Source of the DNA: Alphaproteobacteria bacterium
GTDB lineage: Bacteria > Pseudomonadota > Alphaproteobacteria > G963923945
Reading direction: 5' to 3'
Assembly: GCA_965199175.1 (NCBI GenBank)
Contig: OZ240684.1
Coordinates: 1,448,565-1,512,564, forward strand
Length of the DNA stretch: 64,000 nucleotides
Both the position numbers and the translations under genes were made by a program. The notes under the pieces were generated by a model, which saw only the letters and a program-made list of their open reading frames with translations, did no database searches and had not been told where the DNA came from. Below are positions 1 through 64,000 of the stretch, one piece after another (position 1 is the first letter of the stretch; every line of letters begins with the position of its first letter).

Positions 1-682
1 ACAGTCGACCTCTGATCAAAGACTTCTTCTGACCATCCACAACCGCGATTTTCACGGCGAACCGACCGCTGGTATCATTGATTTTCAGATCATCCACCAA
101 CAAAAAATCCGAACCATTGTCAGGAGTCTCAACCCCAACCATCAAAGAGGGAAAATTGCTTTCAAACTCGATCTCGAAATGGCTATCGGGTCGGCGGTTC
201 TCTAATTCTTCAGTGATGGCCTGTTTAATCACGGCCGCATCAACGACCCGACCCGCACGCTCAATAACGATGGCATCACGTTTGGACCCCGGATACCAGT
301 CCAGCCCGTGTTGCTCAGCCAGCTTACGCAGCCAGGCCGCATCACGAATCACTCTCTGACCGGGAGCCGGAGCAGCCGCCACTTCGATATAGCCAATCGG
401 GCCAAGATTATCGAACACGTCACCCAGACGAATCATATCACCCTCAATCACCACCTGGGACTTGAGTTGCGGCTTAAGGGTATCGAACCAGGAAGGAGCC
501 GCCACAGCCTCAGCACACAGCACCATCACCAAGACCGCCAACAACAGAAGCATTCGGCCCCCATTCCGGGCATCATAGCCAAACAGCGTTTTTACATTGA
601 CCGGGATAACACCATTCTTACAGGAGCTTCCCGAAGCATTGTTTGCATCATCGTGCTTTGGATGGGTCATCGTCATCTCCAT
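1..682 (-). CDS. flgA: Flagellar basal-body P-ring formation chaperone FlgA (3' end runs off the window; start at 682 or at the internal ATG ending at 553)
   Basis: My own minus-strand translation gives a signal-like MLLLLAVLVMVLCAEAVAA, then ...VVIEGDMIRLGDVFDN...APAPGQRVIRDAAWL..., which is FlgA/SAF-like. It lies directly downstream of flgG, as in alphaproteobacterial flgFGA operons. It is absent from the ORF track because it is truncated by the window edge. Confidence 0.7.
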   Translation of the reverse strand, partial: MEMTMTHPKHDDANNASGSSCKNGVIPVNVKTLFGYDARNGGRMLLLLAVLVMVLCAEAVAAPSWFDTLKPQLKSQVVIEGDMIRLGDVFDNLGPIGYIEVAAAPAPGQRVIRDAAWLRKLAEQHGLDWYPGSKRDAIVIERAGRVVDAAVIKQAITEELENRRPDSHFEIEFESNFPSLMVGVETPDNGSDFLLVDDLKINDTSGRFAVKIAVVDGQKKSLIRGRL

Positions 683-699
683 GATACCAGCATCATCAC

Positions 700-1485
700 T
701 TAACGCAGGTTGCTGGCTGTCTGTAGCATTTCATCAGAGGTCTGGATCACTTTCGAATTCATCTCATAGGCTCTTTGAGCCCGAATGAGATCGGTGATCT
801 CTGAGACTGAATCGACATTAGAAGACTCCAAAAAGCCTTGCAGAACCCCGGCAAATCCCTGCTGTCCGGCATTCCCGACAATCGGCGGACCAGAAGCCGG
901 CGTTTGCAAAAAGAGGTTTTGACCAAGTGCCACCAGGCCGTTTTCATTGCGGAAGCGTGCTAATTGAATCTGTCCGACATTGGCCGGATCCACCTGACCA
1001 GGAAGACTGACCAGAACCTCACCGTTACGATTGATCGTCACATCCAGAGCATCTTCGGGAACGGTGATTGCCGGTTCAACAGCATAGCCATCATTGGTCA
1101 CCAGGGCTCCTTCTGCACTGAGTTGGAAAGAACCAGCACGCGTAAAACCAATTTCTCCGCTGGGTAAATTGATCTGGAAAAACCCCTTCCCTTGCAAAGC
1201 AACATCATATTGATTGTCGGTCACAACCAAATTGCCCTGGCTGAACATACGATAGGTGGCTGCTGTCCGCACCCCAAGCCCCTTCTGGATACCCGAAGGA
1301 ACCAGGTCGCCATTATCTGCTGAAGGCGACCCGACCCGGCGCAAATTCTGGTAGAGCAGATCCTGAAATTCGACCCGCTGTTGCTTAAAACCGGTGGTGG
1401 CCATATTGGCAATATTGTTGGAGATGGTTTCAACATTCATCTCCTGGGCCTGCATTCCGGTAGCAGCGATACTTAAGGATCTCAT
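700..1485 (-). CDS. flgG: Flagellar basal-body rod protein FlgG
   Basis: 261 aa. N-terminal MRSLSIAATGMQAQEMNVETISNNIANMATTGFK and C-terminal LESSNVD...MIRAQRAYEMNSKVI are rod-protein signatures. Confidence 0.95.
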   Translation of the reverse strand: MRSLSIAATGMQAQEMNVETISNNIANMATTGFKQQRVEFQDLLYQNLRRVGSPSADNGDLVPSGIQKGLGVRTAATYRMFSQGNLVVTDNQYDVALQGKGFFQINLPSGEIGFTRAGSFQLSAEGALVTNDGYAVEPAITVPEDALDVTINRNGEVLVSLPGQVDPANVGQIQLARFRNENGLVALGQNLFLQTPASGPPIVGNAGQQGFAGVLQGFLESSNVDSVSEITDLIRAQRAYEMNSKVIQTSDEMLQTASNLR

Positions 1486-1546
1486 TCGTCTTTCTCCCTC
1501 TTTATTGATTCTGATTCCAACTCTTCAAGGCGTTCATCTGAAAGCG

Positions 1547-2317
1547 TTAATTGGCCCGTGTCAGTTTATCGATGGCTGAACGTTCGGTCTCATGCTGGGT
1601 GTTGATCATCCTCTGGGCAGCCTGATAGGCCCGGGATGTCGCAATCATATCGACCATTTCCACAACCGGTTTCACATTGGATTGCTCAAACATGCGGTGA
1701 CGGAGATTGGGTTGGGTAATCTCAATCGGCTCCTGATCGGTCTCATATAACGTCCCGCCGGTCTTCGTGAGGCGTTGCTGATCTTCGAAAGTAAACACAC
1801 CGATTCTGTCAATCAGCAGGCCGGTCTCATTGAACGGGCCGCCGTCTGGACCAAGCCGTTCGATGCTCAATGTGCCGTCACTGCCAATACTGATGCTTGA
1901 AGCATCCTCAGGAATATCGATCTGGCGCCCTTTGTCACTGAGAACAAGGAACCCCTGGGAAGTCACCATCTTCCCTTCATCATTGACCGCAAAGCGTCCG
2001 TTGCGGGTGTAACGCAGTCCTTGCGGCGTTTCGATCTGAAAATAACCCTCGCCACCAATGGCAACATCCAGGTCCCGCCCGGTTGACTGAAAATTTCCCT
2101 CCCGCGTGTCACGCCACATACCGTAATCCTGGGTATAAGACAGCGAACGTTCGCCAAACCGATCACCGGTTTTGGCCAGATAATCCACGAATATGCCGGT
2201 TTCTTTCTTGAAACCAGGCGTATCCATGTTGGCAATATTATTAGAAATAATATCAAGCCTTTGGCGTAAGGTCGTCTGACGAGACAACGCGACCAAAGAC
2301 GCATTTTCAAACGACAT
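1547..2317 (-). CDS. flgF: Flagellar basal-body rod protein FlgF
   Basis: 256 aa. Carries the SNNIANMDTPGFKKE motif and a C-terminal SRAYQAAQRMI. Sits upstream of flgG. Confidence 0.9.
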   Translation of the reverse strand: MSFENASLVALSRQTTLRQRLDIISNNIANMDTPGFKKETGIFVDYLAKTGDRFGERSLSYTQDYGMWRDTREGNFQSTGRDLDVAIGGEGYFQIETPQGLRYTRNGRFAVNDEGKMVTSQGFLVLSDKGRQIDIPEDASSISIGSDGTLSIERLGPDGGPFNETGLLIDRIGVFTFEDQQRLTKTGGTLYETDQEPIEITQPNLRHRMFEQSNVKPVVEMVDMIATSRAYQAAQRMINTQHETERSAIDKLTRAN

Positions 2318-2840
2318 GATTCCTGTCCTTTATCCTCTTCATACCCGGTGCCATCACGGATTTCCTGTTTCCCGTCAAAACGGCCCGATCCGGATTATGC
2401 GCTCTCATTGTTATCTGTGTTCTCATTGTTCAAAGCGTTGCTTTACCGGTGGCCACCCCTTTAAGTCCGGGAATGTTTTTATATAAGCCTGAAAAAAAAA
2501 GAGAGGCCCCAAACAACATAAGAAAAGGGTGCACACAGCGTGCCGGAGCCATAAAGCCGGTTTTCAGGGCATCAGAGAGCAAAAGCCACCACCCATACCG
2601 GATCATCAGGAAAGTTTTGCCCGGTATTTCCTGCCCTATACCGGCCATATCGTCTATGCTGTTGCTCTTTATGGATTGGGCCAATCAGCTATCATCAAAG
2701 GAAACATCCCCATCCACCCGACCACAGACCCACCGGGCCACGACCCACCAGACCACAAAACCACCGGACCACAGAAAAACACAGCGGATTAAAAAATATC
2801 AATGCGGATTCTAAACGTTATGGACTTTGAACCATACGGA

Positions 2841-2879
2841 TCTTAAAAATTATGTAGATTTCTTAAAAATACGTAGATT
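2841..2879. repeat. Tandem duplication, about 20 bp x2
   Basis: tcttaaaaattatgtagatt / tcttaaaaatacgtagatt. Confidence 0.9.
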
Positions 2880-2995
2880 GTACAGACATATGAGGGTTAA
2901 AAATATCCGGGAGTTTAAAAATACATCAATGAAAACAGGCTACACTCTCAGCTATTATTCCTGATCAACAGGATATAACCGGGTATCGTGGCTGC

Positions 2996-3025
2996 GTTGT
3001 TGCCAGTTGTGTTGTTGCCAGTTGC
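2996..3025. repeat. Tandem duplication, 15 bp x2
   Basis: gttgttgccagttgt / gttgttgccagttgc. Confidence 0.9.
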
Positions 3026-3060
3026 TTTGTCGCCATCGGCCAGAAAAGCAACCGAAAAAA

Positions 3061-3120
3061 TGACTGATGAAAAAATGACTGATGAAAAAAACCGTGCATA
3101 AAAAAACTGTGCATAAAAAA
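3061..3120. repeat. Two adjacent 15-bp x2 tandem duplications
   Basis: tgactgatgaaaaaa x2 (identical copies), then accgtgcataaaaaa / actgtgcataaaaaa. Confidence 0.95.
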
Positions 3121-3156
3121 CTGTGTATGGGAACCTTTTAGAAGGGAACATGGACG

Positions 3157-3711
3157 ATGTCCGATTCAACATCAGACTCAGATGATCCGCTTTCAGCAAG
3201 TCTTGCGGCCGGAGAACAAGGGGATGACAATTCCGGCCTCAAAAAAGTCATCCTGATCTTATCGATCTCAATCCTTCTGATTACCGGTATCATAGGCGGT
3301 CTGTGGGTGAGCGGCGTCTTCGGGGAGAGCGAAACCGCCGCCGAAACCGAAGAAGCAGGAGATGAAGCAGTTGAAGACGACACCCCGGACCGGCAACCCG
3401 CCAGCAGTGGGGTGTTTTATGATTTGCCTCAAATGCTGGTCAATCTGGCCAGCAGCGGACGCAGAGCCAGCTTTCTGAAAATCACTTTGAGCCTGGAATT
3501 GGGAGGCCCTGCAGATCTCCCTCTCATTGAGCAGGCTCTCCCCCGCATCACCGATACCCTGCAAGTCTATCTCAGGGAACTGCGCCCCGAAGACCTTAAA
3601 GGATCATCCGGCATCCATCGATTACGCGAAGAACTGCTCACCCGTCTGGATACATCGGCTGATCCGGTTGAAGTCCAGGATATCTTGTTCAAGGAGATTC
3701 TGGTACAATAA
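3157..3711 (+). CDS. fliL: Flagellar basal body-associated protein FliL
   Basis: 184 aa with a single TM helix. The C-terminal domain LPQMLVNLASSGRRASFLKITLSLE...LQVYLRELRPEDL is typical of FliL. Lies upstream of fliM. Confidence 0.85.
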   Translation: MSDSTSDSDDPLSASLAAGEQGDDNSGLKKVILILSISILLITGIIGGLWVSGVFGESETAAETEEAGDEAVEDDTPDRQPASSGVFYDLPQMLVNLASSGRRASFLKITLSLELGGPADLPLIEQALPRITDTLQVYLRELRPEDLKGSSGIHRLREELLTRLDTSADPVEVQDILFKEILVQ

Positions 3712-3818
3712 TTATGAATGTTGGCCCGGTGTTTGCTTTGTATTTGATTCCAGAGAGATGAAACAGGAATCCGGCAACTGCTTTCGGATTCCCCTGAAGA
3801 TCGGTTCCGGGAAGATTG

Positions 3819-3860
3819 TTTGGGTGAAATTTTTAAGATTTTGGGTGAATTTTTTAAGAT
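3819..3860. repeat. Tandem duplication, about 21 bp x2, in the fliL-fliM spacer
   Basis: ttgggtgaaatttttaagat / tttgggtgaattttttaagat. Confidence 0.9.
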
Positions 3861-4100
3861 CAAGACCAGAAAATTTCAGGAAAGTCCTTTATACTGATTC
3901 AAAATTCTATACTCATTTCTGTATTTATATCTCTGTATTCATAAAATCCTTATAGACTCATCCCGTATACTATACGCATCGTATAACCGCACAGCCTTGT
4001 ATACAGTGTAACCATACAGCATGAACTCAAGCGAGATTGCGAAGATGAGGCAAAGAGCAAAAAGGCAACATGGCACCCTTTGTAAACAGAACCCCGGATC

Positions 4101-5213
4101 ATGAGTGACGTCAAACAAACCGGACCGGCTGGCGCAGAAATAAGCGAAGAAGATCGCATGGCTGAAGAGTGGGCAGCCATGGCTGCGGGGGATGGCAGCG
4201 GTCAGGAGGCCGGAGAAGAACAGGATGATGAATCCGGTTCAGCACGGGTTCTCAATCAGGAAGAAATTGATAGCCTGCTCGGCTTTGAAGAGAGCGACGG
4301 GATGTCCGATGATTCGGGCATCATGTCGATTGTCAACAGTGCGCTTGTATCCTATGAGCGCTTGCCGATGCTTGAGATCGTCTATGACCGGATGGTCCGG
4401 CTGTTATCAACCAGTCTGCGTAATTTTACCTCTGACAATGTCGAAGTTTCCTTAGATAATGTGAGCTCGGTGCGGTTTGGTGATTACCTGAACGCGATTC
4501 CTCTGCCGGCAATTCTGTCGGTTTTCCAGGCCGAAGAATGGGATAATTACGGCTTAATTGCTGTCGATAGTTCCCTGATTTACTCAATCGTTGATGTCTT
4601 GTTGGGGGGAAGACGCGGGGCGTCAGCCATGCGGATTGAGGGACGCCCCTACACCACCATTGAGCGGACCCTGGTCCAGCGCCTGGTTGAGATTATTCTG
4701 GCTGACCTTTCCAGTGCTTTTGATCCTTTGAGCCCGGTGACGTTTCGGCTGGACCGGCTGGAAACCAATCCCCGCTTTGCCACCATTGCCCGGCCCGCCA
4801 ATGCGGCTATCGTGACCCGCTTGCGAATCGATATGGAAGATCGCGGCGGCAAAGTGGATCTTCTGATCCCTTACGCCACCCTTGAACCGATCCGCGAATT
4901 GTTGCTCCAGATGTTTATGGGTGAAAAATTCGGACGCGATTCAATCTGGGAAAATCATTTGGCTTCCGAACTCTGGAAAACCAATGTGCCCATTGATGCT
5001 GTCCTTGACACCACCACAATGTCGCTTGGAGCTGTCATGAGGTTTCGGGTCGGCAGCAAAATCGTCTTTGAGACAACACCAGATAGCGATATTTCCCTGG
5101 TCTGCGGAAACCGTGGTATGTTTTCCGGGAAAATGGGCCGTAAAGGAAAAAATATCGCTGTACGGGTTGAAGATGAGATTATCTCCGAAAACGAAGAGGA
5201 TGAAGATAGATAA
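4101..5213 (+). CDS. fliM: Flagellar motor switch protein FliM
   Basis: 370 aa. Has the LNQEEIDSLLGF CheY-P-binding type N-terminal peptide, ERLPMLEIVYDRMVR, LIYSIVDVLLGGRRG and a C-terminal SpoA-like region. Confidence 0.93.
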   Translation: MSDVKQTGPAGAEISEEDRMAEEWAAMAAGDGSGQEAGEEQDDESGSARVLNQEEIDSLLGFEESDGMSDDSGIMSIVNSALVSYERLPMLEIVYDRMVRLLSTSLRNFTSDNVEVSLDNVSSVRFGDYLNAIPLPAILSVFQAEEWDNYGLIAVDSSLIYSIVDVLLGGRRGASAMRIEGRPYTTIERTLVQRLVEIILADLSSAFDPLSPVTFRLDRLETNPRFATIARPANAAIVTRLRIDMEDRGGKVDLLIPYATLEPIRELLLQMFMGEKFGRDSIWENHLASELWKTNVPIDAVLDTTTMSLGAVMRFRVGSKIVFETTPDSDISLVCGNRGMFSGKMGRKGKNIAVRVEDEIISENEEDEDR

Positions 5214-5219
5214 CAGGCG

Positions 5220-5726
5220 GTGGAATCAATGCCGGTATTGATCCTTGATATCATTGTGATTACCTTGTTGGGAGCCACCATCTTTTATTGCTGGCATCTC
5301 AACAAGCGTCTGGGCCACTGGCGGCGTGATGAGCAACGCTTACGCGCGATGATTGCTGATTTTGATGCGGCCACCCAGCGTGCTGAGGCCGGTATTCAGG
5401 ATTTGCGACAAACCGGCGAACATATTGAAAATACACTCCATAAACGCATGCGTGATGCCCGGGCACTGAGTGATGAATTACAGTTTATGATTGAGAATCT
5501 CGATTCCCTGACGACTCATTTTGATCAAACATCATCGCCCCCTTCATCTGAGCACTCATCATCAAAAATGCCGGATGTCGCCCGGTCTGCCGGCGGTATG
5601 GGCAGCCATACCAACCATCATAATAGCCGTGATTCCCAGTCTCGTGGTGACAAAAAAAATCCGGGAGCCTCCGTGAAATCACGTGCTGAAAGAGAATTGC
5701 TGAAAGCACTCAGATCAGGGAAATAA
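5220..5726 (+). CDS. Hypothetical single-TM coiled-coil protein of the flagellar cluster (I recall similar proteins annotated as DUF6468). GTG start at 5220, or ATG at 5229
   Basis: 168 aa with an N-terminal TM helix followed by a coiled coil. Its stop overlaps the start of the next gene (TAATG). The family assignment is from memory only. Confidence 0.5.
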   Translation: MESMPVLILDIIVITLLGATIFYCWHLNKRLGHWRRDEQRLRAMIADFDAATQRAEAGIQDLRQTGEHIENTLHKRMRDARALSDELQFMIENLDSLTTHFDQTSSPPSSEHSSSKMPDVARSAGGMGSHTNHHNSRDSQSRGDKKNPGASVKSRAERELLKALRSGK

Positions 5727-6466
5727 TGAAAACCATGCCCCGCTTAGTACCCGCGCGCGCACCCCTTAAAAAGAGCATCTTTCAACGGATACGTCTTCTG
5801 CCGATTATCATTTTTTTCGCTGTTTTGATGTTGGGGATACGAACCGATCAACTGGTTGACCGCTTTGACGCCCCTCAGTCACTTGCTCAGAGTGAAGAAA
5901 CACAATCCCCGCCGCCAGAAGCTGCGGATGCTCAGGAAGCACAGCCTCAAACCCAGGAGCAGCCTGCCCCCCCTCAGGATATTTTTCGCCAACCCCAACA
6001 GCCCGAATTCAGTGAGGCTGAAATTGATACATTGCGCTTACTGGCCGCACGGCGGGAAAAACTGGATGCCCGGGAACAAAGCCTTGAGACCCGTGAGGGC
6101 CTCCTGGTTGTTGCTGAAGAAAGAATCGATGAAAAGGTTACTGAGTTGAATCTTTTAGAAGAACGGATAAAATCTCTGATTATCCAGTATGATGAACAAG
6201 AAGAAGCGCGTCTGCGGAGCCTGGTTAAAATTTATGAAAACATGAAACCGAAAGATGCAGCACGGATTTTTGACGAATTGGATCTGGATATCTTGCTCAA
6301 TGTCATTAGCTTCATGAAAGAACGCCGGGTGGCCCCGGTTCTTGCCGCGATGGATCCCGCCAAAGCCGAAGCCATCACATCAGAAATAGCTTTGCAGTCC
6401 TTTATTCCGCTCAATGATAAAACTTTAGGTGCGATGCTCGAAAAAGAGGGAAATCCAGATCCTTAA
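5726..6466 (+). CDS. motE: MotE-like flagellar protein (MgtE-N-type domain)
   Basis: 246 aa with an N-terminal TM helix, a Pro/Gln-rich linker and a coiled coil, then LVKIYENMKPKDAARIFDELDLDILLNVISFMKERRVAPVLAAMDP, which matches the MotE/FlbB-type domain. Confidence 0.6.
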   Translation: MKTMPRLVPARAPLKKSIFQRIRLLPIIIFFAVLMLGIRTDQLVDRFDAPQSLAQSEETQSPPPEAADAQEAQPQTQEQPAPPQDIFRQPQQPEFSEAEIDTLRLLAARREKLDAREQSLETREGLLVVAEERIDEKVTELNLLEERIKSLIIQYDEQEEARLRSLVKIYENMKPKDAARIFDELDLDILLNVISFMKERRVAPVLAAMDPAKAEAITSEIALQSFIPLNDKTLGAMLEKEGNPDP

Positions 6467-6571
6467 AAATACGCGCTAAATTGACTGATCTTCAATCCGG
6501 TTGATGGATCGTACCGGATTGTTTTTTTGGGAAAACCGGCCTAAAATTGGGTCGCTTAAATCAACAATCCT

Positions 6572-6617
6572 CACGCTAAAGATTTGGATTTAAACACGCT
6601 AAAGATTTGGATTTAAA
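6572..6617. repeat. Tandem duplication, 23 bp x2
   Basis: cacgctaaagatttggatttaaa repeated twice. Confidence 0.95.
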
Positions 6618-6699
6618 AACGTTTAGATTAAGATGAAAAATGCTGAGGTGAGCAAATGGCAGAATAAAACATTTCAGAAATAATCAAAATCAAACAAAC

Positions 6700-6913
6700 A
6701 ATCAAAAAATAAAAGAGTAAAAGAGTAAATCAGAATTAAGAGATTCAATCAAAATTAAGAGAGTAAATTAAAATAGAAAAATAAATTAAGAAAAAATAAA
6801 TTAAGATAAGAGAACAAATTAAAATAAATAATTTAAAATAAATTAAGACAAAAATTTTACCCTGGTATAGTTTTACCTTGGTACAGTTTTACCCTAGTAT
6901 AACCCTGGTATAG
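6700..6913. repeat. AT-rich low-complexity repeat tract followed by a 16-bp unit repeated about 3.6 times
   Basis: Recurrent aaaagagtaa, aattaagaga and aaataaattaaga motifs, then ttttaccctggtatag / ttttaccttggtacag / ttttaccctagtataa / ccctggtatag (6855-6913). Confidence 0.85.
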
Positions 6914-7040
6914 TATGCGTCATCATTCTGACCGACTTTGATAAAAACAGATATGATAACAACAGATAAAAATATGAAACAACAATCAAGACACCGGCAT
7001 ATGGCCGGAATTGGGAGATATGCGGAGGTAAAAGTAGAAA

Positions 7041-7427
7041 ATGGCCGTTGATAAAAGCATGAATATTTTGATCGTTGATGATTATAAAACCATGTTACGC
7101 ATCATTCGAAATCTCCTTAAACAGTTAGGCTTCAACAATGTTGATGAAGCCAGCGATGGCAGTGAGGCTCTGAATAAAGCTCAGACAAAAAATTATGGTT
7201 TGATTATTTCAGATTGGAATATGGAACCCATGACCGGTTTGCAGCTGCTTAAAGAGATTCGCGGTGATGACCGGCTTGGCAAAACGCCTTTCATCATGAT
7301 CACCGCCGAAAGTAAAACTGAAAATGTTGTGGCAGCAAAACAGGCCGGGGTGAATAATTATATTGTTAAACCGTTTAATGCAGAAACACTTAAAACTAAG
7401 ATGACCAGTGTCCTTGGCCCGTTTTAA
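7041..7427 (+). CDS. cheY: Chemotaxis response regulator CheY
   Basis: 128 aa single receiver domain with the DD pair (ILIVDD), phospho-acceptor context ISDWNMEPMTG and KPF. Confidence 0.9.
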   Translation: MAVDKSMNILIVDDYKTMLRIIRNLLKQLGFNNVDEASDGSEALNKAQTKNYGLIISDWNMEPMTGLQLLKEIRGDDRLGKTPFIMITAESKTENVVAAKQAGVNNYIVKPFNAETLKTKMTSVLGPF

Positions 7428-7450
7428 GCCAGCTTGAACTCTGAGTTATT

Positions 7451-7489
7451 TTTTCACTGAACTATCTTTTCACTGAACTGTTTTTCACC
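7451..7489. repeat. Tandem duplication, 15-16 bp x2.5, abutting the cheZ ATG
   Basis: ttttcactgaactatc / ttttcactgaactgt / ttttcacc, followed by the ATG at 7490. Confidence 0.9.
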
Positions 7490-8158
7490 ATGACTCAGGA
7501 TACACTCCAACAGGAAATCGAAGGCCGCTTGCAGGTTTTGCGTGATCAGTTTGGTGAAACCATTTCGGTTGATCGTCTGGATGAAATCATCGGCGAAGTG
7601 ATCACCAGTTTACATGGTGACGTCAATCCGGCTGATTTACGTATTTCCCGGGATCTTGAAGAGCTGGTCAATTACATTAAGACTCTGCGTACAGAGATAT
7701 CCGCCATTGGTCCTAAAGAAATCCAGGCCAAATATGTGCGCCCCTCATCAGACCAGCTGGATGCGGTTGTTGCCGCTACCGAAGAAGCGACCGGAGCCAT
7801 TCTTGATGCCGTCGAGCGTATTGAAAATATCGCCGGAAATGTTACCGATCAGGAAATGTCTGCTGCTTTGGGAACCGAGGTGAATAACATTTACGAAGCA
7901 TGTAATTTTCAGGATATTACCGGACAACGCATCAGTAAAGTTGTCAGTTCATTGCATAATATCGAAGAAAAATTATGGAAAATGGCCGCCGCCCTGGGCT
8001 TTGATCCGGCTGGTGGCGAAATCTCAGATACCGCAACCGACACCCCGGAACAAGAAGACGCTCCAGATCCTTCTGATGAGAAGGATTTGCTAAACGGTCC
8101 GCAATTACCGGGGCATGCAACGAGCCAGGAAGAAATTGACGCCCTACTTGAAAAATAA
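7490..8158 (+). CDS. cheZ: CheY-P phosphatase CheZ
   Basis: 222 aa. Catalytic FQDITGQ motif (Asp and Gln spaced as in E. coli CheZ) and a C-terminal SQEEIDALLEK CheY-binding-type peptide. Directly downstream of cheY. Confidence 0.78.
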   Translation: MTQDTLQQEIEGRLQVLRDQFGETISVDRLDEIIGEVITSLHGDVNPADLRISRDLEELVNYIKTLRTEISAIGPKEIQAKYVRPSSDQLDAVVAATEEATGAILDAVERIENIAGNVTDQEMSAALGTEVNNIYEACNFQDITGQRISKVVSSLHNIEEKLWKMAAALGFDPAGGEISDTATDTPEQEDAPDPSDEKDLLNGPQLPGHATSQEEIDALLEK

Positions 8159-8183
8159 TGAGACCACGCCATCAGGTGACCTG

Positions 8184-8876
8184 ATGGCATCTCCGGCGCT
8201 ATCAAATAGCGACGACGATGATAAAAACAGAGGCATCGTCGTCTTTTTGACCTTGTACCTTCTGTTGGTGGCTTTCTTCATCCTGCTCAACGCAGTATCA
8301 GTGATCAATGAAGAAAAATCACTGGAAGTGATGGGAAGCATGAAAGACACTTTCCGCCCGGTCGAAATTGTCTCGGAGGTTGCCACTGAATTTAGTTCAG
8401 ATATTGGTGCCTTTGCCCAGGCTTCGGTCACGTTGTTACAGGTTGCCGACCTGGTCAAAAAAGCCATCCCGTTGGCAAAAATTGAGGATTCCAAGCCAGG
8501 GGAACTGATGAACATCACGGTCAATATGGATGCCCTCTTTGTTGCCGGAAAAGCCCGCTTAAAGGCATCGGCTGAAAATTTGCTGCGCCGGACTGCTGTG
8601 GCCATCAATGAGCCACCGCCAGGGCTACGCTACGATGTTGAGGTCCTCTTTGAACGGGATATTCCCGTGGGAAAAACACAAAGCAAGCCATCTCTTAATA
8701 CCGCCAGAGCAAGTGTTTTAGCCAATGAATTACAGGCTCGTGGCGGTCCGGAACATAGTATATTGATTGGCCTCGACCCCAGCCTGGGGGAGGTTGTTGA
8801 ACTTCGTTTTGAAGTGCGCGAAGAAAATGATGCGCGCATCACCTTTGAAGAAACCCTGGGGCTGGAAAATGAGTGA
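8184..8876 (+). CDS. Degenerate MotB-like membrane protein (no conserved TM aspartate seen)
   Basis: One TM helix (GIVVFLTLYLLLVAFFILLNAV) in a MotB-like position but without the Asp. The C-terminus is only weakly OmpA-like. Start chosen at the ATG at 8184, after the cheZ stop; the ORF track begins at 8115. Confidence 0.45.
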   Translation: MASPALSNSDDDDKNRGIVVFLTLYLLLVAFFILLNAVSVINEEKSLEVMGSMKDTFRPVEIVSEVATEFSSDIGAFAQASVTLLQVADLVKKAIPLAKIEDSKPGELMNITVNMDALFVAGKARLKASAENLLRRTAVAINEPPPGLRYDVEVLFERDIPVGKTQSKPSLNTARASVLANELQARGGPEHSILIGLDPSLGEVVELRFEVREENDARITFEETLGLENE

Positions 8877-9666
8877 ATCCGAATCACCGCCAGCCAAGGA
8901 CTCCGGGACACCAGAAGACGCACCCGATACCACCCCACAGGAAAAACCTCCGCCAGAATCAGACCAACAAACCAATTTTGCCGTCAAACAAGACAATCAG
9001 TGGTTGTTGACATATACGGATCTGGTTTCCCTGATTTTGACGTTTTTTGTCCTCTTGTTTTCCATGTCGTCTCTGCCGACCGATAACTGGAAAGTTATTA
9101 CAACCGCTCTCTCCAGATCAGATCTCCCTCCTGAAGAAGATATTGTCGATAAAGAAAAAGAAGAACTCACCGTTGACAGTAAAACCCTCCAGGCTTCTTT
9201 GAATCTTGATTATCTCTCAGCCCTGCTTGAAACGCAATTTGCCAAGACCGGGAATACCAAGGAAATCAGTCTTCATCACTTTGGTGACCAGCTGGTTGTC
9301 TCGCTTCCCAGTGACCTCCTGTTCACAGTCGCCAGTGCACGTCTGTCGAAACGTGGTCAGGCAACAATCTCGGATGTCAGCGGTGTCTTACGCAACCTTG
9401 ATAACCGGGTTGATATTTTCGGACATGCAGATCCAGATCCGATTACCGGCGGACCGTATAATTCAAATTGGGAATTATCGCTGGCCCGCGCCCTGACGGT
9501 CGCGGATCAATTACAAAGGAGTGGATATATCGGCGACATCAATGCCTATGGTGCAGCCTCTTCACATTTTTCTTTTATCTCACCACGTATTGAGTTTGAT
9601 AAACGTAAAGAGCTCGCGCGTCGCGTCGATATCATCATTTCGTCAAAATCCAGGCTCCAGGAGTGA
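8869..9666 (+). CDS. MotB/OmpA-family flagellar stator-like protein
   Basis: WLLTYTDLVSLILTFFVLLF (MotB TM with Asp) plus an OmpA-like C-terminus (VDIFGHADPDP...NWELSLARALTVADQL). The ATG at 8869 overlaps the stop of the upstream gene. Confidence 0.75.
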   Translation: MSESESPPAKDSGTPEDAPDTTPQEKPPPESDQQTNFAVKQDNQWLLTYTDLVSLILTFFVLLFSMSSLPTDNWKVITTALSRSDLPPEEDIVDKEKEELTVDSKTLQASLNLDYLSALLETQFAKTGNTKEISLHHFGDQLVVSLPSDLLFTVASARLSKRGQATISDVSGVLRNLDNRVDIFGHADPDPITGGPYNSNWELSLARALTVADQLQRSGYIGDINAYGAASSHFSFISPRIEFDKRKELARRVDIIISSKSRLQE

Positions 9667-12600
9667 GCAGGAATCGTCTTCCCCTCCAGTACTTTACCGT
9701 TAAAGTGTTGGCCCGTATTTTCTTTTTTTTATTCGTTTTTATCTGTGCTTTTTCTCCCGCCTGGGGACAAGAGAAAGTCCGCGTAAAGTCCTGGGTTCAC
9801 GACAATTATGGTCGCATTGTTTTTGATTGGCCAACCCAGGTTTCCTATGCTGCGCAATTAGAAAACAACCAGCTGGTCCTGACGTTTGACCGGAAAATGT
9901 CGGCGTCTCTGGGGTCTTTGAGACGCGAACTCCCTGATTATATTGAAGCGGCCCGCCTCACCCCCGATAAACAACAAGTCGTTATAACGCTGACCCGCGA
10001 TTTTGATTACCAGACATTTGTTCATGATCGCTCTGTTATCGTTGATTTATCGGAAAAACGACGCATTGAGGTCGCTCAACCGCCCCCAGATCCATCCCCC
10101 CAGGAAGATACTCCTTCACCCCAACCGGTGGCTGAGGCTACCCAACCGTCCCCAGATCCATCCCCCCAGGAAGATACTCCTTCACCCCAACCGGTTGCCG
10201 GGGCCACCCAACCGTCCCCAGATCCATCCCCCCAGACCAGTCCTTCAACCCAGCCAGACAGCGATACAAAGACACAAAAAACAGAACCCAAAACAGGTAC
10301 CGGGCCTGAAAAACGCCCGGCTTTGCGACCAGAAAATATCGCAAAACGCCGCCCTGCCGGTGATCCCGGCAACACCCAGGGACCGGCCAAAAATCCCCCG
10401 GTCATCACGATACGTACCGGTCAGCATCCAGGCTTTAGTCGCGTGGTTTTCGATTGGAACCGCGATGTCCCTTACGAAATCAAAACAACCAGTGACAAAA
10501 CCCAGATCATTTTTCAAAGCCCGGCAACGTTCAATCTGGCAAAAGTTAAACCGATTCCTCAACTCGGCACAATCGAAAGCCAGACAAGCGGCCAAACCTC
10601 CCAAGTGAACCTTGATACTGCCCCCAAGGCCCGTTTACGTCATTTCCGGACCAACGGTAAGGTCGTTGTTGATATCCTGAGTGCTTCTACAGACAAACGT
10701 CCGTCTTCAGACAAAACGGTGGCTCAAAAAGAAGAACCGAAAGAAGAGTTGAAACCACGCCGAACCGCAGCTTCAATTACGCAAAAAAGACTGGATGGTG
10801 CCAAAAAAACAGATAAAAAAACACCCGGTGGCCCATCGGCAGATAAAACGACCTCCGCAAATGCAGCCCCAAAGAAAAAAACTGATAAATCGCGCCCCAG
10901 CCTGACCCTTGAAATATCGTATAATACAGAGAACAACCATCTGGTCCTGCGTTTTAAGACACCTCCCAATACCCTGGCGGTTGCCTATCGGCGCGCTGGC
11001 TTTGTCTGGATCGGGTTTGATCGTTCTTTCAGCCCAACTCTGGAGGCGTTCGAAAAGGTCAAGAATCCCTTCCTGAGAGAAATTCTCCTGGCTCCGATCC
11101 CTGGCTTAACCTTATTGCGCCTCGATACGCCGGAGAGCGTTTCACCCCTGGTGTTACGTGATAAATCAGAATGGCTGATTGAACTGGCCGAACAGCCACT
11201 CGGCCCGAAAGAAGCCATCAGACCAGAATCAATCATCGGAAGACCAGGCCAACCGGCAAGCATCTTTCTCCCGGAAATCGGGGACAAACGCGTGGTTCGC
11301 ATCCCTGATCCGGAAGTTGGGGATGAAATTATTCTCATCCCAACCGCTACAGTAGGACGCGGGATACAGGGAAACCGCGACTATATCCAGTTTATCCTGC
11401 CCAGAACCGCTCAAGGTGTTGTTGTGATCCCATATGCCGACAGCGTACAGGTCACCAAAGAGCAAAGTGGAATCTTCGTTGGGGACCCTGATGGTCTTTA
11501 TATATCAAGCCGCCTGGAGTCAGAATTAGGAATCGCCGCGGCTAATTCTCTCCTTGATACCACCAGCTGGCTCAAGGGTATTAAAGGATCATTCAACGAA
11601 AACAGGAAAATTCTCCTGAGAAAAATTATCGAAGCACCAGAAGAAGAACGCAACCAAATACGCTTACGTCTTGCCCAGTATTATTTAAAACATCGTATGT
11701 ACCGGGAAGCAAAAGGTCTTCTGCAATATATGGGCGAAATTGACTCAGCCTTGCTTGAAGACCCTTCCTACGTATTTTTGACTGGGGTCGCTCATTACCT
11801 TGATAGTGATTATGCCCGGGCATCTAATTATCTGGCTTCAGATACCCTGCTCAACCATCCCGAAGCGGCTTTGTGGCGGGCAGCCCTTGCCGCTCAAAAC
11901 AGAGACTGGGACAACGCCACCAAGGGATTCAACGAATACGCCTATACCATCAATTCTTATGATCCTGACATCGCTGAAAATCTTTTGATAACCGCTGCCG
12001 AAGCGGCCTTGAAAACCGGCCAGATTGATCATGTGCAAAACTACCTGGACACAATTCTTAAAAATCCGGAACTGGTCACCCAACCCGGTTATGTCCGGTA
12101 CCTTCAGGGAAAAGCCCTCGCGGCCTCAGGGGAAACAGCCGAAGCTGCTGATATCTGGAGGCGACTGGCCAGAAGCAACGACCGCAAAGCCAATGCTCTT
12201 GCCCGCGCAGAGATGATTGATTACAGGCTGAGAGAAGAAGAGATATCCCTGGATGAAGCCATCGAAGAGTATCAAGGTCTCGCTTTCTCCTGGCGTGGAG
12301 ATACATTTGAATTGACACGCCTGAAACGCCTGGCGGAACTGTATCAGCAAAATGGCAATCTGCGTCAGAGTCTCCTCACCCTCAAGGATTTGACAATCAA
12401 TTTTCTCAACCATCCGGGTATCCGGGATGTCACCCTCAAAATGAGCGAAATTTTTGCAGATATATTTCTGAGTGAAGGTGCCGAAGACCTCGACCCGATT
12501 ACTGCTTTGAGTATTTTTCAGGAATTCCGCGAATTAACCCCAGTTGGAGAAAGAGGCGATCAACTGATTGAGCAACTGATCGAACGTATGGTGACGGTTG

Positions 12601-13343
12601 ATCTTCTGGATTCAGCATCTGAACTGCTTGAACAACAAATTACTTTCCGTACCCAGGGCGTTAAAAAAGCCCGTAGCGGCCTCAAGCTGGCCATGCTGAA
12701 TATGGTGAATGAGCAGCCTGAAAAAGCATTAAACGCCCTGGATATCAGCGTTGTTCCGGGGATTTCTGAGGCCCTGGAAAGTGAGCGGCGTTATGTGCAG
12801 GCCCGTGCTCTCTACCAAACCGGACAACAAGAAGAGGCCATTGAACTCATTGAAGACGACGAAAGCCTGGATGCTGAAAATATTCGTGCTGAACTGTATT
12901 GGCAAAGCAAAAAATGGGCAGAAGCTGCTGAAGCCATCGGACGCATGACCACCCATATCCAGCAAGAAAGTCTTGGCGCCATCGGACGTGAATTATTCGG
13001 TGACCAAATTGCTTCTGATACCGTCTCGCTGCCTGAAAACACGGTCTCGGCTGAAGGGATTGAGCCGCAAGTCATCCTGCGCTGGGCTGTGGCATTGGCA
13101 CTGAGCAACAACAAAGCCGGCCTCGATTTTCTCCGCGGGAATTATGGCGATCTGATGCAATCCTCACCTTATTATAACGATTTTTCCCTGATCACTCAGG
13201 AACCGCTCAGCTCCAGCAAAACCATGGAAGCCATTGCCAAACAAGTCAATGAAGTCGATCAATACAGAAGTTTCCTGACCAATTATCGTGAGCGTCTGGG
13301 TGGAACCCCGTCAACAGCCCAAACCAATCTCACTGATGGTTGA
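9663..13343 (+). CDS. Large secreted or periplasmic protein with two beta-rich repeated N-terminal modules, a Pro-rich tandem-repeat linker and a long TPR-like helical C-terminus. Function unknown
   Basis: 1226 aa with a GTG start overlapping the motB-like stop (GTGA) and a signal peptide ...FICAFSPAWGQ. Two similar modules are present (V/IRVKSWVHDNYGRIVFDW... and ITIRTGQHPGFSRVVFDW...). A 22-aa unit is repeated about 2.4 times. The C-terminal half is helical-repeat-like (ALWRAALAAQNRDWDNA...). Confidence 0.7.
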   Translation: MSRNRLPLQYFTVKVLARIFFFLFVFICAFSPAWGQEKVRVKSWVHDNYGRIVFDWPTQVSYAAQLENNQLVLTFDRKMSASLGSLRRELPDYIEAARLTPDKQQVVITLTRDFDYQTFVHDRSVIVDLSEKRRIEVAQPPPDPSPQEDTPSPQPVAEATQPSPDPSPQEDTPSPQPVAGATQPSPDPSPQTSPSTQPDSDTKTQKTEPKTGTGPEKRPALRPENIAKRRPAGDPGNTQGPAKNPPVITIRTGQHPGFSRVVFDWNRDVPYEIKTTSDKTQIIFQSPATFNLAKVKPIPQLGTIESQTSGQTSQVNLDTAPKARLRHFRTNGKVVVDILSASTDKRPSSDKTVAQKEEPKEELKPRRTAASITQKRLDGAKKTDKKTPGGPSADKTTSANAAPKKKTDKSRPSLTLEISYNTENNHLVLRFKTPPNTLAVAYRRAGFVWIGFDRSFSPTLEAFEKVKNPFLREILLAPIPGLTLLRLDTPESVSPLVLRDKSEWLIELAEQPLGPKEAIRPESIIGRPGQPASIFLPEIGDKRVVRIPDPEVGDEIILIPTATVGRGIQGNRDYIQFILPRTAQGVVVIPYADSVQVTKEQSGIFVGDPDGLYISSRLESELGIAAANSLLDTTSWLKGIKGSFNENRKILLRKIIEAPEEERNQIRLRLAQYYLKHRMYREAKGLLQYMGEIDSALLEDPSYVFLTGVAHYLDSDYARASNYLASDTLLNHPEAALWRAALAAQNRDWDNATKGFNEYAYTINSYDPDIAENLLITAAEAALKTGQIDHVQNYLDTILKNPELVTQPGYVRYLQGKALAASGETAEAADIWRRLARSNDRKANALARAEMIDYRLREEEISLDEAIEEYQGLAFSWRGDTFELTRLKRLAELYQQNGNLRQSLLTLKDLTINFLNHPGIRDVTLKMSEIFADIFLSEGAEDLDPITALSIFQEFRELTPVGERGDQLIEQLIERMVTVDLLDSASELLEQQITFRTQGVKKARSGLKLAMLNMVNEQPEKALNALDISVVPGISEALESERRYVQARALYQTGQQEEAIELIEDDESLDAENIRAELYWQSKKWAEAAEAIGRMTTHIQQESLGAIGRELFGDQIASDTVSLPENTVSAEGIEPQVILRWAVALALSNNKAGLDFLRGNYGDLMQSSPYYNDFSLITQEPLSSSKTMEAIAKQVNEVDQYRSFLTNYRERLGGTPSTAQTNLTDG
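10077..10236 (+). repeat. In-frame 66-bp (22-aa) tandem repeat x2.4 inside the 1226-aa CDS
   Basis: QPPPDPSPQEDTPSPQPVAEAT / QPSPDPSPQEDTPSPQPVAGAT / QPSPDPSPQ...; the copies are nearly identical at the nucleotide level. Confidence 0.95.
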
Positions 13344-13401
13344 TCCCCGACCACATGACAAAACAACCCGCATCTGTGAGAAGAGAGGATGGGACCATGT
13401 A

Positions 13402-14289
13402 CTAAGAACCACCGCTTGTTAAGGGAGCATTGAAACTTTCCACCAGGCTCCCGGCAACCAAATACCAGCCATCAACCAACACGAAAAAGACCAGCTTAAA
13501 GGGTAAAGAAATAATAATCGGCGGCAACATCATCATACCCATCGACATCAGAATCGATGCCACAACCATGTCAATAATCAAAAACGGCACAAATAACAGA
13601 AAGCCAATCTCGAATGCACGGCGCAACTCACTGATCATAAAAGCCGGTATCAAGACCCGGTAAGGAACATCAGCAGGTGTGTCAACCGCATCAATATCGG
13701 CGACATCCATGAACAGAGCCAGATCTTTCTGCCGGGTCTGAGCAGCCATAAAGTCATGAAAGGGACGCGCAGCCCGGTCCAGGGCCACTTCCTCGGATAT
13801 TTCTTCCTCAACCAACGGAGCCACACCATTATTATACGCAGCCTCAAAGGTCGGCAGCATGATGAACAAGGTCAGAAACAAGGAAAGGCCAATCAGAACA
13901 ACATTAGGCGGGGTTTGTTGCAGACCCAGTGCGGTACGCAAAAACGACAACACCACAACGATCCGCACGAAAGAGGTCATCATCACCAGAATTGACGGAG
14001 CCAATGTGATCACCGTCAATAAGATAAAAAATTGCAAAATCCTGCCGGTAGCACTCGGGCCATCGGAAAAATCGAGATTGATCGATTGCCCATAGGCCGG
14101 GGCAGCAATCACAATAAAAAACACCGACCCCAAAAACACTGCCCGAAAAAATACCGACCCCAAAAACACCTTCCCGGTCATTGCCAGGACAGACCGTGGC
14201 CGCCAACAGATATGCCGCCAATACATATACAGCCGGGAACAAAACCAGGAGAATACAGTCATCAGCCAGGCCATGACACCGACAATCAA
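13402..14289 (-). CDS. fliP: Flagellar type III export apparatus protein FliP (alternative start at 14181)
   Basis: LTVITLAPSILVMMTSFVRIVVVLSFLRTALGLQQTPPN... is the canonical FliP core. The longest start overlaps the fliO stop. Confidence 0.93.
   Translation of the reverse strand: MIVGVMAWLMTVFSWFCSRLYMYWRHICWRPRSVLAMTGKVFLGSVFFRAVFLGSVFFIVIAAPAYGQSINLDFSDGPSATGRILQFFILLTVITLAPSILVMMTSFVRIVVVLSFLRTALGLQQTPPNVVLIGLSLFLTLFIMLPTFEAAYNNGVAPLVEEEISEEVALDRAARPFHDFMAAQTRQKDLALFMDVADIDAVDTPADVPYRVLIPAFMISELRRAFEIGFLLFVPFLIIDMVVASILMSMGMMMLPPIIISLPFKLVFFVLVDGWYLVAGSLVESFNAPLTSGGS
14116..14175 (-). repeat. In-frame 30-bp x2 duplication in the fliP 5' region
   Basis: aaaaaacaccgaccccaaaaacactgcccg / aaaaaataccgaccccaaaaacaccttccc, encoding VFLGSVFFRA / VFLGSVFFIV. 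Confidence 0.9.
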
Positions 14290-14681
14290 TCGCTGCTCCT
14301 CTGGTCCCGGACAGCTTGTGATGATTTCTGTCTTGTTAAGCCTGATTGCCGATGAGGTGACTCACAGGTCCCGGTATGGCGGGAAGCACTGCTTTCCTGA
14401 TTTTCGGTAAGAGAGTCCGGCGACACGCTGATCCGTTCAATCACCATATTGGTGTTTCCGATCAATAAAACATATTCGACAGTATCACGCCGAACCAAAA
14501 CCAGCCGGTGACGCGGATCAATCGCCAGGCTTTCAATCAGAAACAACCGACGGTCACGCGCACGTATCGGGGCCACCATTCCCCCCAGACCATGCCGCCT
14601 GGCAAAATAAGCCAAAGCACCAATCAGTGCCAATACAAACACCAGGGCCGCCAGAAATTTGAGATAATCCAGAACATCCAT
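14286..14681 (-). CDS. fliO: Flagellar biosynthesis protein FliO
   Basis: 131 aa with a single N-terminal TM (LKFLAALVFVLALIGALAYFARR) followed by ...LFLIESLAIDPRHRLVLVRRD... Lies immediately upstream of fliP. Confidence 0.7.
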   Translation of the reverse strand: MDVLDYLKFLAALVFVLALIGALAYFARRHGLGGMVAPIRARDRRLFLIESLAIDPRHRLVLVRRDTVEYVLLIGNTNMVIERISVSPDSLTENQESSASRHTGTCESPHRQSGLTRQKSSQAVRDQRSSD

Positions 14682-14702
14682 TATCCGGATCCCGCCCAGA
14701 AC

Positions 14703-15038
14703 TCACGAATCGCCTGAAGATGATGTTTGTTGATCACGATAGGCTGCTGTCACCTGACGGCTTTCTTCATTCTTAAGGAGCTGAGATTCAATGCTTGACC
14801 GCCGCTCCATAATCAATGTTTCCAATGCTGCGATTTCATCGACCAAAGCAATGAGACGTGGCTTCAGCGACTCTGTTTCCCGGGAAGATAAAGTCAGAAT
14901 ATCCTGGCACAGAAGATCAACCTGTTGATGAAAATCATCCAGCTCAATCACCTGGTCGTTCTCGACAGCTTTCCTGAATATCGGCATAAGGGCCGCTAAC
15001 GCATCCATACGCCTGGTGATATCAGCCGATTTCGTCAT
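14703..15038 (-). CDS. Hypothetical helical protein in the flagellar operon (a chaperone-like role is speculation)
   Basis: 111 aa, predicted helical or coiled, with no motif I recognise. Tightly spaced between the FlhB-CTD gene and fliO. Confidence 0.5.
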   Translation of the reverse strand: MTKSADITRRMDALAALMPIFRKAVENDQVIELDDFHQQVDLLCQDILTLSSRETESLKPRLIALVDEIAALETLIMERRSSIESQLLKNEESRQVTAAYRDQQTSSSGDS

Positions 15039-15076
15039 GATAGCCTCTGATGAATGGTTTCATGATCTGAATGGTT

Positions 15077-15514
15077 TCATGATCGCTGTTCACCCAATGC
15101 CGTGTCGATGGTTGTCAATTCCGGCTCTTGTTTCTGACTGGCTTTCTCTTCTTCTCCCGAGAGAATATCAGAAGTATCCGGTTTGGAAACTGTGCCTGTT
15201 GCTTCCATCAATGTGCCGTTGGCCCGGTAAACATAAGAGAGAATTTCAGCAACAGCAGCAAACACTTCGACAGGGATTTCACTATCAATATCAAGCTGTA
15301 AAAGAATTTCGGCTAAATCGGCATCTTTGCGGACTTTGACCCCATTGGCAAAAGCAATGCCAATCAGTTGTTCAGCAAATCTTCCGGTCCCTTTGGCAAC
15401 GACACGCGGTGCTGATTCCCCACCTTGCTCATAAAAAAGAGCAACCGCTTTTTCAACATCTGAGCGGAAACGGCGGGATGCAGCGTTCGAATGTCGGGAT
15501 ATCACCACCACCAC
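15077..15514 (-). CDS. Stand-alone FlhB C-terminal-domain (EscU/YscU/HrcU-type) protein
   Basis: AVALFYEQGGESAPRVVAKGTGRFAEQLIGIAFANGVKVRKDADLAEILLQLDIDSEIPVEVFAAVAEILSYVY matches the FlhB cytoplasmic C-terminal fold without the TM domain. GTG start. Confidence 0.75.
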   Translation of the reverse strand: MVVVISRHSNAASRRFRSDVEKAVALFYEQGGESAPRVVAKGTGRFAEQLIGIAFANGVKVRKDADLAEILLQLDIDSEIPVEVFAAVAEILSYVYRANGTLMEATGTVSKPDTSDILSGEEEKASQKQEPELTTIDTALGEQRS

Positions 15515-15613
15515 CCCCTTCCGCCATGGTCATCATAACGCATGATCCCCAACTTCCGGAAGATTGACTGTAAAAAAAACCGGCCCATCTTTTCTATCCC
15601 TTATCCCGATCCG

Positions 15614-15835
15614 TTATTCCTTTGATTCCAGGGCTTTGATCAAAAAATCATGCCGGTCAACCGCCGCCCGGTTTTCATCCTGAATTCTTTCGTGCAACTC
15701 CCGCCGTAAGACCGTTGCATCGGGCGGAAACGTAAAACCCAGCTTGGCCGTCTTGCCCCGAACACTCACCACCGTCACCTCAATCTCGCCATTGATGGTC
15801 ACCGATTCACCAGGCTTACGGGTTAAATACAGCAT
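15614..15835 (-). CDS. csrA: Carbon storage regulator CsrA
   Basis: 73 aa. MLYLTRKPGESVTINGEIEVTVVSVRGKTAKLGF..P....RRE is the CsrA fold signature. Confidence 0.9.
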   Translation of the reverse strand: MLYLTRKPGESVTINGEIEVTVVSVRGKTAKLGFTFPPDATVLRRELHERIQDENRAAVDRHDFLIKALESKE

Positions 15836-15850
15836 AGAGTTTCCTTGTAA

Positions 15851-15892
15851 CCGGAATAACCAGAATAATCAGAATAATCAGAATAACCAGAG
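15851..15892. repeat. 9-bp unit x4.5 immediately upstream of csrA
   Basis: ccggaataa ccagaataa tcagaataa tcagaataa ccagagc. Confidence 0.9.
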
Positions 15893-16218
15893 CGACACCA
15901 ATCCTCAGCATCTTTTTCCCCAAGACAGTCATCCCGGACATAACTGATGATAAAACGGATCATAAAAAGGAGATTCTTCCGGATCATTCAGCCGTAAGCT
16001 CCTCTCAGGACTCAACAACCCAACCGTGAAAAATATTGAGAAAAAACAGTGAAAAGAAACCGCTTGCTATCATGGCAGAAAAAATATATAGTATTTTATA
16101 TAAATTGTATACAAATGATTACCCCCTGGTCACAGACCCCGGATTCCTTATGTTTTCAGGTCAATACCCGACCCAGGTAATGCCACGATCATGATCAATA
16201 TGTGACGGAAAAACAACG

Positions 16219-16638
16219 ATGGCAAACGGAGATTTACCACTCTATCAACTGATCAGCCAGCGTCTGGGCTGGTTGGCTCAGCGTCAGCGCGTCATTGCCA
16301 ATAATGTCGCCAACGCCAACACCCCTGAATTTAAGCCTTTTGACCTCAAGCCGTTTGACTATACCCATACGGCTCGTTCCATTTCCAGACCCCGCATGAC
16401 GCTCACCAATTTTTCCCATATCACCGGAAGCAAAGCGGCCCATAGCGGACCAGGCGAATTCCGCGATACCGAAAATCGTCGCCCGCATACATATGATACG
16501 ACTTTGGATGGGAATGCGGTCAATTTAGAACGTGAATTGATGAAAACATCAGAAACATCAACCCAATATACATTGGTCACCCGACTGTATCGCAAACATA
16601 TTGATATGTTCAAAGAAGTCATTGGTAAAAAACGATAA
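16219..16638 (+). CDS. flgB: Flagellar basal-body rod protein FlgB
   Basis: 139 aa with ANNVANANTPEFKP and C-terminal LDGNAVNLERELMKTSETSTQY. Confidence 0.9.
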   Translation: MANGDLPLYQLISQRLGWLAQRQRVIANNVANANTPEFKPFDLKPFDYTHTARSISRPRMTLTNFSHITGSKAAHSGPGEFRDTENRRPHTYDTTLDGNAVNLERELMKTSETSTQYTLVTRLYRKHIDMFKEVIGKKR

Positions 16639-16738
16639 AGATCAAAAATGACGAAAAATCATATCTCTTAACCAGATATTTTCCCGATGTTCTGACATTT
16701 TCTTACGGAACCTGTTCCTGATATAAGGAGTTTCACCA

Positions 16739-17149
16739 ATGCCTGAATTATTTGACTCGATCAAAGTATCTGCATCCGGTATGCATGCGCAAGGCGAGCG
16801 GATTTTGGTGATTTCTGAAAATATCGCCAATGCCGATTCCCTGGGCACAACCCCGGGTGGTGCGCCATATCGCCGTAAAGTGATTTCTTTCCAGAATGCA
16901 CTCAATCGGGAATTGGGCATTCATGAAGTAGAGGTGAAGAATATCAGACCCGATATGTCACCCTTTGGCGAAAAATTTATGCCCTCGCATCCAGCCGCCA
17001 ATGATCAGGGCTATGTCCTTTTGCCTAACGTTAATTCTTTATTTGAAATGATGGATATGCGTCAGGCACAACGGAGCTATGAAGCCAATCTCAATGCGAT
17101 TACAATTTCCAAACGTATGATCGAACGAACGATTGATATGATACGTTAA
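16739..17149 (+). CDS. flgC: Flagellar basal-body rod protein FlgC
   Basis: 136 aa with SASGMHAQGERILVISENIANADS and NVNSLFEMMDMRQAQRSYEANL. Confidence 0.93.
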   Translation: MPELFDSIKVSASGMHAQGERILVISENIANADSLGTTPGGAPYRRKVISFQNALNRELGIHEVEVKNIRPDMSPFGEKFMPSHPAANDQGYVLLPNVNSLFEMMDMRQAQRSYEANLNAITISKRMIERTIDMIR

Positions 17150-17195
17150 AAAATCAATAATAGAAAAAACAAATGACAGAAAAAAATAAATAACC

Positions 17196-17229
17196 GAAAA
17201 AATTGAATGACTGAAAAAATTGAATGACC
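17196..17229. repeat. Tandem duplication, 17 bp x2 (flgC-fliE spacer)
   Basis: gaaaaaattgaatgact / gaaaaaattgaatgacc. Confidence 0.95.
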
Positions 17230-17287
17230 GGAATAAAGCCTCCAAAAGAAACAGCCAGGAAAACAGACCGCCAGAAAGAGAGCACTC

Positions 17288-17605
17288 ATGCCAACAACTG
17301 TGACCAATGCCATTCAGGCCTATGATCGTGCTGCGCGACAAATTGCCCCCGAAACATCAGGCAATGATCGGTCAAAAGGGGAACCGGCATCCAGCTTCGC
17401 TGAACTGGTCAAGAGCGGGTACCAGGCAACCCGGCAAGCCGGTCTGGAGGCCGAAGCGCAATCAATCCAGGCCATTGCCGGAGAAGCCAATCTGGCCGAG
17501 GTTGTTCAGGCAGTCAGCAAAGCCGAGGTTACATTACAAACCATGGTTTCAGTGCGTGACCGGGTTGTCCAGTCCTATCAGGAAGTCATTCGTATGCCCC
17601 TGTAA
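17288..17605 (+). CDS. fliE: Flagellar hook-basal body complex protein FliE
   Basis: 105 aa. The C-terminal AVSKAEVTLQTMVSVRDRVVQSYQEVIRMPL is typical of FliE. Position flgB-flgC-fliE. Confidence 0.85.
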   Translation: MPTTVTNAIQAYDRAARQIAPETSGNDRSKGEPASSFAELVKSGYQATRQAGLEAEAQSIQAIAGEANLAEVVQAVSKAEVTLQTMVSVRDRVVQSYQEVIRMPL

Positions 17606-17664
17606 GGGGAACCGTATCTGGGACAGCAAGCCTTCATTGTCAATCCCTCTGACAGGATGATCAG

Positions 17665-17931
17665 ATGAATCAGCTTGAAATTCTTGATATTGCGCGTGAT
17701 GCTGTCTGGGTTTCGGTTAAGATTGCAGCACCGGTGATGATTGTTGCCTTGGTTGTCGGGCTGATTGTCTCGCTGTTTCAGGCTTTGACCCAGATTCAGG
17801 AAATGACCCTGGCCTTTGTCCCGAAAATTTTGGTTATTTTTCTTTCTCTGTTGATCTTTCTGCCTTTCATGCTTTCGACATTGACCAATTTTACCGAAGA
17901 ACTGGTTGATCGCATCATTGCTCTTAACTGA
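17665..17931 (+). CDS. fliQ: Flagellar export apparatus protein FliQ
   Basis: 88 aa with two TM helices and the LFQALTQIQEMTLAFVPK motif. Confidence 0.93.
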   Translation: MNQLEILDIARDAVWVSVKIAAPVMIVALVVGLIVSLFQALTQIQEMTLAFVPKILVIFLSLLIFLPFMLSTLTNFTEELVDRIIALN

Positions 17932-17936
17932 TTCCC

Positions 17937-18701
17937 TTGCTGGCAGAATTTATCACTCTTAATCTGTTTGCGGTTTTTCTGGTTTTTTGCCGGGTTGGCA
18001 GTGCTATGCTGCTGTTACCGGTTTTTGCCGAGCCTTATGTGACGCCACGGGTCCGGCTGATGATCGCCTTATCGGTTTCTGTGGTTGTTACACCGCTGGT
18101 TTCCGGATCCCTGCCGGAAATTCCCGGAAATGCTGTTTTGTTATTCCTGCTTATTTTCGGGGAATTTATTATTGGTCTTTTTATTGGGGCCCTGGCGCGT
18201 TTTCTCATGTCCTCTCTGCAAATTGGTGGCATGATCATCGCGTATCAATCTGGCCTGGCAAATGCCTTTGTTCTTGATGCCACATCCCAGTCACAAGGGG
18301 CTCTGTTTGGTGCCTTTCTGAGCCTGCTTGGGGTGATGGCTATTTTTGCGACTGATCTGCATTACCTCTTTTTGAGCGGGTTGGTTCAGTCTTATGATGT
18401 TATGTTGCCAGGAGAATCCCCACCAGCCAATGATATGGCCAATCTGATCAGCCGTGTCACATCAGACAGCTTCCATCTGGCCGCTAAAATTTCCTCACCA
18501 TTTCTGCTGATTGGTTTATTATTTTATCTGGGTCTTGGTTTGCTTGGCCGTCTGATGCCTCAGGTGCAGGTTTTTTTCATTGCCTTACCACTCCAGGTTA
18601 TGGTCGGCCTGGTTGTCTTTGCTCTCTGCTTATCGGCGAGCATTCTGGTCTTTCTGAATTCCTATGAAGAATATTTTCTTAATCTCTTCGTCAACCGGTA
18701 A
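17937..18701 (+). CDS. fliR: Flagellar export apparatus protein FliR
   Basis: 254 aa polytopic membrane protein following fliQ. TTG start according to the ORF track. Confidence 0.9.
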   Translation: MLAEFITLNLFAVFLVFCRVGSAMLLLPVFAEPYVTPRVRLMIALSVSVVVTPLVSGSLPEIPGNAVLLFLLIFGEFIIGLFIGALARFLMSSLQIGGMIIAYQSGLANAFVLDATSQSQGALFGAFLSLLGVMAIFATDLHYLFLSGLVQSYDVMLPGESPPANDMANLISRVTSDSFHLAAKISSPFLLIGLLFYLGLGLLGRLMPQVQVFFIALPLQVMVGLVVFALCLSASILVFLNSYEEYFLNLFVNR

Positions 18702-18713
18702 ACCGGATCATTT

Positions 18714-18743
18714 GATTTTTCAAACCATGATTTTCTAAACCAT
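18714..18743. repeat. Tandem duplication, 15 bp x2, that includes the first two bases (AT) of the flhB start codon
   Basis: gatttttcaaaccat / gattttctaaaccat, then g. The second copy supplies the AT of the flhB ATG at 18742; the first copy creates an ATG at 18727 followed by an early stop. Confidence 0.9.
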
Positions 18744-19812
18744 GTCTGAACAAGAAGACCAATCACAAAAAACCGAAGAACCGACAGCCAAGCGTCTCAC
18801 CGAAGCGCGGGGGAAAGGCCAGGTTGCGGTCTCCCGGGAGGTCAATCACTGGTTCATCATTCTTGGGGCCACAATGCTGATTGGTTTATTTGTCCCCGGC
18901 ATGATCACAGATCTTTCACAAGTGGGGCTGATTTTTCTCGAACGGCCACATGTCATTGCCACTGATTATGCCAATCTCAGCAACCTTCTCGCTGATACCT
19001 TACGTGACAGCTTATCGGTTCTCGCCTTGCCGGTTGTTATTCTGGTTTTTCTGGCTGCGTTATCGAGCATTGTTCAACATGGTTTTTTGCTGGCTCCCGA
19101 ACGCATCAAACCGAAGCTGGAGAAAATTTCACTCATCAAAGGATTTAAACGTCTGTTCTCTCTCAGCGCATTGTTCGAATTTGCCAAAGGAATCCTCAAG
19201 ATCACGATTGTTGGCTGTGTTGCCTTCCTGATTATCTATACCCAGATTGATTCCCTTGATCTTCTCCCGCAACTCGAACTTGGGCAGGCTGTTGATACTA
19301 TTCATTTTTTATCGTCATCCATGCTGGTTGGCGTTTTGGCCGTGGTGACGGTTATTGCCGGGCTTGATTTTCTGTTCCAGCGGTTTCAGCATCTCAAACA
19401 GCTTCGTATGTCGAAACAAGAGATAAAAGAAGAGTTTAAACAGACCGAAGGGGATCCGATCATTAAAAGCCGGTTGCGTCAGATCCGTATGGAAAAAGCC
19501 AAACGCCGTATGATGGCCCAGGTTCCCGAAGCTGATGTGGTGATCACCAACCCAACCCATTATGCGGTTGCGCTCGAATATAAGCATGGGACAACAACCG
19601 CACCGATCTGTCTGGCCAAAGGCATTGATAAGGTTGCTGCGCGAATCCGCGAGATTGCCAAAGAAAACCAGATTGATATCGTGCGTAATCCGCCGTTGGC
19701 GCGGGCTCTGTATGCCGGGGTTGAAATTGGTGATGAAATCCCTGAGGAACATTATCAAGCCGTTGCTGAAATTATCAGCTATATTTACCGTATGAAGGGG
19801 AAACCATTATAA
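18742..19812 (+). CDS. flhB: Flagellar export switch protein FlhB
   Basis: 356 aa with QKTEEPTAKRLTEARGKGQVAVSRE, four TM helices and the NPTHYAVAL autocleavage site. Confidence 0.95.
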   Translation: MSEQEDQSQKTEEPTAKRLTEARGKGQVAVSREVNHWFIILGATMLIGLFVPGMITDLSQVGLIFLERPHVIATDYANLSNLLADTLRDSLSVLALPVVILVFLAALSSIVQHGFLLAPERIKPKLEKISLIKGFKRLFSLSALFEFAKGILKITIVGCVAFLIIYTQIDSLDLLPQLELGQAVDTIHFLSSSMLVGVLAVVTVIAGLDFLFQRFQHLKQLRMSKQEIKEEFKQTEGDPIIKSRLRQIRMEKAKRRMMAQVPEADVVITNPTHYAVALEYKHGTTTAPICLAKGIDKVAARIREIAKENQIDIVRNPPLARALYAGVEIGDEIPEEHYQAVAEIISYIYRMKGKPL

Positions 19813-19818
19813 AAACAT

Positions 19819-19856
19819 CCGGTTCGAGAACGTCCCGGTTCGAGAACATCCCGGCC
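19819..19856. repeat. Tandem duplication, 16 bp x2.4, downstream of flhB
   Basis: ccggttcgagaacgtc / ccggttcgagaacatc / ccggcc. Each unit contains the palindrome gttcgagaac. Confidence 0.9.
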
Positions 19857-20005
19857 CGACCATTTTCAATGAAAGGCTTCATAAAGGCAGCCAATTCTGA
19901 AGGGAACTCATTGCGAAAGTAACCAATTCTTAAGAGTATTGCGGTCTCTCATGGTGCGTATCTTTTATCCATGATCCTGGCTTTCACCCTCGATCCGGGC
20001 ACCCT

Positions 20006-22537
20006 ATGGCGACTCCTTTTCCCTCACCGACAAGTTATCCCTCACCGGCGGATCAAAAACTGAGTGATCTGGCACCTTTGAATCTGGCATCCTGGGAACG
20101 ATGGAGCCTCATGATGCCGGTGGTCGGTGCTCTGGCAATGGGGGCAAGCGGTCTGAGCATCGCGGTGTCACAAAATCTCTGGAATATTGCGGTTTCTGTC
20201 AGTTTTTTATTGCTGGCAGTGAGCGCACTGGCAGTCAATCCAATCCGGTTACGCCGCTCTGTTTTCCAGCTGCGCACAACCCTTGAGGCTGATTCCACCC
20301 CATCGGTGCTGAGCGATGGAAACGGCAAGATCATCTATACCAACCCGGCTTTTATCGATCATGTCTCAGGAAGCCTCAACCATGTTAAGGAGATTTTTAA
20401 ACCCATCCCTGGTGAGGAATCATCGAACAATCCGGATTTAGAGACATTCCTGGATATCCGGGAAAACCCGGCACCAGCAGCAATCATGCTGACATCCGGG
20501 AATATCTTCTCAAAAACCGGGCAGGATCCTCTCTGGATCTATCGTCTGCCGGTTGTCTCACATGTCGCATGGCTTTGGAAATTCGACTCCCCGGTCAATC
20601 AGCCCACCAAAACTTTATCTGCCTCCGGAAACAGCCAGGCCATTCGTACATTTGTTGAAAATGCACCGGTCGGCTTTTATTCGCTGGATCAAAAGGGACA
20701 TTTCCGGATTATCAATCAGACCCTTGCCCGATGGCTGGATGCAACACCCGAAGACATGACGACCCGAAACGACGTCGGAATCCGGGATTTTATTGTTGAC
20801 CCTCCCCATGAAAAAACAAAGCACAACGACCTGGCCATAACCGGAGACGGACGCATTACCCTGTGTGGACGCCAGGGCCATTTGCTCCATGCCCGCATTT
20901 TCCAGAAGACCACCACCAGGAGTGAGGGACCGCCACTGACATGGGGCATGATCTATGATGTGGCTCAGGAAGCTGCTCTGGAAAAAGCACTCCGTGAAAC
21001 CGAGCAGCGGTTTCAGAAACTCTTTCACGCAGCCCCAACAGGGATTGCCCTGCTTGATCTTGAGGGCCGTATCATCGAATGCAATATGGTGATGAATCAC
21101 CTGCTTGGCCAGACATCAGGGAACACAGGCCTTCGGGTAAACCATTTCATTATCAGCCAGGACAAAGCCAAATTTGATGATCTGATTGACCGGTTGGTGA
21201 AACGCGGTGAAACTCAATACAGTTTTGAGGCTCAATTATCCTTCGATGACAGGACCAAAAAACGGGGTGCCCGTTTCTTTGCCAGCCGCATGGAAAATGA
21301 TGTCGGTGATGTTACCGGTCTCATTCTTCATGGCCTTGATACCACCGAGCAAAAACAATTAGAGAGTCAATTTGCCCAATCCCAAAAAATGCAGGCTGTG
21401 GGACAGCTGGCAGGGGGAATTGCTCATGATTTCAACAATCTCCTCACCGCCATGCTCGGGTTTTGCGACCTCCTCCTCCAACGGTATCAACCCGGGGAAC
21501 AATCCTTTGCCGATGTTATGCAGATTAAGCAAAATGCCAATCGGGCGGCCAATTTGGTGCGGCAACTTCTGGCGTTTTCACGTCAACAGGATATACGTCC
21601 GAAAATTCTCAATCTCACCGATATTCTTGCCGATATTTCACATCTTTTGCGTCGACTGATCGGAGAAACCATCACCTTAGATATCTTGCATGGCCGGGAT
21701 ATCGGCACAATTTTGATGGATCAGGGCCAACTTGAGCAAGTGATTATCAATCTTGCCGTCAATGCCCGTGACGCCATGCCCCAGGGCGGTACATTAACAA
21801 TCCGGACTGATAATATTGAGACCCAAACCCCCTTACATAACCGGTCAGATATCATGCCGGCCGGACAGTATGTCCTGATTGAAGTAGCCGATACCGGGGT
21901 TGGAATTCCGCCGGAAAATCTGGCCTCTATCTTTGATCCGTTTTATTCAACCAAAGAAGTTGGCTCAGGGACTGGTCTGGGGTTATCAACGGTTGAAGGC
22001 ATTGTTCGTCAATCTGATGGCTATGTCTTTGCTGAAAGTACGCCGGGTCAGGGAGCAACCTTTCGGGTCTATCTCCCGCATCACGATCATCACGATACCA
22101 AAGCTCCTGAGCAGGAAAATCAGGGAAGCAACAACAAAGCCAGGACCAAAGACCTCACCGGGACCGGGACCATTCTTTTGGTTGAGGATGAAGATGCCGT
22201 CCGGTTATTCTCAGCCCGTGCTTTGCGCAGCAAAGGGTATCATGTCCTTGAGGCACGCTCAGGAAATACTGCGGTCGAATTACTCGAACGCACACAAGAA
22301 CAGATTGATCTCCTGATCACTGATGTTGTGATGCCTGATATGGATGGTCCGGCTCTGGTCAACTGGATTCGCCACAATCGTCCTCATGTCCGTATCATCT
22401 GTATCTCTGGCTATGCTGAGGAATCGATCCGCACCCGGATCACTCAATCCAGCGATATCACGTTTCTTTCCAAACCATTTAACCTGAGTGAATTGGCCGG
22501 GACAGTTAAAAAAATTCTCTCCCGATCAACTGCTTGA
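20006..22537 (+). CDS. PAS-domain hybrid sensor histidine kinase/response regulator, CckA-like
   Basis: 843 aa with N-terminal TM helices, PAS-like repeats, an H-box GGIAHDFNNLLTAMLGF, an HATPase domain (DTGVGIPPE...GTGLGLS) and a C-terminal receiver (ILLVEDEDAV...DLLITDVVMPDMDG). The architecture and H-box resemble CckA, but orthology is unproven. Confidence 0.85.
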   Translation: MATPFPSPTSYPSPADQKLSDLAPLNLASWERWSLMMPVVGALAMGASGLSIAVSQNLWNIAVSVSFLLLAVSALAVNPIRLRRSVFQLRTTLEADSTPSVLSDGNGKIIYTNPAFIDHVSGSLNHVKEIFKPIPGEESSNNPDLETFLDIRENPAPAAIMLTSGNIFSKTGQDPLWIYRLPVVSHVAWLWKFDSPVNQPTKTLSASGNSQAIRTFVENAPVGFYSLDQKGHFRIINQTLARWLDATPEDMTTRNDVGIRDFIVDPPHEKTKHNDLAITGDGRITLCGRQGHLLHARIFQKTTTRSEGPPLTWGMIYDVAQEAALEKALRETEQRFQKLFHAAPTGIALLDLEGRIIECNMVMNHLLGQTSGNTGLRVNHFIISQDKAKFDDLIDRLVKRGETQYSFEAQLSFDDRTKKRGARFFASRMENDVGDVTGLILHGLDTTEQKQLESQFAQSQKMQAVGQLAGGIAHDFNNLLTAMLGFCDLLLQRYQPGEQSFADVMQIKQNANRAANLVRQLLAFSRQQDIRPKILNLTDILADISHLLRRLIGETITLDILHGRDIGTILMDQGQLEQVIINLAVNARDAMPQGGTLTIRTDNIETQTPLHNRSDIMPAGQYVLIEVADTGVGIPPENLASIFDPFYSTKEVGSGTGLGLSTVEGIVRQSDGYVFAESTPGQGATFRVYLPHHDHHDTKAPEQENQGSNNKARTKDLTGTGTILLVEDEDAVRLFSARALRSKGYHVLEARSGNTAVELLERTQEQIDLLITDVVMPDMDGPALVNWIRHNRPHVRIICISGYAEESIRTRITQSSDITFLSKPFNLSELAGTVKKILSRSTA

Positions 22538-22702
22538 ATTCACCGATCCTCTGAGATGGGCGGCGGGTGAACAGGCCTTTTTCAGATTCTTTGAGAATAT
22601 GCCGATGAATAATGTCAATACATTGCACCAAAGGGATCAATGTGAAATAACAAAGGGAGAGATATGGTGCAGTTAGAGATCCATTGGATCGAAGGACAGG
22701 AC

Positions 22703-23770
22703 ATGGATAAAGAAAAGGCTCTTGAATCGGCCCTTGGGCAAATTGAACAAAATTTTGGTAAAGGGTCGATTATGAGGCTCGGCCAGCGGGAACATATGCC
22801 CGAGATTGAGACTGTGTCTACCGGGTCTCTGGGCCTTGATATTGCGTTGGGGATTGGGGGTCTGCCCAAAGGCCGGATTACTGAAATATTTGGTCTGGAG
22901 AGTTCGGGAAAAACCACGCTTGCTCTGCATGTCATTGCCGAAGCCCAGAAAGCAGGCGGGGCATGTGCTTTTGTGGATGCTGAGCATGCTCTCGACCCGG
23001 CTTATGCTAAAAAGCTGGGTGTTGATATTGATAATATGCTGATCTCCCAACCTGATGCCGGTGAGCAAGCTCTGGAGATTGCTGATACTTTGGTCCGCTC
23101 TGGTGCCATTGATGTCCTGGTGGTTGACTCGGTGGCAGCCCTGGTTCCGAAAGCCGAACTCGAAGGAGAGATGGGCGATACGCATGTGGGTTTGCAAGCC
23201 CGGCTGATGAGCCAGGCACTGCGTAAATTGACCGGGTCGATTGCGCGCTCTAACTGCGTGGTTATTTTTATCAATCAGATTCGTCTGAAAATTGGCGTCA
23301 TGTTCGGGAACCCGGAAACAACCACTGGCGGCAATGCTCTCAAATTCTATTCCTCAATCCGTATGGATATCCGCCGGATTGGGGCGGTTAAAAACCGTGA
23401 TCGGGTGGTCGGCAACCAGACCCGGGTTAAAATCGTCAAAAATAAGGTCGCGCCACCCTTCAAAATTGTTGAATTCGATATCATGTATGGCGAGGGTGTC
23501 TCCAAAACCGGCGAATTGATTGATTTGGGTCTTCAGGCCAATATCATTGAAAAGTCTGGTTCCTGGTTTTCTTATGGCAAGGAACGTATTGGCCAGGGAC
23601 GCGAGAATGTCCGGGAATTTTTGCGTGACAATCCCGATGTGGCCGCCGAAATTGAGGAACAGATTCGCTCTCAGGCTGGCATTTCTGATTCTGAAACATC
23701 CGGGACCAGCCATGATAACACCCCCCGGGAAGCCGGTGAGGATGTTCAGGGGAACTCCGGTTCAGGATAA
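22703..23770 (+). CDS. recA: Recombinase RecA
   Basis: [27 protein letters not shown]... with Walker [13 protein letters not shown]. Start set at the conserved MDKEKAL, with AAGGA upstream; the ORF track begins at 22664. Confidence 0.97.
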
Positions 23771-24185
23771 TTCGCGGGACATACCCAATATACCCGATAC
23801 ACTGCTTTCTGGTTGTTTTCTCGTGTTTGTGTGGAATTGAACTGTTGAGATCATACGCCTCCCCAAAAGGCCCTGATGATCTTTCATCCCCAAAGGACCC
23901 CCAAAAACCATCCCAAAAGCGAGAATGGATGCTATTCTGGTCCGGTCTCAGACCAGCACCAGAAGACAGAGCGCCCTGTGGCCTCAACACAAAACAGGGA
24001 GCCAAAATCCGGCTTTGGTGCTTTGGTCATTGTAATTTTCCGGGGAGCATTTCTGTGCAGGAGGCAACTATGTGGAAGACAACTCTGTAGGGAGTCGCCC
24101 TGTGGCTGATAACCGGCTACAATCAGTTCCCCTTCTTCCGTGACCAGACAGGCACAAGGAACATCACAAGGAATCATCCAGACTC

Positions 24186-26828
24186 ATGACCAGCGTGAAT
24201 GATATCCGGGCGACTTTTTTAGAGTATTTTCGCCGCCATGATCATAGGGTTGTTGCCTCCGGCCCGTTGGTTCCGGTCAGTGACCCGACATTGCTGTTTA
24301 CCAGTGCCGGCATGGTTCCGTTTAAGAATATTTTTACCGGCATTCAACCCCCCCCTGATCTGCGGGCCACCAGCAGCCAAAAATGCCTGCGGGCCGGGGG
24401 CAAGCATAATGATCTGGATAATGTCGGCTACACTTTCCGGCACCATACTTTTTTTGAGATGCTGGGCAATTTTTCCTTCGGTGATTATTTCAAAGAACAC
24501 GCCATTTTTCTGGCCTGGGATTTTTTAACCAAAGAGCTGAGTCTGAATAAAGATAAATTGCTGGTAACGGTTTATGCTGACGATGACGAAGCCTATAGCC
24601 TGTGGCAACGCATTGCTGAGTTACCTGAAGGACGTCTGGTGCGCATCGCCAGTGACGATAATTTCTGGTCCATGGGCGAAACCGGACCATGCGGACCTTC
24701 CTCAGAGATTTTTTATGATCATGGTCCCGCGATTGCCGGGGGACCACCGGGATCACCGGATGCTGAGGGGGACCGCTTCGTTGAGATCTGGAACCTGGTC
24801 TTCATGCAGTATGAGGCTCAGCCCCAGGGGGGACGGGTTGATTTACCCCATCCCAGTATTGATACCGGCATGGGTCTGGAGCGTATCGCGACAGTTTTGC
24901 AAGGTGTCCACGACAATTATGATATTGATCTCTTTCAATCTCTGATCCAGGCGGTCAATCAGGCTCTTGATTGTCAGGAGCCGAACAATGCAGCCGGACC
25001 CAAAGTCATTGCCGATCATTTACGGGCCTGTGGATTTTTGATCTCTGAGGGCATTCTGCCCGGCAATGAAGGACGCGGCTATGTCCTGCGCCGGATCATG
25101 AGGCGGGCCATGCGCCATGCACGCCAACTTGGGGCAACCCAGCCCTTGATGCCGCGTCTGGTTCCGGCCCTGATTGACACAATGGGAGAAGCATTCCCGG
25201 ATCTGAGTCGCTCTCAAGCCCTGATCACCGAAACATTGCGTGGTGAGGAAGAGCGGTTTTTTGACACGCTGGAACGTGGCTTGCGGCTTCTGGATGATGA
25301 AATCACCTGTTTAAGCAAGGGGGATTGTCTTTCTGGTGCGGTGGCCTTCAAACTCTATGATACCTATGGTTTCCCGGTTGATCTCACCGCCGATATCCTG
25401 CGCGAACACGGATTAAAACTGGATCAAACCGGTTTTGATGATGCAATGCAGCATCAGAAAACCACCGCCCGGGCACATTGGAAGGGATCGGAAGAAGACT
25501 CCCCTGATGATCTGTGGGAGCCCATCGGTGCTGAATGGGGTCCAACCGAATTTTGCGGATATCACTGTGATCAACTCTCAGGACATGTGCTCGCACTCTC
25601 AGACCGCCATCAATGTAAGGAATATGCCGGGGCCGGTGAGACCATTTCGGTCATCGTCAACCAAACCCCGTTTTATGCCGAATCGGGGGGTCAATGCGGC
25701 GACCAGGGAACCATCAAAACTGATTCCGGGGCGGCCGTTCAGATTATTGATACCCGCAAACGGCCCGGCCATGTATTTGAACATATCGGCCAGGTGACAT
25801 CCGGAACCCTGCATACCGGCGATACGGTGGTGCTTTCAGTGGACACAGAACGCCGGGCAGCATTATGCGCCAACCATTCGGCCACCCATCTGCTGCATGC
25901 GGTTTTGCGGCATCAACTCGGTTCCCATATCACCCAGAGAGGTTCTCTGGTCGCCCCGGATCGTCTGCGTTTTGATATTTCTCATACCAAACCTCTGGGG
26001 AAAGAAACCATTGGCAGCATTCAATCGGCCGTCAACCGCCTCATTCGTCAAAACAGCCTGGTTGAAACCCGTCTCATGGCCTCAGATGAGGCGATTTCTC
26101 TGGGCGCAATGGCCTTATTCGGGGAAAAATACGGCCCGGAAGTCCGGGTTGTTTCCATGGGTTACAGCGATGACAAGAACCGGAAAAAACCATTTTCTCT
26201 TGAGCTTTGCGGTGGCACCCATGTCCGGCAAACCGGGGATATTGGCTTTTTTGTCATCACCGGGGAGCATGCGGTGGGCTCTGGTTTGCGCCGTCTTGAG
26301 GCCCTGACCGGTTCTGATGCTGAGGCCTATCTTGATCACAAAGAAGATCTTCTGGATGAATCAGCCCGCATTCTCAAAGTACCGCCAAAAGACCTCCCCG
26401 GGCGTTTGCGGATTTTCGAGGCCGAACGCAAACAGCTGGAAAAAGAGCTCGCCCAAAGCCGCCGCCAGATGATGGCAACCCATGATGATGTACGCATCAT
26501 CGCCGATATCACATTTGCTGACCGTCTTCTGGATGATGTCCCGGCCCGTGAACTCAAATCAATGGCTGATGAAATGAAACGCTCTTTAGGGGCAGATGTG
26601 ATCGCCCTGGTCAGCCGTCATGAAGGAAAAGCCTCACTGGTGGTCGCGCTGAGCGATTCGTTGAAAGATCGCCTGAATGCTATCGAATTGGCTCAGATTG
26701 GAGCAGCCGTTTTAGGGGGCAAGGGAGGGGGTCGCCCGGATATGGCCCAGGCCGGCGGTCCTCATGGTGACAATGCCCGCAAAGCCCTGGATGCCATCGC
26801 CACAGCACTGGAAAAATCCGCCTCCTGA
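24186..26828 (+). CDS. alaS: Alanine--tRNA ligase
   Basis: 880 aa with FTSAGMVPFKNIF, FFEMLGNFSFGDYFK, the editing-domain HSATHLLH motif and a C-terminal DHHA1-like GGGRPDMAQAGG. Confidence 0.97.
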   Translation: MTSVNDIRATFLEYFRRHDHRVVASGPLVPVSDPTLLFTSAGMVPFKNIFTGIQPPPDLRATSSQKCLRAGGKHNDLDNVGYTFRHHTFFEMLGNFSFGDYFKEHAIFLAWDFLTKELSLNKDKLLVTVYADDDEAYSLWQRIAELPEGRLVRIASDDNFWSMGETGPCGPSSEIFYDHGPAIAGGPPGSPDAEGDRFVEIWNLVFMQYEAQPQGGRVDLPHPSIDTGMGLERIATVLQGVHDNYDIDLFQSLIQAVNQALDCQEPNNAAGPKVIADHLRACGFLISEGILPGNEGRGYVLRRIMRRAMRHARQLGATQPLMPRLVPALIDTMGEAFPDLSRSQALITETLRGEEERFFDTLERGLRLLDDEITCLSKGDCLSGAVAFKLYDTYGFPVDLTADILREHGLKLDQTGFDDAMQHQKTTARAHWKGSEEDSPDDLWEPIGAEWGPTEFCGYHCDQLSGHVLALSDRHQCKEYAGAGETISVIVNQTPFYAESGGQCGDQGTIKTDSGAAVQIIDTRKRPGHVFEHIGQVTSGTLHTGDTVVLSVDTERRAALCANHSATHLLHAVLRHQLGSHITQRGSLVAPDRLRFDISHTKPLGKETIGSIQSAVNRLIRQNSLVETRLMASDEAISLGAMALFGEKYGPEVRVVSMGYSDDKNRKKPFSLELCGGTHVRQTGDIGFFVITGEHAVGSGLRRLEALTGSDAEAYLDHKEDLLDESARILKVPPKDLPGRLRIFEAERKQLEKELAQSRRQMMATHDDVRIIADITFADRLLDDVPARELKSMADEMKRSLGADVIALVSRHEGKASLVVALSDSLKDRLNAIELAQIGAAVLGGKGGGRPDMAQAGGPHGDNARKALDAIATALEKSAS

Positions 26829-26972
26829 TGAAGGGGCCGGGAGTACCGGATCATCATCTCACCCTGATCATCCAAAACCGCACATCATTCAACAGATATG
26901 GCCGGTCCGCCCCGGTCAATCTTACCTATTGCATGCAATGGCAATCAGGTGCTTTCCCTGTCAGGCCACCAG

Positions 26973-28118
26973 TCAGCCAGCAACCGCACCCCGTTTGGGG
27001 ATGAGGACGGTATAATCAAGATCAAGAACAATATTGGCAGGAAGATTGCCGCCGGCAGCATCAGGAAAATCAGCTTGTGACTGATCCTTGGATGCCAATG
27101 TGCGGACCCGCATCGCCCCGATATGCTGAGCACTCTCACCCGCCTGCTCATCCAGGTCATGCTTTTCGAGAATCTCCGACCACGCATAAATGGTATCGCC
27201 GGCAAAACTTGGGGCACTGTGACGGCCACCATTGATCGCCGCCACCCGGAAAGCATTGGCCAACCCATTACAGCTGATGGCCCGGGCCAGGCTGATGATA
27301 TAGCCGCCATAAACAATACGGCGACCAAAACGTCCCTCTTTTTCCATATGATGGTTGAAATGAACCCGGGCATTGTTCTGATACAAACGGGTTGCCATTT
27401 GATGCTCAGCGTCTTCAATCGTCTGACCATCGAGATGATGGATGCATTCCCCGACGGCATAATCCTCAAAAAAAGAATCCGAACCGGTGATTTCCGGCGT
27501 CCAGGCGGTAAAATCAAGCCCGTCGGGAATCCGCAGATCCGCCATTGGTACACTGGGCGGTAAAGCATCAGGAATCACTGGCTCCGGCGGTGGGGAAGCC
27601 GGGTCTTTCTTACGCATCATCACCCAACGAATATAATCCAGCACGGTTTCACCATGCTGGTTGATGCCGGTCGAATGGACATAAACCGTGCCGGTTTTGC
27701 CATTGGAATTTTCCTTAACGCCAATCACTTCAGAAGAAGCACGCACAGTATCACCAGGATAAACCGGAACCCCGAACACAACCCGCGCATATCCCAGATT
27801 GGCCACCGCATTAAGAGAAATATCCGGAACCGTACGGCCAAAAACCATATGAAAAGTCAGAATATCATCCAATGGGGCCTGGCGGTAACCGATGGCCCGG
27901 GCCAGCATATCATTGCAATGCAAAGCAAAACGTGACCCGGTGGTCGCCATATAGAGGGCAACATCCCCCTGAGTTACTGTACGCGGCACATTATGGAGAA
28001 TCTGTGTACCGGGTACATAATCCTCAAAAAAACGGCTTTTGAAACATTTGCCGCTTGCTTCGGCAGTAAAAGACGCCCCGGACGTCACCTTTGATGAAGA
28101 ATCCAAAGACGTGCTCAT
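26973..28118 (-). CDS. Double MaoC-domain enoyl-CoA hydratase, probably mesaconyl-CoA (beta-methylmalyl-CoA) hydratase of the ethylmalonyl-CoA pathway
   Basis: 381 aa with two hot-dog/MaoC-like halves. It is adjacent to ccr and ecm. The functional call rests on context plus a remembered family resemblance. Confidence 0.6.
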   Translation of the reverse strand: MSTSLDSSSKVTSGASFTAEASGKCFKSRFFEDYVPGTQILHNVPRTVTQGDVALYMATTGSRFALHCNDMLARAIGYRQAPLDDILTFHMVFGRTVPDISLNAVANLGYARVVFGVPVYPGDTVRASSEVIGVKENSNGKTGTVYVHSTGINQHGETVLDYIRWVMMRKKDPASPPPEPVIPDALPPSVPMADLRIPDGLDFTAWTPEITGSDSFFEDYAVGECIHHLDGQTIEDAEHQMATRLYQNNARVHFNHHMEKEGRFGRRIVYGGYIISLARAISCNGLANAFRVAAINGGRHSAPSFAGDTIYAWSEILEKHDLDEQAGESAQHIGAMRVRTLASKDQSQADFPDAAGGNLPANIVLDLDYTVLIPKRGAVAG

Positions 28119-28267
28119 GAAACCAGAGTCCTCAAATCATCCATCACGACCATCAACCTCATAGGAGGGCTATCTCCTGCGGCCTGGTTTCAAGAGACCC
28201 AATGCCACAACCGGCACCCCAACAGCGATGCCCGCTCCTGATCGGTACCAGGAACGGGCACCCAAAA

Positions 28268-29557
28268 TCAGGCCCGGCGGGCCTCATCCAAAGAGCGCAT
28301 ACCAGGACGTTTGGATTGCACCAGAACCGCCATATTGCCGGGCTTATGCTCATTATTCATCATCTTGGTATGGGATTTTGGAATATCCGCCCAGGAGAAA
28401 ACCTCCGACATACAGGGATCAATCCGCCGCTCAATCACCAATCTGTTGGCCTGGCTGGCCTGTTTGAGATTAGCAAAATGGCTGCCCTGAATACGCTTCT
28501 GCCGCATCCAGACAAAACGGGCATCCATGGTCAGATTATAGCCAGTGGTCCCGGCACAAAAAACCACCATACCCCCACGTTTGACAATAAAGGCACTGAC
28601 CGGAAACGTCATTTCACCGGGATGCTCAAACACCACATCAACATCATTGCCTTTGCCGGTGATATCCCAGATTGCACGTCCAAATTCGCGCACCTTCTTG
28701 CTGTAGGCGTTATAGGCTTGGACATCATTGACCTCCGGCAGCCGTCCCCAACAATCAAAATCTTTACGGTTGAGAACCGCCTTAGCACCAAGCTGCATCA
28801 CAAAATCACGTTTATCTTCCTCAGAGATCACCCCGATAGCATTGGCCCCGGCTGTTGCAATCAACTGAACCGCCATCGAACCAATACCACCGGAAGCGCC
28901 CCATACCAGAACATTATGCCCTGGTCTGAGAACATGCGGACGATGACCGAATAACATACGGTAGGACGTCGCCAATGTAAGGGTATAACAGCCGCTTTCT
29001 TCCCAGGTCAGATGCTGTGGTCGCGGCATGAGCTGGCGGGCCTGGGCCAGGGTAAATTGTGCAAAGGAACCATCGGCAGTCTCATATCCCCAAATACGCT
29101 GAGTCGGCGAAAACATCGGATCACCGCCATTACATTCCTCATCATCACCATCATCCTGGTTACAATGAATGACCACTTCATCACCAACTTTCCAGCGGGT
29201 GACCTGGTCACCGACCGCCCAGACAATCCCGGAAGCATCAGAACCGGCAATATGGTAATCTTTTTTATGGACATCCATCACCGAGACCGGCTTGCCTAAA
29301 GACGCCCAGACACCATTATAATTCACTCCTGAGGCCATCACCATGACCAAAACATCATGGCCGGTCGGGCGCGGCGTTGGCATACGCTCAACCTGCATGG
29401 CCTGTTCCGGTGGCCCTTCGCGATCACGGCGGATAACCCAGGCATACATTTCATCGGGAACATAGCCGAGGGGCGGAATCTCACCGATTTCATAAATATT
29501 TTTTTCGACCTGACTGTCGTTAGCGGCAAGAGCCGCAGCTGTTCCACTCATATGCAT
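28268..29557 (-). CDS. ccr: Crotonyl-CoA carboxylase/reductase
   Basis: 429 aa MDR-family protein. The N-terminus IYEIGEIPPLGYVPDEMYAWVIRRDREGPPEQAMQVE closely matches the characteristic Ccr N-terminus. Divergent from ecm. Confidence 0.88.
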   Translation of the reverse strand: MHMSGTAAALAANDSQVEKNIYEIGEIPPLGYVPDEMYAWVIRRDREGPPEQAMQVERMPTPRPTGHDVLVMVMASGVNYNGVWASLGKPVSVMDVHKKDYHIAGSDASGIVWAVGDQVTRWKVGDEVVIHCNQDDGDDEECNGGDPMFSPTQRIWGYETADGSFAQFTLAQARQLMPRPQHLTWEESGCYTLTLATSYRMLFGHRPHVLRPGHNVLVWGASGGIGSMAVQLIATAGANAIGVISEEDKRDFVMQLGAKAVLNRKDFDCWGRLPEVNDVQAYNAYSKKVREFGRAIWDITGKGNDVDVVFEHPGEMTFPVSAFIVKRGGMVVFCAGTTGYNLTMDARFVWMRQKRIQGSHFANLKQASQANRLVIERRIDPCMSEVFSWADIPKSHTKMMNNEHKPGNMAVLVQSKRPGMRSLDEARRA

Positions 29558-29607
29558 CCACTCCGTAATTAACCGTTATTCGTAGAGATATTGGTAAAAA
29601 TCTTTAT

Positions 29608-29646
29608 ACTGAAACCGCGTACTGAAACCGCGTACTCAAACCGCGA
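29608..29646. repeat. Tandem repeat, 13 bp x3, in the ccr/ecm divergent region
   Basis: actgaaaccgcgt / actgaaaccgcgt / actcaaaccgcga. Confidence 0.95.
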
Positions 29647-29718
29647 GAACCAATGCGGAAAAATGATGATGTCGTTTTTCATGCTCAATCACTTTGTCAT
29701 ACTCAAAATTTTGTCACA

Positions 29719-29748
29719 TCCAAAACAATGTCGTCCAAAACAATGCCA
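29719..29748. repeat. Tandem duplication, 15 bp x2
   Basis: tccaaaacaatgtcg / tccaaaacaatgcca. Confidence 0.9.
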
Positions 29749-29917
29749 TACCCAAAATAATATCAATCCTGACAGCCATCATCCCCACAGGGAACATCCT
29801 ATTTAGCGTCAGTGACTCTTTTTCGCAATGCACAATATGCATTATTATTATATGATCAATGATCATTTATGCTTGCGTCGAATCATCAAGCGGGGAAAAT
29901 TCAGGCCATGACACAGT

Positions 29918-30006
29918 CAAAAACAGCTCACGCAAAAACAACTCACGCAAAAACAGCTCACGGAAAATCTGTTTCCGGCCAAACATCCGCCGACACATCC
30001 GCCGAC
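29918..30006. repeat. 15 bp x3 and 12 bp x2 tandem repeats just upstream of the conserved ecm start
   Basis: caaaaacagctcacg / caaaaacaactcacg / caaaaacagctcacg (29918-29962), and acatccgccgac x2 (29983-30006). Confidence 0.95.
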
Positions 30007-30033
30007 ACCAAAGCCGGTGATCCCGATCTTGCA

Positions 30034-32019
30034 ATGCCGCAACGCGACCGTCCCTGGGTGATCCGGACCTATTCCGGCCATTCTTCGGCCAAAGCATCCA
30101 ATGCGCTTTACCGGACCAATTTATCCAAGGGCCAGACCGGGCTTTCGGTTGCTTTCGATCTCCCGACCCAGACCGGTTATGATTCCGACCACCCGTTATC
30201 ACAAGGCGAAGTCGGTAAAGTCGGGGTGCCAATCAATCATCTCGGCGATATGCGGACCTTATTCACCGATATTCCGCTTGCCCGTATGAATACATCCATG
30301 ACCATCAATGCTACGGCTGCCTGGTTGCTCTCTCTTTATATCGCGGTTGCCGAAGAACAGGGAGCAGCACGGGCGGATCTGGCCGGAACCACTCAAAATG
30401 ACCTGATCAAGGAATATCTGTCCCGCGGCACATACATCTTTCCGCCACAACCAAGCCTCAGACTAACCACCGATATCATCCGTTTTACCACCGCCGAGAT
30501 GCCGAAATGGAATCCGACCAATGTGTGCTCCTATCATTTACAGGAAGCCGGGGCCACTCCGGTCCAGGAATTGGCGTATGCACTGGCCACCGCGACCGCC
30601 GTCCTTGATCACTTGCGCGAATCAGAGGATTTTGACCCGGAGATTTTCCCGGCCACGGTCGGCCGCATGAGCTTCTTTGTCAATGCCGGGATCCGATTTG
30701 TAACCGAGCTGTGTAAAATGCGGGCATTTGTCGATCTCTGGGATGAAATCTGCCAGGAACGCTACGGCATCAAAGACCCTAAATACCGCCGCTTCCGTTA
30801 TGGAGTACAGGTCAATTCCCTGGGGCTGACCGAACAACAGCCGGAAAATAACGTCTACCGTATTCTGATTGAAATGCTGGCGGTTGTCCTTTCCAAACGC
30901 TCCCGCGCCCGGGCGATACAATTACCAGCCTGGAATGAAGCCCTTGGTCTGCCACGTCCCTGGGATCAACAATGGAGCTTGCGTCTTCAGCAAATCATGG
31001 CCCTGGAAACCGATTTACTGGAATTCGGCGATCTCTTCGATGGCTCTCGGGTGATTGATGCCAAAGTCGATGAACTGAAAAGCGAAGCCAAAGCCGAATT
31101 GGCCAGAATTGATGCCATGGGCGGGGTGGTGGCGGCCATCGAATCCAGCTATATGAAACAACGTTTGGTTGAATCCAACGCCCATCGTCTGGCAGAAATT
31201 GAATCCGGTTCACAACAAGTGGTCGGTGTGAACTGCTTTACCCAAAGTGAATCCTCACCTCTGGTCAATGCCGATGATGGCGGCGTCATGACCGTCGACC
31301 CGGCGGCTGAAAAGCAACAAATTGATACATTGCGTGATTGGCGGCATCAACGTAACGACACTATGGTCAAACAAGCCCTGAATGAACTGGCCCAGGCCGC
31401 ATCCCAGGGGCGTAACATTATGCCGCCCTCCATTGCATGCGCCCGGGCCGGGGTGACCACCGGTGAATGGGCTGATGTTATGCGTCAGACATTTGGTGAA
31501 TACCGGGCACCCACCGGGGTTGGCAGTGCCGTTGGTTTGGCTGATGCTGAAAGCAACGCCTTTGTCACCTTACGTAACCGGGTGGAGGATGTCTCCCAAC
31601 GGCTGGGAAGGCGCATCAAGATGCTGGTTGGCAAACCCGGTCTTGATGGTCACTCCAACGGGGCTGAACAAATTGCTGTGCGGGCCCGCGATGCCGGTTT
31701 TGAAGTGGTTTATGAAGGAATCCGCCTCACCCCGGCCCAAATCGCCAACACCGCTCTGGAGGAAGGCGTCCATGTGGTGGGGTTGTCAATCCTGTCGGGG
31801 TCTCATATCCAGCTGGTCAATGCGGTGATGAAACATATGCGGGCTTTGGGTCTTGAAAATATTCCGGTGATCGCCGGGGGGATTATCCCGCCCAAAGACG
31901 CCGAAATACTCAAAAAATCCGGCGTTACAGCCATTTATACCCCGAAAAATTTCCGCCTGTCCGAGATCATGTCCGATATTATCGATATCGTTGATTCTTC
32001 GCATCAGGAAGCTGCTTAA
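30034..32019 (+). CDS. ecm: Ethylmalonyl-CoA mutase (B12-dependent, MeaA/Ecm type)
   Basis: MPQRDRPWVIRTYSGHSSAKASNALYRTNLSKGQTGLSVAFDLPTQTGYD plus a C-terminal B12-binding domain (GLDGHSNGAEQIAV). The ORF track extends upstream to 29869 through repeat sequence; the start at 30034 fits the conserved N-terminus. Confidence 0.85.
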   Translation: MPQRDRPWVIRTYSGHSSAKASNALYRTNLSKGQTGLSVAFDLPTQTGYDSDHPLSQGEVGKVGVPINHLGDMRTLFTDIPLARMNTSMTINATAAWLLSLYIAVAEEQGAARADLAGTTQNDLIKEYLSRGTYIFPPQPSLRLTTDIIRFTTAEMPKWNPTNVCSYHLQEAGATPVQELAYALATATAVLDHLRESEDFDPEIFPATVGRMSFFVNAGIRFVTELCKMRAFVDLWDEICQERYGIKDPKYRRFRYGVQVNSLGLTEQQPENNVYRILIEMLAVVLSKRSRARAIQLPAWNEALGLPRPWDQQWSLRLQQIMALETDLLEFGDLFDGSRVIDAKVDELKSEAKAELARIDAMGGVVAAIESSYMKQRLVESNAHRLAEIESGSQQVVGVNCFTQSESSPLVNADDGGVMTVDPAAEKQQIDTLRDWRHQRNDTMVKQALNELAQAASQGRNIMPPSIACARAGVTTGEWADVMRQTFGEYRAPTGVGSAVGLADAESNAFVTLRNRVEDVSQRLGRRIKMLVGKPGLDGHSNGAEQIAVRARDAGFEVVYEGIRLTPAQIANTALEEGVHVVGLSILSGSHIQLVNAVMKHMRALGLENIPVIAGGIIPPKDAEILKKSGVTAIYTPKNFRLSEIMSDIIDIVDSSHQEAA

Positions 32020-32332
32020 CCACAGCAATGAACCAGTAGGCTGAACAGTAACGGTATCGATACGACTCCCAACAGAGAGAATACACCCAACAGACTTCGG
32101 GTTTACGCAAAACACGACTACCCGAACATCCCGAAGCATCGGCAGACCCCTGGTCAGCCCGATCCATGCCACAACGCCGACTGCCTGAATATACGCGCCA
32201 GCACCCAACATGATGCCGCATGGTCATATGCGCTCACGGGGAAAAAGGGGTCGGATCACCGTATCCCTGATCATCTGAACTCTGCTCTATCCTGGCTTGC
32301 TTTTACCGACATCCGCACGCAAAGTGATACTC

Positions 32333-33274
32333 ATGACATCCCTGTCCCGCTGGATTGATCTGTGTAACTGCTATGACCTGGACGCATATGTCCCGTTTCA
32401 GATCGATTCGTGGTCAGTTGGCTATGTCGCCAAAACGACCCTGCCGGCCCTGACCGGTTATCCGGGAATCCTCCATATCGATGCCAACCACATCATTTTG
32501 GACCCCGGCTTATCCAGCTCAGCCGACAGAACCCAGGCTCTGGCCGGGATCACCACCGACCTGATCAAACGCGGCCTGATTGCCTATTGGCGGGATGAAC
32601 AATACCCGGTTTTCAAACGCAATGCGTTGGCCGATTGTCAGCCCGGGCACTCTCCCGAACTCCCCGATTTTGAATCAGAACCCCTGTTCCTGGTTGATCG
32701 CGGTGCCGTGCAATTTTTTGGCTTTCCGGCCTGGGGCATTCATCTTAACGGGTTTATCCGGGGCAAAAACACTGCATCCAAACCCCGTTCAGCCAATGGC
32801 AGAGTAGCCGGTATCTGGTCAGCCCGCCGGGCTCAGGATCGTATTATGAATCCCGGTAAACTCGATAATATGGTTGCCGGGGGTCAGCCCTGGGGGTTGT
32901 CGTTTGCTGCCAATTTAGCCAAAGAAGCCCGGGAAGAGGCCAATATCGATACAAAGATGATTGCCCGGGCCCGTCCAGCCTCTCTGATTGCTTACTGCAT
33001 CACCACCAAAGAAGGTCTCAGCCCGGCAACCATGGCCTGCTATGACCTGGAATTACCAGACGATTTTCACCCCTCTTGTACCGATGGTGAAATTGAGCAT
33101 TTTCATCTCTGGAGTCCGGAGGAAACAAGACGCCTGGTTTCTCAAACCGATGAATTCAAGCCCAATGCCAATCTCTGTACACTTGATTTTCTGCTCCGCC
33201 ATGATGCCATTCCCACCGACCATCCTGATTACCCAATCCTACAGGCCCGTTTTGGTCATTTGAGACCATTTTAG
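32333..33274 (+). CDS. Nudix-family hydrolase with an N-terminal extension domain
   Basis: Nudix-box-like AGGQPWGLSFAANLAKEAREEANI. ATG at 32333; an upstream in-frame TTG lies at 32297. Confidence 0.6.
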   Translation: MTSLSRWIDLCNCYDLDAYVPFQIDSWSVGYVAKTTLPALTGYPGILHIDANHIILDPGLSSSADRTQALAGITTDLIKRGLIAYWRDEQYPVFKRNALADCQPGHSPELPDFESEPLFLVDRGAVQFFGFPAWGIHLNGFIRGKNTASKPRSANGRVAGIWSARRAQDRIMNPGKLDNMVAGGQPWGLSFAANLAKEAREEANIDTKMIARARPASLIAYCITTKEGLSPATMACYDLELPDDFHPSCTDGEIEHFHLWSPEETRRLVSQTDEFKPNANLCTLDFLLRHDAIPTDHPDYPILQARFGHLRPF

Positions 33275-33296
33275 GAGACTTGCTTTGAAAAAAAAG

Positions 33297-34697
33297 CTAC
33301 GCCAGGGCTTTGACAATGCTATCAACCATTTTCTTAGCATCGGAAAACAGCATCATGGTGTTATCGCGGAAAAATAATTCGTTTTGTACACCCGCATAGC
33401 CAGAAGCCATTGAGCGTTTGACAAACAACACCGCCCCGGCTTTCTCAACATCCAGAATCGGCATCCCATAAATCGGGCTGGTCGGATCAGTTTTGGCTGC
33501 CGGATTGGTTATGTCATTGGCTCCAATGACAAAAACCGCATCAGTGGTGCTGAAATCAGCATTGATATCATCCAGCTCAAAAACTTCATCATATCCAACA
33601 TTGGCTTCCGCTAAGAGGACATTCATATGCCCAGGCATACGTCCGGCCACCGGATGGATGGCGTAACGCACTTCGACCCCTTTGTTTTTCAAAACATCCG
33701 CCATCTCACGCACGGCATGCTGAGCCTGAGCCACCGCCATGCCATAGCCCGGCACAATGATCACCGAACCGGCATTACCCAGGATAAAGGCTGCATCATC
33801 TGCGCTGCCTGATTTGACCGGACGTTCTTCCTGCACCCCAGCAGGGGCTGCTCCTTCTTCAGCCCCAAAACCACCCAGAATAACGCTCACAAAGGAACGA
33901 TTCATGCCCTTACACATGATATAGCTGAGAATGGCCCCCGAAGCCCCGACCAGGGCACCAACCACAATCAATAAGGTATTGGATAAGGTAAAACCAATAC
34001 CAGCAGCCGCCCAGCCAGAATAGGAATTGAGCATCGAAACCACAACCGGCATATCCGCGCCACCGATGGGAATAATAATCAGGACACCAAGCGCAAATGC
34101 CAACAGTGTCGCGGCCCAAAAAGCCATCCGGGGCTCAGGTTGCAGAACCGAAAAAAGAACCAGCAACGCCACAATAACCAAGCCAACACACAGATTAACC
34201 ATATGTTGCCCCCGGAACGTCACCGGAGCACCGCTGACCAATCCCTGCAATTTGGCAAATGCCACAACCGATCCAGTGAATGTCATCGCCCCAATTACCG
34301 CACCCAGACTCATCTCGACCCGGCTGATGGTGGCGATGGAACCCACATCACCAATCCCGTAAGCCCCGGGATTATAAAGGGCAGCCGCCGCCACCAAAAC
34401 CGCCGCCAACCCGACCAGGCTGTGGAAAGCAGCCACCAGTTGGGGCAAAGCGGTCATATCAATCCGTAAGGCAATCACCGCCCCAATGACACCACCAATC
34501 AAAATCCCCAGGAAGATCAAACCATAGGATTCAACCCCTGGCTGAATCAAGGTGGCCACAATCGCGATGGTCATCCCGGCGATACCGATCCAGTTCCCAC
34601 GCCGGGCCGTTTCCGGATGTGCTAAGCCACGCAAAGCAAAAACACAGCATACCGCCGCAACCAAATACGCCAAAGCAATCAGGCTGGCTGTCGTCAT
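33297..34697 (-). CDS. pntB: NAD(P) transhydrogenase subunit beta
   Basis: 466 aa polytopic N-terminus plus dIII (VIIVPGYGMAVAQAQH...AGRMPGHMNVLLAEA). Confidence 0.95.
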   Translation of the reverse strand: MTTASLIALAYLVAAVCCVFALRGLAHPETARRGNWIGIAGMTIAIVATLIQPGVESYGLIFLGILIGGVIGAVIALRIDMTALPQLVAAFHSLVGLAAVLVAAAALYNPGAYGIGDVGSIATISRVEMSLGAVIGAMTFTGSVVAFAKLQGLVSGAPVTFRGQHMVNLCVGLVIVALLVLFSVLQPEPRMAFWAATLLAFALGVLIIIPIGGADMPVVVSMLNSYSGWAAAGIGFTLSNTLLIVVGALVGASGAILSYIMCKGMNRSFVSVILGGFGAEEGAAPAGVQEERPVKSGSADDAAFILGNAGSVIIVPGYGMAVAQAQHAVREMADVLKNKGVEVRYAIHPVAGRMPGHMNVLLAEANVGYDEVFELDDINADFSTTDAVFVIGANDITNPAAKTDPTSPIYGMPILDVEKAGAVLFVKRSMASGYAGVQNELFFRDNTMMLFSDAKKMVDSIVKALA

Positions 34698-35155
34698 GTG
34701 CTTTTTCCCCGGTGAGGCTTTTTCTTAAACATCGCCAACATCCGGTGGCTAACGATAAAACCGCCAAAAATATTGATGGATGCCAGAATAATCGCCGCAA
34801 AGCCCAAAAGCGGTGCGATATGATGATCACCCGTCTCCCCGGTCATCCCGTCGAAGGAAACCAGCCCGGCAGCCAGTAATGCGCCAACAATGATCACACT
34901 GGAAATCGCGTTGGTAACCGCCATCAGAGGGGAATGTAAGGCCGGAGTAACCCCCCAGACAACATAATACCCGATAATCACCGCCAAAGCGAAAACAGTC
35001 AAAGCCGTCACCAAAGGATCAGTGCCGATTGAAGAAGACCCCGTATGGGCCAGAGCATATGCAGTTTCACGGGCTAAATTGCCCGCCTCCTGAGCCAAAG
35101 CATCAGCCTGTTCAGCAAGGGCAGCAGCCCGCTCTCCTAAAGATTGCGTTGCCAT
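34694..35155 (-). CDS. pntAB: NAD(P) transhydrogenase subunit alpha part 2 (membrane, PntAB)
   Basis: 153 aa. The C-terminal part has 3-4 TM helices (ISSVIIVGALL...INIFGGFIVSHRML). Its stop overlaps the pntB start. Split-alpha organisation as in Rhodospirillum. Confidence 0.88.
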   Translation of the reverse strand: MATQSLGERAAALAEQADALAQEAGNLARETAYALAHTGSSSIGTDPLVTALTVFALAVIIGYYVVWGVTPALHSPLMAVTNAISSVIIVGALLAAGLVSFDGMTGETGDHHIAPLLGFAAIILASINIFGGFIVSHRMLAMFKKKPHRGKST

Positions 35156-35158
35156 AGA

Positions 35159-36511
35159 TTATCGTCCTTTCCTGACCACCGTGCGGGCCGGTTTCTTCGG
35201 TGCCGGTTTTTTTGCTTTTGTCATATTGGTGGATTTTGCTGCGGCTTTTGTGACTGGTTTTTTGGGTGCCGGTTTTTTGGGTGGAGGTCTTTTTGAAGCC
35301 ACCTTCTTCTGAGCCGTCCTTTTCTGAACCGGCTTTTTGGAGGCTGGTCTGGCTCGCCGGCCAGCAACCGAAAAATCAGGATGAACAATCCGGCCAGAGC
35401 GGGTAAGACAAGTGGCACGCACAATATCATCCGACCAATCGATCCTGAGCTTCCCCCCTTCATCAATCAGTGGCTTCAAAAAAGCCAGGACATTGCGGGC
35501 ATACAGCATACTGGCATCAGCAGCCAGCCGCCCTGGCGGGTTGAGAGGAGCCATCACCCGTACACCATGCTGAACCACTGTACGCCCGGCTTGCGATACA
35601 GCACAATTCCCGCCGGCCTCAATCGCTAAATCGACAATAACTGAGCCTGGTTTCATTCCCCGGACCATCTCCTCAGTCATCAAGACAGGTGCCGGCTTTC
35701 CGGGAATCAGAGCCGTGGAAATAACCATATCCGCACCAGCAAGGGCAGTCGCAATCTCCTGAGCTTGCCTGCGCTGATAGTCATCACTCATTTCCCTGGC
35801 ATATCCACCGGCAGTCTCAGCCTGAGCAGATGCTGTATCTTCAACTTCAATAAATTTGGCCCCCAGGCTTTCAACTTGTTCCCTGGCTGCCGGGCGCACA
35901 TCAAAAGCCGAAACCACCGCACCCAATCTCCGGGCTGTTGCAATCGCCTGCAACCCGGCAACCCCAGCCCCAAGAATCAAAACCCTGGCCGGCGAAACAG
36001 CACCAGCAGCCGTCATCATCATTGGCAGTGCCCGGTCATAAAGCGCGGCGGCATCAATGACTGCTTTATATCCAGCTAAATTACTCTGCGATGACAAGGC
36101 ATCCGCACTTTGAGCACGGGTAATACGCGGCATCAGATCCATCGCAAACGCTGTTACCCCGGCCTTGGCAAGGCGACCGGGAAGACCCGGATTCCGGGCC
36201 GGATCCAGCAACGCAACCAGAACAGCTTTTTTCCTGATTGCCGCCAGTTCATCAGGTCCACGCCCTGCACTGAGGGGAGCACGCAGCTTCAAAACGATAT
36301 CAGCATCCTTGAGAACCGCTGTGGCCGAACGCATCACGACAGCCCCTGCTGACTCAAAGGCATCGTCAGAAACAGATGCTCCAACCCCGGCCCCGGCCTC
36401 AATCACAACTGAACAACCAAGGTCGCGATAGTGGCCAACAGTCTCAGGAGTAACAGCAACACGTGTCTCTCCGGGCCATCGCTCTTTAAGAACAGCGATT
36501 TGCATCAGCAA
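35159..36511 (-). CDS. pntAA: NAD(P) transhydrogenase subunit alpha part 1 (dI, PntAA) with a roughly 70-aa Lys/Pro-rich C-terminal tail
   Basis: MQIAVLKERWPGETRVAVTPE..., Rossmann motif VLILGAGVAGLQAIATARRLGA, then a tail ...KKPVQKRTAQKKVASKRPPPKKPAPKKPVTKAAAKSTNMTKAKKPAPKKPARTVVRKGR. Confidence 0.9.
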   Translation of the reverse strand: MLMQIAVLKERWPGETRVAVTPETVGHYRDLGCSVVIEAGAGVGASVSDDAFESAGAVVMRSATAVLKDADIVLKLRAPLSAGRGPDELAAIRKKAVLVALLDPARNPGLPGRLAKAGVTAFAMDLMPRITRAQSADALSSQSNLAGYKAVIDAAALYDRALPMMMTAAGAVSPARVLILGAGVAGLQAIATARRLGAVVSAFDVRPAAREQVESLGAKFIEVEDTASAQAETAGGYAREMSDDYQRRQAQEIATALAGADMVISTALIPGKPAPVLMTEEMVRGMKPGSVIVDLAIEAGGNCAVSQAGRTVVQHGVRVMAPLNPPGRLAADASMLYARNVLAFLKPLIDEGGKLRIDWSDDIVRATCLTRSGRIVHPDFSVAGRRARPASKKPVQKRTAQKKVASKRPPPKKPAPKKPVTKAAAKSTNMTKAKKPAPKKPARTVVRKGR

Positions 36512-36516
36512 TACCT

Positions 36517-36558
36517 AATCTGAAAAATGAGAAGAATAATCTGAAAAATGAGAGGAAT
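36517..36558. repeat. Tandem duplication, 21 bp x2, upstream of pntAA
   Basis: aatctgaaaaatgagaagaat / aatctgaaaaatgagaggaat, followed by degenerate gagaaat motifs. Confidence 0.9.
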
Positions 36559-37038
36559 GAGAAATAAAAGGAAATGAGAAAATTAAAGAATGTACATGCT
36601 GAGAAAAAACCAAAAAGAGACCGAAAATGACAGAGAAAACAAAAACACCCGATAGTGAATACCAAACATAAAATATTCTTTTTGTTGACCAACCAGATCG
36701 GACTATGCCTCATTCAAAAAACCTTGCCAACCGGTTAATCATCAAATTTTTCAGATTCTGCTCCTGGTTTTTTATTCCTGGTTTTCTGTTTCGGCTTTTG
36801 GGAAGATTCTTTTCCCGCCATCTTTTCGCTGCTCTGTCCTTTTGATATCTTTTCCTCTATATCTTTGCTGAGTATTTCAGCATGATCCGTTCCACTTATT
36901 CAGATCACGCTTATCCCATGTCCCATCCCCCATCGTCACCAACCCTCAGGGATGCCTGAAGCCTTAGCCAAACAGCCTCCGGGAATCGCCACAGCCCGGC
37001 CCCATAGAGCCGATGTGACGCAACATAGTGCTGCCCCC

Positions 37039-38352
37039 ATGCGTCCTGTGCGGGTCCATGTGCTGGTTGATCTGGCCTGGCGACCCGAAGCCGGTGGCCA
37101 TGTCAAATGCTGGGAAGCCTTTGCTCATGCCGCTTTAGAGGTCGCCGATCAGATTGATCTGACCCTACATTTTTCCAGACCCTCCGGTTCAACCCATGGT
37201 CAGAAACCCGTACCCTATGGTCCGATCATAGAAATTGGTCCCCAGACACGTTACCATTTACATCGACCGGTGTTTTCGACTGCCCGCCTGCCTTTCCTTG
37301 ATGCCGCCCCGGATCACACGGATCTCGCGCCCTATCATCCCGGTTTAGCCAAAGCCTTAACCGGAGCCGATGTCATCCATACCACCGATGCTTTTTTCAA
37401 TTTTGCCAAAACAGCCACCCGGGTTGCCAAACGCTCCGGTATTCCTCTGGTGAATTCCATCCATACCGATACCCCGGTTTACACCCGCCAATACACCGCC
37501 GATATTATTCATCAACTGTTCGGGAAAGGATGGATCAGCCGTTTTCTTCTGGGTACCATGGCGGTTGATCAGCGTGGTGAACGCAGCATGCGCCGCAAAC
37601 TGGCCAGGCATCAGGCCCAGGCTGCTTTTGCCCTGCTCAGCCGACCAGAAGATATGGAAGATGCCCTGAGGGTTCTGCCCCCTGAGCGTATCGGCTTTCT
37701 CAGCCGGGGTCTCGATACGATACAGTTTACCCCCCAAAAAAGAGACCGGACCTGGCTGTATGAAGCCTACGGAATTCCCCCTGATGCGGTGGTGCTGCTC
37801 ACTGTGGGACGCATTGATAGCATCAAACGGACATTGATCATCGCGCAGGCAGCCAAAATCCTGATTGATCAGGGATTGCCGCTTTGGTTGGTGTGTGCCG
37901 GGGAAGGACCGGATCGTCCCCATATTGTCACCATGCTGGGGCAACGGGTTCTGTGTCCGGGATTTGTCCCCGCCAACAGCATTGCCCGCCTGGAAGCCAG
38001 TGCTGATATTTTTGCCATGCCATCAAAAAATGAAACCTTCGGTAATGCGGCTGCCGAAGCTCTGGCATCCGGCCTGCCGATCCTGGTCTCAGAAGAAAGC
38101 GGTATGGAACGCCTGCTGGGTGATGGGGCTGGTGGTCTGGTGGTCAATGGCGGGGCAGTTGAATGGGCCAATGCGCTTCGGCCTTTAATCACCGACCGAC
38201 CGGCCCGTATCCGCATGGCCAAAGCCGCGCGCCATACTGCCGAAAAAAGCCTGCCTTCCTGGCTTGAAATTTTGAAACGTGATCTGTTACCAGTCTGGCA
38301 AGCCGCCGCCGGTCAGACCAATATAACAGACCACAATACAGACCAGTTCTGA
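37039..38352 (+). CDS. Glycosyltransferase (GT-B, family 4/1-like)
   Basis: C-terminal motif ADIFAMPSKNETFGNAAAEALASGLPILVSEESG (E-x7-E type). Start chosen at MRPVRVHVLVDL; the ORF track begins at 36952. Confidence 0.8.
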   Translation: MRPVRVHVLVDLAWRPEAGGHVKCWEAFAHAALEVADQIDLTLHFSRPSGSTHGQKPVPYGPIIEIGPQTRYHLHRPVFSTARLPFLDAAPDHTDLAPYHPGLAKALTGADVIHTTDAFFNFAKTATRVAKRSGIPLVNSIHTDTPVYTRQYTADIIHQLFGKGWISRFLLGTMAVDQRGERSMRRKLARHQAQAAFALLSRPEDMEDALRVLPPERIGFLSRGLDTIQFTPQKRDRTWLYEAYGIPPDAVVLLTVGRIDSIKRTLIIAQAAKILIDQGLPLWLVCAGEGPDRPHIVTMLGQRVLCPGFVPANSIARLEASADIFAMPSKNETFGNAAAEALASGLPILVSEESGMERLLGDGAGGLVVNGGAVEWANALRPLITDRPARIRMAKAARHTAEKSLPSWLEILKRDLLPVWQAAAGQTNITDHNTDQF

Positions 38353-38534
38353 GAATCTGCCATCAGGGATTCATCCATCAGCATCCTCCGATGCCTGATA
38401 CCGGTCAATCAGAACCTTTAAGTGGGTACGGATACGGGGAATTGCCACCAGTTCCCTTAAAAAATAATCCCGGTTGGGTCCCTGATCACGTTGCCGCATG
38501 GCCACGATGGCATCATTTACAAGGCACCACCCAA

Positions 38535-39614
38535 TCAATCTTTCCAGTCTTCTTCAAAGCCCTCCATCGGCAGAGAGTCAATGCCATAGAACGCTTGCCG
38601 ATGAAGATGTAGATTCACCCGAACGGCGGTATTTTTGTGAGGCGTGTTAATGCCAAGATGTTCACTTACAGCAGTCTCGGAAATCATCTGTTCACCCCAT
38701 TGGCCTGTACGACCATCCCAAATTTCAGCGTCCGAAACCAGTTGTTTGGCAGCAGTCTGAAAGGTCCATTGTGCATCCGGATTTCGGTAAACCCACCATG
38801 CATCCTTGAGCGGATAATCAATGCGTGGTGGAATCTCAGAACCACTACCACCAGATCGTTCACGGGGGCGGGTGCCCGCCCAATCACCGTAGATAATCTT
38901 TCGATCATTACGTTTTTTTTGTAATTGTTGAACCAGTTCATGATTGGTAAACGTGACTTTGCTACGCCCAATACAATTTCTGAACACCTTTGGTATTGTC
39001 GTGCATGAAACAACAATCGGCACCTGAGCATCGATATCAGTAAGCATGTCATCAATGATACCGCTAAACCAACGATGTAAACCCAATGCATCTTGCGACC
39101 ATCCACCTTCCAAAATTATGGTGAAGTCAGCAGTTCCCTCCGCTTTAAGTGCACCAATCACCTGACCCAAATTGATCGGCTCACATTGATGAAAAATACG
39201 TAATGCAAAGGTACGTTTGTATTTGCGATACTTCTCAATCTGACAGCGAATTTCCACTTCACTCTGATCACGAAGCTGTAGACACGGAATAATCCGGCTA
39301 TGTTCTCCAATAAAATTACACCATGATGCGAACGCATCTGCAGGATCAGAAAGCTGCTTCAATTCTATCTGCGCAGATGCTTCGGGATTTGGGTAGGTGT
39401 AGTCCCGATCAATATCCAGGAAATATGGACCGCTTTCATAAGCAGTTTGAAATCGTTCAATCGCATTATTTATAGAATGAGCGTTGACCCAAGGCGCAAG
39501 CAGAACACATGGTACCATGCGTTCTTTTGTTGCAAGAGGCAAATACTCCAACCCTCGCATCTCACTTGGCCGAATTGCGAGAGTTGGAACGTAAAGGGCA
39601 CTCGTAAAAAGCAT
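38535..39614 (-). CDS. Uncharacterised protein resembling the 'Beta protein' family (function unknown)
   Basis: 359 aa. The N-terminal LYVPTLAIRPSEMRGLEYL...PCVLLAP and C-terminal IIYGDWAGTRP...PRIDYPLKDAWWVYR resemble my memory of the Pfam Beta_protein family. The gene is AT-rich (a hand count of one 60-nt line gives 40% GC). It is the last gene of a tightly spaced three-gene unit. Confidence 0.5.
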   Translation of the reverse strand: MLFTSALYVPTLAIRPSEMRGLEYLPLATKERMVPCVLLAPWVNAHSINNAIERFQTAYESGPYFLDIDRDYTYPNPEASAQIELKQLSDPADAFASWCNFIGEHSRIIPCLQLRDQSEVEIRCQIEKYRKYKRTFALRIFHQCEPINLGQVIGALKAEGTADFTIILEGGWSQDALGLHRWFSGIIDDMLTDIDAQVPIVVSCTTIPKVFRNCIGRSKVTFTNHELVQQLQKKRNDRKIIYGDWAGTRPRERSGGSGSEIPPRIDYPLKDAWWVYRNPDAQWTFQTAAKQLVSDAEIWDGRTGQWGEQMISETAVSEHLGINTPHKNTAVRVNLHLHRQAFYGIDSLPMEGFEEDWKD

Positions 39615-39623
39615 AGAATATAT

Positions 39624-40133
39624 TTATACAGCAATGTTCTGGAGCCGAATTTCCATTGCTCCTTTTGAGACCCCAAAATTCTCCGCCAAAGCTTCAATTA
39701 CCGTATCACTGACATTTCCGCCAAGCTCTTCAAGGCGTTTTTTAACCGATTTTTCTGGCATTAAAATATCACTTGCCAATCGATTGGCTTCAAATTCAGT
39801 TTGTTCGGGTGCTCCGGAGCGATAAAGCACCGTGTCCGTAATACCATTCGGAGACTGATCAATTATGTGACGGTGTAATAAAAAATGTGCGATTTCATGC
39901 GCTATCGTAAATCGTTGTCGTCCCTTCGCCTCGAAGCGATTGACTTTGATTGTGTAACTACCATCTCTTTTTAAAATGCACCCTGAAATACCGGGACCAA
40001 GATTTGCAATTTTAACCTGTAGGTCAAATCGCCCAGCAAGAGCTCCAACAGGAACCGAATTTTCAGCCTGATGTTCTTCGATAATATCGCGTTGTTCTTT
40101 CGTCAGCCTATTCCATTCCGTTGACTGCGCCAT
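39624..40133 (-). CDS. ImmA/IrrE-family zinc metallopeptidase
   Basis: 169 aa with FTIAHEIAHFLLH (HExxH) and a downstream ...EANRLASDILMP, typical of the Peptidase_M78/DUF955 family. It lies 2 nt after the upstream gene's stop and 9 nt before the next start. Confidence 0.8.
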   Translation of the reverse strand: MAQSTEWNRLTKEQRDIIEEHQAENSVPVGALAGRFDLQVKIANLGPGISGCILKRDGSYTIKVNRFEAKGRQRFTIAHEIAHFLLHRHIIDQSPNGITDTVLYRSGAPEQTEFEANRLASDILMPEKSVKKRLEELGGNVSDTVIEALAENFGVSKGAMEIRLQNIAV

Positions 40134-40135
40134 TG

Positions 40136-40519
40136 TTATCTTGCCTCCTCATCTGAGTCTTCATCCTCTTCCAAATTACGACCAACATTATATGCAACTG
40201 CAGTAACTTTCTTGTCTAAATTTTTTTCTAAATCGCCCATTGCCTTTTTTACCTCTGCCTTCGCATCATCCTTAAGATTTTTAATAGTATAAGCTGCGAT
40301 CACTCCGACACCTATACCGACCGCTGCAAGAACGATAGTAACGCATGTCAGCATGATTGTTAAAAAATCGACATAACTAATATCTAGCGTTGCCAGCGGT
40401 TCAGAAGAAATCGCATCAGGAAAGTTAACGACTTGATACAAGAGGGAAAAAACCCAAAGAAACCCAGCTCCGCAAAAGGCTGCAACGACAAATTTTAAGA
40501 AGTTCCATATCCGACTCAT
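40136..40519 (-). CDS. Small two-TM membrane protein with a charged helical, acidic C-terminal tail. Function unknown
   Basis: 127 aa. TM1 is about FLKFVVAAFCGAGFLWVFSLL and TM2 about FLTIMLTCVTIVLAAVGIGVGVIAAY, with a tail ...LEEDEDSDEEAR. Very AT-rich (hand counts of 35-38% GC in two 60-nt lines). Confidence 0.6.
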   Translation of the reverse strand: MSRIWNFLKFVVAAFCGAGFLWVFSLLYQVVNFPDAISSEPLATLDISYVDFLTIMLTCVTIVLAAVGIGVGVIAAYTIKNLKDDAKAEVKKAMGDLEKNLDKKVTAVAYNVGRNLEEDEDSDEEAR

Positions 40520-40720
40520 ACTACCGACACCTTATATTTTTCAGACATATCAAATTTGTTCCAAATTCTCGTATTAACAGCGGCTAGAAGTAATTTTTCC
40601 AAGTTTTCGTGCATAACTCTTCATCCTCAATGCCGCTCAATCTGCATAAATAAATAGTCGTTCAAGTCAAATAATTTGTTTTTATTCTTCTTCTCCTGTA
40701 CGTCTTATGATCTGCTTCTT

Positions 40721-41467
40721 TCAGCCTTGGATATCACAGCCCAGAAAATCACGACCACACAACCGGCAGGCTTCCAGAACTGAAAAGGAGCCGGCTGCCG
40801 GATCCACGATCACATCCCCGGGATGGCTCACCGCCTCAATCAACCGGGTCTGTAACCTAACCGGCTTGGGATGAACCCCCTTGCCAACAGGGACTTTTTC
40901 CGACCACATATCGCGAATATCATGGAGTTTCCAAACCCCCTTAGCCCGCCGGGGTTGCCGTTGCATAACCACCAGATATTCACAGACCCGCCGGGTGCGG
41001 TACCCCATCCCCATTCGCTGCTTATCCCAGGTCACCATATCAACAACATCCAGCCGGGTTCCGGTGAGCCAATCGGTAAAACCCTTACACAGATGGAATT
41101 TATCCATCCATAAAAACAAATGCCCGGAAGGAATCAAAATACGATCAATCTCGCGGATAAATTCGTTGATCTTTTTTTCAGTCATTTGAAGCAGACCAGC
41201 CCGGCCCTTCTGGCGTTCCCCTTCATTGCCATAGGCCTGCTGATCCAGAATGCCGCGATATTGGGGGTCAAAAAAAACCACCGGAGAGCACTGTTCCGGC
41301 AGCATCTTCAAAAACTCCACCCCATCGATTTTTAAGCGGGTATTGTATTCCAAACCCTCAGGGAGCTGACGAAACGCACAAGGCGCATGGTCACGTTTCG
41401 AAGAAAAAACCCCTGCCTCACCCACCGGCCCGGCATGGTCAGGGACTGGCAAAACTTCCGAACGCAT
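40721..41467 (-). CDS. Orphan beta-class DNA (N6-adenine or N4-cytosine) methyltransferase
   Basis: 248 aa. The motif IV-like FFDPQY precedes the motif I-like VIVDPAAGSFSVLEA, which is the beta-class order. No restriction endonuclease gene is recognisable nearby. Confidence 0.8.
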   Translation of the reverse strand: MRSEVLPVPDHAGPVGEAGVFSSKRDHAPCAFRQLPEGLEYNTRLKIDGVEFLKMLPEQCSPVVFFDPQYRGILDQQAYGNEGERQKGRAGLLQMTEKKINEFIREIDRILIPSGHLFLWMDKFHLCKGFTDWLTGTRLDVVDMVTWDKQRMGMGYRTRRVCEYLVVMQRQPRRAKGVWKLHDIRDMWSEKVPVGKGVHPKPVRLQTRLIEAVSHPGDVIVDPAAGSFSVLEACRLCGRDFLGCDIQG

Positions 41468-41645
41468 CAGACCACGGACCGCAAGGCCAACGGATCAACC
41501 GCATACCGGCACCGTGCCATCATCAATCGGCACAAAAACCGCCAGACAATCAGCCGGTTATAATGCATGAATGATGCTCCTCCCTTGTTCCCAAGGTATG
41601 TTTTGGTTAACAGAATATCAACACCACATTTATTGATTGAGAGAA

Positions 41646-42503
41646 TCAGGATGACGGATCAGGAATAAGGATCTCACCCTGGCCACCAACCCCGATATCC
41701 CCGGCATATTTACGCAAACAACGCCCGGGCTTGCGGGAAAATTTGGTAAATGGCCCGCCAAACCCACCGATATATTTCATCAAAAGAGCAAAAAATGGCA
41801 GATCATGGCTGCCGCAATCCTGAAAGGTTGGGGCCAAAGCCGGTGGCCTGGCTGATAACAACACCGTTCCCCGGCGCATCATCAGGCCCAGCCCCGGCCC
41901 GGTCATCCCCAGGACACAAATCGTTCCGGCAATCAGGCGTGCGCCACAATGCGCACCAACATCACCGGCCACCAAAACCGACCCACGGCGCATCCGCTCA
42001 CCCAGCCGGTCCCCGGCCCGACCCAGGATACAAATCACCCCCCCGGTCATACCAACCCGTTGCCCCAGCAATGCCGCACCAACCAGGTCCCCGGCATTTC
42101 CGGCAATATCAATCCGGCCACCCGCCATGCCACATCCAACCCGGGACCCGACATCACCACCGACATGGATTGTTCCTCCAGCCATTTTTTCACCCAAATG
42201 ATCACCGCAATCACCTTCAACCAACACATTGCCTGCCTGCCAGCCGGCCCCAAGACCATCCAGCTTCCCGCAATCTCCGGTGATGATCAGTTGATCATCA
42301 TCATGACCACATAATGCTGTCCCCTCTATCGCGAACAGATCCCCCAAAGGCATTTTCCCGGCACCGGATTTTCCCGGATATGCCTGAACCCTCAGACGGC
42401 CAACCGCCTCAGGACCTTTGGCCAGAACACCGCTATCGGTTAACGGACGCATATCGACACGACCCGGAAAAGACTTTTTCACGGTGAGACGTAACATGCT
42501 CAT
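41646..42503 (-). CDS. fhcC: Formyltransferase/hydrolase complex subunit C (FmdC-like)
   Basis: 285 aa of repetitive G-x-x-G beta-helix (GDCGDHLGEKMAGGTIHVGGDVGSRVGCGMAGGRIDIAGNAGD...). Last gene of an fhcBADC operon. Confidence 0.88.
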   Translation of the reverse strand: MSMLRLTVKKSFPGRVDMRPLTDSGVLAKGPEAVGRLRVQAYPGKSGAGKMPLGDLFAIEGTALCGHDDDQLIITGDCGKLDGLGAGWQAGNVLVEGDCGDHLGEKMAGGTIHVGGDVGSRVGCGMAGGRIDIAGNAGDLVGAALLGQRVGMTGGVICILGRAGDRLGERMRRGSVLVAGDVGAHCGARLIAGTICVLGMTGPGLGLMMRRGTVLLSARPPALAPTFQDCGSHDLPFFALLMKYIGGFGGPFTKFSRKPGRCLRKYAGDIGVGGQGEILIPDPSS

Positions 42504-43399
42504 GAGCGCATAACCGGACGCAAATGAAAATGAAACGGACCCAGTTTACCACCATAATTCCCGGCCGATATCCTCAGCACCCCGGCATCACGACCAAGAT
42601 CACACACCGCTTTGAGACCAACCCGCATTGATTGAGCCACCGCATCCTCATCAAGACCATCAATGACAATCTCCATCACCGAGCGCATATCGGGTGATAA
42701 CTGGCTCTCAACCAACCCCTTCAAAGTGGGACAAAAGGCGTCATTGGTCGATGCAATCAGGCTCTTATACCGGGACCCAACTTTGGAGCCGGACCGGACC
42801 ACCCCGCCAGGAAAAGGCAAAACCGTCCCGGGAACCCGGCGCATCGCCTGCACTGCGGCTTCTGAAGCCCGCAGAGCGGCACCACGTGAAGTTGCCAAAA
42901 TCAGAAAATTACCCCCACCAACCCCGTCAACCTGATACGCATAATCTTCGCATAAAAATTCACCATCCATCACCGGAATCCGCCAATAACGCCGCTCATC
43001 AATCATCTTGGAAATTTGCCGACCATCCCCAAAATAGCGCAATGCTGCCCCAAGTTTGATCGGCTTATCACTTCGAATCCCGGCAAAACAGGCCGTTGTC
43101 GGGGCTGTCATAATACATTGCCCGGCCCGGTTGAGGACTTGTTTTGCCAATTCCTTAGACGACATCGCAAATATCAAAATGGCCACCCCTGGTCGGGCAT
43201 CCGGGGTTTCTTTAGCCGGAATTTCCCGCTCAATACCGGCTTCGCAACCGCATGCAATCACCGAGGTAGCAAAACCAGTCACGCTTTGAGCCGCTGCCTG
43301 GGCCCAGCGGCGGGTATCAGCAGTCACAATCAACCGGGTGGCTCGCATCGGAAAAGCCTCAGCAAACGTAGAATCAATCAGGACACCATTCACCCGCAT
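42500..43399 (-). CDS. fhcD: Formylmethanofuran--tetrahydromethanopterin N-formyltransferase
   Basis: MRVNGVLIDSTFAEAFPMRATRLIVTA... is Ftr-like. Start at 43399, 28 nt after the fhcA stop; the ORF track extends to 43594, inside fhcA. Confidence 0.88.
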   Translation of the reverse strand: MRVNGVLIDSTFAEAFPMRATRLIVTADTRRWAQAAAQSVTGFATSVIACGCEAGIEREIPAKETPDARPGVAILIFAMSSKELAKQVLNRAGQCIMTAPTTACFAGIRSDKPIKLGAALRYFGDGRQISKMIDERRYWRIPVMDGEFLCEDYAYQVDGVGGGNFLILATSRGAALRASEAAVQAMRRVPGTVLPFPGGVVRSGSKVGSRYKSLIASTNDAFCPTLKGLVESQLSPDMRSVMEIVIDGLDEDAVAQSMRVGLKAVCDLGRDAGVLRISAGNYGGKLGPFHFHLRPVMRS

Positions 43400-43427
43400 G
43401 ATCTGTTCACCCGCATGATATCCCGCA

Positions 43428-45092
43428 TTATGAAACCCTTTCCCGGCATGCGGCTTTTTCAGGACGGAAGCTCTGTTCAGGCGTGAAGTGATCTTCCCGG
43501 ATGGTCGCGCTGGCCAGTGACATTCCCATATAAGTCTCAAAATAGCGACCAAGAGATTGTTCAATCGACCGGTCATAGTCAGGACGAACCACATGGGTCG
43601 CTCCCTGGATCACATCAACCAACCGGCCCCGCCGGATAATCAATCTGCCATCCTTAAAAACCAGTTCCGGAGTCTCGAACATTTTTTGCTTGTTGGGATG
43701 CTCCTTGTAAACCGCGATATCAGCACCTGCACCAACCCCTAAATGCCCACGATCCTCAAGCCCCAGAAGCCGGGCCGGACCGGCCCGCGTCATAATCGCA
43801 ATCTCCTGAAGGGAATATTCGCGCTGAATAGATGCCAAATTGGTCGCACGGCGGGCCGCCGGGTTGAGGGTTGCCAGCATGTCATCCCGGAAGGACTTAT
43901 CCATCAATAAACGAATGAGATGCGGATAAGATGTAAAAGGACCCCCATTGGGATGGTCAGTGGTCATAAAAACCCGCCAGGGATCATCAATCAGCAGAAA
44001 AATCTCCAGACCAATGGCCCATTGTAACGCATTGACGAAATTTTTATCACGATAACGAAACGGCACCAGGCCACAACCAGCCTGGCAATCAATATCCATA
44101 CAAACAAATTTTTTCGGATGCGCATGGGGATGGTTACGGAACTGGGACATCGAATCACCGGATGCCGTCACTGTCTGACCGAACATGATCTGACCGACAT
44201 CAACCGAAATATTCGGATGCGCATTCACCGCTTCGGCAATGCGGGCGGCCCCGGAAGAAAATCCCCGGTCTCCCTCAACCCCATAGGAGTGATACTGAAT
44301 ATGGGTGAGATGCAGGGGCACCCCTCCTGCACCATCAATCATGCTCAGCGTGGAGTCCACATTGCCGGGCACCCCAAGATTGGGACCATGCACATGGAGC
44401 GAATGATGAAGCCCGATTTCATGAACCGCCCGGGCAAGGGTTTTGAGAACCTGGCGCGGTGTCACCGGGTAATGGGGGTGTTTCTCATCAATATCAAGAC
44501 GTCGGGCATTAAACTTAAACGCCGAAATACCACCAGGATTGACCACCTTAATGCCCAGGGCCTGGGTGCTGTGTATTGTCCAGGCAACATAATCCTTAAT
44601 GGCTGCAAAATCGGCTTTCCTGGCCAGCATCCGCAGAAAAAAATCATCATTGCCCAACATCGCATAAGCGCCTTTGTCAAGCATCGGAATATCAGCCATT
44701 TCCAGATGAGTCTGGCGGGCATTAACCGGCAGCATGGCCGGTTCATAAGCCGCCGTATACCCCATCTCAGCATAGCGGTAGCCGGTGGCAAAGCTGGTCA
44801 TTGTTGCCTCACCGCTGCCTGAACGAGTCAACCGCGCCCGGGCACGGGTATGGCGGGCATGTTCTTCGGGTAACAAAATCCGGGCAATATTCATCTTGCC
44901 GCCGGCAATATGGCTATGCATATCAATGCCCCCGGCCATCACCACCATCCCTGAGAGATCATGAACCGCATCGGGTTGACCACAGTCAGGCTCAGCAACA
45001 ATCCGCCCGTCGCGCAGGAAGATATCCCTGACCACGCCATCGATATTATTGCGCGGATCATACACCCGGCCACCACGTAAGACCGTCACCAT
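43428..45092 (-). CDS. fhcA: Formyltransferase/hydrolase complex subunit A (FmdA-like amidohydrolase)
   Basis: 554 aa with GGIDMHSHIAGGKMN and other amidohydrolase metal-site motifs. Confidence 0.9.
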   Translation of the reverse strand: MVTVLRGGRVYDPRNNIDGVVRDIFLRDGRIVAEPDCGQPDAVHDLSGMVVMAGGIDMHSHIAGGKMNIARILLPEEHARHTRARARLTRSGSGEATMTSFATGYRYAEMGYTAAYEPAMLPVNARQTHLEMADIPMLDKGAYAMLGNDDFFLRMLARKADFAAIKDYVAWTIHSTQALGIKVVNPGGISAFKFNARRLDIDEKHPHYPVTPRQVLKTLARAVHEIGLHHSLHVHGPNLGVPGNVDSTLSMIDGAGGVPLHLTHIQYHSYGVEGDRGFSSGAARIAEAVNAHPNISVDVGQIMFGQTVTASGDSMSQFRNHPHAHPKKFVCMDIDCQAGCGLVPFRYRDKNFVNALQWAIGLEIFLLIDDPWRVFMTTDHPNGGPFTSYPHLIRLLMDKSFRDDMLATLNPAARRATNLASIQREYSLQEIAIMTRAGPARLLGLEDRGHLGVGAGADIAVYKEHPNKQKMFETPELVFKDGRLIIRRGRLVDVIQGATHVVRPDYDRSIEQSLGRYFETYMGMSLASATIREDHFTPEQSFRPEKAACRERVS

Positions 45093-45093
45093 A

Positions 45094-46422
45094 TCAGCTT
45101 CTCCCGGCTGTTTGCAGAGCTTCCATCAAGGCATGCGCCATCATCGCCGCACTCATCAAAGAGGTATCGCGCAATTTGCGTAACGGCAAGGCCGCCACTG
45201 AATCACCACGGGTAAATGAACCGATATGATCAATCCCGGGAATGCCCACCGGCAGATACACTGCTGATTTTCGCGCCCCCACACTACCCGGACGCCCAAT
45301 CAGAATGAGAGAAGTATCATGAGGCGGAGGAGCCAGATCGGTATCGAATGTCGAAACCCAAATGAAGCAATCAGCCTCACCACGTGCCAGGAGTGTTCTG
45401 GTCGCATAAGCATCGGCATCATGATGCGGCTTACCGTTGGCAAAGCTCACCCGCAGGGGATAGCCGCTCTGCCATGTCGCGGCCTGGGCAGCACCCTGAA
45501 TATTATTCGACCCACTCAATGGAAACCCGGCACAACGCTGTTCAAGATTGATCTTTTTGATCAAAAGATTGATCGCTTCAACGGCATGATCACCGGCAGT
45601 ATCACTCAATTCGGCGGCGTTCCATACAATCACCCCGTAAGACGCATTGCGGATATGGGCCAGAACATCCTCAAGGGCTGCCCTGGGAACGCCAGCCACT
45701 CTGCGGGCCGCCAATATGCGCCCTTCATACAATGCTTTGAGAGCCAGAAAAATCTCAGCCAACTGATCGGGCCTGCCAGGGAGATGAAGGGGTTGACGAC
45801 CAGTCGGTGATACCCCGGCTGCCGTATCAAGGCCGCGCCCGATATAGATGACCCGGCGATCTTGCGGTTGTGGTTTGAATAAAGCAGATCTGGTCCAGAC
45901 ACATTTTTCAAAAAAACGCGGGGCGGCGGTGACTCCATCGGTCCCGGCCATGATAATCAGATCAGCCCGGTTGCGTATTTCGCCAATCGTTGTGGTTACC
46001 CATCCTTCAGTCTGGACCACCCTGGCATTGCGAAAATATCCTTCAGAAGCCGCATGATCAACAACCCCACCGGTGTGATCAGCCAGCTGTAAGAACGCTT
46101 TAAACCCCTCAATATCAGTGGCTAAACCACCATAGAGCGGCATCCGGGACCCCCGGATAAGAGTTGCCGCTTGTCGCAGAGCCTCAGCCAGAGAAACCGG
46201 CTTGCCTGCCACCATCGGTTCGGCATCCATTCCGGCCCCGGTAAAACGCTCCTGAGCACGCACACAGCCGCCTTTGCGCAACCGCAAGGAACGATCCGCA
46301 AGCACCGAAACCTGTAAATCATCACAACACAGCCCGCAAAACGGGCATGGAACCGATTTTTGGATAGAACACTCTCCCTTTTGCTTTCTCACATCCCAAA
46401 AAACGGGCAGAAAAAGCATCAT
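45094..46422 (-). CDS. fhcB: Formyltransferase/hydrolase complex subunit B (FmdB-like)
   Basis: 442 aa with an N-terminal CPFCGLCCDD Cys cluster and a molybdopterin-oxidoreductase-like body. The exact start is uncertain. Confidence 0.85.
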   Translation of the reverse strand: MMLFLPVFWDVRKQKGECSIQKSVPCPFCGLCCDDLQVSVLADRSLRLRKGGCVRAQERFTGAGMDAEPMVAGKPVSLAEALRQAATLIRGSRMPLYGGLATDIEGFKAFLQLADHTGGVVDHAASEGYFRNARVVQTEGWVTTTIGEIRNRADLIIMAGTDGVTAAPRFFEKCVWTRSALFKPQPQDRRVIYIGRGLDTAAGVSPTGRQPLHLPGRPDQLAEIFLALKALYEGRILAARRVAGVPRAALEDVLAHIRNASYGVIVWNAAELSDTAGDHAVEAINLLIKKINLEQRCAGFPLSGSNNIQGAAQAATWQSGYPLRVSFANGKPHHDADAYATRTLLARGEADCFIWVSTFDTDLAPPPHDTSLILIGRPGSVGARKSAVYLPVGIPGIDHIGSFTRGDSVAALPLRKLRDTSLMSAAMMAHALMEALQTAGRS

Positions 46423-46450
46423 CCCAAAGATAGTACACGCAACCTACGTT

Positions 46451-46480
46451 ATGTACCTAAGTTATATGTACCTAAGTTAT
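46451..46480. repeat. Perfect tandem duplication, 15 bp x2, upstream of fhcB
   Basis: atgtacctaagttat x2. Confidence 0.95.
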
Positions 46481-46565
46481 GTCATATTACGTGATGTTAA
46501 TGGACGCGACATATTTTATATTATACATATGTTTTATGTTATACCCGACTACGTAATACTTAAAT

Positions 46566-46620
46566 TCATCAATGACATACTTAAAGTCATCAATGATATA
46601 CTTAAAGTCATCAATGACGT
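46566..46620. repeat. Tandem repeat, 21 bp x2.6
   Basis: tcatcaatgacatacttaaag / tcatcaatgatatacttaaag / tcatcaatgacgt. Confidence 0.95.
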
Positions 46621-46812
46621 TATACAGAGTAAATACCAGATAACTATACGTAATAAATACAAATAAATTACGTAATAAATACTAAAAACATAAATACTAA
46701 AAACCGACGTAAACACCAAATACCAACCGTGTCACCCATACCAACAATTCGGTTCCCCAAACAGGGTGATGCCATGCTTTGTTACACAACCAAAATCATC
46801 ATCAGCTGTTCG

Positions 46813-47193
46813 TCAGTCATATTTGATATAAGCAAAGCGTTGATCCGTATTCGGGGTTCCCTCAAGAGGTCCATCCTCAGAACCCGGACGCCAACCAATC
46901 ATTTCCTCAATTTTAGCCGCCAAAGCAAAATCCTTATCGGTGATGCCTTTGGCGGCATGATTGGTCAGTTTGACCTCAACGAAAGCATAGGATGCGACAA
47001 TATCCGGATGATGCCAGGCCGCTTCGGCCAGATGCCCGACTGCATTGACCACCATCAATGTTCCTTTCCAGCTATATGTGCGATATTTACGACAGATCCA
47101 TCTCCCCTCCAGCCGCCACTCCGGCAGAGTTTGCTCAAGGCGTTGGGTAACCTCGCTATCAGAATAGGTTCGCTCCGTATTGTGTTCAGACAT
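46813..47193 (-). CDS. Pterin-4a-carbinolamine dehydratase (PCD/DCoH family)
   Basis: 126 aa with ...AVGHLAEAAWHHPDIVASYAFVEVKLTNH... (the HHPD signature) and a short C-terminal extension. Confidence 0.85.
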   Translation of the reverse strand: MSEHNTERTYSDSEVTQRLEQTLPEWRLEGRWICRKYRTYSWKGTLMVVNAVGHLAEAAWHHPDIVASYAFVEVKLTNHAAKGITDKDFALAAKIEEMIGWRPGSEDGPLEGTPNTDQRFAYIKYD

Positions 47194-47305
47194 TATTTTA
47201 TTTAACCATTATTTATTATGTTCAGACGTTATTTTATTCAGCATTTTATTCAGCATTGTGTTGAGCCATGATTTATTGTGTTGAGCCATGATGTTGAACC
47301 ATGAC
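47183..47305. repeat. Nested duplications that copy the 5' end of the PCD gene and the adjacent spacer
   Basis: tgttcagacattattttatt (contains the real start, cat at 47191-47193) is copied as tgttcagacgttattttatt at 47219. Then cagcattttatt / cagcatt, and gtgttgagccatgatttatt / gtgttgagccatgat / gttgaaccatgac. Confidence 0.85.
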
Positions 47306-47436
47306 CGGCCCTGGTTGATGAAACATTCTATTCAGTTCCGGGAACCAGAATCATCGGCCAATATAACAATATTGACTCTCAGCACCATCGGAAAAAAATC
47401 ACTCTTCGTCACATCATATTCTGGCCGCATCATATT

Positions 47437-48456
47437 TTGACAGCAATGGACACTATCCGGATATCTGCCCCGGCGCGTCTGCATTTTGGTTTTCTTGATT
47501 TGCATGGCGGGCGGGGACGTCTGTTTGGCAGCCTTGGTCTCACCCTGGACCAACCGCAAACCGTGATGACGTTCCGCCAGCAAGAATGTCTTTCGGTCAT
47601 TGGTCCGGACAGAGACAGAGCACAAGAATATGCCGAAAAAATCATCGCCGCCTACGGCTATAAACAACAGGCCGAAATCGATATTGACACAGCCATTCCC
47701 CCGCATACCGGGCTGGGTTCAGGAACCCAGCTTGCCCTGGCTATCGGGACCGGTCTTGCGATGCTTAATGATGCCTCTCCGGTCATTGGCAAGGCGGCGG
47801 TTCAAACACTTCGGCGTGGCACCCGCTCAGGGATTGGACTGGCCGCCTTTTCTCATGGTGGCTTTATTCTTGATGGCGGCCAACCAACCAAACAGACCCT
47901 GGCTGAACAAAAGCAGAGCACCGCCCCGCCGCCGATTGCCCGCCTTGACTTCCCCGAAGAGTGGTGGATCATCCTGATTTTCGACTTTAAGCAACGGGGC
48001 ATACACGGGCCCGCTGAACGCAAGGCCTTTGTTGATTTACCACCCTATTCGGCAGCCTTAGCAGCCGATTTATGCCGCCTGGTCGTCATGCAAATATTGC
48101 CCGCGGTTGCCAGTGCTGATTTCAATGCCTTCAGCCAGGCCATTACCGAGCTTCAGGCCGCAGTCGGTGACCATTTTGCCACCGCTCAAAACGGCCGCTT
48201 CAGCAGCCCTTTGGTTGCCGATGCCCTGTCCTGGATGGCCCGCAACGGTGTCAAAGGCTATGGACAAAGTTCCTGGGGGCCAACTGGTTTTGCTTTTACT
48301 CAAAGTAAATCAGAAGCCAAAAGCCTCATCAGAAAATTAAAGACACAATTAAAGCACCAGGAAACAGGCAATAAAAAAAAGGCGGCTGGTATTGATCTTT
48401 CTTTCATGCTATGTCGCGCCTGCAATATCGGCCATCGCATTGTTACACAACCATAA
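47437..48456 (+). CDS. mptG: Beta-ribofuranosylaminobenzene 5'-phosphate synthase (H4MPT biosynthesis, GHMP-like)
   Basis: 339 aa. The N-terminal ISAPARLHFGFLDLHGGRGRLFGSLGLTLD is characteristic of the family, and the gene sits in the H4MPT gene island. Confidence 0.8.
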   Translation: MTAMDTIRISAPARLHFGFLDLHGGRGRLFGSLGLTLDQPQTVMTFRQQECLSVIGPDRDRAQEYAEKIIAAYGYKQQAEIDIDTAIPPHTGLGSGTQLALAIGTGLAMLNDASPVIGKAAVQTLRRGTRSGIGLAAFSHGGFILDGGQPTKQTLAEQKQSTAPPPIARLDFPEEWWIILIFDFKQRGIHGPAERKAFVDLPPYSAALAADLCRLVVMQILPAVASADFNAFSQAITELQAAVGDHFATAQNGRFSSPLVADALSWMARNGVKGYGQSSWGPTGFAFTQSKSEAKSLIRKLKTQLKHQETGNKKKAAGIDLSFMLCRACNIGHRIVTQP

Positions 48457-48663
48457 TTCAGGTGATTGATGCGGCATGACAGGAGCATAGCCGGACGGTA
48501 TTCAGGCGGCATTTACGTGATAGAGCATGATTATTTATAATATAGATTATGATTTTTGTTATCAATTTTCGTATCAATCATGCTAAGAGCACTCAAATGA
48601 AAAAACCAATCAACCAAAAAATCAATCAACACAGAGCAATGATCGTTCAAGAGTTAAAATAAT

Positions 48664-48695
48664 CGTTCAATTCTTAATACGTTCAATTCTTAATA
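48664..48695. repeat. Perfect tandem duplication, 16 bp x2, upstream of mtdB
   Basis: cgttcaattcttaata x2. Confidence 0.95.
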
Positions 48696-48749
48696 AGAAG
48701 AGTCATTTTAACTGAATAAAAAGAGTAACTTAAATCGTTAAGAAGAGTA

Positions 48750-49661
48750 ATGATGACCAAAACCAGAAAATACATCCTGCATATGATGACCCCACAACAA
48801 AATGTCAGCCCGTTTGACGTTAATATGGCCTATGACGCCGGCTTTGATGCTGTGGTGCCGCTGGCCAATGTTACGCGCGATCATGTTAAGGCCCTGGTGC
48901 AGGATGCGATTTTTTCGCGGGCTGTTGCCGATGCTCAGCGGACCGGGGTGTTTATTTGTGGAAAAGATGCCGTGCTGGCCCTTGATATGCTGGAAGAAGC
49001 CAGGGCAGCAATGGTTCCGCCATTTGAAATTTCGGTTTTTCCGGACCCGGCCGGCTCTTTCACCACTGCCGCAGCAATGGTTGCCTGTGCTGAGAAAACC
49101 TTGCTGGATCAATTTGGTCTCACCCTCAAAGGGCTTAAGGTCAAAATCTATGGCGGCAAAGGCATCGTTGGTTCGATTTCAGGGGTGATTTGCGCCCAGG
49201 CCGGGGCCGAAGCCACCATCATCGGGTATGATGGGATTGAAAATGTCCGCCGATTATCGGAAGGCTATAAAAAGCGATTTGGGGTTGAGGTCATCCCGGC
49301 TGATGGCAGCAGCGATGCGTTGAATACCGCTTTGCTGGCTGATGCTGATGTTGTTTTTTGTGCTGCCCGGGCAGGTGTCCAGGTTCTGTCCAAAGCCATG
49401 TTGGCCACCGCACCACAGATCAAAGTTGTTGCCGATGCCAATGCTGTGCCGCCTGCCGGCATTGAGGGATGTGGACTCCATGACGACAATACACGTCTTG
49501 AATCCGGGGCCCTAGCAATCGGCCCTCTGACCTTCGGTGATGTCAAGATCAAAACCCAGAGAATACTGTTCGAATCGATGTGCAACAGCGACAAGCCACT
49601 CTATCTGAATTTTGAGCAAGCAACTGAGGTTGCACGAAAAATCGTGAACGGCAACGGATAA
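48750..49661 (+). CDS. mtdB: NAD(P)-dependent methylene-tetrahydromethanopterin dehydrogenase (MtdA/MtdB family, probably MtdB)
   Basis: 303 aa with ILHMMTPQQNVSPFDVNMAYDAGFD, typical of the family N-terminus. MtdA versus MtdB cannot be resolved by eye. Confidence 0.8.
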   Translation: MMTKTRKYILHMMTPQQNVSPFDVNMAYDAGFDAVVPLANVTRDHVKALVQDAIFSRAVADAQRTGVFICGKDAVLALDMLEEARAAMVPPFEISVFPDPAGSFTTAAAMVACAEKTLLDQFGLTLKGLKVKIYGGKGIVGSISGVICAQAGAEATIIGYDGIENVRRLSEGYKKRFGVEVIPADGSSDALNTALLADADVVFCAARAGVQVLSKAMLATAPQIKVVADANAVPPAGIEGCGLHDDNTRLESGALAIGPLTFGDVKIKTQRILFESMCNSDKPLYLNFEQATEVARKIVNGNG

Positions 49662-49674
49662 ACCGGGGCATCGC

Positions 49675-50805
49675 GTGCTTGCCGTTGCCGCTCTTTCCGG
49701 ACGAGCCATTGGTGTGGCCGCCCGGCGGGCCGGTGCCACCCCGGTCATTATGGATTTGTTCGGTGATCGGGAAACCCGGTCCGTTGCGCTTGATTCTCAT
49801 ATCATTGCCGGTGACCCGGTCTGTGGTTTTGATGCTGATGGCCTGCTCCGGGCTTTTGATCATGAGGATTCCCGGTGGCCACTCATTTATGGAAGCGGCT
49901 TTGAATCGCGTCCTGATCTTCTTGATATCATCAGTCAGGAGCGGCCTGTTTTCGGCAATACAGCTGCTGTTGTTGCTCAGGTCACGCAGCCGGAGGCTTT
50001 TTTTGACGCTCTGCGATGCCTCAATCTCCCGGCCCCGCCGATTTTCCGGTTGCCACCAAAAAATGAGCAACACTGGCTGCGTAAACAGGCCGGAAGTGCC
50101 GGCGGGATGGCAGTCATGCCGTTTCAGGGCAAGACAACACCCGGCACAGGCAGTACCCGATCAAAGATCTACTATCAAAAACGCCAGAGCGGACACCCAT
50201 ACTCAGTCCAGTTCATCACCAAAGGGGATCAAACCGATATTGTGTGTTTTTGTCGCAACTGGCTGGCGCCAACAACTGAGCACCCTTACCGCTTTGGAGG
50301 TCTCTCGACCAAACCCAATCTGACCAGGGATCTGCAAACCCGGCTGGCTGATGCGGCAGCACAGCTGAGTGCTTATTTTTCCCTGCGCGGTCTCAACAGT
50401 CTTGATGTCCTGATTGATCGGGAATCCTTTTCGATTTTGGAAATCAACCCACGTCCGGGAGCAGCCATTGATATCCTGGAAAACATGGCACCGGGCTGGA
50501 GTATCCCGGCCCATATGGCTGCCTGCCAGGGTCAGTTATGGCCGCGATGGCCGGGAATCAGCACCCATGATATCAGCCTCACATTATGCTATGCCGACCA
50601 GGATTGTTCTATCCCGTCGGATGTTGACTGGCCCTCCTATTGTGTCGATACACCCCATGGCCCCAAAATGATTGCCTCAGGGCAACCCATTTGCAGCATC
50701 CAGTCGATCGGTGATGATCAGATATCTTCCCGGCAGTTGGGTATTCGCCGGAGCAAATATGTAAAAAATAAATATACCCATAGTAATCTCAGCGATAAAA
50801 TCTGA
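49675..50805 (+). CDS. ATP-grasp family protein of the H4MPT-linked C1 island (cofactor biosynthesis, exact reaction unknown)
   Basis: 376 aa with ...SLDVLIDRESFSILEINPRPGAA..., an ATP-grasp C-terminal motif. GTG start. Confidence 0.65.
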   Translation: MLAVAALSGRAIGVAARRAGATPVIMDLFGDRETRSVALDSHIIAGDPVCGFDADGLLRAFDHEDSRWPLIYGSGFESRPDLLDIISQERPVFGNTAAVVAQVTQPEAFFDALRCLNLPAPPIFRLPPKNEQHWLRKQAGSAGGMAVMPFQGKTTPGTGSTRSKIYYQKRQSGHPYSVQFITKGDQTDIVCFCRNWLAPTTEHPYRFGGLSTKPNLTRDLQTRLADAAAQLSAYFSLRGLNSLDVLIDRESFSILEINPRPGAAIDILENMAPGWSIPAHMAACQGQLWPRWPGISTHDISLTLCYADQDCSIPSDVDWPSYCVDTPHGPKMIASGQPICSIQSIGDDQISSRQLGIRRSKYVKNKYTHSNLSDKI

Positions 50806-50942
50806 TTTTATCAATATTTTCACCAGACAAGAACTATTCAAAACAGAAATTCCCATGACAAGAGAATCGAAAACTGCTTTTATTGATACTGTTATTATCC
50901 GCTATTATCCGGTCATTTGTATTGGGACCCATTCTGCAAACC

Positions 50943-50972
50943 GGTTTTTTTAGTAATGGTTTTTTTAATAAT
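50943..50972. repeat. Tandem duplication, 15 bp x2
   Basis: ggtttttttagtaat / ggtttttttaataat. Confidence 0.9.
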
Positions 50973-50994
50973 TTAATCATGGTTTTTTAAAGAT

Positions 50995-51039
50995 ACTGTC
51001 TCAGTCCCAAATGTCTCAATCTCAAATGTCTCAGTCTCA
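50995..51039. repeat. 15 bp x3 tandem repeat spanning the mch start codon
   Basis: actgtctcagtccca / aatgtctcaatctca / aatgtctcagtctca. This gives two in-frame ATGs (51011 and 51026) and the MSQSQMSQSQ N-terminus. Confidence 0.95.
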
Positions 51040-52036
51040 GAAAAAATCGGCTCCCCTGCCCCCCAACCAACGCAATCAGGCTGTGCGTGAATGGCCAAAC
51101 GTCAATTCCTGTACCTGGCCTCTGGTGCAAAATCTGATAAAGCAGGCCGGCCGCTTGCGAATCGCCGTTGACCGGGAAAAAAACGGAACAACCATCATTG
51201 ATTGCGGAATCAAAGTTCCGGGATGTTTAGAAGCAGGGCGTCTGGTTACCGAGATCTGTATGGGTGGCCTGGGCCAGGTGGCAATCCATAACAGCACCAA
51301 ATTTGAACAATGGCGGTGGTTGATTGCTGTGACCAGCAGCAATCCTGTCCTGGCATGTCTGGGCAGTCAATATGCCGGTTGGTTGCTATCGGAGGGGGAT
51401 TTTTTCGCCCTTGGTTCGGGGCCGGGCCGGGCCCGGGCGCTGGCTGAGCCACTCTATGAAGAGCTGGGATATCGCGATAAAGCACGCTCTGCCTGCCTGG
51501 TTCTGGAGGTTGATCGTTACCCCCCCGCAACCCTGATCAAAACGATTGCTAAACGGTGCCGTGTCTCTCCGGAAAAGCTGGTCATCATCCTCACCCCGAC
51601 CAGCAGTCTGGCCGGATCGGTCCAGATTGTCGGGCGGGTCCTTGAGGTGGGTCTGCATAAAACCCATGAGATTGGCTTCCCGCTCGAACGGGTGATTGAC
51701 GGGGCTGGTGCTGCCCCCCTGCCGCCACCGGCAGTTGACTTTATTTCCAGCATGGGACGCACCAATGATGCCATCATCTATGGTGGTGAAATACACCTGT
51801 TTGTCAGTGGTCCCGAAGATGACGCCCGTGACCTTGCCCATCAACTCCCCAGTTCTCAATCAAAGGATTATGGCCGGCCATTTGCAGAAATTTTTACCTC
51901 ATATAACCAGGATTTTTACGCGATTCATGGCTCTCTTTTCAGCCCCGCCAAAGCAAGCGTTACCTGTCTTGATACCGGGCGCAGTTTCCATACTGGTGCC
52001 CTGAACGAATCCTTAATCAATACATCCTTTGGATAA
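51011..52036 (+). CDS. mch: Methenyltetrahydromethanopterin cyclohydrolase
   Basis: 341 aa with TIIDCGIKVPGCLEAGRLVTEICMGGLG and ACLGSQYAGW...FALGSGPGRA. The N-terminus MSQSQMSQSQ derives from a 15-bp duplication; an alternative start lies at 51026. Confidence 0.9.
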   Translation: MSQSQMSQSQKKSAPLPPNQRNQAVREWPNVNSCTWPLVQNLIKQAGRLRIAVDREKNGTTIIDCGIKVPGCLEAGRLVTEICMGGLGQVAIHNSTKFEQWRWLIAVTSSNPVLACLGSQYAGWLLSEGDFFALGSGPGRARALAEPLYEELGYRDKARSACLVLEVDRYPPATLIKTIAKRCRVSPEKLVIILTPTSSLAGSVQIVGRVLEVGLHKTHEIGFPLERVIDGAGAAPLPPPAVDFISSMGRTNDAIIYGGEIHLFVSGPEDDARDLAHQLPSSQSKDYGRPFAEIFTSYNQDFYAIHGSLFSPAKASVTCLDTGRSFHTGALNESLINTSFG

Positions 52037-52062
52037 TTGGCCCTCTGGCTGGCGCAGGTTCT

Positions 52063-53013
52063 ATGCCGGTTGCCTCAACCCATTCTTGCTCAACCCGTTC
52101 CTCTCCGGATTCTCAAGCCCCCTGGATTCTGCTTTGCAGTGATGCCCCGGACTGGCATGCCCGCCAACTCACCACCGCCTCAGGCAAGCGCAATCTGAAC
52201 ATTGTCTGGGCTTCATATGACCAATGCGCCATCACATGCCACAACCGGGAGGGACGCATCACATTTCCGGCTGCCCCCGGGGGTGGGGAACCGCTGGCAG
52301 TCATCGCGCGCTGTATTGCTGCCGGGAGCCTTGAACAAATTACCATGCGCCTCAGTCTTCTGCATGGATTACGGGAATCCGGCCGGCCGGTTTTTAATGA
52401 TGCCCGGGTTATTGAGCATATGGTGGATAAAGCCATGTGCGGATTTCTTCTCGCCCGGGCCGGGTTGCCGGTCCCGGAGACGATGTCTTGTGAATCCACC
52501 AAACAGGCCCGTCTTTTCGTTGAAAAAGCGACCAGAAGGGGACAAAAAATCGTCTTAAAACCTCTGTTTGGTGCTCAGGGCCAGGGGTTACGGCTCATCA
52601 CCCACAGCTCTGACCTTCCGGCGGCTGAGACCATTGGCGGAGTTTATCACCTTCAGCATTATATTGGCCCGGAAAATCCCCGTGATCCGGGCTGTGATTT
52701 CCGGGTCATGGTGGTCGGCACCCGTCCGGTTGCCGCGATGCGCCGCACCGGAACCCATTGGATCACCAATGTACGTCAGGGAGGATGCTGCCAATCTGTT
52801 CCCCCCACCGGAATATTGGGTGACCTGGCCACAGCAGCCGCCAAAACCTTAAACGCCGATTATGCCGGGGTTGATATCATATGTGATCCACACGGGGAGT
52901 GGCACATTCTCGAAGTCAATAGCATCCCGGCCTGGAAGGGCTTACAAACAGCAACATCGATCACGATTGCCGACCATATTATTGATCATATTATGGATCA
53001 GACGGCTGTTTGA
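52063..53013 (+). CDS. RimK-type ATP-grasp ligase (H4MPT alpha-L-glutamate ligase-like)
   Basis: 316 aa with IVLKPLFGAQGQGLRLI, FRVMVVG..VAAMRR....WITNVRQGG and GVDIICDPHGEWHILEVNSIPAW. Confidence 0.8.
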   Translation: MPVASTHSCSTRSSPDSQAPWILLCSDAPDWHARQLTTASGKRNLNIVWASYDQCAITCHNREGRITFPAAPGGGEPLAVIARCIAAGSLEQITMRLSLLHGLRESGRPVFNDARVIEHMVDKAMCGFLLARAGLPVPETMSCESTKQARLFVEKATRRGQKIVLKPLFGAQGQGLRLITHSSDLPAAETIGGVYHLQHYIGPENPRDPGCDFRVMVVGTRPVAAMRRTGTHWITNVRQGGCCQSVPPTGILGDLATAAAKTLNADYAGVDIICDPHGEWHILEVNSIPAWKGLQTATSITIADHIIDHIMDQTAV

Positions 53014-53116
53014 TCAGATGACCATCTGACCAAATGTGACCAAACCACCCATGGATCAAATGAACCACAACACCAGCCAAAAAAGAACCCCGGTTGAACA
53101 TTCCCCACTAATCTGG

Positions 53117-53158
53117 GGAAATTCATCTACGGAAATTCATCTATGGAAATTCGTCTGT
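53117..53158. repeat. Tandem repeat, 14 bp x3, upstream of the CitG-like gene
   Basis: ggaaattcatctac / ggaaattcatctat / ggaaattcgtctgt. Confidence 0.95.
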
Positions 53159-53175
53159 ATTAAAAATCTCTACCC

Positions 53176-54153
53176 ATGACCGGACGTGACCCAACCCCAG
53201 CCAGCCTGCCTGACAAGCGGCGGCTCTCAAAATCTCAGAAGATACAATCTGAACAAGCTGCCCGGGCCTATCTCCGGGCCTGCAGTCTGGAGCTTGAAGC
53301 TCTCAAGCCCGGCAATGTCCACATCCATGCCGATGGCCACGGGATGACAGTTGCCGATTTTCGCCGGAGTGCCATGCTGACAGCACCCATTCTTACTGAT
53401 TTAAGCCAACCATGCGGGCAACGTATTCATCGCTGCGTAAGCGTGACCATGGAACAGGTTGGCTGTAATACCAATCTGGGCATTCTTCTGCTCTGTGCCC
53501 CTCTCTTAACCGCATTCTGCCGCGCCCGATCAGCCAGTGATCTTCGGGTAAAACTCAATGAGATTCTCAGCAGCTTTACCCTTGCCGACACAGCGGCTGT
53601 TTTCACGGCCATCGCCCGGGCCAATCCGGGAGGACTCGGCCATGCAGCAGAGCATGATATCCATACCCCCCCCACTGTTTGTTTACGCACCGCCATGCAT
53701 CAGGCGGCTGATCGTGACAGCATCGCCCGCCAATATGCCAATGGATTTCAGGATATTTTCCATATCGGCATTCCAGCCAGCCGCTATGCCGGGTCCCGGC
53801 ATTGGAATCCAGCCCGGTCAGCGGCATATATTTATATGACATTTCTGGCCACCTGTATCGATGGTCATGTTCTGCGTCAATGGGGATCTCAAACGGCTCA
53901 TGATCTGAGAATACAGGCACAGCAAAAGATAAACGCATTGGAATCAATGAATAATCATAAAGACTGGCCGGCATCCTGGAAAAATTTTGACCACCATCTC
54001 AAGCAACACGGGATCAATCCTGGCTCTAGTGCTGACCTCACAGTCACCACCTTGCTAACACTCTATCTTCAAGATATGTTGCAAGAAGCGTCCACATTCT
54101 TTAAACAGAGAGAATTCTTTAAACAGAGAGAATACTTTAAACAGAGGGAATAA
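53176..54153 (+). CDS. Triphosphoribosyl-dephospho-CoA synthase (CitG/MdcB)-like protein of the H4MPT island
   Basis: 325 aa with LKPGNVHIHADGHGM and NTNLGILLLCAPL, which are CitG-like. The C-terminus FFKQREFFKQREYFKQRE is encoded by an 18-bp tandem repeat. Confidence 0.75.
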   Translation: MTGRDPTPASLPDKRRLSKSQKIQSEQAARAYLRACSLELEALKPGNVHIHADGHGMTVADFRRSAMLTAPILTDLSQPCGQRIHRCVSVTMEQVGCNTNLGILLLCAPLLTAFCRARSASDLRVKLNEILSSFTLADTAAVFTAIARANPGGLGHAAEHDIHTPPTVCLRTAMHQAADRDSIARQYANGFQDIFHIGIPASRYAGSRHWNPARSAAYIYMTFLATCIDGHVLRQWGSQTAHDLRIQAQQKINALESMNNHKDWPASWKNFDHHLKQHGINPGSSADLTVTTLLTLYLQDMLQEASTFFKQREFFKQREYFKQRE

Positions 54154-54297
54154 TCCTTTAAAAAAGGGTTAGTCCTTTGGAAAAGGAGTGATCCTTTGGG
54201 GGAAAAACAATCCTTCAGGAGAGGTATGATCTCTTATAAAGAGGGAGAAGTGACCCTTTGAAAGAGGAGTAGAGTAACCTTTTGAAAGGGGAAGTCA
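54097..54297. repeat. About 10-unit array of 18-24 bp repeats with internal CCTTT..AAAGG dyads, spanning the CitG-like 3' end and the fae upstream region
   Basis: ttctttaaacagagagaa x2, tactttaaacagagggaa, then tcctttaaaaaagggttag, tcctttggaaaaggagtga, tcctttgggggaaaaacaa, tccttcaggagaggtatga, tctcttataaagagggagaagtga, ccctttgaaagaggagtagagtaa and ccttttgaaaggggaagtca. Confidence 0.9.
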
Positions 54298-54385
54298 TCG
54301 AATTCAGCACCGCTTCTTGCATATGGTGCCGGGTTTCATCTCAAAGAACAAAACTATTCATCAAAAAGCAGGGGAGAAGAATCTC

Positions 54386-54895
54386 ATGGCTAAAATTGAT
54401 CGTATGCTCGTTGGCGAGGCACTCGTCGGCGAAGGCAATGAAGTTGCTCATATTGACCTCATCATCGGCCCGCGCGGCAGTGCTGCCGAGGCTGCGTTTG
54501 CACAAACTCTGACCAACCAAAAGGAAGGCGTAAACGGTCTCCTGGCGGTGGTTGCACCCAACCTCATGACCAAGCCGGCCACCGTGATGTTCAATAAAGT
54601 GACCATCAAGGGTGCCAAACAAGCCGTCCAGATGTTTGGTCCGGCTCAGGCCGGGGTGGCAAAAGCCGTGATGGATTGTGTCGAAGATGGCACCATCCCA
54701 GCCGCTGAAGCCGATGATCTGTTCATTAGTGTCGGCGTGTTCATTCATTGGCTGGCCGATGATGACCAGAAAATCCAGGATTACAATTACGAGGCAACCA
54801 AAATATCCATTCAGCGAGCCGTATCCGGTGAGCCAAAAGCTGCCGATGTCCTGTCTCAGCGTGGTTCTGCATCCCATCCGTTTGCAGCCAGTTGA
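54386..54895 (+). CDS. fae: Formaldehyde-activating enzyme (5,6,7,8-tetrahydromethanopterin hydro-lyase)
   Basis: 169 aa. [32 protein letters not shown]... is highly characteristic of Fae. A strong GGGGAGAAG ribosome-binding site lies upstream. The ORF track begins at 54317. Confidence 0.95.
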
Positions 54896-54990
54896 AACGG
54901 CAGCAGTGCGGGATCCGATGGGTCATCGCAAAGCGGCGGTGGCTGGTTCTCGAAGCTGCTGAAGTTTATTACCGGAAAGTAAACCGGACT

Positions 54991-55014
54991 GCTCAGGATC
55001 ACTCAGTCCTGAGC
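54991..55014 (+). terminator. Hairpin downstream of fae (8-bp stem, 8-nt loop)
   Basis: gctcagga-tcactcag-tcctgagc. No clear U-tract follows. Confidence 0.4.
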
Positions 55015-55047
55015 ATCAGATGTCTGGTGTCTTTCTGACCTGTTGAT

Positions 55048-55073
55048 AAGGGGAGGCTCCTGAGCCTCCCCTT
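55048..55073. terminator. GC-rich perfect inverted repeat between the convergent fae and HisA/F-like genes (candidate bidirectional terminator)
   Basis: aaggggaggctc-ct-gagcctcccctt. The arms are 12 nt and flanked by A/T residues on both sides. Confidence 0.6.
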
Positions 55074-55141
55074 AATCCTTCGACCCCGGAAAGACCCAAA
55101 AACTGACACTCATCTCACCGGGACTACCCGGACCACAGACG

Positions 55142-55894
55142 TTAGAAATCTATGCTCTGCTTTTGAGTATCCAGTCCGGCCCAATCACCAGGTGACAGAC
55201 CGCCATCATGCAAAGCGGTTGCAACCAAAGCCCCGCAAACACCGATTGATTGCAAAATCCTCAGATCATTCATGTTCCTGATCCCGCCGGCTGCATAAAC
55301 ATGCCGGCCTCCGGCTTGCTCAATGATACGCTCCAACCGATCTAAAGCCGGCCCCCGGGCTGTTCCCACCCGGTCCAGCATCATGACGATCATCCGCTCA
55401 GGCCAGCAGGAAGGATCCTGTTCCAGCCTGTCTGGACCAAGAAACTGGTGATCACAATAATCAAGAGAGAGAATAAAATCCGCCGGCCGGGTCATTGCCA
55501 ACTCTCTGAGCACCCGCCAGTCATTCTGGCTTTCACTGCCTAAAATGATTCGGGTTTTGGCGGTTTTTCTTCCGCTTGCGCCCCCTGATTGAGCGGAGTC
55601 AAACTCTGGTATCGTGGTCACCACCATGCCATGATCACACCAAATTTCGCCTTGTGGCCATTGCGTTGCCAAAGCGCGGATATGCTGTGCGTTGTTGCCT
55701 GTGCCTTCTATAGCATCAAGATCAGCGATATAGATGGTCTGGAAACCGTATAACCGACGATACGCCGACACCAAAGTCCGGGCCGAGCCATCAGGGCATA
55801 AGGATGTCGAGAGAGGCTGATACTGTGCGCGCATCCCCCGGCAGGCAGAAACCGCCAGACCAGCACGCAAATCCACAACCGGTACGATATGCAT
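55142..55894 (-). CDS. HisA/HisF-family TIM-barrel protein of the H4MPT/methylofuran island
   Basis: MHIVPVVDLRAGLAV..., IYIADLDAIEG and AAGGIRNMNDL. Start at the conserved MHIVPV (55894); the ORF track extends to 55957. Confidence 0.75.
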   Translation of the reverse strand: MHIVPVVDLRAGLAVSACRGMRAQYQPLSTSLCPDGSARTLVSAYRRLYGFQTIYIADLDAIEGTGNNAQHIRALATQWPQGEIWCDHGMVVTTIPEFDSAQSGGASGRKTAKTRIILGSESQNDWRVLRELAMTRPADFILSLDYCDHQFLGPDRLEQDPSCWPERMIVMMLDRVGTARGPALDRLERIIEQAGGRHVYAAGGIRNMNDLRILQSIGVCGALVATALHDGGLSPGDWAGLDTQKQSIDF

Positions 55895-56863
55895 AAAGGC
55901 CAAACCCTGAAAATTCTGGTGATCGAATATATCACCGGCGGCGGCAATACCGGTCAATCTTTTTCCCCGGCCATGCAGTCTGAGGGAGACCAGATGATCA
56001 CAGCCGTGGTGAAAGATTTTTCTGATCTCCCGGGGGTAGAGGTCTTTTATTGCCGTGACCGGAATTTAGCCCCGCTGAATTGGGGGCAGCCGGCCTGGGT
56101 TGAGGCAACACGTCATGATATGCTGTGGAAAATCTGGAAAAAACATATCCGCTGCGTTGATGCCGTTCTCCCGATTGCCCCGGAGACCGATGGTTTATTG
56201 GTCTCCTTAGCAGAGATGATCAGACAATCCGGATGCCATCTGTTCGCCAGTACAGCATCCGCCCTTGCGCAAACAACCTCTAAATCAGCAACCGCAACCT
56301 GTCTGCAATCGCATAAAATTCCGGTCATCCCGACCCATCGGCCCGGACAGCTGCTGCCGGCCAGTGCATATGGCTGGATCATAAAACCCGATGATGGGGC
56401 CGGAGCCCACGGCGTGCATTACGCCGCCGACCTCACGAAGGTCAACAGCATCCTCGCCCAGAGCAATGCACAAGATACCCTGATCATTCAGCCCTATATC
56501 CCCGGACCTGTTGCCAGTCTCTGTGTCCTTTATCACACCCATCATCCAACCCGCAAAGTAACTCTTCTGGCCGCCAATACCATCATAATGCGCCAGCACC
56601 AGGGGCGATTTATATATGCTGATCTCCAGGTTGGTGCGATGAATGATCACAAGGACTGTTTTCGTCCTCTGGTCAGGGCCATCGGTGAGGCAATTCCAGG
56701 CTTTTACGGCTATATAGGAATTGATTTAATCCGCGACAACAGCCAATGGCGGGTCATGGAAATCAATCCCCGGATCACCAGCTCATACCCCCGGCTGCGG
56801 CATGTTCTTGGTAAAAATCCGGCGGCATTATTAGTGGAATCTTTTTTGAAGGACCGGCCATGA
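55889..56863 (+). CDS. ATP-grasp ligase, MfnD-like (methanofuran/methylofuran biosynthesis candidate)
   Basis: 324 aa. The N-terminal KILVIEYITGGG and C-terminal WRVMEINPRITSSY are typical of this ATP-grasp subgroup. The functional name is an inference. Confidence 0.65.
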   Translation: MHKGQTLKILVIEYITGGGNTGQSFSPAMQSEGDQMITAVVKDFSDLPGVEVFYCRDRNLAPLNWGQPAWVEATRHDMLWKIWKKHIRCVDAVLPIAPETDGLLVSLAEMIRQSGCHLFASTASALAQTTSKSATATCLQSHKIPVIPTHRPGQLLPASAYGWIIKPDDGAGAHGVHYAADLTKVNSILAQSNAQDTLIIQPYIPGPVASLCVLYHTHHPTRKVTLLAANTIIMRQHQGRFIYADLQVGAMNDHKDCFRPLVRAIGEAIPGFYGYIGIDLIRDNSQWRVMEINPRITSSYPRLRHVLGKNPAALLVESFLKDRP

Positions 56864-57960
56864 GATCTGACACCAACCGGCCAAAACGTATCATCGGTTG
56901 GGATATTGGGGGTGCTCATGTCAAGGGAGCCCTGTTTGAACAAGTGGGTGAAAACGATATCACCATTCTTGATGCCGTTCTCATTATGTGCCGGTTATGG
57001 GAAGGATTAAACCGTCTTGATGATGCGCTGGAAACGCTCTGCACGCATCTGGGTGCTGCCGATTGCTATGCCGTCACCATGACCGGTGAACTGGCCGATA
57101 TCTTTCCCAACCGGGCCGAAGGTGTGCGCAGTATTCTGAGACTCTCCCGGGACCATCTCTCCCGATCAACCCCTCCGGATCATCCCCAACCAGATCTGAT
57201 GATATATGGTGGTGGATGTGATTTTCTGGACCCGCTGAGTGCATATAACCACCCCCATTTTGTGGCCAGTGCCAACTGGCAGGCCCTGGGTGCCCTGACC
57301 GGAAACCGGGTGAAGAACTGTCTGGTGATGGATATCGGCAGTACCACCACCGATATCATTCCTCTGCGCGATGGTCGTATCCGACAATCCGGCCTGAGTG
57401 ATCATGAACGCTTGCGTGATGCCGGGTTGGTCTATAGCGGTGTTGTGCGCACCCCCCTGATTGCCCTGACCCGGGAGATTCTCTTTGAAGGGAATTCAAT
57501 CCCCCTGATGGCCGAGATGTTTGCAACCACCGCCGATATCTACCGTCTGCTGGAATGCCTGGACCCGCATAGCGACTGTGCTCCGACTGCCGATGGAGCC
57601 GGAAAAACCGCCACTGATTCAGCCCGGCGCCTCGCCCGTATGATTGGTCTTGATGCGGCAGAACGACCGCTTGCTGTCTGGCGCAGCCTGGCCGGACAGT
57701 TTGCTGATATTCAGTTCACAAACCTACGCATTGCCTGTCAAGACCGAATCAGACAAGAAGGACTACACCCCACCGACCCGATGATTGGGTATGGATGTGG
57801 ACAGTTCCTGATCAAAAAAATCGCCGCCAGCCTTGGATGTCCCTATGTCGGGGTCGAAACGCTTCTGGGGATCTCTGATGCTGATTTAGCTGCCCGGATT
57901 GCACTCTGTGGACCGGCGGTCGCGGTCGCCTGGCTTGCTGCAACATATTCAGCAGAGTGA
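56860..57960 (+). CDS. Hydantoinase/oxoprolinase-like 'H4MPT-linked C1 transfer pathway' protein (MfnF-like)
   Basis: 366 aa with IIGWDIGGAHVKGA and VMDIGSTTTDIIPL, ASKHA-fold motifs. Its start overlaps the stop of the upstream gene. Confidence 0.7.
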   Translation: MRSDTNRPKRIIGWDIGGAHVKGALFEQVGENDITILDAVLIMCRLWEGLNRLDDALETLCTHLGAADCYAVTMTGELADIFPNRAEGVRSILRLSRDHLSRSTPPDHPQPDLMIYGGGCDFLDPLSAYNHPHFVASANWQALGALTGNRVKNCLVMDIGSTTTDIIPLRDGRIRQSGLSDHERLRDAGLVYSGVVRTPLIALTREILFEGNSIPLMAEMFATTADIYRLLECLDPHSDCAPTADGAGKTATDSARRLARMIGLDAAERPLAVWRSLAGQFADIQFTNLRIACQDRIRQEGLHPTDPMIGYGCGQFLIKKIAASLGCPYVGVETLLGISDADLAARIALCGPAVAVAWLAATYSAE

Positions 57961-58670
57961 TCAGCAGAGTGAAGAGCCGCCTTGAGATGCCGCACGCGTT
58001 CAGGAACCAGCCGGCCCGTGCGATCCCCCTGCGCACAGAGCGCACCACGAAACCCGGCAACATCAGGAGCCAGCCGGTTAATCAACCCACTGTCTTCCAG
58101 ACATAAAGACCCGGCCAGACCAACCTCCAGACCCAGGCTGCGTCCGGCCATCACAAAAGCCGATAAAACAGAAAACGGCACATAATCGGTCAATCGGCCA
58201 ACCGCCTTATCGGCTGTATCAAGCATAACCCCCCGGCATCCGGCATCCGTCAACTGAGCCAGCCATGCCGAATCATCCAACCGAACCCCGGATTGCCGGG
58301 CTTTATCAACCGCAACAACAGCCACCGGCTGAACGCTCCCCCAGGCTATCCTGGCCACCATTTCCAGCCGCTGAGGATCATATCCATCAAACCCCATGGC
58401 GAATTTGACCGTATCAACACCGCTGGCTGCAAAAGCAGTCCAGTCATCCTCCAGCTGTTTGCCTTGATTGACCGGATGAACCGGGTCGCCGGCCGCCGCA
58501 CTCACCCGGCATCGTCCAGCCACAATCCCCACCGCCCGGGCAATCTTATCCAGAGACCACGCACCCAAAGCCCCTTTCTCCGGATCTTTGAGATCAATGA
58601 TATCGGCCCCGGCGGTTAGCCCAATCTCTAACTCAGCAAGCGTCGCCACGCTGGCAAGAAACAACGTCAC
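57843..58670 (-). CDS. (5-formylfuran-3-yl)methyl phosphate synthase-like protein (MfnB/DUF556 family)
   Basis: MTLFLASVATLAELEIGLTAGADIIDLKDPEKGALGA is a typical family N-terminus. The last 40 or so codons overlap the convergent gene. Confidence 0.75.
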   Translation of the reverse strand: MTLFLASVATLAELEIGLTAGADIIDLKDPEKGALGAWSLDKIARAVGIVAGRCRVSAAAGDPVHPVNQGKQLEDDWTAFAASGVDTVKFAMGFDGYDPQRLEMVARIAWGSVQPVAVVAVDKARQSGVRLDDSAWLAQLTDAGCRGVMLDTADKAVGRLTDYVPFSVLSAFVMAGRSLGLEVGLAGSLCLEDSGLINRLAPDVAGFRGALCAQGDRTGRLVPERVRHLKAALHSADHSAEYVAASQATATAGPQSAIRAAKSASEIPRSVSTPT

Positions 58671-59317
58671 GGCGATTGCCCGGAAACCGGAGCATGACGG
58701 GTCGCCTTAAACGTTTCTAAATGCTCCATCAACCACCCCCAGGATTGCCATTCACCCGGACCCGCCGTCTTCGAGACCGCCACCGCCAAATAGTCTATTT
58801 CCCGCTCAATTTTCTCCAACGGCAAAATATGCAGACGACTCATGAGGATTGCCGCCTCAATCACCGCTGCCTGAGCACGATTAAAACCAGGAAATGCAGC
58901 ATGAGATTGCCGATGGGTTATGGCACAATGAAACCGTGGCCGTTGCACATCATCATCATCAATCCGCACAACCCGGATTGCCGCATGAGCCAGAGCATCC
59001 TGCAACCGCACCCCGCCACCCTCAACCGGACAGAGAGGAAATTCCCGCCGCCCGGTCAGACAGCCGGCAAAAAACCGGGAATCATTGGTGAAATTGATCA
59101 CTGCCTGTCGATGAGCAAACAGATTATCCAGGCTGCGTGATGGTCGATACGGTGCGATGATTACCTGATCCTCTTCAATCTGAATGCCAAAGGGCGCATG
59201 ATGGGCCTGGCTGACCGGGGAATCAGACAGACCCGAAGTGCCGGGCGGATTCATCGTGGTTAAAATGATCTCATAGATTGGTCGGGCCGGCAGAGTATCA
59301 GACATGGCTGCCCTCAT
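58667..59317 (-). CDS. DUF447-like (split-barrel flavin-binding-like) protein of the C1 island
   Basis: 216 aa with IYEIILTT...PFGI....D.VIIAPYRPSRSLDNL. The family assignment is from memory. Confidence 0.6.
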   Translation of the reverse strand: MRAAMSDTLPARPIYEIILTTMNPPGTSGLSDSPVSQAHHAPFGIQIEEDQVIIAPYRPSRSLDNLFAHRQAVINFTNDSRFFAGCLTGRREFPLCPVEGGGVRLQDALAHAAIRVVRIDDDDVQRPRFHCAITHRQSHAAFPGFNRAQAAVIEAAILMSRLHILPLEKIEREIDYLAVAVSKTAGPGEWQSWGWLMEHLETFKATRHAPVSGQSP

Positions 59318-60756
59318 GGTTCAGGGTTCGGCCCAAGCGAAGGCTTAGGCTGCCCGCCGGACTGGCGGGTATTCTTTTTTTTGGACCGGGTTGGTCCCGG
59401 GGCATCAAAACATGTTGGGTCCTTCCCGGCTGTTGCCGCTGCAACCCCCCAATTCAACGGATTGTCCTGATTATATTTTTTGCCCAGACGCCAGGCGATT
59501 TCAGCCCGCGCCAATTCAACCCCCATATAAAAAGCATGGCCGGCATCCTCCTCCAGCCCCAGCTGCGGATACAAGCCAAACGGATCATCCCCAATTTGAT
59601 GGCCATCTCTGTTCATGACATGCACACCATCCTCAGCAACCGCGATACGAAAATTGGGATCCCTGATCATGGCCGCCAATTCACTCAGTTCCCGGGATGT
59701 ATATGTATAGGGCCGCCGGTCACGCAACCCCATCAGGCCTCCGTCAATCCCGACAGGCAGACGCTGCTGGCAATGGGCATAATAAAAAAGACGCCGCGCC
59801 CGGTCTGCTTCGGCCACCGCCCGGCGACAATGAGGACTCACCTGAACCACCAGAGCAGCGGTGATCCGAAGCTCTGAGATCAGACCAAACAGCAAAGCAT
59901 TCACCCCGGTGCTATCGGCATCAGTCAATTCGGTGAGGTTGCCAACCCCCATCAAAATATCCACATCCGGTAACCGGCCACGTAGCTGGTGGTAACGCAT
60001 CAGTGAATCTGCAAAACCATAATGAATCGGATCAAGAATCGGATCAGCATAAAAAGGACGCCCGGACTCGCGGACACAGTCAATCACTCTGAACAGGGAA
60101 TCCATGTCACCGGGCTGGGCTGGAATCAGAACCGGGATCGCCTCAACTTCCTCAGCAATATGCAGATTCCCCTCATGGAGCGATAAGAGATAATCAGCAC
60201 CCGCCCGGCCCCCACGTAACAATTCAGCATCCAAAGCCGAATCAACACTCACCCGATGCCCGGCCGAGCGAAGAGCCTGCACCGCATCCTCAAGATGGGG
60301 AAAGGAAACATCAGGCAAACAGCCAAGATCAATCACATCAGCACCATCAGCAACCATCCCGGAAGCACGCTCAAGAATCTGATCAACCGATAAACGCGGT
60401 GCATCAACAATTTCAGCAAAAATCAAACAATCATGCCGCGAAAGATCAGCCGCCTGTGGCCCCATGCCGAAATAACCGGGTAAATCAATCAGATCTTCAG
60501 GTCCGCGCTCAAACGGGGCCTGGTAATGCGCACTCAGACTGTCAGTGTCCCCCCGAAACCGTCCGGGAAGCAGCACACGATCAGCCCCTCCCAAATCGTC
60601 AACCCGCCGCCGAATGAGAGATTCAGACATCAGGGCAGCAACCGAAATACCGATTTGCCGCACATGATAGTCAAAATCCGGATTCATCGACTCCAGAATA
60701 CGCCGTAGCTGTTTTTCAGCCAGTTTACCGGTCAGGAAGAGGATGCGTTCAGACAT
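59314..60756 (-). CDS. Dihydropteroate synthase-related protein (H4MPT biosynthesis)
   Basis: 480 aa with N-terminal MSERILFLTGKLAEKQL and a pterin-binding-like core (GADVIDLGC...), plus a basic Pro/Lys C-terminal tail. Confidence 0.75.
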   Translation of the reverse strand: MSERILFLTGKLAEKQLRRILESMNPDFDYHVRQIGISVAALMSESLIRRRVDDLGGADRVLLPGRFRGDTDSLSAHYQAPFERGPEDLIDLPGYFGMGPQAADLSRHDCLIFAEIVDAPRLSVDQILERASGMVADGADVIDLGCLPDVSFPHLEDAVQALRSAGHRVSVDSALDAELLRGGRAGADYLLSLHEGNLHIAEEVEAIPVLIPAQPGDMDSLFRVIDCVRESGRPFYADPILDPIHYGFADSLMRYHQLRGRLPDVDILMGVGNLTELTDADSTGVNALLFGLISELRITAALVVQVSPHCRRAVAEADRARRLFYYAHCQQRLPVGIDGGLMGLRDRRPYTYTSRELSELAAMIRDPNFRIAVAEDGVHVMNRDGHQIGDDPFGLYPQLGLEEDAGHAFYMGVELARAEIAWRLGKKYNQDNPLNWGVAAATAGKDPTCFDAPGPTRSKKKNTRQSGGQPKPSLGPNPEP

Positions 60757-61316
60757 TGCAACCGCTCCTCAACCGCCAAAACCAGCGCATCCAGATTCTC
60801 AACCAATGTCACCCTCTCAAAGGACCGGAGCTTTTGGGTGTTTTCAAGATCAATCGACCGGGGGAATAACCTGACCAGTTCCCTGGGAGCCATGCTTTCC
60901 ATCTCCGGGGCGGTGTCACAGGCAAAATAAATGCACGGGATACGGCATTTACCAGCCTGAGCAAAAACATTGGTCACCAGCGTATCTGAGATACCATACA
61001 CACATTTAGCAACAGTATTGCTGGATGCCGGGGCAACAACCAATGTGTGATATATATTTTTGTAAAATTGCCCAACCGGGGCCGCACTGGCCGTTGTATC
61101 CCGGAACAATCGTATGGTTTCAGGAAGAGCATGATGCTGTTGATACATCCGCAAAACTTCTTCTGCTGCCTTGCTTGCGAAAATATCGACATCACCAATT
61201 TTTTTCATCAACTCAATGCTTTGAGAGAAAAAATGCCCGGAGCCCGTCAGAGCCCAGGCCCAACGTTGCGGCTCAGTCATCTCAGATACCATCTCAGACA
61301 TAATATCGACTTTCAT
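60732..61316 (-). CDS. Flavoprotein-family protein (AfpA/DmrB-like, candidate dihydromethanopterin reductase)
   Basis: 194 aa with WALTGSGHFF... and TLVVAPASSNTVAKC, flavoprotein-family motifs. Context is the C1 island. The 5' end lies inside a 58-bp tandem array. Confidence 0.65.
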   Translation of the reverse strand: MKVDIMSEMVSEMTEPQRWAWALTGSGHFFSQSIELMKKIGDVDIFASKAAEEVLRMYQQHHALPETIRLFRDTTASAAPVGQFYKNIYHTLVVAPASSNTVAKCVYGISDTLVTNVFAQAGKCRIPCIYFACDTAPEMESMAPRELVRLFPRSIDLENTQKLRSFERVTLVENLDALVLAVEERLQCLNASSS

Positions 61317-61506
61317 ACCAGGAATGCGGCTTAGCCATCTCAGATACCATCTCAGACACCGTATTAACTTTCATACCAAGGGTGGGACTCGGCTGTCTCA
61401 AACACCGTCTCAGACACCGTATTAACTTTCATACCAAGGGTGGGACTCGGCTGTCTCAAACACCGTCTCAAACACCGTGTCAATTTTCATACCAAGGGTC
61501 GGAGAG
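61262..61506. repeat. 58-bp tandem array x4.2 whose first copy contains the start codon of the flavoprotein gene
   Basis: Copies end in ...ctttcatacc, with cat at 61314, 61372, 61430 and 61488 (period 58). Copies 3 and 4 are nearly identical, and copies 1 and 2 are more diverged. Each unit contains a 12-nt sub-repeat (catctcagatac/catctcagaca, or gtctcaaacacc/gtctcagacacc). Confidence 0.95.
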
Positions 61507-61598
61507 TTTCAATACTCCACACATTTCTTTCCATCACCCCGGTCAACAGAGGTGCCCTTCTGTTTTAATATCCGCTCAATCAGTATGTGCCAGTATGA

Positions 61599-62123
61599 TC
61601 ACGGATTCTCATCTTCATAAGACAACAATGTTGCCACCGGCACATCGATACGGTTGCGCCCCATCAAACCGGAAAGCTCAATCAAACAGACCACGGCTGC
61701 CGGCTCAACCCCGATCCGGCGCATCAAATTGACTGCAGCTGCCGCCGTCCCGCCGGTCGCCACCAGATCATCCAGAATAACCGCCCGATCAAATGATCCA
61801 ATGATATCGGGCTGAATTTCGATGACATCAGTCCCGTATTCAAGGTCATATGTATGGGAGATCACTTTCCCCGGCAGTTTGCCTTTTTTTCGAATCATCG
61901 CAAAGCTGAGACCCAGCCTGGCTGCCAGTGGTGCTGCCAATAAAAAGCCGCGCGATTCAATCCCGACCAAAACATCAGGATGATATCCACGCACCATTGT
62001 CGTCAACCGCTCCAGAGCTGCCTGCCAGGCCGGCGGATGCGCCAATAATGTGGCAATGTCATAAAATAAAATTCCCGGCCTGGGAAAATCCGGAACAGTC
62101 CGAATATGTTCTTTTAAATTCAT
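61599..62123 (-). CDS. apt: Adenine phosphoribosyltransferase
   Basis: 174 aa with IRTVPDFPRPGILFYDI and the PRPP motif VILDDLVATGGTA. Confidence 0.93.
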   Translation of the reverse strand: MNLKEHIRTVPDFPRPGILFYDIATLLAHPPAWQAALERLTTMVRGYHPDVLVGIESRGFLLAAPLAARLGLSFAMIRKKGKLPGKVISHTYDLEYGTDVIEIQPDIIGSFDRAVILDDLVATGGTAAAAVNLMRRIGVEPAAVVCLIELSGLMGRNRIDVPVATLLSYEDENP

Positions 62124-62307
62124 AGAAAAACGACATTCACGGAAAAGCGATTGCTCAATGTTATCAGGAATAACCGGCCGGAAACGACCAAGATAGCTGT
62201 ATGATACTCTATCTCATTAAATGATCTGTTTTTAATAAAAGTGAGTATGCTTTTTTTGAAAAACCAAATGACCTGAAAACTCAGATATCTTAAACCCGGA
62301 TGCCTGG

Positions 62308-62353
62308 TAAAATTTAAAATCTAAAATTTAAAATCGTAGTAAAATTTAAAATC
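62308..62353. repeat. AT-rich repeat taaaatttaaaatc x3 (two adjacent copies, a third after a 4-nt gap)
   Basis: taaaatttaaaatc at 62308, 62322 and 62340. Confidence 0.85.
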
Positions 62354-62625
62354 CTAAAATGGCAAAATGATAAAAAAAGAATATAATGGTACACTGTAAA
62401 AAGTAAAAACCGCAATATCCCGACAGGCACCCAAACGATCCTGATATGCACTCAATGAGATGCGCGCTCAATGACTTGACACGCCAACGTCTCAGGGACC
62501 AAATGCAACAACCCGTCAGTCATGAGTCGACAACATGTCCCGGCAATGTATCATATGACCAATTTACCCTGAAATTTACACTGAAAATTACTTTAGCAGT
62601 CTGTATCAGAAGGAATCATGATCCC

Positions 62626-63717
62626 ATGCTTTCAGGTTATTGTGCCCATAATGCCCGGTTCTATCATCGGCTTTTTGCTGGCTTAAAGAATCTTTTCTCC
62701 CCTGGTGCTGTGGGGGTTGGGGTCGTCCTTGTGTGTTTGGTGGCTCTGCTGCCAGGCGGCAAACCAGCCGCAGCCGATAAGACAACATTCATTGATATTG
62801 GTACCGGCGGACCGACCGGGGTCTATTTCATTATCGGTCAGGCCATCTGCCGCCTGGTCAAGAAACAGGCCGTCCAGGCACGTAAAAATGATCGCCAGAC
62901 AAACCGCCTCTCCTGTGTTGCCCCGGCAACCGGCGGGTCGGTTGAAAATGTTCGCCATGTTGCCGGGGGTGAATTCGATTTTGGTATCGCTCAATCCGAT
63001 GTCCAGTACGAAGCCTATCACGGGGTTGGTAAGTTCCAGGATGCCCCCATGACCAATCTGCGGTCAGTCATGGCGTTCCATCCTGAACCATTTCACCTGG
63101 TGGTATCAGCACAATCCAAAGCCGAAAGCCTGACCGACCTGGTTGGTAAACGAGTCAATATCGGCAACCCATCTTCCGGACAGCGGGCCACAATGTCGCG
63201 CCTGATGTCGCTTTATGGGATTGAAAAAGATGATTTTTCCCTGGCCTCTCAGCTCAACTCCTCAGAACAATCCCAGGCTCTGTGCGACGGCAAAATTGAT
63301 GCGTTCGTCTATAGTGTCGGGGTGCCCAATGGCGGAGTCGCTTTAGCAACCGATGTCTGCGGAGCCCGTATTGTTAATCTGAATGGCCCCATCGAAAAAA
63401 CTCTGATCGAGACATATCCCTATTATGCTTTCTTTTCTATTCCTGCCGGGTCTTATGCAACCCTTCTGGAGCCAGCACACAGCTTTGGTGCTCAGGCGAC
63501 TTTGGTCACCCGGGCCGGGGTTCCTGATGACATTGTCTATGAACTGACCCGGACCATCATGGATAATATTTCTTCTCTGCGCCAACTGCATCCGGCTCTG
63601 GAAACTCTGGACCCGGCCGGGATGATCCAGGAAACGGCACGTGCTCCCCTCCATCCGGGAGCAGCCCGTTACTACCAGGAACGTGGGTGGCTGCCTGAAA
63701 CCGAATCAGCCCCCTGA
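62626..63717 (+). CDS. TAXI-family TRAP transporter solute-binding protein
   Basis: Signal peptide plus IGTGGPTGVYFIIGQAIC and HPGAARYYQERGW. Start chosen at 62626, with AGGA upstream; the ORF track begins at 62446. Confidence 0.85.
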   Translation: MLSGYCAHNARFYHRLFAGLKNLFSPGAVGVGVVLVCLVALLPGGKPAAADKTTFIDIGTGGPTGVYFIIGQAICRLVKKQAVQARKNDRQTNRLSCVAPATGGSVENVRHVAGGEFDFGIAQSDVQYEAYHGVGKFQDAPMTNLRSVMAFHPEPFHLVVSAQSKAESLTDLVGKRVNIGNPSSGQRATMSRLMSLYGIEKDDFSLASQLNSSEQSQALCDGKIDAFVYSVGVPNGGVALATDVCGARIVNLNGPIEKTLIETYPYYAFFSIPAGSYATLLEPAHSFGAQATLVTRAGVPDDIVYELTRTIMDNISSLRQLHPALETLDPAGMIQETARAPLHPGAARYYQERGWLPETESAP

Positions 63718-63769
63718 ACCTCCGGCCCATGATACCCTCAGATCAAGGACCGTGATAAACAGCCAGAGC

Positions 63770-64000
63770 ATGCCTCACTCCAGTACCCTATCTGAGCATA
63801 AGGCAGCCCCCCAGGCTCCGGAACCACGCGCTATTAACACATTGGCTCAGAATGCCAAATGCGCGGTTTTGGCGATCGGCTTCTCCTGGACGGTTTTTCA
63901 ACTCTGGATTGCCTCACCGCTCCCGTTTACTTTCGGCTTTGGAGTCTTAAACAGTATTGAAATCCGTGGCCTGCATCTGGCTTTTGCCCTGGCATTATGC
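63770..64000 (+). CDS. TRAP transporter fused permease (TAXI-associated), 5' fragment running off the window
   Basis: My own translation from the ATG at 63770 gives ...LAIGFSWTVFQLWIASPLPF...IEIRGLHLAFALAL, typical of the permease N-terminus. It follows the TAXI gene. Confidence 0.7.
   Translation, partial: MPHSSTLSEHKAAPQAPEPRAINTLAQNAKCAVLAIGFSWTVFQLWIASPLPFTFGFGVLNSIEIRGLHLAFALALC

Follow-up and report, generated by a model that had tools for sequence, protein, structure and literature searches.

Short tandem duplications in the intergenic spacers of a small alphaproteobacterial clade

The window analyzed here, a 64-kb stretch of the genome of an uncultured alphaproteobacterium (contig OZ240684.1), encodes flagella, chemotaxis, and C1 metabolism and has an ordinary coding density of 88%. 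Short head-to-tail arrays cover 3% of it, with a median period of 16 bp. The analysis comprised these 64 kb of the source genome and about 40 kb from each relative. Besides an intact recA, no replication or repair genes were found within the window. Arrays were called with TRF, with translation or folding added where named, and carry no strand unless one is given. Those of the flagellar/chemotaxis region are as follows.

2714..2775: 16/31-bp array (CCACCGGACCACAGAC) in the 839-bp flgF-fliL spacer
2841..2879: 19/20-bp array, 2 copies
2993..3035: 15-bp array, 2.9 copies
3054..3125: two adjoining 15-bp arrays, GAAAAAATGACTGAT (2.5 copies, perfect) and AAAAAAACTGTGCAT (2.8 copies), just upstream of fliL
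3819..3860: 21-bp array, 2 copies, in the fliL-fliM spacer (389 bp)
6572..6621: 23-bp array, 2.2 copies
6710..6852: nested A-rich arrays with periods of 19, 15-18, and 33 bp; a higher-order duplication
6855..6912: 16-bp array, 3-4 copies (TTTTACCCTGGTATAG), duplicating a motif kept as a single copy in the related loci L162 and L163
6939..6968: 15-bp array, 2 copies
7450..7488: 16-bp array, 2.5 copies, occupying the whole cheY-cheZ spacer
10077..10235, plus strand: in-frame 66-bp Pro-rich repeat, 2.4 copies, within a 1226-aa protein (TRF, translation)
14117..14228, minus strand: 15-bp arrays, in frame, within the FliP N-terminal (signal) region (TRF, translation)
15051..15084: perfect 17-bp array, 2 copies, separating two flagellar genes
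15848..15891: 9-bp array, 4.9 copies, upstream of csrA
17148..17230: 17-bp array, 4.8 copies, with a 33/34-bp higher-order period, immediately 3' of flgC
18713..18744: 15-bp array, 2.1 copies, in the fliR-flhB spacer
19814..19854: 16-bp array, 2.6 copies, immediately past the flhB stop codon

The open reading frame at 2449-2814, which covers the first array, is probably not a gene; it has no Pfam match, and L162 and L163 have no called gene in the orthologous spacer. The C1-metabolism region and the rest of the window contain further arrays.

29607..29645: 13-bp array, 3 copies (TACTGAAACCGCG), in a divergent spacer; a second sample has 4 copies
29693..29769: decayed 17-bp array, 3.6 copies, containing the inter-sample SNP 29733 (1 of 8)
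29918..30008, plus strand: in-frame 15-bp (3.3 copies) and 12-bp (2.2 copies) arrays at the N-terminus of a methylmalonyl-CoA-mutase-like ORF, encoding KTAHA x3 and TSAD x2 (TRF, translation)
35256..35338, minus strand: 15-bp arrays, in frame, within the C-terminal tail of PntA, which is rich in Lys and Pro (TRF, translation); the L001 ortholog has longer 15-bp arrays at the same position
36516..36592: 21-bp (2 copies) and 16-bp (2.9 copies) arrays upstream of pntA
46442..46704: five consecutive arrays (15, 18, 21, 22, and 15 bp) that together take up the fhcB-pterin dehydratase spacer, whose length is 390 bp in the window against about 128 bp (L001) and 251 bp (L161)
47179..47304: nested duplications with periods of 12, 20, 13, and about 37 bp, all from a single seed of ~20 bp
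48600..48695: two 16-bp arrays
50943..51039: 15-bp array, 2 copies, then a 15-bp array, 2.9 copies, that yields three in-frame copies of the mch start codon (repeated MSQSQ; TRF, translation)
53117..53156: 14-bp array, 2.9 copies
54096..54292: 18-bp array, 3.1 copies, forming the C-terminal FFKQRE x3 of a CitG-like ORF, then hairpin-forming 19-bp and 24-bp arrays (TRF, translation, folding); relatives have only 59-90 bp in the orthologous spacer
61267..61503, minus strand: 58-bp array, 3.9 copies, with internal 12-bp sub-repeats, duplicating the start and first 19 codons of a flavoprotein gene (TRF, translation)
62307..62375: A/T-rich array (periods 14, 7, and 8 bp) 5' of a TAXI-TRAP gene

An initial annotation, made by reading the letters of the window, had listed 27 tandem-duplication sites; TRF recovers 26 of them, at the same coordinates or a few bases away, and the site listed at 47183 lies in a spacer with a nested duplication, of which it is an older, more diverged section. 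The excess of short tandem duplications in spacers is far beyond chance. At a score of at least 40, the 7.4 kb of intergenic DNA holds 35 arrays, against 0.54 +/- 0.74 in dinucleotide-preserving shuffles, and arrays take up 21-25% of spacer bases (0.1-0.9% in shuffles); of the 27 spacers that reach 100 bp, 16 have at least one array. Coding DNA at the same threshold has 17 arrays, with 1.46 expected from shuffles. For arrays scoring at least 50, spacers have 4.4 per kb and coding DNA 0.14, a 31-fold enrichment that bears out the annotation's view that genes are spared apart from in-frame cases: 15 of the 17 coding arrays have periods divisible by three (TRF). The in-frame periods are 12, 15, 18, or 66 bp, and these arrays translate to peptide repeats located in protein termini or linkers.

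Logan contigs, which are assembled separately for each run, provided a check (four public runs from two samples, word depth 4.6-46). They reproduce all 64 kb and every array with no indel except one real unit gain, so the assembly artefact that the annotation had named as a possible undoing of its reading is excluded. The contigs break at the Pro-rich repeat at 10077..10235. Sample S2 (run X2) differs from the window by 8 SNPs in 64 kb and by exactly one extra 13-bp unit at 29607, the single locus at which copy number changed between samples; this gain of a whole unit over so small a distance agrees with the proposal that the process is ongoing. The arrays are thus real, and their copy number is still shifting.

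Intergenic counts by period are 2 at 14, 8 at 15, and 6 at 16 bp (TRF), and a strict scan for periods of 13-24 bp found 17 arrays in the 64-kb window, including seven at 15 and three at 16 bp. The same scan found 18 arrays in 2.52 Mb of comparison loci, falling monotonically with period, so that young, near-perfect 13-24 bp duplications are ~37 times denser in the window than in the comparison loci (2.5 Mb). Periods of 6-11 bp occur at an ordinary rate (3 observed, about 3.9 expected; strict scan). TRF gives a period of exactly 15 bp for at least 12 arrays (starting at 2993, 3054, 3085, 6939, 14117, 18713, 29918, 35256, 46450, 46675, 50943, and 50997), where the annotation had counted at least nine. 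The excess near 15 bp stands, but not as a sharp spike: the mode is 15-16 bp, and the count at 15 is raised further by in-frame coding arrays, 7 of 13 of which have that period, whereas in the background 15 bp is outnumbered by each of 12, 18, and 21 bp.

Mean best similarity between units is 0.546, compared with 0.543 for shuffled units; unit sequences are unrelated, and a REP or MITE family, already rejected in the annotation, can therefore be set aside. Arrays are richer in A+T than other spacer DNA (72% versus 56%), and 14 of 32 units contain a tract of at least five A or five T (5.2 expected, P about 0.001). Among 18 clean young arrays, nine have no microhomology at the junction and eight have at least 2 nt. 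Identities range from 100% down to about 68%, and nested, back-to-back arrays of every age between 100% and about 70% identity uphold the idea of local duplication that recurs. Selection for a given length or structure of the spacers, also suggested, gains no support: general secondary structure was not found (folding median z = 0, z < -2 in 3 of 32 arrays), nor was helical phasing of the arrays.

Only three members of the lineage were found among 5.8 billion proteins searched. The two relatives of the window are about 80% identical to it in nucleotide sequence, and both have expanded flagellar-cluster spacers carrying unrelated arrays of the same size class. Clade genomes are 2.07-2.10 Mb, with a G+C content of 50-54% (58-62% in the next relatives). 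Spacer arrays number 4.7 per kb in the window, 2.7 in L163, 2.55 in L162, and 0.5-1.0 in outgroups, the last being an imprecise baseline drawn from only 5.2 kb of spacer. Density is at background level in the C1 cluster of species C (L161), so the excess is patchy. It is lineage-specific, as had been surmised: density is raised in the window and its two known relatives, but the next relatives and the other proteobacterial loci (2.5 Mb) show no such rise.

The annotation's claim of long spacers holds in part. The fliL-fliM spacer is indeed 389 bp (25, 77, and 9 bp in three outgroups, where spacers are short and arrays few), and the spacers compared with outgroups, all in the flagellar cluster, are unusually long; overall coding density, by contrast, is ordinary. 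C1-cluster spacers are longer than in two sister species; most of the extra length is made up by arrays, which sit in segments lacking an alignable counterpart there. Because the arrays are real, still changing, and common to the window and its two closest relatives, spacers in this small clade apparently lengthen through duplication, which sets it apart from the other proteobacterial DNA sampled for comparison.

Several other explanations were weighed. Duplications might arise at a normal rate and accumulate when spacer insertions are purged poorly, through weak selection or reduced deletion bias. This accords with the few arrays of similar period in outgroup spacers (0.5-1 per kb), with a share of microhomology resembling that in bacteria generally, with the small genomes and lowered G+C of the clade, and with array ages covering a long period. 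Weaker purging would not, however, readily explain a peak at 15-16 bp with no excess at 6-11 bp against a monotonically declining background, nor the lead of 15 bp among in-frame coding arrays; coding density is normal and the genes appear intact, so general decay is not evident. Retention alone is therefore unlikely. A function for the arrays themselves (promoter or UTR spacing, contingency-type switching, binding of nucleoid or regulatory proteins, or structured RNA or DNA) is improbable. Many arrays adjoin start or stop codons, one copies a motif conserved in relatives, the polymorphic array sits in a divergent promoter region, and hairpins are formed by those at 54153-54292; yet the units are unrelated, so a single protein could not recognize them all, and the array segments have no alignable counterpart in sister species. 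Their periods are also out of helical phase (mode 15-16 bp, not 10-11 or 21 bp), their median folding z-score is 0, they decay by substitution like neutral DNA, and coding DNA is struck by the same process, filtered by reading frame.

Some mobile elements generate target duplications whose sizes partly overlap those of the units seen here, and the arrays are intergenic, as expected of a dispersed mobile family or of excision footprints. Such an origin is contradicted by units without a common consensus, by 2-5 copies and nested orders in place of exactly two copies, by periods from 9 to 33 bp in the window, and by a polymorphism that consists of one whole unit gained inside an array; no transposase gene was found near arrays in the window, and we regard this origin as very improbable. 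An artefact of assembly or sequencing, or a pattern that low-complexity AT-rich DNA produces by chance, has in its favor only the prior plausibility that attaches to metagenome-assembled genomes. It is refuted, leaving a negligible probability, by the matching Logan contigs, by copies diverged through substitutions, by the same pattern in related contigs of another assembly, and by the approximately 65-fold scarcity of arrays in dinucleotide shuffles.

The reading we favor, with a probability of roughly 0.78, is that this clade in particular is prone to generate or retain short tandem duplications, on which slippage and a selective filter then act, the arrays being mutation products with no function of their own. 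Stretches of 12-24 bp, mostly 15-16 bp, would be duplicated head-to-tail repeatedly at arbitrary sites, with a preference for AT-rich sequence containing an A-tract. About half of the young duplications end in 1-7 nt of microhomology, consistent with microhomology-mediated tandem duplication or with a nascent strand or flap that slips and realigns while DNA is replicated or repaired. Once two copies exist, slipped-strand mispairing could gain or lose whole units and duplicate duplicates, yielding nested arrays, which point substitutions would then erode. Selection would purge nearly all genic events, leaving the in-frame survivors (12, 15, 18, and 66 bp) in termini and linkers, while duplications tolerated in spacers would make these grow.

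Our leading guess at an enzymatic cause is altered processing of displaced 5' flaps, in lagging-strand maturation or nick translation (the 5'-nuclease of Pol I, a FEN function); the length of the persisting flap would set unit size near 15 nt. A 7-10-fold rise in tandem duplications is reported for rad27 (FEN1) mutants (bioRxiv 10.64898/2026.02.28.708716). The genome is streamlined (2.07 Mb), and weak purifying selection on the length of its spacers probably contributes. A microhomology-independent route, such as fill-in and joining of staggered breaks, may account for the half of young arrays without microhomology, a share (9 of 18) that resembles the 50-60% lacking microhomology reported for reference genomes (bioRxiv 10.64898/2026.02.28.708716). 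GC-rich microhomology is reported to favor tandem duplication (PMC8639346), and the AT-rich arrays here run counter to that preference.

The other proteobacterial DNA that was sampled yielded no comparable densities. REP/BIME and MITE elements, cyanobacterial STRR heptamers, and Beggiatoaceae TAACTGA repeats (PMC4679880) are likewise abundant and confined to intergenic DNA, but each is one sequence genome-wide, whereas every array in the window has its own unit. MLVA-type VNTRs or minisatellites such as Wolbachia VNTR-105 and VNTR-141 (PMC3287509) share intergenic repeats whose copy number differs between close strains. They comprise few loci per genome, with 40-140 bp units often in families, whereas short, unrelated arrays, singly or several together, are present in most window spacers of at least 100 bp. 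Mycobacterial MIRU are further loci of the MLVA type. Plant mitochondrial spacers (PMC7643612) also contain short, locus-specific tandem duplications in AT-rich sequence, often with microhomology and nested repeats. Organelle genomes differ from the window in replication and repair machinery. Chloroplast non-coding DNA likewise has tandem-duplication indels in its spacers.

The general model of tandem-repeat origin, microhomology-mediated duplication plus slipped-strand mispairing (PMC8639346; bioRxiv 10.64898/2026.02.28.708716), resembles the present case in head-to-tail duplication of single-copy DNA followed by expansion, in short microhomology at about half of junctions, in an in-frame genic bias, and in whole-unit copy changes. 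The window differs in its far higher spacer density than comparison bacteria, in a length spectrum that has its maximum at 15-16 bp and does not simply fall off as units get longer, and in the AT-richness of its arrays. The closest precedent, as relayed in PMC10710844 and PMC3287509 from Frutos et al. 2006, is Ehrlichia ruminantium, an alphaproteobacterium whose non-coding DNA is described there as rich in locus-specific tandem repeats that alter spacer length by expansion and contraction. Its units are much longer by those accounts (mean period 139 bp, 6.3% of the genome in repeats, about 64% coding density, against a median of 16 bp, 3%, and 88% in the window), and identical TRF settings give 1.3 rows per 10 kb there and 6.9 in the window. 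E. ruminantium is an obligate intracellular pathogen, whereas the window encodes flagella, chemotaxis, and C1 metabolism.

Head-to-tail tandem duplications are abundant in the window and lie mostly between genes. TRF called arrays at 26 of the 27 sites listed in the initial annotation, and the 27th, 47183, represents the older portion of a nested duplication. With intergenic DNA defined by a curated gene list (11.7% of the window), 33 of the 41 arrays with a TRF score of at least 50 are intergenic; the suspected enrichment in spacers is 31-fold (4.4 arrays per kb versus 0.14 per kb in genes). At scores of at least 40 the spacers hold 35 arrays, versus 0.54 in dinucleotide-preserving shuffles of the same spacers; coverage is 21–25% versus at most 1% in the shuffles, and of the 27 spacers that reach 100 bp, 16 contain one or more arrays. 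Copies that lie head to tail with nothing between them, far above chance, place the arrays in the tandem-duplication/slippage (MTD/VNTR) type.

Genes contain 17 arrays (1.46 expected from shuffles). Periods are multiples of three in 15 of them (12 bp five times, 15 bp seven times, 18 bp, and 66 bp), in keeping with the earlier view that coding DNA is spared apart from in-frame cases. The coding arrays encode peptide repeats located at protein termini or linkers.

Peptide repeats encoded by coding arrays
Mutase, N-terminus: KTAHA (three copies) and TSAD (two copies)
FliP: repeat in the signal region
mch product, start: MSQSQ
PntA, tail: KKPAP
CitG-like protein, C-terminus: FFKQRE (three copies)

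Individual sites in or near genes
10077-10235: in-frame, Pro/Ser-rich 66-bp repeat (2.4 copies) in a 1226-aa protein encoded after motB-like genes; Logan assemblies break there, and orthologs of the protein give faint AMIN-domain matches
46729-47205: the longest ORF (+ strand, 158 aa) is spurious; the true gene, as in species C locus L161, encodes pterin-4a-carbinolamine dehydratase (− strand, 46813-47193)
50997-51039: 15-bp array ATGTCTCAGTCnCAA with an ATG in each copy, giving mch three start codons in frame and an N-terminus of MSQSQ repeats
61267-61503 (− strand): 58-bp unit (3.9 copies) upstream of and overlapping a flavoprotein (PF02441) gene (60732-61316); the gene's start codon and opening 19 codons fall inside the unit and follow a conserved GGT, and each unit carries 12-bp sub-repeats; because 58 is not a multiple of three, the upstream copies form out-of-frame upstream ORFs

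The window was drawn from a 2,069,867-bp contig and has a G+C content of 50.5% (51.8% in coding DNA, 41.2% in spacers) and a coding density of 88%. It encodes a flagellar and chemotaxis cluster (flgF/G, fliL, fliM, cheY, cheZ, motB-like, fliP, fliQ, fliR, flhB, and csrA), cckA, recA, alaS, ethylmalonyl-type genes, pntAB, and a complete tetrahydromethanopterin/fhc C1-transfer cluster. The best named protein matches, in Azospirillum, Niveispirillum, Magnetospirillum, and unnamed Rhodospirillales (about 70–75% identity for FliM), indicate an uncultured alphaproteobacterium related to the Rhodospirillales. The only replication or repair gene within the 64-kb window is an intact recA, with no polA and no xni. 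Rfam and tRNA scans of the window gave no match; the arrays are therefore not known RNA genes. A three-gene insert looks like a mobile or defence-type cassette.

38535-40519: genes for a Beta_protein (PF14350), a Peptidase_M78/IrrE-like protein, and a 127-aa ORF with no Pfam match, adjoining an N6/N4 DNA methyltransferase; absent at the orthologous positions, which hold 552 bp in L001 (species B) and one unrelated 232-aa ORF in L161

Unit length was compared by a strict scan that accepts near-perfect arrays with two or more copies and is equally sensitive at all periods of 10 bp or more.

Strict-scan array counts by period
Window (64 kb): 6–11 bp, 3; 12 bp, 4; 13 bp, 1; 14 bp, 2; 15 bp, 7; 16 bp, 3; 17 bp, 1; 18 bp, 1; 21 bp, 1; 23 bp, 1
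Comparison proteobacterial loci (2.52 Mb, 159 loci): 6 bp, 42; 9 bp, 60; 12 bp, 51; 13 bp, 7; 14 bp, 3; 15 bp, 3; 16 bp, 0; 17 bp, 1; 18 bp, 3; 21 bp, 1

Counts in the comparison loci fall monotonically with length. Periods of 6–11 bp occur at ordinary frequency in the window, and those of 13–24 bp are about 37 times denser (17 in 64 kb versus 18 in 2.52 Mb). Among its in-frame coding arrays 7 of 13 have a 15-bp period; in the background 12, 18, and 21 bp each outnumber 15 bp. The preference for exactly 15 bp noted in the initial annotation survives as a real peak at 15–16 bp in spacers; a sharp spike at 15 bp is rejected (14 bp, two arrays; 15 bp, eight; 16 bp, six).

The units are mutually unrelated, as first described, and do not form a dispersed family of the REP/MITE type: their best similarity, independent of rotation and strand, is 0.546, versus 0.543 for shuffled units. 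Array DNA is 72% A+T (A alone 42%), versus 56% in the remaining spacer DNA. Tracts of at least five A or five T occur in 14 of 32 spacer units (5.2 expected, P ~0.001), whereas in coding arrays the excess is no more than a trend (3 of 16 versus 0.97 expected, P = 0.07); a link between A-tracts and arrays is only partly supported. Folding is unremarkable (median z = 0), and with z below −2 in only 3 of 32 arrays, hairpin-driven slippage is rejected as a general cause. One site differs from most arrays in this respect, and its repeats may serve as a structured leader or as terminators in tandem.

54153-54292: arrays with periods of 19 and 24 bp, located between the CitG-like gene and fae and forming strong hairpins (z = −2.8 and −1.9)

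Identity between copies is continuous, from 100% (at least six arrays) to about 68%, and arrays often abut or are nested (as at 3054/3085, 6710-6912, 17148-17230, 46442-46704, and 47179-47304), which indicates repeated rounds of duplication and bears out the recurrent local process proposed at the outset. Terminal microhomology was scored in 18 clean young arrays, a small sample in which some remainders are perhaps decayed partial copies: nine have none, nine have at least 1 nt, and eight at least 2 nt (chance for any, 25%). The share resembles that of duplications in reference genomes, 50–60% of which lack microhomology (bioRxiv 10.64898/2026.02.28.708716).

Logan contigs, assembled independently for each of four public runs from two samples (word depth 4.6–46), span all 64 kb and reproduce the window, with breaks solely at the 66-bp and 58-bp repeats; together with the shuffle controls they exclude assembly artefact or chance as the source of the arrays. 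Three runs of sample S1 (X1, X3, and X4) do not differ from the window, and X2, the run of sample S2, shows eight SNPs and one indel, an extra 13-bp unit TACTGAAACCGCG that takes the array at 29607-29645 from three to four copies. Whole-unit copy-number difference between close strains, a mark of the MTD/VNTR type, thus occurs at one locus, all other arrays being identical in both samples. This single gain agrees with the earlier suggestion of an ongoing process, and one unit gained per eight SNPs indicates that copy number shifts within the time that a few substitutions take to accumulate. Of the eight SNPs, two lie inside spacer repeats (29733, in the 17-bp array 29693-29769, and 50902, in the 10-bp repeat 50893-50911), yet only 12% of the window is spacer DNA.

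Among 5.8 billion proteins searched, only two further members of the lineage turned up. Species B is a circular 2.10-Mb MAG (OZ000551.1; loci L001 and L163), of which we found no mention in the literature; species C consists of contigs of 45.7 and 66 kb (loci L161 and L162). Genes are 79–82% identical among the three genomes, and gene order is syntenic. Both sister species (about 81% mutual identity) come from the same ENA metagenome assembly, ERZ22157276, so related members of a rare clade co-occur in one sample. A scan of JGI metagenomes found nothing nearer than 67% FhcA identity and served as background only. Loci were compared by arrays per kb of called intergenic DNA, since the GC-rich outgroups have many in-frame coding arrays in the flagellar region and raw counts discriminate poorly.

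Spacer arrays (TRF score of at least 40) per kb of intergenic DNA, with spacer coverage
Window: 4.7; 22–23%
L163 (species B, flagellar cluster): 2.7; 10.6%
L162 (species C, flagellar cluster): 2.55; 10.3%
L001 (species B, C1 cluster): about 1.8 (hand estimate)
L161 (species C, C1 cluster): 0.54; 1.5%
Outgroups L164, L165, and L166 (flagellar cluster): 0.5–1.0; 1.3–2.8%

Spacer lengths (bp): window / species B / species C; outgroups L164 / L165 / L166
fliL–fliM: 389 / 246 / 321; 25 / 77 / 9
Upstream of cheY: 574 / 751 / 543; 125 / 188 / 125

These densities support the lineage specificity first suspected, although the C1 cluster of species C reaches only 0.54. Array periods in species B and C are 11–20 bp. 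The long spacers singled out by the initial annotation, such as the 389 bp between fliL and fliM, are likewise a feature of the clade in the flagellar cluster. Most of the extra spacer length in the window consists of arrays, which sit in segments with no alignable counterpart in the sister species. Alignment of orthologous spacers recovered no single-copy state that preceded duplication, the spacers being too diverged at about 80% genic identity, save for one motif upstream of cheY, a probable regulatory element multiplied in the window's lineage. The divergent flgF–fliL spacer is 839 bp long if, as is probable, the ORF within it is not a gene (612–796 bp in relatives, 293–475 bp in outgroups).

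6855-6912: 16-bp array TTTTACCCTGGTATAG, aligning with the single-copy block ATTTACCTGTnGATCA upstream of cheY, conserved in both sisters (L163, ~12800-12850; L162, ~12700-12750)
2449-2814: 121-aa ORF with no Pfam match; no orthologous gene was called in the flgF–fliL spacers of L162 and L163 save an unsupported 44-aa ORF in L162

A mutational origin of the arrays is well supported. Tandem duplications of about 15 bp would arise frequently at arbitrary, preferentially AT-rich sites, expand and contract by slippage-type events, and then decay by substitution, with a strong selective filter in genes. It is conceivable that mutation proceeds at an ordinary rate and that insertions in spacers are merely purged less efficiently; this is unlikely, as it fits poorly with the peaked length spectrum, which argues instead for a changed mutational input. 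Function, or selection for structure or phasing, is more improbable still. Local effects are possible at the duplicated conserved motif (6855-6912), the triplicated start codons (50997), and the four-fold gene start (61267-61503). As a general account function lacks support, since the units are unrelated and the median folding z is 0; selection on spacer structure, raised in the initial annotation, finds neither general secondary structure nor helical phasing, and curvature is rejected because the periods are out of helical phase.

A bolder reading, at a probability of roughly 0.3, is that the clade has inherited an alteration of its replication or repair by which duplications of preferentially about 15 nt would arise at a high rate. 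It would then be a natural insertion-biased lineage with a readable mutational signature, whose spacers grow against the usual deletion bias of bacteria. The alteration might lie in a weakened removal of displaced lagging-strand flaps or in fill-in and joining of staggered nicks. Loss of the Rad27 flap endonuclease in yeast raises tandem duplications 7–10-fold (bioRxiv 10.64898/2026.02.28.708716), and by analogy the leading hypothesis is altered processing of 5′ flaps, with a typical flap of about 15 nt. The alternative, which would suit the half of the arrays without microhomology, is fill-in and joining of staggered breaks, as in the ‘patch-mediated’ model (PMC8639346).

A fifth of the window's spacer DNA is recognisably derived from recent local duplication. 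Bacterial genomes are generally thought to shed non-functional DNA through deletion bias; this clade runs the opposite way, its flagellar-operon spacers having gone from 9–77 bp (outgroups) to 250–390 bp. Should the cause prove to be a specific alteration of flap processing or break repair, the clade would offer a natural experiment on what sets indel bias and the birth rates of tandem repeats in bacteria, with the 15-nt mode as a clue to how large the intermediate is. The arrays also create new N- and C-terminal peptide repeats, and by copying start codons and promoter motifs they provide raw material for novel regulation and novel proteins; they would be excellent strain-typing markers for an uncultured group.

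The observation in the initial annotation is real and its interpretation essentially correct overall, and comparison with known systems sets the arrays apart. The REP/BIME, ERIC, MITE, STRR, and TAACTGA families each have one consensus, whereas the window's units are no more alike than shuffled ones; nor do its arrays fold like the palindromic or hairpin units of such families. Iterons and regulator-binding repeats share one motif, usually at a phase of about 10.5 or 21 bp, unlike unrelated units with a 15–16 bp mode. Target-site duplications have two copies of a fixed length typical of a given element, and contingency loci have expression-switching units of 1–8 bp in promoters or 5′ coding regions; the window's arrays have 2–5 copies, periods of 9–33 bp, and nesting, with units of 12–24 bp. 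Unrelated units, 2–5 copies, nesting, and whole-unit gain exclude both transposon footprints and a family of dispersed repeats.

Among known systems the nearest parallel is Ehrlichia ruminantium with its variable intergenic repeats, whose tandem-repeat content was the highest then reported for bacteria (PMC3287509); the general mechanism, tandem duplication followed by slippage, is known. Rerun with the TRF settings of Table 4 of that study, the window gave 6.9 rows per 10 kb covering 2.96% of its sequence, the median period being 16 bp; as a 64-kb sample it may not represent the genome. The table lists 0.19 rows per 10 kb for E. coli K-12; for E. ruminantium it gives 1.33 rows, with 6.3% of the genome covered and periods averaging 139 bp. 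In both organisms the arrays are concentrated in non-coding DNA and vary in copy number (at one locus here). E. ruminantium differs in its long units and in its very low coding density, about 64% (PMC10710844). The window stands apart by the 15–16 bp mode, the density of loci, and their presence in a flagellated, methylotrophy-capable host with normal coding density.

Follow-up and report, generated by a model that had tools for sequence, protein, structure and literature searches.

Layout and products of the cassette

The window analyzed here, a 64,000-nt stretch of an alphaproteobacterial genome, carries a cassette of three intact minus-strand open reading frames (127, 169, and 359 aa) separated by spacers of 2 nt (gene 1/gene 2) and 9 nt (gene 2/gene 3), with a GT4 glycosyltransferase gene, a DNA methyltransferase gene, and fhcC/D/A as neighbors (Table 1). 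A previous sequence-only reading had described these ORFs as a single packed operon, and we confirmed their sizes, coordinates, and spacers as well as the neighbors it had named. That reading had also considered the cassette to be compositionally foreign. The cassette has a GC content of 43.7%, vs 50.8% in the rest of the window and ~54% in the immediate flanks, i.e., its DNA is 7–10 GC points lower than its surroundings, with a minimum of 38.8% over 400 nt; the direction of the difference was therefore correct but its magnitude overstated. A foreign origin is borne out, and the flanks of the cassette are unrelated among its relatives.

Table 1 Features of the cassette and of its junctions
Feature	Position in window	Strand	Basis or remark
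Type II restriction endonuclease 3′ remnant, 47 codons	38371..38538	-	Truncated by cassette
Gene 3, 359-aa P4 beta-family protein	38535..39614	-	PF14350, PADLOC beta, P4 beta alignment
Gene 2, 169-aa ImmA/IrrE/CapP-type Zn metallopeptidase, peptidase domain only	39624..40133	-	PF06114
Gene 1, 127-aa small membrane protein	40136..40519	-	2 TM helices, helical cytoplasmic tail, acidic C-terminus
AT-rich leader, 201 nt, 33.8% GC	40520..40720	-	Starts directly after methyltransferase stop codon
Type II N6/N4 DNA methyltransferase	40721..41467	-	Native to lineage

The gene 1 product has hydrophobic helices at about residues 10–28 and 55–73 and 14 D/E among its last 45 residues, in agreement with the two transmembrane (TM) helices and acidic tail initially described. 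Two TM helices were found in 44 of 46 homologues, with the tail motif ELEEGFDPxDxGxR, and no significant family was identified in Pfam, NCBIfam, or PADLOC. Homology to Gop of satellite P4 was considered and rejected (BLASTP E 0.55, hhalign probability 0.3%, and no match to the PADLOC gop model PDLC03001, which P4 Gop itself matches at 5e-70). A 32-codon ORF overlapping the gene 1 start (40613..40515) was likewise rejected, as it is not conserved in relatives.

Profile searches placed the two other proteins in the families originally proposed for them. Gene 2, read as an ImmA/IrrE-type peptidase from its HExxH motif, matches Peptidase_M78 (PF06114) at 66.1 bits vs a cut-off of 22 and contains HEIAHFLLH. 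Residues H79-E80-xx-H83 and E113 show at least 95% conservation among 49 homologous peptidases, and E113 corresponds in the alignment to the residue that CapP uses as third Zn ligand. The best profile and structure match is CapP (PADLOC capP 2e-33, PDB 7T5T), with the profile match spanning only positions 3–151 of 242, and additional matches to RmrA models (~1e-11) and to the NCBIfam spr1629 repressor/antitoxin (3e-10; 39.6 vs a family cut-off of 335 bits) involve the peptidase region only. The protein ends at residue 169 and includes neither an HTH nor a GAF domain nor a cysteine switch, and inspection of the loop at residues 88–112 found no cysteine. There is no HTH gene in the window, and no repressor substrate of the ImmR, DdrO, or CapH type beside the peptidase; the absence of an HTH partner pointed out earlier extends to the 46 analyzed copies, in which neither an HTH gene nor any other family is a conserved neighbor.

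For gene 3, a resemblance to the Beta family had been recognized at the termini. The family assignment holds, but the match runs end to end (Beta_protein PF14350, 182 bits, 2.3e-53, profile positions 1–341 of 342), so that the reference to termini was too narrow. The protein also matches the PADLOC “beta” model (3.7e-44) and can be aligned over its whole length with P4 beta (24.7% identity, E 2e-22, 99% coverage by tblastn), and it displays many invariant polar residues along with a conserved acidic C-terminal tail, FxEDWxD. Its fold is predicted to be divergent and TIM-barrel-like; the best PDB matches of the predicted structure are generic TIM barrels with TM-scores of ~0.4–0.5 (Foldseek), and the fold therefore provides no biochemical clue. 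A PDB sequence search returned nothing meaningful, an uncharacterized Gordonia phage protein was the only match in a viral library, and no NCBIfam model, including sce7725, was matched. At 50% identity, the beta family amounts to 641 representatives in a set of 1.84 billion proteins.

Insertion site and recurrence across genomes

Comparison to the closest relative genome revealed that a type II restriction endonuclease gene lost ~80% of its length in a precise replacement by the 2.2-kb cassette, with a crossover at a 9-nt microhomology, AGATTGATT, that contains the stop codon of beta. The methyltransferase gene is syntenic in this relative (76% nucleotide identity) and intact in the window (PADLOC MTase_II 6e-75). 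A complete methyltransferase and endonuclease pair is found in the relative L068 (REase_II 2e-44), whereas the cognate pair is incomplete here, with only the last 47 endonuclease codons surviving. The insert consists of the leader and the three genes only, with sharp junctions and no surrounding element. Rfam and tRNA scans of the window for an integration site found nothing, and a search for terminal repeats of the insert yielded only chance-level short repeats. The cassette arrived by recombination, taking the place of the endonuclease gene in a type II restriction-modification system already resident there and thereby orphaning the methyltransferase. The latter does adjoin the cassette, as previously noted, but judging from this comparison it is the leftover of the overwritten restriction-modification pair rather than a partner of the cassette. 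The locus would document how one set of defense genes overwrote the endonuclease belonging to another and left the methyltransferase intact.

The exact trio, in the same order and with ~9-nt spacers, was detected in some 50 species of Alphaproteobacteria as well as in 5 viral contigs. Co-occurrence and co-localization of the three genes, on which the initial interpretation depended, were strongly supported: the same gene order holds in about 43 of about 45 informative genome loci, the trio is also present in the divergent loci L048, L049, and L057, and pairwise identity values are correlated among the three proteins (rho 0.85–0.90). Trio GC content is lower than that of the flanks in 42 of 44 loci, and the insertion site differs in nearly every genome. 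Some copies are found on a plasmid and in prophages, and most are chromosomal, between housekeeping genes. Clustering of 400 flanking ORFs from 46 loci showed each flanking family to recur in 4 loci at most, and on these grounds, together with a negative cII tblastn, we rejected the idea that a fourth gene, be it an HTH, cII, or methyltransferase gene, is conserved. Placement in defense islands, which the initial reading had proposed to check, did not hold across genomes: in pooled Pfam and PADLOC scans, the 124 flanking proteins were mostly housekeeping, and a consistent defense-island context was rejected.

Upstream operators and proposed function

An exact alphaproteobacterial LexA box, scored as GAAC-N7-GAAC or GTTC-N7-GTTC, is located upstream of the trio in 33 of 54 related copies, at a distance of about 20–170 nt and mostly 40–60 nt. 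Boxes of this GAAC/GTTC type have been documented for alphaproteobacteria. Their density reaches 4.44 per kb in the -150..-15 region vs 0.05 per kb elsewhere, an 88-fold enrichment, and Paracoccus denitrificans DSM 413 (L041), for instance, has an exact box, GAACAAAAAAAGAAC, at -61 of its trio. Host LexA boxes thus probably explain why no repressor is associated with the trio in most relatives. The window leader, however, includes no LexA box, even when one mismatch is tolerated, and no sigma-70 promoter or terminator in it was convincing, so that this copy may be transcribed by read-through from the methyltransferase gene. A putative decayed box in this leader, GAACAAATTTGATAT, was rejected, since the alignment with L003 identifies it as homologous non-box sequence whose resemblance to an operator is coincidental. 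The E. coli-type CTGT-N8-ACAG box was considered and set aside, the host being an alphaproteobacterium.

Functional precedents are available for two validated anti-phage systems with homologous components. In satellite P4, Gop is toxic when beta is missing, and gop-beta-cII confers protection against lambda and P1 (PMC9122126); gop-beta-cII brings about cell death in response to a phage gene (bioRxiv 2023.04.06.535777). PD-lambda-2 is an abortive-infection, toxin-antitoxin (TA)-like system in which the beta-like component is needed for defense (PMC9519451). The defense or stress-sensing role originally suggested is now better supported than before. By analogy, the gene 1 product is a predicted effector or toxin occupying the position of P4 Gop: a small inner-membrane hairpin with both termini in the cytoplasm, which may arrest growth or damage the membrane. 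Given that no homology to Gop is detectable, this parallel is drawn from position, size, and architecture. The beta protein would either restrain the gene 1 product or serve as a sensor, and the M78 peptidase, which has neither the HTH substrate nor the ssDNA-sensing GAF domain found with its CapP/IrrE relatives, is therefore proposed to target one of the two other operon products post-translationally. As candidate sites of docking or cleavage we regard the conserved acidic C-termini of the gene 1 product and of beta, and cleavage could turn the module on or off upon infection or DNA damage. LexA would, in most hosts, hold transcription off until released by DNA damage; the window copy, without a LexA box, may instead depend on read-through from the methyltransferase. 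In PD-lambda-2, the toxic component is the peptidase-containing protein and not the first gene product, and the assignment of roles within the trio could therefore be reversed.

In its most far-reaching form, which we consider less likely than not, this reading would make the trio an unrecognized class of abortive-infection switch, in which a repressor-uncoupled ImmA/IrrE peptidase processes a membrane-toxin or beta partner and host LexA provides a DNA-damage input. If true, the M78 family could trigger a defense effector post-translationally, and not only derepress transcription, and Paracoccus denitrificans would offer a tractable route to the biochemistry of the TIM-barrel-like P4 beta family.

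Several other functions were weighed against the best reading of the trio. SidA and TisB are SOS-induced small membrane proteins, and the trio could similarly act as an SOS-response effector module, with a LexA-controlled membrane protein transiently arresting division or growth and the peptidase and beta tuning or removing it. We view this as unlikely. The frequent and strongly enriched LexA boxes, the mostly housekeeping flanks, and a first gene encoding a small membrane protein are all consistent with it, as is the listing of cell-division inhibitors among LexA targets in a review of the SOS response; a sporadic, low-GC, mobile cassette found at different sites is nonetheless unlike a core stress regulon member, the trio occurs in prophages, two of its three genes are homologous to validated anti-phage components, and several copies, including the one in the window, lack the box.

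Still harder to sustain is a selfish addiction (toxin-antitoxin) cassette, whose main effect would be its own maintenance, with no adaptive defense role. Gop and beta do act like toxin and antitoxin, there are matches between M78-type proteins and antitoxin families (NCBIfam spr1629, PADLOC RmrA), and a compact, promiscuously inserted unit with no recombinase of its own, found on a plasmid and in prophages, would fit such a lifestyle. Yet the homologous P4 and PD-lambda-2 systems confer phage resistance, most copies are chromosomal and located between housekeeping genes, where addiction brings little benefit, and LexA control suggests conditional deployment. Finally, an ImmA/ImmR-type lysogeny or ICE-induction module, in which a cI/ImmR-like repressor of a mobile element would be the target of the peptidase and the two remaining genes would be carried along as passengers, is very improbable despite the ImmA/IrrE family membership of the peptidase, the trio copies in prophages, and the gop-beta-cII-like module adjoining the CI repressor gene of phage Pmp11, since no conserved HTH gene lies beside the trio in 46 loci and none in the window, the sharply delimited window insert is not embedded in any element, and the three genes co-evolve as a unit; an ordinary lysogeny module with a cI-like repressor was an outcome that the initial reading had named as refuting it. 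We thus retain a TA-like or abortive-infection module as the best reading of the trio, in which the roles of individual proteins are those we infer by analogy.

Relationship to known systems

A search of the literature on PF14350, on sce7725/sce7726 function, and on M78 peptidases in combination with LexA and anti-phage activity revealed no account of the trio. The combination had been presented as undescribed, and we found no description of this exact trio, but Gop-beta-cII and PD-lambda-2 constitute precedents. As a whole, the sequence-only interpretation thus stands with regard to protein families, single operon, foreign origin, and missing HTH partner, and was corrected on three points.

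Gene 2 shares the Zn site HExxH...E with CapP/CapH, IrrE/DdrO, and ImmA/ImmR, and these pairs are connected to DNA damage, as the trio is through the LexA boxes of its relatives. CapP carries C-terminal HTH and GAF domains forming an ssDNA groove, along with a cysteine-switch loop (PMC13228613), whereas the trio has no HTH substrate gene, no HTH/GAF sensor domains, and no cysteine switch. Its DNA-damage input hence appears to be transcriptional, via host LexA, and not via the peptidase. RosmerTA and Xre-COG2856 (spr1629-type) systems have the M78 peptidase domain in common with the trio, in a TA-like arrangement of a peptidase and a toxic partner, but RmrA/spr1629 proteins are about 370–400 aa long with an N-terminal HTH, and these systems do not include a beta protein.

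PD-lambda-2 of E. coli (Vassallo et al. 2022) is, like the trio, a three-gene operon in which an M78 peptidase protein precedes a beta-like protein. Profile matches are weak and partial both for gene 2 (PD-Lambda-2_B, 3e-7, profile positions 292–367 of 402) and for gene 3 (PD-Lambda-2_C, 3.2e-5, residues 226–323), and P4 beta matches PD-Lambda-2_C at 8e-14, bridging both families. The two operons differ in their first gene, which encodes a HigB-like toxin in PD-lambda-2 and a membrane protein in the trio, and in their peptidase, which is fused to an Xre HTH in the former (about 400 aa) and bare in the latter (169 aa).

Gop-beta-cII (DefenseFinder/PADLOC gop_beta_cll) and the trio both encode a homologous full-length beta (PF14350), preceded on the same strand, in a tight operon, by a ~130-aa protein whose N-terminal TM hairpin is followed by a helical tail, and both are accessory mobile DNA. 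Unlike Gop-beta-cII, the trio has an M78 peptidase gene between the first gene and beta, is hosted by Alphaproteobacteria rather than enterobacteria, with a LexA box in most copies, and lacks cII, which is absent from the window and about 50 relatives. A tblastn search with P4 and Pmp11 cII queries found nothing significant in the window or 52 genome loci (one weak match in L039, E 0.12), and a cII/sce7726 gene was identified only in the plasmid loci L057–L059. L057, a Neorhizobium plasmid, encodes the trio together with a convergent cII/sce7726 gene in the P4 orientation, and therefore links the trio to Gop-beta-cII.

Taken together, we lean, by a little better than even, towards a self-contained, horizontally mobile three-gene operon that is a peptidase-containing, cII-less relative of Gop-beta-cII and PD-lambda-2 and operates by the mechanism proposed above. 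The trio would represent an additional candidate defense system for Alphaproteobacteria, uncalled by current PADLOC models, and its modularity, the intermediate L057, and the LexA operator provide testable hypotheses about effector, sensor, and regulator. The trio shows beta to be the constant core of a small family with interchangeable partners, namely Gop, a HigB-like toxin with an Xre-peptidase, or a 2-TM protein with a bare peptidase, with or without cII.

The three-gene cassette and its relatives

The three minus-strand ORFs delineated by the sequence-only reading were recovered with the same positions, lengths and spacers (2 nt and 9 nt; see table). GC content is 43.7% across the cassette and 33.8% in its leader, against 50.8% in the remaining window and about 54% in adjacent genes, such that the compositional contrast reported earlier is real, although counts on single lines had given it too large a size. 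A 32-codon ORF (40515-40613, minus strand) ends in a TGA that shares bases with the gene 1 ATG (ATGA); it is unconserved in relatives and probably spurious.

Coordinates of the cassette, its insertion site and two comparison loci
Feature	Sequence	Coordinates	Strand	Remark
Gene 1, 127 aa	window	40519..40136	-	ORF, 2-TM protein
Gene 2, 169 aa	window	40133..39624	-	ORF, Peptidase_M78
Gene 3, 359 aa	window	39614..38535	-	ORF, Beta_protein
Endonuclease C-terminal remnant, 55-aa ORF	window	38371..38538	-	47 residues, 62% identity, E 1e-16; overlaps beta stop codon
Methyltransferase	window	40721-41467	-	
Intact MTase-REase pair	L068	4972-6428		closest relative genome
Four-gene locus	L057, Neorhizobium sp. 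NCHU2750 plasmid CP030830	2952-5796		

A scan of one genome per species yielded 52 loci, almost all of them from Alphaproteobacteria (Rhodobacterales, Hyphomicrobiales, Kiloniellaceae, Hyphomonadaceae, Sphingopyxis and Sneathiella). Where a full-length beta and upstream DNA were available, phmmer recovered all three homologues with order and strand kept in essentially every case, typically separated by 9-nt spacers. In two divergent loci (L048 and L049, beta 29-32% identical), phmmer missed gene 1, but the gene in its place still codes for a protein that has two TM helices and ends in an acidic tail. Across 42 loci, pairwise identities of each protein track those of the other two (Spearman rho 0.85-0.90), and the genes are therefore inherited as one unit. 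The complete trio also occurs in five IMG/VR viral contigs, and one copy lies within a prophage, with terminase and endolysin genes close by. The co-occurrence in other genomes proposed earlier as a check is thus borne out across the 52-locus scan, and the trio is a real, conserved unit.

The same does not apply to the suggested co-localisation with defence islands. Pooled Pfam and PADLOC annotation of 124 neighbouring proteins identified mainly housekeeping genes (e.g., LepA, HflX, ThiC, GatB), along with a few mobile-element genes and single R-M, type IIG, AbiP2/DRT, PD-T7-1 and PDC-S06 genes. When 400 flanking ORFs from 46 loci were clustered, no family was common to more than four loci, the top families being a serine recombinase and a DNA methyltransferase, and of 44 loci compared for GC, 42 had a cassette lower than the flanking DNA (median -10.7 points). 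Given these unshared flanks, mostly housekeeping neighbours and low GC, the cassette behaves like a lone piece of foreign DNA that inserts promiscuously, and it does not regularly reside in defence islands. In a minority of loci, the trio repeatedly lies beside methylase or restriction genes: in viral contig L060 (IMG/VR UViG_3300027852_000766, 6055-7092) a C-5 cytosine DNA methylase gene overlaps the gene 1 start, related locus L003 has an EcoRI-type methylase and GmrSD upstream, and the window is the third case.

A recurring pattern in the translated upstream regions, GAAC-N7-GAAC / GTTC-N7-GTTC, corresponds to documented alphaproteobacterial LexA operators (PMC3091678, PMC9578287). Of the 46 loci analysed, 28 have an exact box, in most cases 40-60 nt before gene 1. 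Exact boxes are also present in L048, L049, the Neorhizobium plasmid locus L057 (GAAC-N7-GAAC, 32 nt upstream) and two of the five viral contigs, i.e., 33 of 54 copies in total; in related loci (L004-L052 and others) their distance from gene 1 ranges from 20 to 170 nt. In Paracoccus denitrificans DSM 413 (L041), the box is located at -61 (GAACAAAAAAAGAAC). Box density reaches 4.44 per kb at -150..-15 compared to 0.05 per kb in the remainder of these loci. The region is thus enriched 88-fold, with 27 boxes observed in it and about 0.3 expected. This strongly predicts that the operon is LexA-repressed and DNA-damage-induced in most hosts, and such predicted control may explain why a dedicated HTH repressor is absent. 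Even when one mismatch was allowed, no box was found in the window copy or in L003 and L060, the copies most closely related to it; what looks like a half-site in the window is homologous sequence that is not a box. We found no convincing promoter or terminator in the 201-nt leader, hence transcription of the cassette by read-through from the methyltransferase gene is possible.

Arrival at a restriction-modification locus

Judged by PntB, the host falls within uncultured Alphaproteobacteria: the window PntB has its best named relatives in Kiloniellaceae and Rhodospirillales MAGs (about 74% identity), and is 95% identical in the closest genome (L068). There, synteny extends over fhcA-fhcD-fhcC, the methyltransferase, a 232-aa gene, a convergent GT4 gene and pntAAB, and the 232-aa gene, which overlaps the methyltransferase stop, encodes a type II restriction endonuclease (PADLOC REase_II, 2.4e-44). 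Nucleotide homology between the window and L068 reaches the methyltransferase stop codon (40721) and restarts at 38516, in the 3'-terminal part of the endonuclease gene, the right-hand crossover falling within a 9-nt microhomology (AGATTGATT) that includes the beta stop codon. These breakpoints delimit the mobile unit to exactly the leader and three genes (38535..40720), which replaced about 184 codons of the endonuclease gene. Since the pair is intact in L068 and a remnant persists here, the window methyltransferase is a recently orphaned R-M methylase; noted previously as an orphan neighbour, it is a bystander and not a fourth component.

Within the same region, the GT4 glycosyltransferase (36952-38352, plus strand) also matches Pfam GT4-conflict (PF20706, 9e-15); this gene is native, being conserved and syntenic in the relative genome, and its role may not be purely housekeeping. 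PntA (AlaDh_PNT; 35159-36511, minus strand) is extended at its C terminus by roughly 70 residues, rich in Lys, Pro and Ala and histone-H1-like (KKPAPKKPVTKAAAK). Such an extension is unusual in the alpha subunit of a transhydrogenase, and the PntA orthologue in the relative shows a faint HC2 match. Sharp AT-rich intergenic troughs also occur outside the cassette, at 36400-36800 and 46400-46800 (GC 0.38 and 0.32).

Membrane protein, peptidase and beta protein

In the product of gene 1, two stretches of 19 residues are strongly hydrophobic (about 10-28 and 55-73) and 14 of the last 45 residues are acidic, in agreement with the two TM helices and acidic tail described previously. Exactly two TM helices are predicted in 44/46 first-gene products, most of which end in an ELEEGFDPxDxGxR-like tail.

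The ImmA/IrrE assignment of the second protein likewise stands, with Peptidase_M78 at 66.1 bits (gathering threshold 22), the motif HEIAHFLLH, and Zn-binding residues H79, E80, H83 and E113 at least 95% conserved across 49 peptidases. Its PADLOC matches include capP (2e-33), RmrA models (about 1e-11) and PD-Lambda-2_B (3e-7), and the closest solved structure is CapP 7T5T (E 7e-6). CapP combines peptidase (1-141), HTH (142-182) and GAF (182-288) domains, senses ssDNA in an interdomain groove, and uses a cysteine switch in many members (PMC13228613). The window peptidase, however, ends at residue 169, aligns with profile positions 3-151 of 242 only, and has no Cys in the loop equivalent to the cysteine-switch loop, and thus does not include the known sensor apparatus.

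For the third protein, Beta-family membership was upheld (Pfam Beta_protein, 182 bits), but the resemblance is not restricted to the termini, as the alignment spans profile positions 1-341 of 342. The family takes its name from beta of satellite phage P4, to which the window protein is 24.7% identical (tblastn against phage records; 99% query coverage, E 2e-22), and among viral proteins the sole clear match, itself uncharacterised, comes from a Gordonia phage (E 7e-11). At 50% identity, 1.84 billion proteins contain 641 representatives of this small family. The predicted fold (pLDDT 86.4, pTM 0.87) alternates strand and helix elements, and Foldseek retrieved only generic TIM barrels at TM-scores of about 0.3-0.5 (dehydroquinase, triose-phosphate isomerase, aldolases and carboxyltransferase domains). 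Residues invariant even when including P4 beta (R15, E18, K30, D67, Q113, R139, T205, Y242-G-D244, R264, D266, R277, R332, N334, H336 and Q340) lie mostly at or directly after predicted strands, a placement which suggests an enzyme or ligand-binding barrel. The peptidase-associated beta clade further displays a distinctive STRPRE loop (residues 252-259, low pLDDT) and a conserved C-terminal tail, FxEDWxD, both absent from P4 and Pmp11 beta. More speculatively, these two features and the gene 1 acidic tail are candidate interaction or cleavage motifs.

Relation to Gop-beta-cII and PD-lambda-2

The P4 genes gop (133 aa) and beta (355 aa) lie 2 nt apart, with cII (264 aa, "sce7726 family") convergent downstream. 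This system protects E. coli from lambda and P1, Gop being toxic without beta (PMC9122126), and phage accessory gene expression leads to cell death via gop-beta-cII (bioRxiv 10.1101/2023.04.06.535777). PD-lambda-2 has three components: a HigB-like protein, a fusion of Xre-HTH and M78 peptidase which is toxic by itself, and a P4-beta-like protein needed for defence (PMC9519451). PADLOC models tie the window trio to both systems: the window beta matches "beta" (4e-44) and PD-Lambda-2_C (3e-5), and P4 beta matches the latter at 8e-14. The earlier statement that no described system has this composition is thus valid for the exact trio, but two validated systems contain one or two of its components. 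PADLOC v2 models did not call the trio as a system, with only beta strongly matching a system-specific model, and the limited literature set contained no description of it, although one may exist elsewhere.

No homology was detected between the 2-TM family and Gop (BLASTP E 0.55; hhalign probability 0.3%; no PADLOC gop match). P4 Gop and the Gop-position protein of Pasteurella phage Pmp11 likewise have an N-terminal hydrophobic hairpin and polar helical tail, and the correspondence is one of position and architecture, without demonstrable homology. The Pmp11 module (L002, OR544128, 2849-5881) comprises a 131-aa hydrophobic-hairpin protein, beta, and a convergent cII-like gene with a SAP domain; located directly downstream of a CI-like repressor gene on the same strand, it resembles a lysogeny-expressed moron.

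A cII-like gene was found neither in the window nor among the 52 genome loci. The L057 plasmid locus, a four-gene intermediate, encodes a 160-aa membrane protein with an acidic tail (TM2 exceeds the hydropathy threshold of 1.6, and a less strongly hydrophobic N-terminal segment aligns with TM1), an M78 peptidase that the record does not annotate (8e-38 against the window peptidase), a beta (30% identity) and a convergent cII-like gene (NCBIfam sce7726, 104.5 bits vs a 70-bit cut-off). Azospirillum and Sinorhizobium plasmids combine beta and sce7726 with different upstream genes. From these arrangements, beta emerges as a constant element with variable partners. On the Azospirillum ramasamyi plasmid (L058, NZ_CP029836, 2005-5810), the beta and sce7726 pair is accompanied by a divergently transcribed sigma-70 factor, a hypothetical gene and a longer 267-aa ImmA/IrrE peptidase, which is another peptidase-beta association, arranged differently.

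Two of the components are homologous to parts of validated systems, and the trio is mobile, occurs in a prophage and keeps its operon intact. On this evidence, the cassette is best read as a peptidase-containing, cII-less variant of the Gop-beta toxin-antitoxin-like or abortive-infection modules, with the wider trio family under predicted SOS control and the window copy captured at an R-M locus. In such a variant, the 2-TM protein would act as membrane effector, beta as restraint or sensor, and the M78 peptidase as post-translational switch, although the PD-lambda-2 data indicate that these roles could be wired differently. The main rival explanations are an SOS-response growth-arrest module with no role in defence, an addiction cassette that is purely selfish, and an ordinary ImmA/ImmR lysogeny switch. 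The last of these is unlikely because no conserved HTH neighbour of the trio was found in 46 loci. Paracoccus denitrificans DSM 413 offers a tractable native host. Overall, the trio is less surprising than originally thought, since relatives are known; at the same time, it reveals how an unexplained defence family is built from modules, and adds a LexA link.
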